A DNA stretch of 64,000 nucleotides, taken from positions 62,001 through 126,000 of the forward strand of contig NMRA01000623.1 in the NCBI GenBank assembly GCA_002633005.1. The letters are read 5' to 3'. The translations under genes were made by a program, and so were the position numbers. Below are positions 1 through 64,000 of this stretch, piece by piece. The first letter of the stretch is position 1. Every line of letters starts with the position of its first letter. Under the pieces are notes generated by a model. The model ran no database searches. It was not told the origin of the DNA and saw nothing but the letters and a program-made list of their open reading frames with translations. This DNA is from Phoronis australis. Its lineage: Eukaryota; Animalia; Phoronida.

Positions 1-3000
1 TATCGTTCACTTGACTGGCATCTGTGCTGCTCAGTGCAGCTAGGTCTTCGCGCTTTTGGTTTCAATGATCCAGTATCTTCATATACCGGTTTTCAAATCT
101 CGTGACCAGAAATTTCACTTCAGCAACTGAAAGTCTATTAGTTAAATAAGCTCATCATGTAATCAGGTCACGTGGGACCTTCTTTGTACTTAGCCAAAGA
201 TCTACAAAACTAGAAATTTGAATTTAGCAGAAGTACGTGTTTTCTGAAACTTAGACTGTAGAATACGATTTTTGACTTTTAAGGAGTCTGCCATTAATTG
301 AGTCACTTGACCAACCATGTCTTTTTAGTAAAATTTAGCGAAAAAAGAAAATTACATTCTTTGCAAAACAAAAGTGTCAAAATTTCTTTTGATAAATGTT
401 CAAGACAAATTCTCAAAACGTTGTTACATTTTCGTTTTTGTTTTATTTAACATTTGATTTTCTCTTTATAAAAATCATAAGTCCTGTTTTTAATAGCCAC
501 TCGTCCAAAAATGAAAAATTTTAAATGAAACTGTAGACAGCAGTGCATGAATTATGGTGCCTGAGAGTTTCATATGAATCTCGTCGATCAGCCATTTCTG
601 AGATGTGATGAGCCGAAGTTAGGCAGATTTGGACATTTTTATAGGGTCCAACACAGCCTCATTTGAACAGTTTCCGCAATGTGAACTCTCACAGTATTCG
701 TCAGTTCAATACAAACAATGGTTACAATGTCCTGAAACATTAGGAGTCATATTAACCTTCCAAATTAGTAGCCAGCAGTCCGAGTCTTCAAGAATTGAAA
801 AATTCTCTTGTAAATGTTTCGGAAACCCGTGTGACGTCAGTAATAATTGTGACTTCTGCTTTAGTATACACGGCTTCTTTGGAAACATTGTCTCAAAAAA
901 CTTGTTATCTTACTTTACGTATCATGCCATGTATTTGTACATATTTCTCTTCTGCTTTCCTTACATATATTTCTGTTATTTTTATAGGAAACTAGCATCT
1001 CAGCTAATGTTTATTCTTTATTCCCCTGAATCCGATCTAAAATAAAATTTATTATATTCTATTCTAATCTTTTCTATGCTATTCTAATTCCCCGGGGGTA
1101 ATTCACTCATTCTGTCTTACATCATCATAATTCCTTCTATTTGGTAAACTACGGGGACAAACCCCACAGTAGGCAACGGCGAACTGAACAGGAAAAGGAC
1201 TAAACCACGACTCGCCATGTTACTTAATGCTAAATAAACATACGAGGTGATTTGAATGTGTTCAGGTTACCGACGATGAGTTATCTGAAGGCTCATGCCT
1301 CGGCGACCCACACATCTTATGATAAGTAAAATTAAGCCACGACTTTCCTCTGTGCTATACTATAATAGCCGTGACAGTTACCACACTAAGCCGTCATGTA
1401 TTACCGTTAAGGTCTGCTGACCGTAGTAATAACGCTTTCGGGTACCAGTTGGTCACGCACAGGATTGAGTTGACAAAAATGTAATAAAAATCAGTGCGAG
1501 AGAAATGAGAAACACCTGAACACGCTTGTTAGGTAATAAATCTTAACTTCACTGTACACACGTGTGGCTTCTACTTTCTAACTATAACACTCAATACATA
1601 CCGTCATCTTGCCTTCATCGCTTCGTGTGCTCGTAACTTCAGGAGTTAACAAAGTTTGCTTTATGTCAAATCGAGGCTCAGGTATACTTGATTGTGTACA
1701 CACGTATGACAACAATGCGGTATCTAAGCGTATTAGTTGGGGAGACAAGCGCCACGGGTGGGCAGTTTGTAAAAGCTTTTGCTTGGTTTCTGCGCAACAT
1801 TATCAGCGGAATATCAATATTCGTGTGCATTTTGTTCAAGTAATTAGGTTTTCTAGTAAATACGAGTTTTGGTGAAATGACACCGTCACACTTATCATTT
1901 TGTGTATTAAAAATACACAAATGCGTTTTACAAATTGGGTAAAGTGGACCTGATTTGGGTTAGAATAAAAAAGTAGCATTTTGGGTGGGTGAATTCCATG
2001 CCTATTGCGCAGTACCGTATATGCACCTATTAAATCCCACGTGTCAGTAGGTGAATCTCCGTACGCAGAATTTAGCCGCAGGCGCCGTAGATTATTAGAA
2101 AGCTACTTGAGTACGTAAATCCGATGGCATGTGATCTGGCGAAGGTTACTGACCTTTGCCAGATTTACGCCTGGGAGATCGTCATGGTTCTCTTGCATGG
2201 TTTGAGTCCTCCTAGTAGGCACGTGCGGGGCAAATTGTTTCTTTCGGTAATAAACTTCTAAACAAGTATCTCCAATAATAGCAAAACGGGATATATTTAT
2301 AAATACACTTAATTGTGATGTCTATTCTGTTAAATGGAAACTTGGTTAAAACCACGACTTTATTTTCTGTTGAAAAGCTTCACAGACGCATCCTTGTAGT
2401 CTTTACACAGTGCATAGTTATGAAGTAAATTGCCAATAGATGTGGCTATATTTCCGGAGCACGTCTTATAGTAAAATGCGCACACAAATCAACAGTCAGT
2501 GACAACAGGTAGATAAGCGTACAACCAGTGGGCATGAATACAGCAGACGATGGGAAACCTTCACGCTACTAGCGCAACAGAGCCGACGTACGGTAAACTT
2601 AGCACAGAGCTCCAAAAACTTCACTCGAAATGCATGGGCGGCGCAGCACTGAAATAAGTGGGGGTGGCGCCTATGAAATGGGTCGTTTTCTACATAGCGA
2701 ATAGGGGTGTTATCTGCTATATCTTTCGTATTTATTTTAGGGCCAGGCTGGTGTAAAAATGGTAGTCGATGGTCTGAGTGGTCTGAGGATGGACCCACCC
2801 CCGGCCGCAAATACATGGACATTCGTCGGGAAAGGACAGCATTCCGTGTGCCCGGTGCCGGCATTTACGCTGCTCACGAGAATTGGGATAAAAACGTTAT
2901 TCCAGATGTCGTGCATTAACTTGATTGGGACAAAAACATTCATCCACACGACACTTGCATTAATAAAATACAATGGTTTTTAATCAAGTACATGGGCTGC

Positions 3001-3263
3001 TACCGAATTATATCTATTTAAGTTGGCGAATCACGTTATCTTAAATTCCTTTAGATATACCTAAGATATGACAACAACAAAATATAAATAACATAATACT
3101 CCAGGTTACAGACACAAAGTGCGACTGCCATTAAATATGGGGAGAAAAATGAAAGTCAAGTTCTACGTTCAATGGGACTTGCATGAAAGAGTTGCTGCCA
3201 ATGGAGCATTATGTATTTCCAGTCATGTTTGATGTTATAATTAGAGCTGCTTTCGCCCTGTTT

Positions 3264-3411
3264 GGGATTGGAACGAACCGTGTATGAGAATGGGAGGGGA
3301 TTGGAACGAACCGTGTATACGAGAATGGGAGGGGATTGGAACGGCCGTGCACAAGAATGGGAGGGGATTGGAACGAACCATGTAAGAGAATGGGAGGGAT
3401 TGGAACGAACC
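3264..3411. repeat. Purine-rich minisatellite, about 35 nt, 4-5 units
   Basis: Repeated gggattggaacgaaccgtgta...gagaatgggag. It coincides with the left edge of the 10 kb duplication. Confidence 0.85.
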
Positions 3412-4778
3412 ATTTAGGAGAACGATGAAAGGTGGTGGATGTAGCCTACATATATTTCAAAAAATTGTAAATGTTACCAGCACTGCTGCTTTATCAAAAC
3501 ACTCGTATAAAACAGCTACTCAGCTTGGAATTTTTATTTCATTTCCAAATTAGCCATGGCCAAACTTCAATGAATATTAATCTTCTCTTTCTTATGATTG
3601 TGCAGTAGGTGACCCCATTTTCAAAGTTCAACTTTCATCATGTGTTATCATTATCTCCCCTTGTTGGCTCAACTTCAATTTTTCACAAATCACGACCTCA
3701 GAGAAAACGTTTATATCTGTCTGGTAATCATCTTGTAGGATGAATCCAACCAATCACCCAAATTTACTACATGGTTATTTACTCATTGTTATCTGGAAAG
3801 ATGAAATGTGCCACAAGTTCCCACAATATCCCAAGCTTTGTAAACTTATGCATAAGAGGAAGTGTTCACTTTCAACCAACATCATATCCCTGCATCCAAA
3901 CAAAACAAAACATTAGCTAAAAATTTTAATGAATACTATGAAGAACAACGTACAAAAATGGTTTGCAATAATCTGCGTCAAAATCACATCAAGACAAACA
4001 TAATCATGAAAAATAGCGCCTAGAACATTTAATACACTGATCAGGACAGTCACGCATACAGGGCTCGCCTCCCTCTAGCACAGACAGACAGGGACTTTAC
4101 TAATACTTTTCTGAAGGCAAGATTGTGACAGTTATGAAATTAAGGCTGAATTCTTCAATGTTTTTCTCCATAACTCAAAAAATATTAATGACCTGATGTC
4201 AACCACCAAACGTCCCTGCCAGAAATATTAAATAATAAATTTTGCTTTATAAAAAAGCCCCAGAAGAAACAAAACTAGACTAACGACAGCAGCAATAGCA
4301 AAAGCAATAAAAGAGCAATAATAATAATTATGGTTATATAAATGTAAATACAATCGAAAATTTCATGATTCAAAAATTCAAAATGTTCAATCAAAATGGC
4401 ATAATTTCCATAAGTACACCAGTAATCACAAACAATAGTTGCAAGCACACAGTGGTATGTTATGAGATTCCCTCCAGCTCATCTATTTCCTGCTAGAAGC
4501 GTCCAGGTCATGACTATTACTGACCTCAACTGTCAATCTGCCCATCTTGGCCACATCCTCTCCCCTTTACTGTCCACTAGCTCCATCTAGAGGTGGTCCT
4601 AGTTATGACTTGTACGGATCTGAACTGTCAATCTGCCCATCTTGGCCACCTTTCCCACCCCTTTACTGCCCACTAGCTCAACCTAAAAGTGGTCCAGGTC
4701 GCGACTAGTACTAATATGAAATGTCAATCAGCACATCTTGGCCAAATTCCCCTCCCATTTACAGCCCACTAGCTCCAC

Positions 4779-7700
4779 CTAAAAGTGGTCCAGGTCGCGA
4801 CTAGTACTGATCTGAACTGTCAATCTGCCCATCTTGGCCACATTCCCCTCCCGTTTACTTCCCACTAGCTCGACCTCCATCATCTGATTATCCACCTCAT
4901 CTGTCGCAGTGAACACGTGTTTTCCCATGTACTCATCCTTGAGCACATTGGCGTTCCAGATCTGTAAGCAGATTTATCAAGATCGTCAATAGTGGGCATT
5001 GCGCATTTAACAGGTTCATTTCCAAAGTTTCTTTAGAAGAGAATTTCTTTATGCCAAATAAAATATTCTAAAATTAAGACATCATGTGTAATGTTGAGGT
5101 GGGTATTCACCAGGCTGAGTATTAAAAATTCAGGTGAAAAAAACATGATGCATTATCAGTCATTGAAAGATTTGTCTAAAATTGATATCCTGCCCTCCTG
5201 GCATGTAGGTTGTCTCCTGTATGACATTTTGAATTTGAGTTAATTGAATCCCGGCGATGGACAGTTCAGAGACCATCGTATCCATTGTAATTTGATACCT
5301 AAGCGAATGATGGAAATTTCTTGAAAATTCGTGAAAAAACTACCATGCAAAAGGTTAAGCAAGCATACTAACGTCCATTCTTGTGCGTATCTGTTGGCAA
5401 AAACTTGAACTCAAGCTTTCATTTTTACTTGACATTGGCTCAGTTGCATTCAAACATATCGTCATTTTTGCTTGATGAGAAAAAGCTTCCCTCGAACAAT
5501 TAACAACAATGGCGCAGACTTGTCACCAATAAGCAACGCGCTGTATGGTTGTTATCTACTCCAACGAATAACAGAGCTAGTTTTAAACAAACCAAGGCTC
5601 AGCAAAAATAGAGTTATTTATAAACTGACTAAGACACGAGTCTACCAAGCTTGAAGCTCATAGAATGAATTTTTGATTCAATTTTTAAGACATAGAAGCA
5701 CAATTTTTCTATAACAAAAATCCAGAGTTCTGTGCCATTGTATTTTAAGAATTCTGAAACAAATACAGACAATCTGTACTGGCAGACAGTTGCTAGGCCA
5801 CCATGACTGCACACACTCGCACACATACACCCACAGTGACAGTGCACAGTGCCTGCACACACATACTCACACATATACCCACAGTGACAGCGCACAGTAC
5901 CTGCACACAAACACGCACATATACACTTACAATGACAGTGCACAGTACCTGCACACACCACACACACTCACACATACACCCACACTGACAGTGCACAGTA
6001 CCTGCACACACACATGCATACATACACCCACAGTGACAGTGCACAGTACCTGCACACACACACACACTCACACATACACCCACAGTGACAGTGCACAGTA
6101 CCTGCACTTTAATAGGCTTCTGAGCACTTCTTCTGAAGAATATACACGACTCATTCCAATCTGGATCAACTGTGTCCTTGATAGTGCGAGTACGAACACT
6201 GGTGCCCTCACAAGAAACTATGCAGTATGGATCAGCTCCTGTGAATCACAAAATACAAACTATGCAGTATGGACCAGCCCCTGTGGATCACAAAATACAA
6301 ACTATGCAGTATGGACCAGCCCCTGTGGATCACAAAATACAAACTATGCAGTATGGATTAGCCACATGCTTGGTAGCTTACTAATTTATCCTAGCACCAT
6401 GGCAACCACTGAAGTGATGGGTTAGTGAGACTGGAATTCACTGTTTCCATTCCATAAGCAATGTAAGTTAATGTGTTAGGTTCTCCTACCGCAGTCCAGG
6501 CTTACCTCCCTGTTTGTCCTGCTTCTCAAGGCCAACAGCTTTAACCAGTCTCACTCTTGTTGTCATTATAGGAGCTGTGAAGAACAAACAGGCACACATG
6601 CCAGGCTGTGGGTGATCCTCAGATAATTCCCTGGAAAGGTTCAAATTATGCGAGTTGAGCAGCAAACCAAATAACGACAAATGATTCAACTCTGAACACT
6701 TTAGCAGTTAACTGCCCAAGTTCGATGTTAGATAGAACCCAAGCAGTTAACAGTGCACAACAGACGGGACTAGCTGTAAGGGCCCAGTCACAGCAAACTC
6801 GTTCTCAAAATATTCAAGCTCAAGTTAGCAGTTTCATGAAAATGAACTTGGGGTGGGTGCAGACGTGCAAAAAACAAGCCTCGTATATTACTAACTTTGA
6901 ATCATTAGATGAACTTGTATACAATCGCAGAAGGAAGTTGCCCGGGTGACCTCTGTCAAATGTGGCAGGTACAATGACGTATCTTCCTTTCTTGAGAAGA
7001 TGTCTCAAGAAGATTCCCCGACTGTTTTTAAACACGGATGACTTGACCATTTCTTGAGGCTGGTGCAAGCGGTAGCTGCGGTTTTCTTCCACCTTTAACA
7101 CAAGTAGAACGTTGATACACAGTCACAGAGATCTGGACCCTACTGTTACACTATGGGTAATTCAGTGTTTTCCCAGAACACTCGTCTGATTGTAATACAA
7201 TCATGAGGTTGAAATACAATTACACCCGTTGCTGCTAATGAGACCACATACGTTATTAGAAAGAGAAACTGTTCAAAAAGCGGAACGATGAACAGAGTAA
7301 TTTTCCACCCTTCACATAAAATTTTAAGAGAGCATTCAGCAATTTTAATTTTTTGAAGTGGTTTAAGTTCAAGCATTTGGTTTCACTCACAACAGTATAT
7401 CAAGTGTCCATTCTCGTCCTCTACCTCTGTCAATAAACACAACAACACAAAAGTAATACCTTCATCACATGGAAGCCTATCGTATCTTTTTCTGCATCCT
7501 TGCCACGGCCGACTTTCTGTTCAAGAGATATCATTACATCCTCATCTTCTTCTTCGGTAATAGTAAATGCATACTGCAAAGAAGAAAGTGAAGCTAAAAG
7601 TAAGTGTGTTTCTTATGTTACAAAACGTAAATTAAAAAGTAGAGGAAAGTGCTTAGATTGATCACACAAAGTGACCATCATAAATTTATTCCAGCCATTC

Positions 7701-10700
7701 ACCTTCCAGCACAACACTTATCCACATAGTCCAGTTCTAAAGCGGCTATAAATCTTGACTTCTACCATAAAAACCAACTTCTATTCGGACCACTAACTGT
7801 TATGAACTTGGCCTCAAATTGTTTTTTAGCAAAATTAGTATTTCAGGGCTTTGAAGCACAGTTGGTTATTGCTTGAGACCAGGCTCTACAAGTTGGCTTG
7901 TCACGACAGGTCACTGAGTGCACCGAGTATAGTCGCAAGGAATAACAAAATGAAAGCTCTCTACAAACCCAGCAAACACTTCTCAAGTTGAAATCAATTT
8001 TCTGGTGGTTAGTAGTCTAAATCAATAGTTAGGTTCTTGGACACACTGTAAGTTCATCATCCATTTTAGGTATGTCTACCAGGGGAGGGTTTGTTGGAAG
8101 GGCGAGTAACCAGTGAGGAGGGTTCAGGACTCGTGTGGTTCACTACACTTGATGGTTTCTAACAAACTTGTTCCTTAACGTATGGATTTCTAAGAAATGT
8201 GCCACTTTACCTGTGGATTTTTCAGGAATGTGTCCTTGTTATTAGCACAGCCTCCTGCACGGTCAGGCTCCGTCCACGTACCATGGTAGACAGCCTCGTG
8301 ATACTTCTTATGAACGCTGAGGAAGGAGGTATTCACTACACGACAGATGGTCATGTTCATGAAGTAACGGCAGTAATCCTCCAGCAGCATCCTAATAAAT
8401 AAGTCAATGGCTTAGAAACCCTTGAAACACTGTGCAGGTTAGTTAAGTGAATTAACGAGATCGAGCAGAGTGTTGATGTGCACTCACCATGTGCATCAAA
8501 AACAGCACTGATACAAGGGATGGTCACTTTTTGAACATTCTCCCTACAGGGACCAATACAAGTTAACTTAAAATAGCCTCCAGTGGCTGGTTGCATGAAA
8601 CGATCCCAAATAGGGACTCGACTAAGGTCCCTAAGTCTTTTTGAATATTTGTGTCTTTATGGACTCGCAAATGCAATATTTTTCTATCATTTCATCATTA
8701 TTATGAGCTCCTTTTTATTAATGACATTTTCTAATAATATAACTAAAAACTGAGTCCAGAGTTCATTGAAAGTAAATAGGGACTCAGTCCTTAAATTTAG
8801 GGGTGTTGTATGAAAAGATCCCTGATTATTTTTGATAATATTGACAATTCAACATAGAGTTTACTCTCAATTTTGTATCAAAGTCGAAAGTTGACTTAGT
8901 AATGAAACTTAAACAATACAAGAAAGGGCGATCGATGTTTTCACAAGTCCAAAAACACACAGGAGATTTAGGGAACTTAGTAGATTTAGGGAACTTAGTC
9001 AAGTCCCTATTTGGGACTTTTTCATGCAACCGGGCACAGGGGCCGCAAAGCAAGTCAGCTAAGCTCTCCTCAACTACAACACATCCCTCACCTTTCCTCA
9101 CGATTCGTCAAGCAGTTCAGCAGGTATTGAGGTGGATGAAAAAACAGATACAAATATGGTAAAAAGGCCACTAGGGGGCACAGAGAAACGGGGCATGTGC
9201 CGTCATCTTCCTGACAGTAACTTATTTGCCAAATTTCATAAAGATCCTCCACACAACTTGATAGATATTGAGCCACAGGTATAAAGCTGCCAGTCATGCT
9301 CTTCATATTGTAAGTCGTGTTCTCAGTAGGAACACACACATGGTCATTTTCAAAACTATTTGTCATGCAGTTTAGAGGATAGAGAGGTGGACCACAAAAG
9401 AACAGGACTCAAAAAATAAACATTCAAGAGTAACACAGAGCATTGGTATGCACCCACCGTGTGAATCACAAACAGTGCAGACACAAGAGATGTTCCTTAT
9501 TTCATACCTTCCCACTAAACAGAGCAATGTTAGTAAACTAGCTGGTGCAAAGCAAGTCAGCAGTGCTCTCCTCCATAGTCACACACCTGCCAATTTACAT
9601 CAAGAACTTTGGAGGATAGAGAGGCAGAAGACAAAGGACACAAAAACAGAAAGGCCACTAGGAGACACAACGTGGGTCAAATCCACCTGAAACAGGACCA
9701 GTGCTGCCGTCTATAATACTACAAACATCCATCAAGGATTATTGGTAGATATCAAGCCTAACACAAAGAAAACAAAATTGCCACCAGGCAGCTCCATAGC
9801 TAGTTGCATATGTCCCATCAATCGTACTTGTCTCAAAAGATCCATCAAGGAATCTGAATTGAGCCACAAACAAACAAAATAAAATCACCAAAAAAGGATG
9901 CCACACCATTAGGACCCATGCAAAAATCATCCTCAGCAATGCACTTCCAAGTGAAAACATATAATCTTAAATTCATATCTATTTGTCAAATTTCATGAAA
10001 ATCTGTCAAGGAACTTCGAAAACACAGAGGCAAGTGTACAAATTAAAATTGCTACTAAGGGGCACATCTGTAGTCAGATTCATTAGAATATTTCGCTCAT
10101 GCTGTCCCATCCATGATTAAAACATGCATGTCTGCAAAAATTCACGAAAATCCATCACAGGGTTTTAGAGATACAACAGTGAACGTTGGACGCCAGACGG
10201 GGATTATTTTTGTGTGGGCGCAAAATGTGATTAGGAGCAAGTGGATTATTGTGGCAGAAATAAATTATTACTTTTACGTCCATTTGTAAAATAGGTTTGA
10301 TCACAAAAAAGGGAGTCTTATCCGAATAGATTGTAAAATACATTTTGCCTTAAGCCCCCCCCCCTCAAGGACAAAAGTTTCTATTGAAAAGTTTCTGAGC
10401 ACCTGTACACACCTCTTGGCTGGGGCAACCTAACTATTAAGTGCCTGGAGTTACTCACCAGAATTCACCATCATCCTCAAAGGTTAGGCCAATCTTTTCA
10501 CGGTCAGATGAACTAATTTTATTCCACTCAGCTGACCTGAAAAATACATTGTTGAAACAAAGCCTTAGCAAACCTCAAGATATCCCATACACAAATACTC
10601 ATGTAGACAAATTCATTGACAATTCAGAAACAAAACTCACATGTAAGCTCATCAAATAATTATATATCCCTTTAAAGAGCCTCTAGCCTCACTCACCCAT

Positions 10701-12703
10701 CACTGAATCTGCCCTTCCACTCCACTTCACCCCAGGGATTCCGTAGACGGACCATAGCAAGCTTCTCCTTATTAAAAAGGTTGAACAAACCCGTCCCAGA
10801 CAGCGCTACTCGCTTCACTGCAGTGATTCCATAGGCATGACCTTTGACCAACCCGACATCAGTGTGGGCCTCCATTTCTGATGCGCTTGTTGCCTATGTT
10901 AAAGGAAATAACTAACATGTTCTCATGAACAGTCACTAGACTATTGATAACACTAGTGCAATAGAACACTACATATAGTCACTAGATCACTGATAACACT
11001 AGTGCACTAGAATACTACATTATTTTGAAATCTGAAATATCTGATGCAGTAATCATAGTCAAAAAATTGTTTTTACAGCATTCAGAATGTTGTTTTTGAA
11101 TGACTCCATGAACTCAACATAAAAGATTTTTATTTCATTACAAAAAGGCACTTGGATCTATCTCCATCGCGATAACTTGACACAGAGTCCAGTAACAATA
11201 GTGATACACTTACAGGTATAGCTGCAGCCATCAGAGACCTTCTGTCCATCTCTTTACTCATCACATGGTACAGTTCTCCCTGCTTCTCGCTGTCCTCGCT
11301 GTAACCTTGGGTCAGGTCAATAGGTTCAGCTATACCGCCCGTGAAGTCAACAAGAGCCTCTTCCAGGCCCCCACCGTCCAGGGCTTCATAGCATCCAAAT
11401 AACCTGGGGTAACACAAGATTTAGAATGAATCACGAGTTTAAACATACGAGAAACTCATATGACAGTAGAAATTTTTAAACACACTTACAAGAAACTACA
11501 AATTACCAGATCCATTAAGTATTCAGGTAGAACAAGCACAAAGGCTGCACACTATTTGGGACAACACAGATCACACAGTGAGATTAAGAGAGGATTGTGG
11601 GACACTACAGGTGTATACTGTAATTATCTGTGTAAATGCCCACAGGTTCATTTTCAATATTTTCTTTGGGACATCCATATTTCTCAGCTGAACACCTACC
11701 ACTACTTTTTTGCTGTGTACATTTACTTATATAAATACAGCAATACACTAGACTATGAATGCCAGTTGCAGTAGGTCTTTCAGTGATGTGCAGGACTGTG
11801 AATCACATAATGTAACATTTAGAATTAAGAACATGAATGTGATCTACAAGCATACTCTTCCCAGTGACATTATTTAAGTGTGTGAATAAATCCATCCTCT
11901 CAACATGCAAACCAACTTTTGATTGAAACCACTCATCATTATGAAATTGGCCTCGATTTGTTCCTTTGTCAAACTGGAGGTGCTTTTAGTTTGTAGAAAG
12001 AACGGACAAGTTTGCTATAAGTCGGTTGCCTCGGCCAATCATTTATGCGCTTAGCATGACCATAAAGAATAACAAATTGTCAGTTCTTCGAAAATTCAAA
12101 AATCACTTCTCATCTGAGCATAGATTATACAACAGATTTGCGACTTCGAAATCCTAGAGGAGGCACCACCCTCTAAACATAGCAAACTCAGCTTCCCGTT
12201 GGAGTATTGCGACGGGAAATTCTTGCATCAATTTTACTGTCCAGCATAGCAGACGACATACTTGCCGGAAGTAAAGCGCGCTATGTCCGCCAGGTGTCAC
12301 TAGTGAATAGCGACATCACGGTTTATGCGTAAGATCACAGATGTCTTCCATTGAAAATATATAGAGTTGGCAGTACATGTACTACAGTCTGAGTACGGAA
12401 AGTGTTAATACCAATTTTACAGTCTATATGGTAAGCAGTGTAAATCAAAAGTTCGCTTCTTGGATGGGACACAGGTTTAAAGCCGTTTACTCACTTTGCA
12501 TAAGCCTTTTCCAGAAGCGCACTCCAAAACTCATTGCGCTCTTTAGAATGAACAAAGACCAGCTCTCCATTAATGGTTGGCAGCTGGTCGTCAATGACAA
12601 CATCCACCCACTCGCCGTAGCGGCAGAACTGGAAGTGAAAGATGCCAGCGTAATTCTCCGGCTTCTCTGCATTCCATTCTTGGTCTTTCCAGTTTGGAAT
12701 TAC
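4779..12703 (-). CDS. CAPN5: Second, 5'-truncated copy of the calpain-5 gene (exons 3-12 only); probably an allelic haplotype or false duplication
   Basis: Exons 12703-12495, 11403-11214, 10893-10697, 10536-10459, 8391-8211, 7573-7460, 7092-6896, 6630-6506, 6238-6102 and 4961-4779 have the same sizes and splice sites as the full copy. It lacks the ATG exon and the catalytic-Cys exon and stops at the N at 13001. Confidence 0.85.
5806..6107 (-). repeat. Same donor-spanning minisatellite in the first calpain copy (5 extra copies, 48-53 nt spacing)
   Basis: gtgcag|GTactg recurs at about 6100 (true), 6048, 6000, 5947 and 5899, with a GC variant at about 5851. Confidence 0.9.
6216..6360 (-). repeat. 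Same 42-nt acceptor-spanning minisatellite in the first calpain copy (4 units including the exonic one)
   Basis: ctatgcagtatgg occurs 4 times at 42-nt spacing. The true acceptor is at 6238/6239. Confidence 0.9.
8581..9039. mobile_element. MITE-like non-autonomous DNA element with about 55-nt imperfect TIRs (second copy about 18570-19032)
   Basis: Left cagtggctggttgcatgaaacgatcccaaatagggactcgactaaggtccctaagtc is the reverse complement of right gatttagggaacttagtcaagtccctatttgggactttttcatgcaaccgggcacag, with few mismatches. No clear TSD. Confidence 0.7.
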
Positions 12704-13142
12704 CTAAAACAAACATTGATTATGTTAAAGTAAAACATTCATCACCAGTGTTAAAGCTGCACAGTATCGGCCTGTTTAGCAGACTAAAAACAAAAACTGA
12801 AGGCTTTTTACTCACATCTTAGACTATAGTACATGGACCGCCAACTCCATTGTTTTCAATGGACGAAATCTGTGACGTTACGCATAAGCTGTGATGTCAT
12901 TATTCACTAGTAACTCCTGGCGAAATTAGCAAGTGTTACTTCTGGCAAGTACGTCGTCTGCTAATCGTGCTCGGCTGTTGTGTGGTTGAGTGCCAAAACT
13001 NGGAGGGGATTGGAACGAACCATTTAGGAGAATGATGAAAGGTGGTGGATGTAGCCTACACATATTTCAAAAAATTGTAAATGTTACCAGCACTGCTGCT
13101 TTATCAAAACACTCGTATAAAACATCTACTTAGCATGAAGTT

Positions 13143-13148
13143 TTTATT
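13143..13148 (-). promoter_or_regulatory. Candidate AATAAA polyadenylation signal of calpain-5 (counterpart 3533-3538)
   Basis: TTTATT on the plus strand about 1.2 kb past the stop codon, present in both copies. Confidence 0.35.
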
Positions 13149-14086
13149 TCATTTCCAAATTAGCCATGGCCAAAAAACTTCAATGAATATTAATCTTTTC
13201 TTTCTTATGATTGTGCAGTATGTGACCCAATTTTCAAAGTTCAACTTTCATCATGTGTTATCATTATCTCCCCTTGTTGGCTCAACTTCAATTTTTCACA
13301 AATCACAACCTCTGTCTAGTAATCATCTTGTTGGATAAATCCAACCAATCACCCAAATTTACTACATGGTCATTCACTCATTGTTATCTGGAAAGATGAA
13401 ATGTGCCACAAGTTCCTACAATATCCCAAGTTTTGTAAACTCATGCATAAGAGGAAGTGTTCACTCTCAACCAACATCATATCCCTGCATCCAAACAAAA
13501 CAAAACATTAGCTAAAAATTTTAATGAATACTATGAAGAACAACGTACAAAAATGCCTTGCAATAATCTGCGTCAAAATCACATCAAGACAAACATAATC
13601 ATGAAAAATAGCGCCTAGAACATTTAGTACACTGATCAGGACAGTCACGCACACAGGGCTCACCTCCCTCTAGCACAGACGGACAGGGACTTTACTAATA
13701 CTTTTCTGAAGGCAAGATTGTGACAGTTATGAAATTAAGGCTGAATTCTTTAATGTTTTTCTCCATAATTCAAAAAATATTAATGACCTGATGTCAACCA
13801 CCAAACGTCCCTGCCAGAAATATTAAATAATAAATTTTGCTTTATAAAAAAGCCCCAGAAGAAACAACACTAGACTAACGACAGCAGCAATAGCAAAAGC
13901 AATAAAAGAGCAATAATAATAATTATGGTTATATAAATGTAAATACATTCGTAAATTCATGATTCAAAAATTCAAAATGTTCAATCAAAATGGCATAATT
14001 TCCATAAGTACACCAGTAATCACAAACAATAGTTGCAAGCACACAGTGGTATGTTATGAGATTCCCTCCAGCTCATCTATTTCCTG

Positions 14087-14471
14087 CTAGAAGCGTCCTG
14101 GTCATGACTATTACTGACCTGAACTGTCAATCTGCCCAACTTGGCCACATCCTTTCCCCTTTACTGCCCACTAGCTCCATCTAGAGGTGGTCCTAGTTAT
14201 GACTTGTACTGATCTGAACTGTCAATCTGCCCATCTTGGCCACCTTCCCCACCCCTTTACTGCCCACTAGCTCAACCTAAAAGTGGTCCAGGTCGCGACT
14301 AGTACTAATATGAAATGTCAATCAGCACATCTTGGCCACCAAATTCCCCTCCCATTTACAGCCCACTAGCTCCACCTAAAAGTGGTCCAGGTCGCGACTA
14401 GTACTGATCTGAACTGTCAATCTGCCCATCTTGGCCACATTCCCCTCCCGTTTACTTCCTACTAGCTCCAC
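14087..14471 (-). repeat. About 96-nt tandem repeat (4 units) copying the last 31 codons plus stop of calpain-5 into its 3' UTR
   Basis: The coding unit [31 protein letters not shown] (14471-14376) is followed by three degenerate copies, each ending in TAG (14277, 14181, about 14087). The equivalent array in copy 1 is at 4493-4874. Confidence 0.9.
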
Positions 14472-17400
14472 CTCCATCATCTGATTATCCACCTCATCTG
14501 TCGCAGTGAACACGTGTTTTCCCATGTACTCATCCTTGAGCACATTGGCGTTCCAGATCTGTAAGCAGATTTATCAAGATCGTCAATAGTGGGCATGGCC
14601 CATTTAACAGGTTCATTTCCAAAGTTTCTTTAGAAGAGAATTCCTTTATGCCAAATAAACTATTCTAAAATTAAGACATTACATGTAATGTTGAGGTGGG
14701 GGTTCACCAGGCAGGGTATTAAAAATTCAGGTGAAAAAGAACATGATACATTATCAGTCATTGAAAGATTTGTCTAAAATTGATATCCTGCCCTCCTGGC
14801 ATGTAGGTTGTCTCCTGTATGACATTTTGAATTTGAGTTAATTGAATCCCGGCGATGGACAGTTCAGAGACCATCGTATCAATTGTAATTTGATAGCTAA
14901 GCGAATGATGGAAATTTCTTGAAAATTCATGAAAAAACTACCGTGCAAAAGGTTAAGCAAGCATAACGTCTATTCTTGTGCGTATCTGTTGGCAAAAACT
15001 TGAACTCAAGCTTTCATTTTTACTTGACAATGGCTCGGTTGCATTCAAACACATCGTCATTTTTGCTTGATGAGAAAAAGCTTCCCTTGAACAATTAACA
15101 ACAATGGCGCAGACTTGTCACCAATCAGCAACACGCTGTATGGTTATTATCTACTCCAACAAATAACAGAGCTAGTTTTAAACAAACCAAGGCTCAGCAA
15201 AAATAGAGTTATTTATAAACTGACTAAGACACAAGTCTACCAAGCTTGAAGCTCGTAGAATGAATTTTTGATTTAATTTTTAAGACATAGAAGCACAATT
15301 TTTCTATAACAAAAATCCAGAGTTCTGTGCCATTGTATTTTAAGAATTCTGTAACAAATACAGACAATCTGCACTGGCAGACAGTTGCTAGGCCACCATG
15401 ACTGCACACAATCGCACACATACACCCACAGTGATAGTGCACAGTACCTGCACACACATACTCACACATACACCCACAGTGACAGTGCACAGTACCTGCA
15501 CACAAACACGCACACATACACCCACAATGACAGTGCACAGTACCTGCACACACACACTCACACATACACCCACAGTGACAGTGCACAGTACCTGCACTTT
15601 AATAGGCTTCTGAGCACTTCTTCTGAAGAATATACACGACTCATTCCAATCTGGATCAACTGTGTCCTTGATAGTGCGAGTACGAACACTGGTGCCCTCA
15701 CAAGAAACTATGCAGTATGGATCAGCTCCTGTGGATCACAAAATACAAACTATGCAGTATGGACCAGCCCCTGTGGATCACAAAATACAAACTATGCAGT
15801 ATGGACCAGCCCTTGTGGATCACAAAATACAAACTATGCAGTATGGACCATCCCCTGTGGATCACAAAATACAAACTATGCAGTATGGACCAGCCCCTGT
15901 GGATCACAAAATACAAACTATGCAGTATGGATCAGCTCCTGTGGATCACAAAATACAAACTATGCAGTATGGACCAGCCCCTGTGGATCACAAAATACAA
16001 ACTATGCAGTATGGACCAGCCCCTGTGGATCACAAAATACAAACTATGCAGTATGGACCAGCCCCTGTGGATCACAAAATACAAACTATGCAGTATGGAT
16101 CAGCTCCTGTGGATCACAAAATAGAAACTATGCAGTATGAACCAGCCCCTGAGGATCACAAAATATAAACTATGCAGTATGGACCAGCCCTGTGGATCAC
16201 AAAATACAAACTATGCAGTATGGACCAGCCCCAGTGGATCACATAACACAAACTATGCAGTATGGACCAGCTCCTGTGGATCACAAAATACAAACTATGC
16301 AGTATGGACCAGCCCCTGTGGATCACAAAATACAAACTATGCCGTATGGATTAGCCACATGCTTGGTAGCTTACTAATTTATCCTAGCACCATGGCAACC
16401 ACTGAAGTGATGGGTTAGTGAGACTGGAATTCATTTCCATTCCATAAGCAATGTAAGTTAATGTGTTAGGGTCTCCTACTGCAGTCCAGGCTTACCTCCC
16501 TGTTTGTCCTGCTTCTCAAGGCCAACAGCTTTAACCAGTCTCACTCTTGTTGTCATTATAGGAGCTGTGAAGAACAAACAGGCACACATGCCAGGCTGTG
16601 GGTGATCCTCAGATAATTCCCTGGAAAGGTTCAAATTATGCGAGTTGAGCAGCAAACCAAATAACGACAAATGATTCAACTCTGAACACTTTAGCAGTTA
16701 ACTGCCCAAGTTCGATGTTAGATAGAACCCAAACAGTTAACAGTGCACAACAGATGGGACTAGCTGTAAGGGTCCAGTCACAGCAAACTCGTTCTCAAAA
16801 TACTCAAGCTCAAGTTAGCAGTTTCATGAAAATGAACTTGGGGTGGGTGCAGACGTGCAAAAAAACAAGCTTCGTATATTACTAACTTTGAATCATTAGA
16901 TGAACTTGTATACAATCGCAGAAGGAAGTTGCCCGGGTGACCTCTGTCAAATGTGGCAGGTACAACGACGTATCTTCCTTTCTTGAGAAGATGTCTCAAG
17001 AAGATTCCCCGACTGTTTTTAAACACGGATGACTTGACCATTTCTTGAGGCTGGTGCAAGCGGTAGCTGCGGTTTTCTTCCACCTTTAACACAAGTAGAA
17101 CGTTGATACACAGTCACAGAGATCTGGACCCTACTGTTACACTATGGGTAATTCAGTGTTTTCCCAGAACACTCGTCTGATTGTAATACAATCATGAGGT
17201 TGAAATACAATTACACCCGTTGCAGCTAATGAGACCACATACGTTATTAGGAAGAGAATCTTTTCAAAAAGCGGAACGATAAACAGAGTAATTTTCCACC
17301 CTTCACATAAAATTTTAAGAGAGCATTCAGCAATTTTAAATTTTTGAAGTGGTTTAAGTTCAAGCATATGGTTTCACTCACAACAGTATATCAAGTGTCC

Positions 17401-20400
17401 ATTCTCGTCCTCTACCTCTGTCAATAAACACAACAACACAAAAGTAATACCTTCATCACATGAAAGCCTATCGTATCTTTTTCTGCATCCTTGCCACGGC
17501 CGACTTTCTGTTCAAGAGATATCATTACATCCTCATCTTCTTCTTCGGTAATAGTAAATGCATACTGAAAAGAAGAAAGTGAAGCTAAAAGAAAAAATAA
17601 GTGTGTTTCTTATGTTACAAATCTACATTAAAAAGGAGAGGAGAGCGCTTAGATTGATCACACGAAGTGACCATCAAACATTTATTCCAGCCATTCACCT
17701 TCCAGCACAACACTTGCCCACATAATCCAGTTCTAAAGCGGCTATAAATCTGGACTTCTACCATAAAAACCAACTTCTATTCGGACCACTGTTATGAAAT
17801 TGGCCTCAAATTGTTTTTTTTAGCAAAATTAGTATTTCAGGGCTTTGAAAGACAGTTGGTTATTGCATGAGACCAGGCTCTACAAGTTGGCTTGTCACGA
17901 CGGGTCACTGAGTGCACCGAGTATAGTCACAAGGAATAACAAAATGAAAGTCCTCTAAAAACCCAGTAAACACTTCTCAAGTTGAGATCAATTTTCTGGC
18001 GGTTAGTCTAAATCAATAGTTAGGTTCTTGGACACACTGTAAGTTCATCATCCATTTTAGGTATGTCTACCAGGGGAGGGTTTGTTGGAAGGGCGCGTAA
18101 CCAGTGAGGAGGGTTCAGGACTCGTGTGGTTCACTACACTTGATGGTTTCTAACAAACTTGTTCCTTAACGTATGGATTTCTCAGAAATGTGCCACTTTA
18201 CCTGTGGATTTTTCAGGAATGTGTCCTTGTTATTAGCACAGCCTCCTGCACGGTCAGGCTGCGTCCACGCACCATGGTAGACAGCCTCGTGATACTTCTT
18301 ATGAACGCTGAGGAAGGAGGTATTCACTACGCGACAGATGGTCATGTTCATGAAGTAACGGCAGTAATCCTCCAGCAGCATCCTAATAAATAAATCAATG
18401 GCTTAGAAACCCTTGAAACACTATGCAGGTTAGCTAATTGAAATAACAAGATCAAGCAGTGTTGATATGCATTCACCATGTGCATCAAAAACAGCACTGA
18501 TACAAGGGTTGGTCACTTTTTGAACATACTCACTACAGGGAGCAATACAAATTAACTTAAAATGGCCTCCAGTGGCCGGTTGCATGAAATGATCCCAAAT
18601 AGGGACTCAACTAAGGTCCCTAAGTCTTTTTGCATATTTGTGTCTTTATGGACTCACAAATGCAATATTTTTCCATCGGTTCATCTTTATTATGAGCTCA
18701 TTTTTATTAATGACATTTTCTAATAATATAACTAAAAACTGAGTCCAGAGTTCATTGAAAGTAAATAGAGACTCAGTCCTTAAATTGGGGGTGTTGTATG
18801 AAAAGACCCCTGATTATTTTTGATAATATTGACAATTCAACGTAGAGTTTACTCTCAATTTTGTATCAAAGTCGAAAGTTGACTTAGTAATAAAACTAGA
18901 ACAATACAAGAAAGGGCAATCGATGTTTTCACAAGTCCAAAAACACACAGCAGATTTAGGGAACTTAGTAGATTTAGGGAACTTAGTTGAGTCCCTATTT
19001 GGAACAGTACTGTTTCATGCAACCGGGCACAGGGTCCGCAAAGCAAGTCAGCTAAGCTCTCCTCAACTACAACACATCCCTCACCTTTCCTCACGATTCA
19101 TCAAACAGTTCAGCAGGTATTGCGGTGGATGAAAAAACAGATACAAATATGGTAAAAAGGCCACTAGGGGGCACAGAGAAACAGGGCATATGCCGTAATC
19201 TTCCTGACAGTAACTTATTTGCCAAATTTCATAAAGATCCTTCACACAACTTGATAGAAATTGAGCCACAGGTAAAACGTTGCCAGTCATGCTCTTCATA
19301 TTGTAAGTCGTGTTCTCAGTAGAAACACACACATGGTCATTTTCAAAACTATTTGTCACGCAGTTTAGAGGATAGAGAGGTGGACCACAAAAGAACGGGA
19401 CTCAAAAACTAAACAAGAGTAACACAGAGCATTGGTATGCACCCACCGTGTGAATTACAAACAGTGCAGATACAAGAGATGTTCCTTATTTCATACCTTC
19501 CCACTAAACAGAGCAATGTTAGTAAACTAGCTGGTGCAAAGCAAGTCAGCAGTGCTCTCCTCCATACTCACACACCTGCCAATTTGCATCAAGAACTTTG
19601 GAGGATAGAGAGGCAGAAGACAAAGGACACAAAAACAGAAAGGCCACTAGGAGACAAAACGTGGGTCAAATCCACCTGAAACAGGACCAGTGCTGCCGTC
19701 TGTAATACTAATTATTTGCAAACATCCATCAAGGAATATTGGTAGATATCAAGCCTAACACAAAGAAAACAAAATTGCCATCAGGCAGCTCCATAGCCAG
19801 TTGCATATGTCCCATCAGTCGTACTTGTCTCAATAGAAACACATGTCAAATTTCATAAAGATCCATCAAGGAATCTGAATTGAGCCACAAACAAAAAAAT
19901 AAAATCACCAAAAAAGGATGCCACACCATTAGGACCCATGCAAAAATCATCCTCAGCAATGCACTTCCAAGTGAAAACATACAATCTTAAATTCATATCT
20001 ATTTGTCAAATTTCATGAAAATCTGTCAAGGAACTTCGAAAACACAGAGGCAAGTGTACAAATTAAAATTGCTGCTAAGGGGCACACCTGTAGTCAGATT
20101 CATTAGAATATTTCGCTCATGCTGTCCCATCCATGATTAAAACATGCATGTCTGCAAAAATTCACGAAAATCCATCACAGGGTTTTAGAGATACAACAGT
20201 GGACGTTGGACGCCAGATGGGGATTATTTTTGTGTGGGTGCAAAATGTGATTAGGAGCAAGTGGATTATTGTGGCAGAAATAAATTATTACTTTTACGTC
20301 CATTTGTAAAATAGGTTGATCACAAAAAAGGGAGTCTTATCCGAATAGATTGTAAAATACATTTTGCCTTAAGCCCCCCCCCCCTCAACGACAAAAGTTT

Positions 20401-23400
20401 CTATTGAAAAGTTTCTGAGCACCTGTACACACCTCTTGGCTGGGGCAACCTACTTATTAAGTGTCTGGAGTTACTCACCAGAATTCACCATCATCCTCAA
20501 AGGTTAGGCCAATCTTTTCACGGTCAGATGAACTAATTTTATTCCACTCAGCTGACCTGAAAAATACATTGTTGAAACAAAGCCTTAGCAAACCTTAGGA
20601 TATCCCATACACAAATACTCATGTAGACAAATTCATTGACAATTCAGAAACAAAACTCACATGTAAGCTCATCAAATAATTATATATCCCTTTAAAGAGC
20701 CTCTAGCCTCACTCACCCATCACTGAATCTGCCCTTCCACTCCACTTCACCCCAGGGATTCCGTAGACGGACCATAGCAAGCTTCTCCTTATTAAAAAGG
20801 TTGAACAAACCCGTCCCAGACAGCGCTACTCGCTTCACTGCAGTGATTCCATAGGCATGACCTTTGACCAACCCGACATCAGTGTGGGCCTCCATTTCTG
20901 ATGCGCTTGTTGCCTATGTTAAAGGAAATAACTAACATGTTCTCATGAACAGTCACTAGACAGAAGACTATTGATAACACTAGTGCAATAGAACACTACA
21001 TATAGTCGCTAGATCACTGATAACACTAGTGCACTAGAACACTACATATAGTTACTAGATCACTGATAGTGCACTAGAACACTACATATAGTCACTAGAT
21101 CACTGATAACACTAGTGCACTAGAATACTACATTATTTTGAAATCTGAAATATCTGATGCAGTAATCATAGTCAAAAAAATTGTTTTTACAGCATTCAGA
21201 ATGTTGTTTTTGAATGACTCCATGAACTCAACATAAAAGATTTTTATTTCATTACAAAAATGCACTTGGATCTATCTCCATGGCGATAACTTGACACAGA
21301 GTCCAGTAACAATAGTGATACACTTACAGGTATAGCTGCAGCCATCAGAGACCTTCTGTCCATCTCTTTACTCATCACATGGTACAGTTCTCCCTGCTTC
21401 TCGCTGTCCTCGCTGTAACCTTGGGTCAGGTCAATAGGTTCAGCTATACCGCCCGTGAAGTCAACAAGAGCCTCTTCCAGGCCCCCACCGTCCAGGGCTT
21501 CATAGCATCCAAATAACCTGGGGTAACACAAGATTTAGAATGAATCACGAGTTTAAACATACGAGAAACTCATATGACAGTAGAAATTTTTAAACACACT
21601 TACAAGAAACTACAAATTACCAGATCCATTAAGTATTCAGGTAGAACAAGCACAAAGGCTGCACACTATTTGGGACAACACAGATCACACAGTGAGATTA
21701 AGAGAGGATTGTGGGACACTACAGGTGTATACTGTAATTATCTGTGTAAATGCCCACAGGTTCATTTTCAATATTTTCTTTGGGACATCCATATTTCTCA
21801 GCTGAACACCTACCACTACTTTTTTGCTGTGTACATTTACTTATATAAATACAGCAATACACTAGACTATGAATGCCAGTTGCAGTAGGTCTTTCAGTGA
21901 TGTGCAGGACTGTGAATCACATAATGTAACATTTAGAATTAAGAACATGAATGTGATCTACAAGCATACTCTTCCCAGTGACATTATTTAAGTGTGTGAA
22001 TAAATCCATCCTCTCAACATGCAAACCAACTTTTGATTGAAACCACTCATCATTATGAAATTGGCCTCGATTTGTTCCTTTGTCAAACTGGAGGTGCTTT
22101 TAGTTTGTAGAAAGAACGGACAAGTTTGCTATAAGTCGGTTGCCTCGGCCAATCATTTATGCGCTTAGCATGACCATAAAGAATAACAAATTGTCAGTTC
22201 TTCGAAAATTCAAAAATCACTTCTCATCTGAGCATAGATTATACAACAGATTTGCGACTTCGAAATCCTAGAGGAGGCACCACCCTCTAAACATAGCAAA
22301 CTCAGCTTCCCGTTGGAGTATTGCGACGGGAAATTCTTGCATCAATTTTACTGTCCAGCATAGCAGACGACATACTTGCCGGAAGTAAAGCGCGCTATGT
22401 CCGCCAGGTGTCACTAGTGAATAGCGACATCACGGTTTATGCGTAAGATCACAGATGTCTTCCATTGAAAATATATAGAGTTGGCAGTACATGTACTACA
22501 GTCTGAGTACGGAAAGTGTTAATACCAATTTTACAGTCTATATGGTAAGCAGTGTAAATCAAAAGTTCGCTTCTTGGATGGGACACAGGTTTAAAGCCGT
22601 TTACTCACTTTGCATAAGCCTTTTCCAGAAGCGCACTCCAAAACTCATTGCGCTCTTTAGAATGAACAAAGACCAGCTCTCCATTAATGGTTGGCAGCTG
22701 GTCGTCAATGACAACATCCACCCACTCGCCGTAGCGGCAGAACTGGAAGTGAAAGATGCCAGCGTAATTCTCCGGCTTCTCTGCATTCCATTCTTGGTCT
22801 TTCCAGTTTGGAATTACCTAAAACAAACATTGATTATGTTAAAGTAAAACATTCATCACCAGTGTTAAAGCTGCACAGTATCGGCCTGTTTAGCAGACTA
22901 AAAACAAAAACTGAAGGCTTTTTACTCACATCTTAGACTATAGTACATGGACCGCCAACTCCATTGTTTTCAATGGACGAAATCTGTGACGTTACGCATA
23001 AGCTGTGATGTCATTATTCACTAGTAACTCCTGGCGAAATTAGCAAGTGTTACTTCTGGCAAGTACGTCGTCTGCTAATCGTGCTCGGCTGTTGTGTGGT
23101 TGAGTGCCAAAACTACTCATGATAACAATGGTTCTATTATTGGAAGATTTTGAACAGCATTTTAAAGCTCAAATTTTTTTTTCGTTGTACAGTACTGGAC
23201 AGTAAAATAGATGCGAGAATTTCCCGTCACAATACACAAACCAGAAACTGAAATTGGTAATTTAGGAGAGTGGCGCCTCCTCTAGGATAGTATGTCCTAG
23301 TTGCAAATCTGTTGTCTATAATCTATACTCTCATACAATCGTCTTATACTATTCTTTACTATGATGTGATTCCATTTTGAACATCAACAAGGACATCAAA

Positions 23401-25756
23401 ACCACCAGAGTTTATATGAATTTGCCAACCTTTAAATTGCAAATTCAAAAATGACGCATGTGAACACATTGCTTACTGTATAACCACCTAAGCCCTATAT
23501 AGAAATAAACAGTTTTTGGTATCGAAATCTTTACATACTTCTTCAAAATCTAATTTCTTTTCCATCATCTCTCACAGGACCTGAATCGCAATGCCAGTTT
23601 ATCTATCATACTGTGTTGTTATCAGAAAACAAACATGAACCAACATACCAGACCAAACCTATAACAACAGGCACAAAATAACTTAATACATATTACATAT
23701 TAAGGTGCGATATAAAGTCAATAATAAAATCCTGAGCTTGCCTTGTGCCAGATTTCCTTTTCCTGTGCCAAACATGAACACGCCGCCACAAACCAACAGT
23801 TACCAAGACGACCCTGGTGAACGTCGCCACTGCTGGCACCCTCTACAAACAACTTGGGATCTTCACAAATGTCCTGGAAATAATGGAACTTTTTACATAC
23901 TGCAATGATAAGGTAGTAACGCTTGTTTCACTTTTTGAAGCATTGTTTTTTTGATACGGAGTCCTACTGAACTTGTATGGCTCAAGTACCAGAATTCCTC
24001 ACTTATTTAGCACTCAATATGGCCGACAAGTGAAATTCTATTGCATCAAATTTCTCAACAAATGAATTAAGAAAAAATTTAGTTTATCACTAGCTTTGTA
24101 CTATGTAGATGTCATAAAACTTTTGGTAAAGTTTCCATTGTTTGTAGCAAGAATCAGACCTTTGAAAAATCGCAGAATGACAATTTGGACAATTGTGTTT
24201 GTGTGACATAAGTAGAGAATAACCATATACTAAAAAAGAACCAAAACCTGTTACAAATATCTTGACTTCCGAGAAAATGATTTCAAGCACAAAAACGTTG
24301 AGTTTGAGTCCAGATTGGAACTTGGGTCCTGATATCAGCTTAAACTCAATTTCATCTCAGGTCCACAGGTAAAATGACCAATACAAAACAATCACAATTG
24401 GTTATTAAGAAAAGTTGTATCATAGCGGTGGACCTACATTTTAAAGAAGGGGGAATTTACTTAACCAGCGGCGCCTTTATTGGAGGTGGCATTTGTTTTA
24501 TTCCAATTGTGGCCCTTGAGAGGGGTTAATCCCCCCCCCTGACCTAACATGCCGTAGTTTCCCCACTATTGGGACTGATTTTCAGGACTATCCCATCTTT
24601 CAAACAGTGTCAGCACTAAAAAGAACAAAAAGTGTACTTTCAAGTGACCCAAGTTGCATCTATAACATTGATATAGACTTATCCCTTATGACAGCTCATT
24701 CCTTAATCCTCACGACCGTGCATGACTCATAAAAAGCCAATCTTTAGAGTCTGTTCTTGAGCACTAATGACCTGTCAGTTCTTTCAAAACCCAGAAATTA
24801 TTATTCTATTATTATTATTATTATTATTATTTAAACTTCTTTAAAAGACTGGGTGACCACTTCAGTGAATACACTGATTTTCAAATGGCCCAGTCGGTAA
24901 TAATTTCATGAAGCAAAATACAGACAGCTATGTACAATTAGATTGAAAAGATAATAAATAAAATAAATTAGTATAAAATTAGTTAATAATTATGTACAAT
25001 TTGATGAATAAATGAGATAAAACAGAGTAAAGTAGTGATGAGCTGAGGTGTACAGCAACGAACCACGCACAAAGTCTCAATAATTCTGTTTGAAGATGTG
25101 GACAATGGGCGCGTTCGCGATGGAAATCCACAGCCCGTTGTAAGCGACAGCACCTCTGTAGGGAAATAGGCAAAAGTTCTTTTGCCACAGTTGTTTTTAG
25201 GTTTAACTGGTACCAGGCACCAAGAAACACTCGCTCTGACTAAGGAACAACTAGAGAGGGTTTGTAGCTGCTTTAAGTAATACGTTTTTGTTTTTTTTAT
25301 GATGTGCTGTCAAATATGTCGACAAAGCATCATATATTTTTACATTACAATCACGTCCATTTTCAACTTTTACTGTTTAAAGCTGTATAGTATGTATAGA
25401 TGGAGAAGACAATTTTGAAAATGTGCACTTGCACATTTTCAAAATTGTATTCTCCATCAGAACTCACAATACACATTTACCTCCGTCTAAATCAGTTTTA
25501 AATATGTGCATTCCTTCACTCGCGTACATATTATCGAAATACTGTATAAACTACGTAAAAATCATCCTCGAGTAAAAAGAATCACCTTAGGACGTTTCCA
25601 TTGTACACCAGCAAGTTTTCCAGCTGTGTAAAACAAGGAGGCGTCCACAGCAGGGAACTGATTATCAACAAACAGCTGGCCACTGGACTGCGCTGCCTTC
25701 TTCAGGCTGCTATAACTCTGACCTTTGTAAGGTGTTGGTGAGTGGAACAGGCTCAT
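14376..25756 (-). CDS. CAPN5: Calpain-5 / TRA-3-like atypical calpain (CysPc + domain III + C-terminal C2), 12 coding exons, about 637 aa
   Basis: Manually spliced exons (5'->3'): 25756-25586, 23873-23742, 22817-22609, 21517-21328, 20913-20717, 20556-20479, 18382-18202, 17564-17451, 17083-16887, 16620-16496, 15728-15592, 14558-14376. Total 1914 nt, phases consistent, open frame ending ...SRDLDHF*. Catalytic motifs are QGRLGNCW (Cys), GLVKGHAY (His) and LRNPWG (Asn). [10 protein letters not shown] and [12 protein letters not shown] (C2 domain) are typical of CAPN5. All introns are GT-AG except intron 2 (GC-AG). Confidence 0.95.
15400..15597 (-). repeat. 48-nt minisatellite spanning the splice donor of calpain exon 11 (3 extra donor copies)
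   Basis: Minus-strand unit gtgcag|GTactgtgcactgtcactgtgggtgtatgtgtgagtgtgtgt. GT positions are 15590-91 (true), 15542-43, 15494-95 and 15446-47. Confidence 0.92.
15706..16350 (-). repeat. 42-nt minisatellite spanning the splice acceptor of calpain exon 11 (about 16 units including the exonic one)
   Basis: Minus-strand unit tgtattttgtgatccacAG|gggctggtccatactgcatagtt equals the intron end plus the first ~23 nt of the exon. The true junction is at 15728/15729. Confidence 0.93.
19411..20246 (+). mobile_element. Degenerate member of the same HINE-like family in calpain intron 6 (counterpart about 9424-10226; further fragment about 54850-55235)
   Basis: aaacaagagtaacacagagcattggtatgcacccac start, ccactag/aaatttcat subunits, and end tgtgtggg(c/t)gcaaaa. 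Confidence 0.5.
20951..21133. repeat. About 46-nt intronic VNTR (about 4 units here, about 2 units at 10931-11020)
   Basis: Unit actagatcactgataacactagtgcactagaacactacatatagtc; copy number differs between the two calpain copies. Confidence 0.85.
22230..23330. repeat. Two copies of one interspersed repeat in inverted orientation flanking calpain exon 3 (third copy about 54426-54540)
   Basis: 22230-22507 (atagattatacaacagatttgcgact...tcctagaggaggcacc...ttactgtccag...catgtactacagtctgag) is the reverse complement of 22932-23330 (cttagactatagtacatg...ctggacagtaa...ggcgcctcctctagga...gcaaatctgttgtctataatctat). Confidence 0.78.
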
Positions 25757-27611
25757 GCTGACTTACTGAAACAGAAGATGTAAGATTGATAACAAACAGC
25801 AGTCATGCAAAAATGATATTAACACAGCCAATAGATGGCACTCCTGTCACACAAAGAGGAAGCATGGAGAAATATCAATAGTCAAAAGATGGCACTCCCG
25901 TCACCGTGACACAATGAGGCTCTCTGTTTCCCTGCATGTCTGACGGGAGAAGGGGACACGCAGGTACCACTTAATTCTCCTCGGGAGAATTTTTACAGCA
26001 CTCAGTATTTCTGATTAGTTTCTGATCAACAGGTAGTGCTTTAAATGTAAACTAACTGGCATGGCTGATGGAAAAAGTGTAAATGGGGTCTGTTGTGCAG
26101 ACAAATCGGTGCTAAATTGGAATGTGTTCAAGAAAAGTATATTGGAAAGTTGTGCTTGTGCTTTTTCAGAGTGCATTTTTGTACTGTCGCTACGTTTGTT
26201 TACGTTGCTGTCCTGTATTCACACAGTATGAATAACAAACCAGTTAAATTGGCCAGATCTGTGTGCATTGTATGGAGAGAGAAAAGTTGGTTCACAAAGA
26301 CACTGACAAGGCTAAAAATCGTTCACAGACATTTTGTTTCTTTGTTCTAAAGCTAAACCGTGACTGCCAAGGTTACATCAACCAGTGATAAAACGTGTGC
26401 AGCTGAATGTCCCCTTCCCCCTTGCGGACACACACGGACCCAGTGAGACAAAGATGAAGCATGGAGAAATATCATTAGTCACCAGGTGGCACTCCCATCA
26501 CACTAGTATTCATAGCACATCAATGACAAATCCATGGTAATCTGCTGAAACTGTCATTCGGCTGGATAAATTTTCTGCGGTGTCTTTCCCCTTGTTTTTG
26601 CAAGGGGGGAGGGGTCAGATGACTATTTTCACATCATTGCATATATGAGTTCACATGAGTCTCCAGAATGTGGGTTGCTGTGCTAAACCATAGACTGCCT
26701 AATTTGGCGATGTTCATACTAGTAGTAATATAACACTGATAGTGGTCCTAGATACATATGATGGCTGTCAAGACTTGATTCCATGCGTTCATGCGTCAAA
26801 AAGTCACTGATAAGCCAAAGACCAAATGTTTTAGTGTGTTTTGATCTCAGATATCAAAAAGGTTCTAAAGAACTGGTTGTTCTCCCACTGTATGAGTTGG
26901 CAGGGATCAACACAGAAGGGTATTAGTAGTTTAAATACCCTCAAGTATTCCCGATCTCAATATTTTTCCCAACTGCTAAGGTATTGTGTTAGTTAGGATT
27001 TTGAAAATGAGATGCCCCCCACCAGACAAAATACCCTCGTGCCCAACTTGTTCCAGACTGGACTGTTCAGAATTTCGGGTCATGTCCACCCACCCACCTC
27101 TACAGCTTCAAGAATAATGAGTCAAAATTGTACTGTATCTAATCTCCTGCACTTTTGATGTTCCACTATAAACTAGCTTTGGAAGCACTTAATTCTCAGT
27201 TCATACTAACTCCAGTCCTAGGTGTGAGCAACACACATCTAACAAGATGCACATGATACGTCATCTTTGCTAATTATAGCAGATTAACACATTAACAATT
27301 AATACACAGGTATTGACCTACTGAGAGAACAACGCAGACAATATGTCCTCATCAAATCAATAATAGTAAGTACTCAGGGAAGGAAAGGATGTGCCGGTGC
27401 AAAGCGTACTAATTGTACCGTTGTAAACCAAACCTTCAGTTACTGGACACTAGCCATGATAGCCTATATGAAAATGATTTTCTGAAAGTTAGATTTATTG
27501 TATATACCAGTACTTATTTTCATTAAAACAGAAGTCATCAATGAACGAGACATACAGTCAAAGGACAATTGGACATTAATAAGTCATTTCCATCTGGATC
27601 CATTAATGACC

Positions 27612-29303
27612 AAACAAGAGCAACGCAGAGCATTGAAATGCGCCCACGAATGCACCGCTAACGGAGTGCTTATAGGGTTGTTTATTTGTTTCATAAAAAT
27701 AGCCACAAGAGGGCAAAAAAACATCTAATCCATCTGATAATGCGTCCACATATACATATGTGGGCGCATAAAAATGGGTACATGCCATCGCTTCTTTAAA
27801 AGAAAGCTATTTAGCAAATTTCATAAAAAATCTGTCAAGAAACTTCAGAGAAACAAAGGAAAACAAAAAATAATGAAATTGCCACTTTGGGACAGAGCCT
27901 TCATTGGATCCGCCTGAAAGACGTAATCTGTTGTTAGCTTAATATAAATACAATTACTAAATTTAATAAAGCTCCTGTAGTGAGTTTAGGAGATGCAGCT
28001 ATGGGCACAAAACAAAACAAAACTACCACTACTAGAAGGCGCTACAGTAGTCAAGTGCGTAATTGTCAACCGTCCTCTTCACACTGAGAACATATATCAA
28101 AGTCATCCTCAGAATGGTTTGGTTGATCGAGGGGTGGACGCCAAAAAACAAGACTCGAAAACATGAATAATGGCCACTAGGTGGTGCAAAGTTCCTCGAT
28201 TCCATCCCACAGCGGGAGGATAGCATCATCTCACCAATAAATGCCTATATTCCAAACTTTCTGATAATCTGTTGAGGACATTTGAAGATACAGAGGTAAG
28301 CCTAAAAAATGAAAATTGCCACACTGGTTGTCAGATCCGTCTGAAAGTTGTTGTCATCCGTTGTTAACATCATATAAATACACTTGCTAAATTTAGCAAA
28401 GATGCTGTAAACCATTTAGGAGATACAGCCATGGCACAAAAAAAAAACTGCCACTAGGAGGCACCACAGTAGTCGAAGTCATTGATAAATCATCGTCAGC
28501 TTCGTAGTAAGAACATACATGCCAATTTTCACAATCATCCTTAGTGAGGCTTGGTTGATAGAGGGGTGGACACCAAAAAACAGACTAAAAACAGTAAAAA
28601 TGGCCACTAGGTGGCACAAACTACGTCAAATTCATCCGAAAATGGGAGGATACCTTTATCTCACTAATAGGTGCCTATATTTCAAACTTTCTGATAATCC
28701 ATAGAGGACCTTTGAAAATACAGAGGGGAGCACACCGGTAGTCAGATCTGTTCGAAAGTTGTCATCCCTTGTCAACATCATATAAATACGATTGCAGAAT
28801 TTAGTAAAGATTATGTAAACGGTTTAGGAGATACAGCCATGGGTGCAAAGAGACAAAACTGTCACTAGGAGGCACCACAGTAGTCAAAATTATTGGAAAA
28901 TCATCGTCAGCCGTCCTCTTCAAAATAAGAACATACATGCCAATTTCCACAATCATCCGTGGACTGGTTTGGTTGATAGAGGAGTGGATGCCAAAAAACA
29001 GACTCGAAAACAGCAAAAAAATGGCCAGTAGGAGGCGCAAACTACGTCGAATTCATCCGAAAACGGAAGGATAGCGTCGGATGCCTATATGCCAAATTTT
29101 ATGAAAATACGTTTAGGACCTTTGAAGATATAGAGGTAAGCGAAAAAAATAAAATTGCCACTAGGAAGCACACCGGTACTCGGATCCATTCGAAAGTTAA
29201 CTCATGCCGTCCCATCCATGATAGGAACATGTGTGCAAAATTACATGAACGTACGTCAAAGCATTTTGGAGATAGAGCAGCGGACGCCGGGCGCATAAAA
29301 AAG
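27612..29303 (+). mobile_element. HINE/DINE-like (Helentron-associated) non-autonomous element(s) with internal ~110-nt tandem subunits
   Basis: Starts aaacaagagc...ttgaaatgcgcccac. A hairpin tgcgtccacata-taca-tatgtgggcgcataaaaa lies at about 27741-27774. Subunits aaaattgccactaggNggc...aaattt...ggagata follow, ending gggcgcataaaaaa at about 29303. Confidence 0.6.
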
Positions 29304-32300
29304 AAGTCCGACAAATTGTAGAGTATACGATAAATTTAATGGTTTCATAGTAACTTATACCTGCATGTCATATTAGCTGGTAGATTATTGCTATGGTATC
29401 ACCACAGCTCTGTATCATTAAGTCCATGTGAGGACGAGACTTAATAGTAACTAATTAGTAACTATTAAGTCTCGTCCACACATGGATTTATCTCTATACA
29501 CAACTTGTTCTAGTGCAATATATAGCCCCACTTTAAGTAGAGTATACACACGCATCGCACATACCCGGTATGTCCTATAACTATAGCACAAGGCAGAAGT
29601 TGTCGCTCTATGCATGAAAATGAACAGCTGATGTGAATATGGCAGGCAAAGAAGACCCGGCACGCAAAAGAAAACTCGATAATTACTTCCGCCTTGCCCC
29701 CGGTTTGCGGCAAGTAGAAATGGCGCAAGTTACTCTAGAACAAATTACCCTACCTGGATAAGGTGGAGTACCTTGTCAAAAGTGGGGCAAGTTGCACCAG
29801 TTTAATTATTCATTTGGCACAGTGGTGTCACACATTCCTGTGTTGAGATGTCAACAGCTCACTTAATTGATGAGGCCAACTCACCAGGACAAGCAAAGCT
29901 GAGTCTGCAAACTGCACCTGGACAGACAAAAGCTAACAGTGATAACTTTCAGGACAGTTACACTGTAGGCTGTTTACCTTTGAAGGTAATGACTCACTAC
30001 ACTCCATGACATACCATTGGAGAGTAGGTTGAGTTGCGTATGGCAACAGTGTGAATCAGCTCAGTGGCATTACTTTATAGACCAGCAGGAATTTAAATGA
30101 AAACCAGACATTTTGAGTTGATAAACAGAAACCAGTAGTTTAGATCTTCGTTCCAGTTCCATCTCCATGACTATGTCTATGAAGGTGACACAGAATACAT
30201 CACAACTCAGCTTTATTTTGAAATTGTCATAAAAAATCTACAGTTTTGTAATGATCCTGAAGAAAATCCTGGAATGTGAGAACTTCACCAAAGTCCTGAT
30301 GTCAATGACACTGGAAGATCAAATCATGCATAAATATCAGATCAAATTCTGCTACTAAGTTTATATTCCAATGAATTGTAAGGCCAATATTTCGTGCTCT
30401 CATTAATTAAGCAGACTTTATGGCATAAATTTATTTAGTCAAATTTCTCAATAAAAATAATTGTTTGGAATAACCTGGCTCTCCCCTAATCAGTATGGTT
30501 TGCACAGTACTCAGACAGGTGAAATTGCGCATTAATAGGAATAGTTGAATTTTAATAATTAATGAGCCCTTCAAACTTGCAATTTTAGCAACTGTTTGGT
30601 TGAAATTGCAAATACAAATGTACAGTCAAGCATGCATCCACTTATAACAAGAAAGACAATTTGACCTGTCAACCCAGTATTTATAGACAAATGGAAACTT
30701 TTGTTTGTAAAAGACATGCAGTTGACTCTCCACCAACAGGACAAGTCAGTCTCCTCAATAAGAAGACTAGTATAACCATACACTCAAACTCACTGTGGAT
30801 ACAAGAAGTTGTCAGACTAACTATTTATGTCTACACTTTGGCAACAGATACTAACATAGCAATTAACAGTTGTTTTACAGTAATCCAAGCATTTGAGTAA
30901 AGCAACTAAATGGAATTGCCCTTCTGTTGATATCAAAGCATTTTCTTTTAGTTCTAAATTTCAAAACAATGATCTGTCAACTGTTCGCCACTTCGTCAAC
31001 TTTTCTCCCACGAGGCAAAGCATGTTTCCTTATTTGGTATGGCAAGACATAGATGTAGCACTTTTCCCTTACTAGTACCGGTATATGGAAAATGTGACCT
31101 TTGATCTCAAGTGACTTCAAGCAACTGCCGGAGTGTGAGTGCATGCATACATTTATCATAAGTGGGAGGGATATTAGAAACTCTGTGGTAACCATAGCGT
31201 TTTTCCTTTTCATGTAATTAAAAATTGGAAAATCTGTGATTTTAGAAATTTCTTCAAAGGGAAACTGAATTAATACGTTCAAATCAAATGGCTTCCTCTG
31301 TGGAAAACACACAGTTATTTTAACTATAGTGAATTTCATGTGGCACTGTTGTCATTTTCCAAATGAATTATGGAACAGCTGTCAGCTCATAAACATCTGG
31401 TGACATCAAAGGAAATTGACTTGTAAACAAAATGAAACATCGGGGTTGACTGCAACAAGTGGAACTGAACAACCACCACAAATACAAAAATCGAAGACAG
31501 CTACAAATGCATGGAGCACTTTTAAAACTTTTAGCAAATCTTTTCTGTGCCATGTTCGTTGTTGAATATCTCCTGAAATCTCATTACTTTTCATGAAAAA
31601 TGCGAGTATGGGGTGCAGCCGTTCATTAATCGAGCTGGGAAATTCGTATATCGCTATTTTATTTTACTAAATAGTAAGAGCTTTGAAAAGGGACCCCTTT
31701 AAGTGACTATTACCTGCCTCGAAAAGTATTCATAGCAATGTGAATTTGGTGGCATAATTTGCAGATATTCCTTCAGGCATAACATCGCAAATTAGGATGA
31801 GATACCGCTTCACCCCAACTATATGACAGATCATTTTAGTCAATTTCAACGCAAGTCAAGGCCTACATATAAATATGCAGCTTTGCACCAAAATGGGTAA
31901 AAAATGGCCAAATAAAATCTGACAGAAACATAAAGTCATTAAAAATTATACTCTTCCTTTAAGTAAACTAAATTAGTTACCGCTGATAAATAATGCCGTA
32001 AGAACTATCGTTATTCTGCTATTAAAGTTGTAGAGCAACATCTTATTGGCCAATTTCCTTTTTCATGGAATCTTGGCAATCAACTGTTATTGTGCCACAC
32101 CTGGTGTACATGTGAAACCAAATTATTAATTATAGGATTTGGTTTTACTTGTGATAAGTTTTTAGCATCTTAACACCACCACACCGAAATTCTGAGCAAA
32201 ATGTTCTTTGGCACAGCGGTGTCATCATCCCCCAAATGATATGTCACAAAAATATTAACGAATGACACGTGTGTGTACCACAACCATTTCTAGTCTGGGA

Positions 32301-32564
32301 CAGATTTTCCAATGTGACATGTCAACAAATTATTAAAATGACATATTGACGTAGATTTAACTTTTTTTCTATATCATGATAATAGTCAAGGAGATCGAAT
32401 GTCACTCAACTCCCAAATTTTGCACATACTCCCATCAGTCGTTAGATCTATGTACTCGTTAATACAAGTTTTACAATGTAGTGACAAGCAGCACTACTAC
32501 GGCGGGTAGGTGGATTATCGAGGTCCTGACGGCTGTGGTGTGAAGCTAAACATACGGGGTTCCT

Positions 32565-32800
32565 TGTCTTACCTGTATTTTGACATATTAGCAGCTGGGT
32601 ACGTGTTTAGCCAATGCCATGCCATTTGTATGAGGAGCCAAGTTACTGGGATATAGCTGCCACTGCTGACAATATTCTCCAGGAACATTCTAGTAGCTGG
32701 AAATTAGCCTGCCCCAGATACCGGCCGACACTGTTGTGTTGATGGTTGCAGTAAAAAATTCTCAGCTCAGGTAGCCGAGTCGCGCGGTGACCTACATTTG
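32565..32800 (-). promoter_or_regulatory. Candidate non-coding first exon of calpain-5 ending at a consensus donor
   Basis: The calpain ATG exon begins at an acceptor (tttcAG, 25766-25767) 9 nt before ATG, so an upstream exon is expected. A near-perfect CAG|GTAAGA donor lies at 32573/32572, next to a locally GC-richer region. Its 5' limit is a guess. Confidence 0.33.
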
Positions 32801-35746
32801 GATTTGAAAATTTCTTCTCTCATGACTGCAAACACCAAGTACAGTACATCAACAATCACTTTATGAAATACAATAGTACCTGTTGCAAACAGAAGAGTAT
32901 TTCCCACAAAACTACAGTGTTTTTCGCTATTTTGCACAAAACCGGTTTGTCCAGCCAGCCGCCCAGTCAATGTGAACTGCTGCTAGGTAGCGCTGCAAGT
33001 TCAAACTGGTTTTCTGTCTGACCGCTAGGAGGTCTAGCCAAGGAGTCTTCTGAATGAACTATTTTACTAGCTCAAAATATATAGATAGCATTTCAAAAGG
33101 TGTTTTCCAACAGTGGCGGATCTAGGATATCACAAGGGGGTCCAACATTTTGTCTGTAAACATTTGCGCAAAGCACGATTGTAGATGCGAATAGCACGGA
33201 ATGGGGGGAGGTCGGGAGGGGGGGCGGCTTGCCCCCGGCGGCCTAGGAAAATTTTGTTTTTTCCTCCAAAAAATCAAGCATTTTCCTTGTTTGACGAAGT
33301 ATTATCCAAGAAATGGAATAGGGGAGGTCGGGACGGGGGGAGGGTTGACCCGGCGTTTAGAGCGCGCGTGCTTTACCACGAATTTCACTCGTAAAATGTT
33401 GGTACTAAGGGACCTACTTGTTTATGGTCCACCGTTTGCGCGCGAAACCTACTTCTTTTTGTAATGTTTGTTACACTTTTTATATTTTGTGCAATCATTT
33501 CGTAACAAATTTGTTGTATTTAAAATAGTCTTCAATTGCCCAAAAGACCAAATCCGTTATTTTAAGTTAAGTTGGCGATTGTCCCCAGACGGCGGTCCAC
33601 GCGGTCAACTTAGTCCGGCAGCCTGCGGGATCTGCGCTGCCGAAGCCGCGGACCGCGGCTGCAGGTCTGTCCCCTGCGTATATGTGCGAAATTTTCTAAG
33701 TTTCGAGAAATGTGTCGGTTATTGGCCATTTGTGTCGGTTTCAAGCTCAGAGACGTTGGCGGTCGTGATGCCGACTAAGTGTCGGCATATAGCTCCCAAG
33801 ATGGCATCTGAAGCGGTCCACATATAAGGCCAGATCGGCTGCCCTGCGGCAACCGTACTATAGCGGCAGTCGGGGACTGCATGGTCACAGGTATCCATTA
33901 CCCCAGGGTTGGCGGAGGACTAACTGGGAAGTTCGCGCCGGCTGTCCCGCTGCCGGAAAGTGCCGATCCAGCCGGTGATCGTAGTGTGAGGATCAGCAAG
34001 TTTCTGCGGGTTTTCGTCGCGAAACGAAATGTGTCGATTTCACCGTCAAAACCGACACATTTTAAAATGCGCGTTTTCACTTTACCCCGATCGCGCCATA
34101 TATCATTTTAATAACGACGTAAATTAATTATTTGTGGCGTACTTTTAACGGTGTAAATTAGTTCTTTGCGTAAATTAATTTACAGCGTAAATCAAAGTTA
34201 ATTTGTGCTCGTAATTTCCCTGCGTAACGTTCACCCATTTGGATAACCGTTAAGGGGCAGACGGCAGACCGGTGCGGGGTCGCATGTGAAACTGGTGCCG
34301 CTTTGATGGGTGGGCCGGGTCACAGTTTTAATGTAGCTTAAGTCATGGTGCAATATGGGACGTAGACGAAGTACAACACTTTTTCCTTTTTTACCGAATG
34401 TTTCGATCATAGTTTGGACACAGCTTTAAGAATATATCGTCTCAACACGCTGGCCATGCAGCAGCGCTTTTTTGTTGCACAATTTGACAAACCGCGAATC
34501 ATTATATACATTGACAGTCCAGAAACACCTCACCGCCAATAATTCGCACACATGCATGTCCCCCGGACTACGCGTTTATTGTCTGAGATAAGGTATAGGT
34601 TATTAGATACATGACTTGAACAACGGCCAAATCCTTAGGAGGCACAGAACAGTTCTCACAGGGGTTTGCCTGTCAGAACACACGTCAATGCACTCTTCAC
34701 CCTTTCTTCACTTTGTCAAAAACTACATGCAAATAAGGAAATGTTTTGAGTCATTTCACATCACAAGCCCTACAGATGAGCACAGAAACTTTATTCTCTC
34801 TTGTATTTTTGACCCATTCACCCCCCGTGGAAACCAAGACGAACTAAGAAAAATGAGGGCAAAAAATGCAAAATCGGCACTTTTCACCCCAAAATCACCA
34901 CTTTCCTGCCGATGCTCGACTAATGCCAATATTAGATTCCGAAAGCAAATTTCCTACCAATTTCAAAAATGTGGTCCAAAAGTACTGTCAACAACTAGTT
35001 TTTTTGCAAATCTGGCTTGTTTGAGAGCTACCTGAAATCGCGGCCAGTTTCTCAGTTGCTGCACAGCAATGCACAACTGCAACAGGGGGCCACCATCTTG
35101 AAGAAGAGTGCAGCTACAGCCGAGAAACTGGCCTTTTTTCATTCCCAGCATGTTCACAAATACAAAAAAAACACATTCACTTGGCCTACACACAATACCT
35201 AATTGAAAAATGCCCCCAAGCCTGGCCTAGCCCTAGATTTTAACATTTTGGAAAAGAATAGTCATTTTCATTTAGTTCGGCCACCCATCACAAAATCGAG
35301 TCATTAAATAAGACATATTGACCTTTTTGTTTTCTATGGTTACATTGGTGTCTTACCAAATAAACCATTAAATTCTTGTTTTAAGTCAGTTTGAAGTTGA
35401 CCATTTCATTCCATCAAAGCAATATAATTACTGATAAAAGGAGAGGTACATTCATACCAGAGCAATAAAATAACAAAACATAGACACAGAACACATCGTT
35501 ATTATACTGCAAAATCTTACACAAACCAAATATATAACACTACGTCTGCAATGGTGCGTTGATATCTGGGAAATTGTTCCCAGCATAATAGTCCTCAGTG
35601 GGTGTCGAGTTCAATACCCTGGCCACAAACCCCTCTGGTTAAAAATTCAACATCAAAAACAACGGCGAAATGCCCCTTTAATTGTATTCCGGCACTCTCA
35701 AATCAGCGCTCCCCATGCTCAAAGATGTGGTACAGCGCTTGTGTTT

Positions 35747-38700
35747 TCAGCTTTGAGGCACTTTGATCACAACTGACTTTTCCTCTAGGTATTCTCGTAA
35801 CCCGTTTTCGCCACTGAAACGAAAATAATCACTGAGGATAACGTCATCATCATTCGACGCCGTCGCTGACGTCACCGTCGCCGCTGCCGTCGTTTATAAA
35901 ATTCGTTGCCATTAGCAAGTTCATAACACGAACCTATATTTTGATGACTTTAACTTGAGACCTAAAATGTATTTTACCAATTTAAGGTTAATTCACAGTG
36001 AAAGGAGCAATAAATTTTTGAAGACTTACAGTTCTCGGCCGATACCAGACATCTTAAAGCCGCCAAACGGCGCAGTTATGTTTATTTGATCGTAGGTGTT
36101 CACCCTAAAAAGGAATCAAGAAGTTGTAAAAATCTCAATGAAATTAAAAATGTGAAGACAATTATAAATTAAAGATGTAAACGGGGGGAACAACAAAGAA
36201 GATTGTAGCAGCTTAAAACTATGAATTAAACATGAGTTACACTTTATATAGTCTATACAACTCATATATGAGCTATACTTTATGTAGTCTAGGCAGCTCA
36301 TATATGAGCTACGCACCGAAATACATACCACACATAGCCTGCTTCCAGATTGTTAGACATGATGATTGCAGTGTTGAGGTTGGATGTCATTACTCCGGCG
36401 GCCAATCCGTACGGGGTGTCGTTGGCACGCTCTATGACCTCATCAATAGTCTTGAACTTGAAGATCTGCATACAGGGCCCAAAAATCTATAACACGCCAG
36501 AACTAAGTTAGGGTGAAATAAAGAAAAACATGTTATCATGATCTAGAAAGAGCTATAAATACAATTTTCAGGTTGCCACCGTTTTTAGGATAACTAAATG
36601 AAAGACAAGATGGCGATATTCTAAACACGAAAGAAGCACACAGAGACCTTAACATGCACTAAATACAAGAAAAGTTGGTTCAAGTCGGATATGAACCGGT
36701 CCTGCCTGGTCACCTCCTTTTTTCAATGTGTATTACATGTTTTGCAGGCCGGAAGCCTATATTACAAAATATAAAAATATAACCATGCCCTGAACCACAC
36801 CATGACTTATAGATATAGACCAATCAAAATAGAATAAGTCATGCTCGGGGTCAGTTATATTAGATAGCACCAGGAAGAGATAGCACCCATGTCCTCCAGT
36901 AGGTTTTAATAAAATATCAAAACTTGATGCTTTTAGAGCAGATTTCATTAGAAATAACTCAATTTCCATGGCTCCATATTTATTTGAATCATTTGAAAAA
37001 CCAATTTCAGATGGCGAAATTTGCAGGGTTGGATTCGGGATTTTGAGTTAGGGGGGGCCAGGGCAGAGTATTAGGCAGAATTTTGCCAGTCAGACATTCG
37101 CACTCCCGAACTGCCAAATGGAATCTGGGAGAGTTTTAGGGGGTGGGCATGGCCCCCTTGTCCCCCTCCCTTAAATCCGCCACTGATATGGTTCGGAAAA
37201 AACTCCTGTAAAACACGTACAGACCGCTGTGATTCAACCCGAGGTGTGATACACTAGACATATTTCTTGATATATGATTTGACCAGAGTCAGTAAATCGT
37301 GACATTGGGTTCAACGCTTCGCCTCGGTGATAATCACATATTCGGGTCTGAAAACTACCAGTTGACTTCCATGAAAGTCAATAATTGTGTTATATCATGC
37401 TCGACCATGCAGTTGACTGATTACGATGATTTACTAGTGCTACCACATTAGACTAGAATTGAGGTCGGAAACGTCGAAGAAGAGACATTAACAAACCATA
37501 ATATGATACAGGGTGTCCGAAAATATACTGACTCGCGATTCAAATGAGAATTACTGCAATGTATATCGACTTTGGAAATAGATTACTGGTTTAAATTCAT
37601 AAAGAGGTGGAACTTTTGCTAATTCCTTATCTGTGATTGATTGGTGTTCTAACTTGGTGGTCGGACCTCAAAACTAGCTGGCCGAACAAATCGCCAATTT
37701 TGAACAATAAAAACAAACGAGAACGAAACATAAACACTAAATGTCACTTAAATCCTTTCAAAGCGGGTCTCGATTAAGGCTGTCTTGTTTGATCACCGGC
37801 CAACTGGTTATAGCACCGGCCATCGTGTTTTGGGTCCAACCAACAAGTTTTTTGGGTGAGGTCCATGCGCGCACCCAGCCTTCAATCATGATTGGGGGCT
37901 CGAATTCCTGACGCTGTGGACATTTTGCTAACAAAAGAGCGGGCGGACTCTAAAAAAAAGGAAAAAAAAACGGGAGCACCACTGTGAAGTGCGCGTTTGC
38001 GCTTATTTAGTGGACATTTGTCCCATTTTCATGGACTTTTTGTCTCTGAGGGGCGGGCCAAATGGGGGGGGCTCGTTCGAGCCCTCCGACCCCCCCCCCT
38101 CCCCTGGGTTCGCGCATGAGGCCATCGCGTTTTGAAGCCCGGACAACACGTTTGATTACCGACCATTTGGTTTGCAGTCCAGCTGACTGGTTTTCAAGTC
38201 CGGGCAAGTGGTTCTGAAGTCCGACAAATTGTTGATTCACCCTTCATCAGTTGTAACTGGCCGCCTGTATGACTGAATTTCGCACAAGGGCAAATGGCCG
38301 TATGACTGAATTTCGCGCGTACGAAAATAACGTTCACCTCCAATACCCGAGGTGTTCCAGAGAGCATGGAGCCTGGCGCTGAAGTAAGAGGGAGTACCGA
38401 TATGCATAAAGCTGACAGGGGGGCAGCTAAGTTGCCAGCACATTCAGTTCATAATTTTAACAACTCTAGTTGATTCTTTGGAAAGATTGTACCTCTTCTT
38501 TAGCAATACGCATGTCATCGCGAACGTTGCTGAAGATAGTGGGCTCAACAAAGTACCCTTTATCACCATGACGACTACCCCCACACTCCAGCTTCGCCCC
38601 CTGTTGTTTGCCACTGGCGATGAGCTCACAAACTTTTTCAAACTGGTCAGCATCCACCTAAAAGGATTTATTTTGGAGGAAACCACTTGACTAAATACAA

Positions 38701-41700
38701 CAATCGTTTTAAATGGGGACATGGCTTTTAAGGAAACATCTGTCGTTCTCAAACGTTTGACGGAATCGACGTAATAAGCATGAAACCATGCCAAACACTA
38801 ACTGGTAATGCCGGATATAAAGAAAGTCACTTCAAATAAGTAACTGTCAGTTAAAGAACGACGAGGATTTATGTAATGTTGCCGATGTAACCGCTCCACA
38901 GTGATATGTTTTGGCATAGCAACATGTCATTTTAGTACTAGGATAACGAAGGATTATTCTTGGTTAAAGCGGCTCATTTTTTGCCAATCCGATATTGATA
39001 TTTTCCCTATACCTGTGGTCCCTGCTCTGTTCCTTCGTCCAAAGGGTTGCCAACAAGTCTTTTGCTCGCCATTTCACGACAAATCCGGACAAATTCGTCG
39101 TGAATACCTTCTTGGACGAATGTTCTAGAAGGTGAGTAACACATCTGACCGGAATTTGTCATGACGGCACCAAACGCGATATTCGCTGCCATGGAGACTG
39201 TAGAAAATAAATGTGCTCAATTGAAAATGACGCGGCATTACAAGGGTATGCAATCTTACTTACTCATACACTGCACGGGCGTTCTTATTGTCAGCGCTCT
39301 AGTCATTAATTCAGTTCCTTTTCCACGAATATGATTTATTTTCTGCAACTGGGAATATATGCGGTTCGTGAAAAAAGAAATCTGTTTCTAAGAATAGAAC
39401 TGTTGTACATGACAAGGGGAATGCAATTCGTGAGAAAAGAATGCTGGTAATGAGAACGCCCGAGGGGTTGGTTAAGAGAAATATTTGCAACCTTCACCAA
39501 ATATGAGACATAATGCAATACAAAAATTATAACATCTAAATGACCAAAAAGATTAAGTAACTATTATTTTCTTTAAAACCAAACTTACGGTCACTGTCGT
39601 CAAATATAACTAGTGGACTTTTACCGCCACATTCTAGACTAACTCTCTTCAAGTTTGACTTTCCAGCAGCTTGCAGGATGATTTTTGAAACCTGTAAAGC
39701 CCATAGACCAGTAAACGCTAACAGTTACTACAAACAGAGGTTGAAATTTTCATCGAAATGTTTCAAAGGAATGACCCACATAAAAAGCAACTTGACTTAA
39801 ACAAAAACGTGCTTTCTTAGAACTGAAATTTGAATATATTTGCAACTGCACATTTCACGTATTATAATGAGGAACACCAAATGTTAAAACGCTAACTTCA
39901 AATGAAACATTCAGATGTTACGAGGCATCCGCAAGAGATGATATTGCGGTATAGTCTATCAGGTTTGGTAACAGTTTTGGGAGTTGCATAGTTTGTATTG
40001 AATTTGAATTTGTTGATGCTCGCGAACACGTTGTTAATGAGGAAAATAGCCACCTTACATAACATTTGACCAATGCAATGTACCGGCAGAGGAATCTACG
40101 ACGATTTCAGGTAGCACTCGACCCATTTTTGTAATCACGGGAGAATTTCCCTTTCAGCTCTTAGTGATGGCTTAAGGGTTGTGTATTGAAAAGGCAGAGG
40201 TGACTTTGGTATGAAAACCGTCAGCTTTGCATTTTGGGAGCCCCTGAGGACGTAGAAAGTCTCAAAATTTGTGATAGAGAGTATTAAGCTTCTGTGGTCA
40301 CGACCAGTTTTTGAAGAGAAATGGTCATATTTTTTTCATTCTATTCGGAAGCTTTATAGTAGACAAAACGCGAGGAATTTCGTGACGTATGGACTCCAAA
40401 ACAAAAACCAGCAAGAAGGTCATGTATGCGTGGGATGGTGGTACAGATGTTGCTAAAATATGTGTGCGGGTTTGTGCGGGTGAGGGAGAGGGTTACAGTC
40501 GTTTCCAGTATTAATTTCAGGACGATTGTGCACCTGTCAGTAAGTGCGTTAGTTCGTCAAATGTTTTACGCTCCGAATTCTACAATTCCTTAAGACAAGA
40601 GTGGGAATGACGCATGTAGGTTCGTTACTGTAATTCCGTTCAAAGCTCGCTGCGGTGGGTTAATGGGTGAAATGAATTTTGGAATCTATTTTAAGTTTTA
40701 TGATGAAATGACCTCTAATGGTCAACGCACTGTGTCATCCGACGACTGAGACTCACTTCAGACGAGCCGGTGAAGGCTATTTTATCCACATCCGTATGCT
40801 CAGATAACGCTGCCCCGGCTGTTGGTCCGTAGCCAGGGACGATGTTGATGACGCCAGGTGGGAATCCGGCCTGAAGGAGCAAATAGTATCCATTGACATT
40901 TTATGCATGAAGATTCGTAGTCCAGTGAGGCCTTTGATCCACCGTAAACACATTTACAATGTATTTTACTGTACTTAGGTTGCACGTTTTCCGTTATGCA
41001 AAATTGGTTAAATACACGACATTTGTCGTTGTTGACTATCTTTATTCCATCATCCGTTCGTATCCTCGGAACAAAGTTCGATCATTCAACACAACATTGG
41101 TAAAGTAACTGAGCAAGAGACATGATTAAAAGACACATGATTATTTCGAAACATACTTGTTTCATTCTCAATTGGAAATAAAATGACGCCGTAATATTAC
41201 CACAGAACAAAAGCTATTAACATACACACCTGTGAAATGCTGCAAAGAATGACGAAGGGGTAACAGGAAAGTCACGCAAACAAGTATAGCGTGCGGCGCA
41301 ACCCTGTTTGTTGCTCATTCGTCGCACCGGTGTGACCAGAAAGGTATTTCGCAAAAAGGTTATGTCCAATAATTACCTCTAGGACGAACACACCATTAAG
41401 AAAATCATCAGTACGTTTAGAAATATCGTGTCTCTTCGTCAGTTACTTTACCAATGTTCTGTTGAACGTCGAACTAATTCTGATACCTTCCTACTCATCC
41501 GCAGGTTCAGCGATGCTTTCACAGCGCACGTTAGATTGCTCTAAAGCTTACAGTCTTTAAACGCTTAGATAATTTGTTACAGGTGACTTGAAAGCCCAAG
41601 AGGCTAGGGATGTATTGTTCTCTCATGTCCACTAGCAGTGTTTCGTATCAGTATCTATGTTGCTAATTGCAACTAGTTCCTGTATTATATTACCTCAATA

Positions 41701-44700
41701 GCGTAAGCACCAAAAACAAGTCCACAAAGAGGAGATTGTTCCGCGGGTTTCAACACTAAGGTATTTCCACAAGCCAACGCGGGGGCTATTTTGAGTACAA
41801 CCATGCCTGTGGGAAAGTTCCACTGAAAATAATAACTAGATATGTAAACGCACTTGCCAGCACAATACGTCACATTCACCTAAAAACTAACATGTTGTGT
41901 GGTAACTTTGAAAACCTGTGCAAGGGAAATAAATTAACACAAGGATACTACTAAAATAAAGTGATACTACAGTCACGTGACGGTGAAAGGAAAAAACAAA
42001 CAATGAGGTGTTTATCAAATAGCCAGAGTGTAGAGACGTCAATTACTGACCGGAAATTTGTTTTATGGAAACAAAATTACTGGTATGCAACACTTTGTTA
42101 TAATTCTTCAGATGTTAATTATAATGTCTAAAGCATTGCAAATCCGTAGTTTGTCACACACACATACACACACTCACCGGGGTTATACCGCCGCACACAC
42201 CGATTGGTTCCCGCCTTTGGTAGCACAGTGTATCGCCTTCTGTAAAATATTCAAGCAAATTTTTAACGTTATTAAAAATACTCTTCCCATTTCTTTTCAA
42301 AACTATATGATAATGCAAACAGTTTCGTCAAATCTGTGTACTTTCAAACTCATATTTTTTCAAAGCGTACGATATTCAATGTAGAATTTTGAAGTTAATC
42401 TTTAAATTTCGGGGGAGTATCAACGCAATGACCGGCGAAGAAAATGACAGGTGATTTTTATTTTATAAAATTCGAAAACTGAAACAGAAATATGTGTCTG
42501 ACTGTTTTTTTAAAATATTATCCTAAAGATAAATCGAAAGATATCACGTAAACTGAAACATGTCAATTGGTCGTAGGCGTCAACTTGGCTACTTGTTGGA
42601 GCGTTTCTTTGTTTTATTGTAATTTGACGAATTCCGTAATCCTTGGAAAATTGGTGGGTCAAGTTCCCTTGTGACCCCTACTTCCACCGCCTCTCAGTTA
42701 TGGCCGCGTAAGGCACTAGACGACTACGGCGAATTTTAAATCCCACACCCGATGGACGTACCGCCCTGGTTTCTTTGATCTCGCGCAAGTCTCAACTTTG
42801 CCTGATTTTCTGTTGCGAAGGTCATGCGCGCACCCAGCCTATAATACGGGGGGCTCGAATTTCCGATGGTGTGGACTTTTTATCAGCATAAAAGCCGACG
42901 GACTAAAAAAACGGGGTACCACGTCCAGAGCTGTGAATTGTGCGTTTGCGCCTTCTCAGTGGACTTTTTGTCTCGTTCTCTCGGCCGGCCTTTTTGTTTC
43001 TCAGAGGCGGACCTTTTTGTCCACTTCGCCCAATGGGGGGGCTCGTTCGAGCCCCCCCCCCCCCCCCCCCCCCCCNGGCACAGCAGAGGCAGAGTGTCAT
43101 TTTCCCTAGGTTTGGTTGGCTCGTGTTACAAATCAACGTAGTCTGGATTTACTGAAACTTCGTGTGTACCTAGTTTTGCGTTATCATTAGGAGAATTTGT
43201 CTTTATTGTAAACAAATATCCACAAATCGTTTTTCAAGCATCAAAATTGACCCAGAAATAGTAAAGTTACTGCTTGTCCTAGCTTTAAATCTGAGTCTTC
43301 AAGCGCACTGTCCAAATACACGTGGCTCACAAAGAACAAATAGCTGCTACCAGTGTAACTGTTATGGCCTAAAGCGAGACATTTGAGGACAACTTTATGT
43401 AATCTGTGAGGTGATGACTTAGTTATGATTCGCGCACAGTTATAGTATCAATGTTTCGCCTAATGATTAAATACCAGCTGGTAGTGTCAGTCCCTGTATC
43501 TTATCGGACCATCCAGCGTAGTAACGCAGCGTATCGATACACAGTTGGACTTCTCCTTTGCCAAGGTTCACGGGCTTACCCATTTCCAAAGACATAAGTC
43601 TCTGTAAAAATAACATATATGAAACTGTATCATGAGGGTCAATATCAATTGCAAATTATTGACTTCGAAATATTGTCCGCTGGTAGGTTTATAACTCCAC
43701 GATCTATCTTGACCCAAAAATTACCACCAAATAGTCAGCGTCACGTTGGACCAAATCAGCCATCCTGTCCAGAAGTCGACCTCGGGCAGACGCCGCCATT
43801 TTTCGCCATGGTGAGCCGCGCTTGAAGGCATCTCTTGCCGCCGCTACGGCCTTGTCAACGTCTGCCTGAAAACAATTTTGTGGAGAATTATCAGAATTGA
43901 ATAAAAAGTAGAAATGTGTGTGTTTTGACGGACGATAACAATGATTTAAGTCAGTGCTGGTGTGATGCCAAGTTTGTATACCTGCAAAGTTGATTAACCA
44001 ATTCACTAAGTGGTCTCATCCTTGCAAACCAAGAACGTAGGCTATTGACAGCACTATGGCACCTGCAACATTACTCATCACTCCTTCCATGATTGATTTT
44101 TTTTCTTTTTTTTTCCGATTAAGTTTTTATATTTTCTCTAGCATGGGTATTTACAATTTACACGAAACAATAAACAATACAGTATACAAGTACATTAGTT
44201 GCAACAGATTATCGTCAAGTATCACAATTTGGTATACAGGACAGAAATACAGATACGTAAGAAAAAAATCAAGCCATTCTCACCCTCAACATACACGCCA
44301 CACGCACCCGCCCCCCCAACTTACTCTTAGTAGGATGTTGTCAGGCAAAAGTTATGGTTAACCAGTTTCTCCAGGTTGAATGGTATTCATCTAAATTACC
44401 ATTATTTAATAAAATCCTTCTTTGAATATAAAATTCTCTTTCTAATATCTTAAAGAACTGACAGAATCTGAGGATTATTTTTTTACACCTGGATAGGTAA
44501 ATAAAATGTTTTAATTGCAAAAGTATCCAATTTAAAACTTTATTTTCATTACTTATGGGCATCCCAAAAAACATTGTTTTTTTTGTCAATAACCATATTT
44601 ATACCTTTTACCAACAACACCCATCCATGATTTATGATAACAGGTAAAATGATTCAACTAACTGTCAGTTCTATCAAGTAAAAAGTCAGACAATAATGTC

Positions 44701-45658
44701 ATAGTAGGTTAGGCCTATTTAGCTTCGATATCCCATTGTACACTACCTTCTCTCAGGTCAGATGGGATTTGAGCTTTAAAATTAAAACAACTAATAGTTC
44801 TTCGTTACCTGGCACTTCGAGCCTAGAAATCATTTCTAATGTGTCAGTAAGGAATAAGCTAAGACCAATTTTTAATGGTAAATGGTTTGAATCAAAAGTT
44901 AGAGTTCGACTAATTCTATGACAACTAGACTGCATCCCATATCTAGCTATTCGTACTTTGTCGCCTTCTTGTACCCGACATATCTCCTCTTCAGTAGACG
45001 GGTTGATGTCAGCGAAGGTTTTACCACTTGTTGAATTCACCCATTCGTTATTGATGAAGATCTGCAAGTAATGCACAAAAGGCGGACTTTTGGTTGCAAG
45101 AAGCAAAGAGTAGTGACTTAGTCAACGTTTATAAGGACTTTATATTAAATGTGGAAAACGACAAATCCGGTAACAATTTTCGAAAAGTACTTAACTGAAT
45201 AGATAAAAAATTAACACTCTTCATTCTATTTCGTCCTCGCACAAGGTCTGAGGGGCCACCGGGCATTGCCCAGTGCTTGACCGGCAGCCTGTATATCATC
45301 GGACCTAACCAGCTAAGCAAGTAGTGCTGGTGGGTCAGTTGCTTCATCATGGTGGTGACACAGCAGTCGACTGGGAGATTACTGTTTGAAATTGAAGGCC
45401 ACCCAACCGACTACTTCCGAAAAAACACCAACAAGTAGGTTTACTATAGGCCTATAAGTCCACAGTACCTAGCCTAAATTATTTCCGGCTACAGACAGAG
45501 AAGGGAGTAGGTCTATACGCTGACTCCTCGCGGCTACAGAAGCGCTGACTGTAAACTGCAATTACTGAATTCATAAGTTACTAGAAGCATTTAGAAGCAT
45601 AATAGCATATCAATCAACAAACTTGGGTGTGCTTCACCGTTGGACTCGGATATGTCAT
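35747..45658 (-). CDS. ALDH1: Aldehyde dehydrogenase, ALDH1/ALDH2 family, cytosolic ALDH1A (RALDH-like) type; 13 coding exons, about 488 aa
   Basis: Exons: 45658-45623 ([12 protein letters not shown]), 45061-44957 (IFINNEW), 43865-43725, 43601-43475, 42239-42178, 41822-41694 (WNFP...KPAEQSP), 40870-40757 (FTGS), 39691-39589 (LECGGKSP, catalytic Glu), 39197-39013 (GQMC, catalytic Cys), 38657-38493, 36486-36329 (EIFGP), 36104-36030 ([13 protein letters not shown]), 35813-35747. Total 1467 nt, all GT-AG, phases consistent. No mitochondrial leader is visible. Exon 1 is less certain than the rest. Confidence 0.93.
37008..37184. mobile_element. Short MITE-like element (CAGTGGCGGAT-type end; a related end occurs at 33111)
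   Basis: Starts cagatggcgaaatttgcaggg and ends cccttaaatccgccactg. cagtggcggatctagg at 33111 begins another GC-rich patch. Confidence 0.45.
37864..38118. mobile_element. GC-ended MITE, family with TIR CATGCGCGCACCCAG
   Basis: Begins catgcgcgcacccag and ends ctgggttcgcgcatg. Internal sequence is shared with the copies at 42823 and 50112. Confidence 0.75.
42823..43076. mobile_element. MITE of the CATGCGCGCACCCAG family, right end lost at poly-C/N (43076)
   Basis: Same left TIR and internal gggggctcgaatt...gtggact...gggggggctcgttcgagccccc as the 37864 copy. Confidence 0.7.
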
Positions 45659-48210
45659 CGTTCGTACGCTGAGCCTGAAAAGATTGCGAAGTGGAAAGGG
45701 CGTCTGATGTTCTCATCAAGCACTTGGCAGAATAGGCGTTACGTCCACTCAGGTCAAAGATATCTGTTTGAGTGGGTCACGCCGTCACTGAGATTAATTC
45801 TTCGATGATCCGTAGACTTGGCAGCCAAGTCAGTCCCGTCAATGATACTATAAAATCTTTGCCGGGCCCCGCTAAAATAGTCTGCAACTATGCAGTATCC
45901 GTCGGTACATGAAAACGAGGGCAATTGAAGCCTAGTATAGGCCTACGTTCAACACACGGGAAGGCTGGCTACTTTTCATCCGTGAGTTACGCAAGCTGGA
46001 GGTTCATAACCCGGCCGCCCTCCGGCAATCTCAAATCTCCGGTCTCTTACGATTGCAAGTCAGATTCAAGGTTTCGCAGTTGAGAGCTAACATCTACGCT
46101 CTCTGCTCACGCCTGTAATGATTGTGTGCGTGTGAACAAGTTAACCAGAAAAAGACCAATGGCTCAAATCAAAAATTTCAGTGCAGACGGAACGCAACCG
46201 CTTTATGAAATCCTGCGCACCACAGTGCTATGATGGCGCAAGCACGTGGCTAGGTCTGCGTAAGGATTTCTTTCGGGCATATATAGGTGACTGGCGTAGC
46301 TAGATGGAGATTCAAAAACAGGCCGGTGTGTGTGTGTGGGGGGGGGGATGCACCGCATAGGGGCTGACGGAAATCGGAAGGTGGTTCAGGTAGCACTAGA
46401 TGCAACTAGTGACGAACGGCGGGGGAACAGGGGTAATAAACGGTCAAGGGTTCAAAGCCCTGGGAACTAACATGTCATGCTCGATCGATCGCCTTCAGCG
46501 CAGTCGCACAAAATATGATTATATTAATTTAGTAAGCATCACAAGCCCGTAGCCCACGGAAAAGGTCCAGCCCCAGCCTATCCGTTAGAAATAGGCTATA
46601 TAGTAATGGACAACAACAACGACAACAACAAAAACAACAACTATTACAACAACAAAATTGTTGCAGCTACTGGTATAACTACATGCATAACTAAGTTAGA
46701 CGAATTTGGTTCTGATTCAAAGCGCTTCGCTTAATCATCGGGCTCTACCCGGCCCCAGGGCCCAACTTCGCCCGAGTCATGGTGTTTGCGCAGATGACAG
46801 GATCCAGCGTACGTACGTAGAGCCGGAGGCTTTATGTCATTCATTGGCATTAAACGTGAGTGGTTGCTACACCATTATCGTCGATATTATCGTTGACCAA
46901 ATGAGTGAAGGTTACGACGTTAAATTACGTGCCGTAAGTTGATTCTTGTTAGAGGCGTAAAGTAATTATTTACGCCGTAAAGTAATTATTACATTACGAC
47001 GTAAAGTACGTATTTGCGGCGCTAAAGATTGCTTTACGCTGCAAATATTTACTTTACGCAGCAAATAATTACTTTATGCCACCGATAATTTGTTTATGCT
47101 GCACTTAATTACGCCTGTAACAAGAATTACGTTACGCACGTAATTTAACGGCGTAACGTTCACCCATTTGGACAACGATACATCATAAGGTAACAAGGGA
47201 TTCTAGAAATAAATGTCTGTAACTGTTAAGCTTTAAAACAGCGAAATAGCCCTCAAAAAGTAGTGTGTCATGAATTTCTGAAAACCAACCAAGAAACAAA
47301 ACAGCAGAAAATGTGATTGTTATCAGCTATCGTGGTGTACTTGCTAGCATAGTAGGGCAAGGTGCAGACATTTCAAATTTAGAAATGAGAGTGATCGTCA
47401 AATGATTGTTGTCCATTCAGTGTCCACTTTCTGTGTGAATTGGTGGACTGACATGCATGCGGGTGTACGCATGTGTGCGTTTTCATTCTTTGATATTCAG
47501 CATACGCCGACGCAGTCTTATGTCGTTGCTCAAACAACCAGACATTAACTACCGTGTGTTCTTAGAGAAAAGCAAGTCTAGACCTAATGAAACGTTGGTC
47601 AAGTGTTCCTTTGTCCATCAGTGACAATGGTGCACAGCCTCGCAGACTTCATACGAGCAACAAACATGATGCAAAAGATTTCCAAGGTTACGTGTCACTA
47701 TTCCGAAGGTTCACTTCTCGGAAAGTCCACTACTCTGAAGTTTCATTACTCAGACAATATTCATTACTCTGATTGTCTTCTAATGAGTCGGAACTGACAT
47801 GAATGAAATATTGTTTTTGTATCCATTTAGTAACCATTTGAAAGGAAAACTATGCAAGAGTTGAATAGTTCTTCAAACATTAATTACATTGTTTGCAAAT
47901 GAGCTTCGTTCCAATCACTGCCAATCGTGACTTCTTGAATCTAACGACTCAATCTCAAGCAGGGACAAAATCTGGGGCACGGGTCAGGGCTGCGGCGACC
48001 TGAAGACTGAATGGGACTCTCCTGTGAAGACTGGCTGGGACAGGGTAGCATTCTAAGTACATTTAATTTCGACCACATCCGTAGGGTGAGGTAATTATTC
48101 ATCAATGTCCTTAATTCGTATTCTTTTAAAAGGATAGTAAACCCTGTGATGATTTCCACCAATCCTCGTTCTGTCACCTGCTAATGCATCACTGATGTCA
48201 ACCTTCCAAG

Positions 48211-48847
48211 TTAAAAGTATACCAAATCCGGTTTTATCCTATGAACAGATATTAAAAACGACTTTCCCATCCAGTTCTCTGAAACGAAATAATGCTCTTC
48301 TCGACAACCCTCTAAAGCTTTGAAGAAAATCAGAAAACTCCTTACAATTTCTGCTAAAATGGCAAGCGTGACCCACGCTTTTAGCGAGTTACGCGACATC
48401 CGTCTGTGGGAAAGGACCACCCACCAAGGACCATAATGTGCAATTCGTGAAATAATGGGTATGGATTCTTAGTTGATTCCTGCTTCATCTTTCATGATTG
48501 ACGCCAATGATACAACAGCAAGTGAGAGAACGAGACTTGGTTGAAATCATCAAAATAGGGTTTAGAATCCTTTTTAAGGAAGGAATCACGTGAAAACTCA
48601 TACACCCCAGGTCAAAGTTTGGACACTATGGTCCTTGCTGGGTGGACCTTTCCCACAGTTGCCGTGTAATTCGCAAAAAACGTAGGTTATGCTTGGTCGT
48701 TTAGCAAACTTTGAATGGAGTGTTCAAAATTTTCAGCAAACTTTTGAGGGTTGTCAATGGTTACAGGGTATTATTTTGCTTCAGAGAACTGCGGGGTGGA
48801 AAAGTCGATCGGTCAATACGCCAAACAGGGATTTGGTATGCGTATGA
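48211..48847. mobile_element. Foldback / long-TIR MITE, about 235-nt imperfect arms
   Basis: ctgtgggaaaggaccacccaccaaggaccataatgtgcaa (about 48404) pairs with ttggacactatggtccttgctgggtggacctttcccacag (about 48619). Complementarity extends outward to gtataccaaatcc / ggatttggtatgc. Confidence 0.72.
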
Positions 48848-50111
48848 AATTAAAAGTACGCCTACGTTGTTTTCGGTACTGATACATGTAGGCCTACTAC
48901 ACCACTCAGCTCATCTAATAACCGAAGTATCGTTTACGTTTGCATGGAAGAGTATAAAAATTAAACCTGGGTTCGAAAATTTAGATATTTTCGGAGTAGT
49001 GAACGTTCAGAATAGTGTGCTGTGCCCATTTCCAGCGATGTAAGTAACACGCAAAAATACAACCAGATAAAAATTTCGTCAAGTCATTCTCAGACTAAAA
49101 ATTCCGTCTGAGTATGTATGCACGCCTGATTTGGAAGTTCGGCAGGTCGACCATTGCAAAATATCAAAGGTCCAGTTCCAGAAATTCGAACCACCCCCTG
49201 CGCAATGCTGGCTACGGGCCTGTCATCACCACAGCAAACTGAGTGTTCTCACGTTTTGTCATACAGAATTTGCCACTTTTTACCCCTCCCCCCAGATCCC
49301 TCTGTCTTGACCCGCTATCATGATACAAGCCGCCTTCCCCCACCTAGCCTCCACGTAATCTGACAGCCAACGGCCTCTCGGTCGCCGGTCCCTGTTTTTG
49401 ACAATATACCCCAAAACGTAACATTGAAATTATTTATTGTGATATTCCTGTGCCCAAATATAATACGTTTTAGGTAAAATAGTGAAAATTTACATACGTC
49501 AGAGGAGCTATAGTGGGATAGGGCGGGGATAACAAATTGTTTTAATAAGGGTGATCTTTTAAGTGAAAACACTTTCGACTTTATAGTTACTCTGTAGCCA
49601 TTCTTCGACGAACCAACAATCTTTGGAGAGCGAAACTTGAGAGATTGCTGCAAAGTAAGCCGAGGTAAAACAATCATCTGGCATATTTAATGCAATAATG
49701 GAAAACGGAAATTCCGTCGCAACACTGTATGTTAAATTCGTTATTAGCTGCAGTAATATTAAAAACTGGACGATCGCCGCATAAATAAAAAAGTTCATGT
49801 TCAATCAACGGTTCGTCTATTCATTAGATATCACCAGAATCAATTTACAGATGACATCAAGTGCCAACATACAGCTCAGGTAACATCCATAAAGTGAAGT
49901 GAGAGATACAGGGAATAAAGTCAGTAGCATTATAGTTGCAAGGTCACTGAGCTCTGCATATGTTATTCAGGGAATCAGTAGCATGCTGGATGCCAATGAC
50001 TCTTTAATGTACAGTAATTCCATATTAGGTTCTCTGTAGATAATACTAAATGAATTGGCTTCGTGATTGTTGCTAACACAATGCCTATATTGCTTTTCTC
50101 TGAGGTGTGAT

Positions 50112-50332
50112 CATGCGCGCACCCAGCCTTCGATGTGGGGGGGGCTCGAATTCCTGACGTTGTGGACCATTCGCTAACAAAAGAGCGGGAACCTCAGTGA
50201 ATTGCGACTTTGTGCTTATTTAGTGGTCATTTTCTCGGACTTTTTGTCTCTCGGGGGCCGACTTTTTTGCCCACTTCCGCGCATATTGGGGGGGGGGTCC
50301 TTCGATTGAGCCCCCCCCTGGGTGCGCGCATG
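50112..50332. mobile_element. MITE of the CATGCGCGCACCCAG family with perfect 15-nt TIRs
   Basis: catgcgcgcacccag ... ctgggtgcgcgcatg. Confidence 0.8.
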
Positions 50333-51192
50333 GAGATGTTCTTTCAGTGGCGTCTCTGTGTGATTGTAGAATTCCTTACAGTTGTCACATTCAACCTTAA
50401 TAGTGCTATTGTCCAATAAAAATGGATAATCAAACCATGACCGCGCATATATCACTGACCTGCCGCGTTGTGTCACTGTGTTGATCGTCTGTGGTAGGTT
50501 CACTTAGGCAGTGATGCATTGGAGATGTTCGTCTGTGTAGGCTACTTATGAGGTAAGCCTAGTGAAAACGTGATCAAATCTTGGAACCCGTCTTGAAACG
50601 GTGGGTCCCGGTTTTGGAATTAGTCACTTCCGCTAGAAGGTTAACCTCTTTCCCAAGACGTGTACTGTGATGGAGATATTCTAAACCACAAGATGACGTC
50701 ACTACGAGTCTGACCCCGCCCTGTCATAAATCGTGATCTTTTCCAAACCGCGGGCCCTCCCCCCTCGAGTCATGACCGATGATAATAGGTGAACACTCCG
50801 CAGCGCTGAACTGAATTTTTGGAAAAGACAGCAACTTGACGTATATAAACCGCGGCGTCGGAAGCACACTAGTCCGGATCGGAGCAGTGGCATGTTGTCA
50901 TTCAGAAAACATATTAAGAATTCCGTAACAGCCAACGGTAGCGCATGTTGGTTGTACTCTTACAAGACTAACTTACGCCTGTATTAATACAAATTTCCTA
51001 AGACTGAGAAATGACGAATTAAACCTTTCAAAAAATCCTCAACAATTACCAAAAGATAAGAGTTCATGTAATTTTTGTAAGCGTTACAGTATTACCCTCA
51101 AGTTTATATACATAAAAATAATTGCAAGCCACTAATGTGAACATATTGCACTGATCACCTGGAACCATTTTTATGCTCTATAAATATATGGT

Positions 51193-52758
51193 AAACAAGA
51201 CTATACGTGGAGCGTTGAAATGCGCCCACGACAGCAATGCAAACAGTATGCTGAGGGGTGGACCGAAGGCGTATTAACGTGTACACACTAGACGGCACAG
51301 TATACGTCAAATACATCCCAAAATGGATAGATGCTATCACCATCTTAGCAAAACTTGTTTATCACATTCCAATAAAAACTGTCAAAGTACTCTGAAGATA
51401 CAGATGCAAACGTAAAAATGAAATTTGCCACTTGGAGGTACAGCAGTAGTCAGAGCCGTCCAAAAGTCTTAGGTAGCAGCAGTAGTTACGTTTATGATAT
51501 AAAACTAATTCTTGCAAAATTTTACAAAGAACTTTCAAATGAGTAAGGCGACACAGTCGACGATCGAAGCAAAAGACAAAATTCGCCACCAGGAAGCGTC
51601 ACAGTTGTACATCCGTCCACAAATCAGCGTCTTCTTATCATGAACCAAAAAGACACTTGAAAAATAAAAAGGCATTAGATGATGCAACAATACACCAAAC
51701 CCATAAGAAAAAGGAAGACAGTCGTCACCTCCATCGAGTGAACTCCGAAAGGGCAAACGAAAACAACTAAAACTGCCACTAGAGGGCCCAATGGTAGTCG
51801 AATTTGTCTGAACGTGTCGTAAGTTGTCAGCTCCATAGGAGCACGTCTGCAGCTGTAGACGGAAAAACACAATTAGGGGCGTCATCGTCCAAATATCAAC
51901 GTCAGACGTGGCCTCCTAATCAGAAACACATCTGCCTGCCAATTTATCCTTCAAGCAGTTTGGCAGATAAGATGGGCGTCAAAAATGGACTTGAAACTGT
52001 TAAAAATCTCCACTAGGAGGCGCACAATACGCAAAATCTGTCCGAAAATGGAAAGGCATTGTCGGCACCTTAATAGAAACCTATTTGACAAGTTCCATAA
52101 AAATCCATCAGTGAACACAGGAAAACGTAAAAAATAAAATTGCGCTACAAGGGGCACACCAATCGTTGGATTTTGCTGTCGTCATCTGTTGACAACTCCA
52201 TAGAAACACATCTGTCAAATTTCACGAGGTTCCTGCGCAGGGTTAGGAAATACAGCCGTGAACGCAAAGTGAAACTCCACTAAGGGGTGTCAGAGTAGTC
52301 AAAGACGCCCGAAAATGATCATCAAGAAAAATGACCCGCCAATTTTCATAACAATCCTTCCAGCGGTTTCGCAGATGAGAGAGGCAGATGCCAAAACAAA
52401 CTCGACAATTTTAATAAACGGCCACTAGGTGACTCAGAAAAGTGTCAAAAACGTGGGAAATGTAAAGGTGTTGTCGCCTTCATAAGAGGAAGCTATCTGT
52501 CAAATTTTATGAAAACCCATCCAAGAATTGCGAAGATACAGAGGCAATCATAAAAAATTAATTTCCACAAAGGGGCATAGCTGTAGTCGGATCAGTCCGA
52601 AAGTTGTCGTCATCCCTCGCCAGCTTCATAAGAACACGCCTGCCAAATCTCATAAAAATCCTGTGAGGGGTTTAGGAGATACAGCTGCGGATGCCGGATG
52701 CCCAGATGGAGATAACGGCAATATGCATCCACATATGAATATGTGGGCGCACAAAAAA
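51193..52758 (+). mobile_element. HINE/DINE-like element of the same family (apparently complete, about 1.57 kb)
   Basis: 5' aaacaaga...gagcgttgaaatgcgcccac (sub-terminal IR at 51221-51229), internal ccactag-containing subunits, and 3' hairpin tgcatccacata-tgaa-tatgtgggcgcacaaaaaa. Confidence 0.62.
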
Positions 52759-52795
52759 GCTGAAGGGCTAGAGACCTGAATCAGTGTTTAGCAGT

Positions 52796-52869
52796 GTACC
52801 CCAAAGGAACTCAACCCACGACTTTGTACACTGGAAGCACTAAACAGTTATCCCACTACGCCAAGCTGC
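52796..52869 (-). mobile_element. tRNA-derived SINE head or degenerate tRNA-like relic
   Basis: Minus strand gcagcttggcgtagtgggataac...aagtcgtgggttgagttcctttggggtac has A-box-like TGGCGTAGTGG and B-box-like GGTTGAGTTCC at Pol III spacing. No clean cloverleaf. Confidence 0.35.
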
Positions 52870-53696
52870 TTCCTTTATCTCAAGCTGCCAATATTCTGTA
52901 ATGACTGATGATAACCAATGTTATAGTCCTGTCACCTTTTTTCAGGTAAGCTCACTCCCAAAAAGCAAACTGTGTGAAAGGGTGGCATCCGAATCTATAC
53001 ACCACCATCAAAAATGGAGGTTCACTACACCAGCACTGTAACTAGAAACTATGGTTAGACTTCATAATTCCCTGGGCATGCGATAATTGGTAACTGTATA
53101 TGGGTACCCATGTCTATTATGTTTGTACATGACCAGAAAACCACATCAACAAGCTGCAGAAGAAAATAATAATGAACGATTACGTAATATCAAGGTATTT
53201 ATATACATGTATATTTTGAAAATATACAGCAAAGTTATAAAACATATGTATGGTAAGTGACCAGTTTTTATATTAATATTATATTATTTAAGAGCTCATT
53301 AAAACATTAAAGTAAGTAATCTATTATTTATAGAGTTTACACTTTAAACACTGGTAACCAAGCTACTCAGACAACTCAATCATCAATTTTGAACAACTGT
53401 AAAATTAACAGTTGCCCTTTCTAATAGGTAATACGCTTTGCTCTCAGGCTTCACATAAATAAATAGTGTAAATCAAGCAATATGTTGTTTATCTACAAAT
53501 GGTCATTTTGTCAACTGATTCAAAAATGAGAAAATTGCTATGTTACCAAGTAACAGTAGTTCAACAAACTACCAAAAATGAGATATTAGAGTGAGTCTAC
53601 AGTGAGAATCTATGCAAAAAATACAAATGATACCAAAATGTATATATTACAAACAGTCCAGCACAATTCATTGTCATCAACAACGTAACACACATG

Positions 53697-53821
53697 ATTT
53701 CAACCATTATACAGAGGGACCTAAGTCCTAATCATAAGATTTCAACCATTATACAGTTGGACTTAAGTCCTAATCATAAGATTTCAACCATTATACAGTG
53801 GGACTTAAGTCCTAATCATAA
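53697..53821. repeat. 42-nt tandem repeat x3 downstream of the CYFIP stop (probable 3' UTR)
   Basis: atttcaaccattatacagtgggacttaagtcctaatcataag x3. Confidence 0.85.
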
Positions 53822-54151
53822 TTATAAGTAAAAACCCATTTGCTAATCACTGTTAATGTTAACATCTTATTAAGTAAACCTAGTTCACCCATTAAATACA
53901 CAAGGCAAAGATTACTATGTTCAGCTCTCGAGGAGATAAGCAAGTATTGTAGACATCACTACAATAGCAGTTTGTACTGACAGAACTAGAATATGACGAG
54001 GGGGCCGACTAGAATGTCATGACCATAGGGGAAGGGGAACAGGCCACCTGGGTCCAGTCTAAATCCCTCTATGTACAACATTTAAGGATGTTGCAAACAG
54101 GAGTTCAATCATTGCATTGGAAGAGTGCAGGAGGGGGGTGGAAGTAGGGAG

Positions 54152-63087
<8,936 letters not shown>

Positions 63088-63739
63088 CTACAAAGTAGCA
63101 CAGCTTTTATTAATGTAACAGTCTTAAAAAGACACTTCCAAAACACTTAATAATAAAACATAAAACTAAACACCTTCAAGCACACTTTGAAAAGTTTAAA
63201 ACAGGGCACGAACAACAAAAGAACATCAAGCGATCATAAATTAGCCTTCTACTACAAGAAAACTTCCGATTCAGACCACTTTCATGGTCTCAAATTATTC
63301 TTTAGACAAATTGGAGGTGATTCCAGGGCTTCAAAAGAAGACAGTTTACTATTGAGTGAGATCAAGCTATGTAAAATGGTTTGTCATGGCATAACACTTT
63401 ATGTGGTGAGCATCGTCTCCAGGAATAACCAATAGCCACTTCTTTGCAAACTCAGATATCGCTTTTCATAAGAGCAAGGAAGACGTTAAGACCAATCTTA
63501 TAATGGTACGTGAAGTAAATCAAAAGTTTGCTTCATGGACAGAATGTAAGTTTATATGACTGTGCTTTTAACTTTAAACATTGACATATGTCTAGATGAC
63601 ATGATGAGATCTATTTGGTGCAGGCAGGCAAGTAGCAGTTATCCAGAGAAAGACATATAAATAGTTGCCAGGCCCAGCCATCATAACAACCAGCTTCAGT
63701 AGCAAGTTCTGTAATCATGGACCCATAACTACAATCAGC

Positions 63740-64000
63740 ATATTAACTGGACATACGTCTGCTTGAGCAGAGCCTCATATTTATTAGGTCAGCATACCTG
63801 GACATACCTCTACTTGGGTAGCCTTATATCTATTAGGTCAATGTACCTGGACATGCCTCTACTTATTAAGCAGAGTCTCGTATCTATTTAATCAGCGTAC
63901 CTGGACATGCCTCTGTTTGAGCAGTCTCGTATCTATTTAGTCAGCGTACCTGGACATGCCTCTGTTTGAGCAGAGTCTCGTATCTATTTAGTCAGCGTAC
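63740..64000 (-). repeat. About 51-nt tandem repeat copying a CYFIP exon 3' end and its donor site
   Basis: Minus-strand unit aaatagatacgagactctgctcaaacagaggcatgtccag|GTacgctgact encodes NRYETLLKQRHVQ, the CYFIP peptide directly preceding the [12 protein letters not shown] exon at 63087. GT positions are 63999-64000, 63948, 63899, 63845 and 63796. Confidence 0.88.

Follow-up and report, generated by a model that had tools for sequence, protein, structure and literature searches.

The window analysed here is a stretch of 64,000 nt of Phoronis australis DNA (assembly GCA_002633005.1, contig NMRA01000623.1, positions 62,001 to 126,000), and every feature described below lies on its reverse (-) strand, in window coordinates. 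By tblastn with homologues and an exon model, we located a calpain-5 gene (Tra-3 type, with a C2 domain) at 14376..25756, with 12 coding exons, an open frame of 637 aa and a GC donor at intron 2. Self-BLAST revealed a second calpain copy at 4779..12703, about 95.7% identical and comprising exons 3–12 only; the two differ by 4 synonymous and 3 non-synonymous changes over 537 codons, and at least 8 of the 9 introns of the second copy were seen as RNA joints among the 15 of 170 joints listed. Because the assembly N at 13001 sits exactly at the join of the two copies, the second copy is probably the other allele, set in tandem by the assembly. An ALDH gene of 13 coding exons (35747..45658; 481 aa) was modelled from its open frame and splice consensus, and the last 11 coding exons of a CYFIP gene that runs past the window end were placed at 54152..63087, with an open frame of 507 aa predicted from homology and splice consensus.

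Five tandem arrays were confirmed in two of these genes by Tandem Repeats Finder (TRF) and excision of their units: arrays of 42, 48 and 96 nt in calpain-5, and of 29 and about 51 nt in CYFIP. A preliminary description, made from the letters alone, had placed five arrays at these gene boundaries with the coding frames intact, and both points agreed with TRF and with exon models holding open frames of 637, 481 and 507 codons. The arrays have 2.2–15.4 copies and periods of 29, 42, 48, 49–54 and 96 nt, which is minisatellite size; units are 73–98% identical, each with its own substitutions, and the excised units were mutually unrelated in sequence, as had been claimed. A blind echo probe of all 72 modelled coding-exon boundaries responded strongly at four (both sides of calpain exon 11, the calpain stop, and the CYFIP donor at 56911) and gave one chance-level ALDH score (19, against a shuffle maximum of 18); the probe leaves out the fifth array, since its CYFIP donor is situated at base 64000 or further on. 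The 42-, 48-, 29- and 51-nt units each contain the exon-intron boundary of their own gene with its GT or AG, the true exon of the 51-nt unit lying beyond the window. The decoy splice sites score equal to the true ones. The earlier claim that each unit straddles its boundary held substantially for the 42-nt unit (24 nt of exon and 18 nt of intron) and the 51-nt unit (39 and 12 nt), but the 48-nt unit has 6 nt of exon, the 29-nt unit 3 nt, and the 96-nt unit no non-coding part.

The 42-nt array (15705..16350; 15.4 copies) covers the acceptor of calpain exon 11 at 15729/15728. Its AG is kept in 12 of the 14 upstream copies, which score like the true acceptor, and five units out the true site recurs unchanged; decoy use would bring an in-frame TGA. 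No clear flanking direct repeat was present. In the other calpain copy the array (6215..6357) has 3.4 copies, and here 101 RNA reads (28+20+53) join exon 10 to the exon-proximal site, the true acceptor 6239/6238. This joint is among the 15 of 170 listed; RNA depth in the exon-11 bin (34/21/56) showed no excess over exon 10 (40/25/84). The array is a neat acceptor-side case: ahead of the real acceptor stand as many as 12 decoys of equal strength.

At the donor of the same exon (15592/15591), the 48-nt array (15405..15597; 4.0 copies) carries three decoy donors that match the true 9-mer exactly. The exon end has just 6 nt in common with its unit, and these 6 nt occur at both the start and the finish of the array (exon end and unit end). 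The other calpain copy (5810..6107; 6.0 copies) has four identical decoys and one with GC, and RNA depth was 0.72/0/0 in the bin 5684–6004, the distal bin for this array. Decoy use would add 16 residues per unit without a stop in one calpain copy; in the other the first unit is 52 nt, and decoy use there would shift the frame. The calpain arrays are present twice in the window, with unequal copy numbers (3.4 versus 15.4 for 42 nt and 6.0 versus 4.0 for 48 nt, in the copies at 4779..12703 and 14376..25756, respectively).

The 96-nt array (14095..14473; 3.9 copies) lies at the calpain stop, which ends at 14376. Its unit consists of the final 31 codons plus TAG, with no splice site inside, and three additional copies fall in the 3'UTR; the only flanking direct repeat is AG. 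Its counterpart in the other calpain copy, found by TRF and in RNA (4501..4876), is transcribed, with depths of 24/14/48 in the bin 4400–4720 in three runs, and allele differences were seen. In CYFIP, the 29-nt duplication (56851..56914; 2.2 copies) at the donor 56912/56911 has one identical decoy donor, holds 3 nt in common with the exon end and is bounded by donor-like CAG/CAA-GTA; decoy use would cause a frameshift. The 49–54-nt array (about 51 nt; 63747..64000) shows five units, each with 12 nt of intron start and a 39-nt copy of an exon end in which 14 residues match CYFIP homologues. Since an in-frame TGA precedes each intact copy, the end of the real exon must be sought at base 64000 or past it. 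Distal copies had been described as more decayed: this was so for the 96-nt array, where identity declines outward (0.88, 0.85, 0.82), and roughly for the 51-nt array (0.96, 0.87, 0.73, 0.82, relative to the unit at the window end), but the 48-nt array was irregular and the 42-nt array showed no trend (Spearman -0.03, P=0.93, 14 copies).

Are such arrays concentrated at boundaries? The window holds 18 non-redundant arrays in a non-redundant length of 51 kb, 6% of which they occupy, and 13 of the 18 touch no boundary. All 13 were absent from the preliminary description. Plain shuffling, the test it had suggested, gave no enrichment within the window (5 of 18 boundary arrays against 3.1 expected, P=0.18; inside genes 5 against 4.2, P=0.41), with P values overall from 0.18 to 0.58. 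Under a selection-aware null, in which at most one unit is allowed within coding sequence, 1.1 were expected (P=0.003), or 1.6 inside genes (P=0.013), and with the window-edge array dropped the genic count was 4 of 13 against 1.5 (P=0.045). These values speak against a purely ordinary birth of the arrays, as does the placement of the strong genic arrays: of these 11, 10 are no more than 125 nt from a boundary, where 4.7 would be expected by chance (P=0.001), the threshold being post hoc. Among the arrays within 125 nt, exact overlap was 5 of 10 against 3.0 expected (P=0.14). A frame-preserving excess of periods was rejected (multiples of three in 4 of 5 boundary arrays and 6 of 13 others, P=0.31). 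ALDH, earlier singled out as free of such arrays, indeed has none that spans a boundary, but it carries a 36-nt array starting 17 nt inside intron 11 (36232–36312), and the contrast with the other genes is not significant (0 of 26 boundaries against 5 of 47, Fisher P=0.15). Boundary enrichment is therefore weak: it is absent by plain shuffling and modest only under the stricter null.

Taken together, these findings suggest that the exon-edge minisatellites of calpain-5 and CYFIP probably arose by ordinary local tandem duplication, in a genome rich in repeats, and likely persist because only the exon-joined copy is used. Slippage or unequal exchange would duplicate a stretch of 29–96 nt, aided by short direct repeats; birth of minisatellites between direct repeats of 5–10 bp is the model of Haber and Louis, as summarised in PMC6947457. 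The arrays would then expand and contract as VNTRs, as the two calpain versions show if they are alleles. Splicing takes the site adjoining the exon body despite decoys of the same sequence, as observed at the 42-nt acceptor; the same choice is indicated indirectly for the 48-nt donor and predicted from sequence for the CYFIP donors. Because decoys equal true sites in score, splice choice appears to be made by position, as in F7 IVS7 (PMC1557585). At the calpain gene end, the stop codon closes the 96-nt unit, so that extra copies land in the 3'UTR. Selection would purge exon-internal duplications and used decoys, leaving outward-growing arrays, although one-sided growth is largely built in, since the copy joined to the unique remainder of the exon is the true one by definition. 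On this view, frequent local duplication likely produces the arrays as a harmless side effect, and they are kept as the proteins stay intact. That selection leaves outward arrays while the spliceosome skips decoys had been proposed before; it fits our data, and experiments have demonstrated it for human F7 donors (PMC1557585). Splicing appeared normal, with the reads at the proximal calpain acceptor and near-zero depth over the donor array, CYFIP being judged by frame only; the exon 11–12 joint falls outside the 15 of 170 joints listed, so low-level decoy use is possible, and the RNA came from samples other than the assembly animal, in which array lengths may differ.

No targeting machinery is needed for such a course, and the number may be raised further if minisatellites are mildly overrepresented close to exon edges. 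A stronger form of this idea holds that minisatellite birth itself is biased towards exon edges, by a mutational process, for example polymerase slippage or repair synthesis linked with transcription, exon chromatin or co-transcriptional splicing; exact boundary matches would then be the tip of a broader exon-proximal excess. The 10 of 11 strong genic arrays near a boundary point this way, as do a threshold-free distance test that omits the edge array, in which 10 strong arrays gave P=0.003 and the full set of 13 gave P=0.016, and the six strong non-touching arrays at 17, 26, 59, 74, 125 and 331 nt (P=0.04), and a rough repeat mask altered the results little. However, this is a single window picked for its pattern; all nine non-touching arrays gave P=0.19, and the tests without the selection filter gave P=0.18–0.38. 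High-copy elements occupy intron middles (X1 depth up to 41,000), and the mask, made from the window only, captures them poorly (2,679 of 33,243 genic bases), so old unique sequence itself concentrates near exons. We consider such a bias unlikely as the explanation of these arrays. As a general proposition, that new minisatellites of this lophotrochozoan genome arise preferentially no more than about 100 nt from an exon edge, with arrays of this class across animals as the visible tip, it remains doubtful.

Dedicated machinery for recognising splice sites and stops, for example RNA- or spliceosome-templated duplication, that would seed arrays exactly at functional boundaries in this lineage deserves hardly any credence. 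It could draw on the 48-, 29- and 96-nt units, which begin or end 0–6 nt from a boundary, and on the enrichment under the strict null, but unit anatomy varies (exon share from 3 to 96 nt), the machinery that reads stop codons is not the one that reads splice sites, and two units keep contiguous intron-exon DNA rather than spliced sequence. The boundary-targeted, lineage-specific duplication of the preliminary description is likewise unsupported, with no enrichment by shuffling, overlap among near-boundary arrays not above chance (P=0.14), and a pattern already known in lancelets, humans and chicken. It is very unlikely that the arrays are selected as ladders of alternative splice sites or as 3'UTR elements tuning calpain-5 and CYFIP output. 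Their decoys are intact, the 48-nt units would add 16 stop-free residues in one calpain copy, four of the five periods are multiples of three and the 96-nt array is within the mRNA; against this, decoys would introduce an in-frame stop in the 42- and 51-nt arrays and shift the frame in the 29-nt array and in the 52-nt first unit of the other calpain copy, periods divisible by three show no significant excess (P=0.31), the two calpain versions have copy numbers 4.5-fold apart, and RNA is found at the proximal acceptor with almost none across the donor array. Assembly artefact, as contig-edge stutter or mis-merged alleles, is extremely improbable. Single-N joins do occur at 13001 and 55701, the latter bordering a 35-nt array, and the calpain region occurs twice, but the units are 73–98% identical with private substitutions, and three RNA runs with allele differences span the 96-nt array. 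Moreover, X1 short-read contigs end at 4504 and 5815 and start at 6320, which corresponds to the three calpain arrays; these ends and the RNA depth place the calpain arrays in independent reads. Copy numbers may still be wrong, the independent support covering the calpain arrays and not the two CYFIP arrays.

Ordinary duplication followed by selection has, at present, little significance beyond the extension to a new lineage and a tidy acceptor case. Its relevance for annotation lies in the decoy exons and in the likely false gene duplication of calpain. Were an exon-edge birth bias true genome-wide, it would inform the origins of tandem repeats and the tandem-duplication model of intron gain (PMC3087553), and the genome would offer a natural collection of decoy ladders, hundreds of them at donors and acceptors, with which to test splice choice and intron gain.

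This class of array is already published, as amphioxus mirages, human F7 and chicken exon stuttering, and is now extended to another animal lineage. Somatic length instability has reportedly been seen in the Adh3 mirage of amphioxus. The titles and abstracts of the literature matches listed, with subscription papers mostly outside coverage, held neither lophotrochozoan mirages nor stop-codon-seeded arrays. The amphioxus lead of the preliminary description was right (PMC3087553): mirages are found in Adh3, the globins BflGb6 and BflGb9, troponin C and PGBD5, with units of 10–160 bp and BflGb6 haplotypes of 6 versus 3 copies (PMC3087553 and PMC3902484). Shared with them are tandem units that hold a boundary, on acceptor and donor sides, in several unrelated genes with normal splicing. 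In contrast to the lancelet mirages, the host here is lophotrochozoan by protein trees, one array lies on a stop codon and two units have only 3–6 nt of exon; the CYFIP tree ruled out amphioxus as host. The 96-nt array behaves like a mirage but, with a stop codon in place of a splice boundary, is a gene-end minisatellite.

Human donor VNTRs resemble the 48- and 29-nt arrays: a few bases of exon are joined to the beginning of the intron, the pseudo-donors are identical, and the most upstream site is used. The F7 IVS7 repeat has a 37-bp unit, the last 4 nt of exon 7 plus 33 nt of intron, in 5–9 copies, and 6-16, CBS IVS13, lamin B2 and PDGF carry others; splicing does make use of two decoys in 6-16 and CBS, and the list in PMC1557585 is without acceptor-side or stop-codon cases. 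Decoy silence was tested there by mutation in F7; here reads and frames point to it. Variable internal tandem repeats with units of about 30 bp also lie at exon-intron boundaries in human segmental-duplication genes, where they alter gene structure with new introns and alternative transcripts (PMC2812944), a kind of change not seen here. Exon stuttering on chicken dot chromosomes likewise involves local copies of exon edges with large length polymorphism: tandem copies in adjacent introns affect 3.4% of dot-chromosome introns, more than 90% begin at the exon border, and the exon part is 20–187 bp with a median of 4 copies (PMC12954441). The dot chromosomes are GC-rich, whereas our window has 40% GC, and the chicken arrays extend further, with a median span of 1,751 bp. 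Among our intronic arrays, the 42-nt (24 nt of exon) and 51-nt (39 nt) arrays reach the 20-bp exon part of the chicken range, and the 48- and 29-nt arrays lie below it.

All five arrays that the preliminary description had placed at splice sites and a stop codon of calpain and CYFIP were detected by TRF. With units cut on the sense strand, the calpain 42-nt unit joins 18 nt of intron end to 24 nt from exon 11. The 48-nt unit has the GT of the exon-11 donor as its first bases and closes with the final 6 nt of the exon, and the 96-nt unit comprises the 31 last codons plus TAG. The CYFIP 29-nt unit starts at a donor and has 3 nt in common with the exon, and the 49–54-nt (about 51-nt) unit joins 12 nt of intron start to a 39-nt copy of an exon end that matches CYFIP homologues. 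An in-frame TGA precedes the exon-end copy closest to the window edge, which places the real donor at 64000 or beyond, as originally proposed. A blind screen of 72 boundaries recovered the four in-window arrays and no further case above chance level. At its outer end (16330–16357) the 42-nt array is exon-like, with no preceding intron part, so the intron sequence originally upstream seems to have been lost or to have decayed. CTAAT, a branch-point-like motif, is present there.

The claim of intact coding frames was borne out in the exon models of calpain-5 (25756–14376, 12 coding exons, 637 aa), ALDH (45658–35747, 13 exons, 481 aa) and CYFIP, of which the window takes in the 11 final coding exons (63087–54152, 507 aa), all open and on the minus strand. 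From frame and homology, calpain intron 2 is predicted to start with GC (23741–23742), as a GC-AG intron. A second calpain copy, with exons 3–12 and the 3'UTR, extends over about 10 kb (3396–13000 versus 13002–23114, 95.7% identical). Since a lone N at base 13001 is the exact junction of the copies and only 7 of 537 codons differ, the second copy probably represents the other allele, which the assembly would have put in tandem with the first, a real duplication being less probable; the calpain region was entered once, not twice, in every statistic. Array copy number differs between the two versions, in the calpain boundary arrays (42 nt, 3.4 and 15.4; 48 nt, 6.0 and 4.0) and in others, such as a 46-nt array with 2.0 and 3.7 copies. 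Calpain exon 3 is flanked on both sides by inverted repeats of 147 nt (82%) that derive from high-copy elements (12247–12393 and 12818–12963; again 22361–22507 and 22932–23077), over which depth in the short-read set X1 reached thousands. The CYFIP fragment clustered with annelid, nemertean, brachiopod and mollusc proteins (support 100/98), apart from three Branchiostoma rows, in a midpoint-rooted tree of 24 of 120 hits without named hemichordate, echinoderm or arthropod rows; calpain-5 was closest to Owenia and Lineus in a tree of 11 of 120 hits with no lancelet row. By these trees the host is likely a lophotrochozoan.

With matrices trained on the window's 31 donors and 33 acceptors, decoys, i.e. 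splice-site copies in further units, scored as high as the true sites next to the exon body. In the 42-nt array, 12 of 14 acceptor copies scored 7.8–8.4 against 7.8 for the true site; decoy donors identical to the true one numbered 3 and 4 in the 48-nt arrays of the two calpain copies and one in the CYFIP 29-nt array. As a consequence, splice choice must be set by position. Decoy use would give an in-frame stop in the 42- or 51-nt array, a frameshift in the CYFIP 29-nt array and at the 52-nt first unit of the 48-nt array in one calpain copy, and 16 additional residues per unit in the other copy. Reads were mapped over 4400–14000, an interval with the second calpain copy, of whose 9 introns 8 were present as RNA joints. 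The exon 10–11 joint at the exon-adjacent acceptor was found in 28, 20 and 53 reads of three RNA runs, whose shorter side of 62–75 letters exceeds the 24 nt common to decoys and thus distinguishes the true acceptor. Among the 15 of 170 joints listed there was no decoy joint and no exon 11–12 joint, reads being cut at 5950–6094. RNA depth was 0.72, 0 and 0 over the distal 48-nt copies against 21–56 over exon 11, and the 96-nt array was transcribed within the 3'UTR at mRNA level. The decoys are as near-perfect as had been described, and the reads at the calpain acceptor fit their being ignored by splicing.

The proposed enrichment over shuffled positions was not obtained within the window. Among 18 merged arrays of period at least 15 in 13001–64000 (6% of this interval; a single microsatellite was omitted, as was the 3264 array), 5 touched a boundary, against 3.1 expected under whole-array shuffling (P=0.18); shuffling of the 14 genic arrays gave 4.2 (P=0.41). 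When no more than one unit was allowed to fall in coding sequence, the expectation was 1.1 (P=0.003) or, for the genic arrays, 1.6 (P=0.013), and with the window-edge array dropped, 4 of 13 stood against 1.5 (P=0.045). Strong genic arrays lay within 125 nt of a boundary in 10 of 11 cases, against an expectation of 4.7 (P=0.001, at a threshold set post hoc), and exact overlap among these 10 was not in excess (5 versus 3.0, P=0.14). Arrays touching no boundary were weakly close to one (six strong, P=0.04; all nine, P=0.19); five intronic minisatellites of 46 nt (20972–21133), 36 nt (36232–36312), 35 nt (55702–56175), 25 nt (59690–59746) and 59 nt (62597–62894) lie 17–125 nt away. ALDH indeed lacks such arrays, and as a contrast this fails, 0 of 26 versus 5 of 47 boundaries being no significant shortage (P=0.15). 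All P values flatter the pattern because the window was chosen for showing it, and the results are fairly read as those of a genome rich in repeats, where any exon-proximal excess is modest at most. A mutational bias at exon edges is a rather unlikely explanation, and machinery dedicated to targeting boundaries a highly improbable one.

We consider it most likely, with good confidence, that ordinary tandem duplication, VNTR-type length change and survival of protein-sparing arrays produced the pattern. Duplication would be helped by short direct repeats, as in the Haber and Louis model of birth outlined in the summary in PMC6947457; array length would then change as in a VNTR, and arrays sparing the protein would survive. 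Sparing of the protein would come from splicing at the exon-proximal site or from a unit that includes the stop. One-sided growth would need no special cause, since the copy adjoining the exon's unique remainder is the true one by position and arrays growing within the frame would alter the protein. Outward decay, described before as a general tendency, was seen in the 96-nt array (identity 0.88, 0.85, 0.82 and 0.90, 0.84, 0.84), with a rough trend of this kind in the 51-nt array; the 48-nt array was irregular and the 42-nt array flat (rho −0.03, P=0.93, n=14). An assembly artefact is very improbable as the source: X1 short-read contigs break at all three calpain arrays. An assembly N at 55701 borders the 35-nt array, which may therefore be cut short. 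That the arrays are functional is scarcely more probable. Taken together, the preliminary observation was confirmed in part and its interpretation supported in part, selection-filtered survival being the favoured one of its two mechanisms.

Further repeats include an array of 42-nt units in what is probably the 3'UTR of CYFIP (53696–53821, 331 nt beyond the stop) and a 32-nt array downstream of calpain (3264–3422), neither of coding-sequence origin. A degenerate interspersed family occupies 27907–29161, where it is itself tandemly organised with a period near 420 nt, and 51200–52700; it has relatives in several introns. ALDH is flanked on both sides by related A+T-rich short tandem and palindromic stretches (34070–34240 and 46920–47170), which may be what is left of a non-autonomous DNA element, or its ends.

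Four arrays (42, 48, 29 and 51 nt) satisfy the definition of a mirage, a minisatellite whose unit spans an exon-intron boundary, and the 96-nt array is a gene-end minisatellite that behaves like one. A search of titles and abstracts found no lophotrochozoan mirage and no stop-seeded array. The amphioxus precedent invoked earlier is a sound one: PMC3087553 and PMC3902484 describe mirages at both boundary types, with haplotype variation and undisturbed splicing. Related cases in human duplicated genes appear in PMC2812944, and chicken exon stuttering (PMC12954441) is the same pattern screened genome-wide. The calpain 48-nt and CYFIP 29-nt arrays are built like human F7 IVS7, whose identical pseudo-donors, according to PMC1557585, are functional yet unused.
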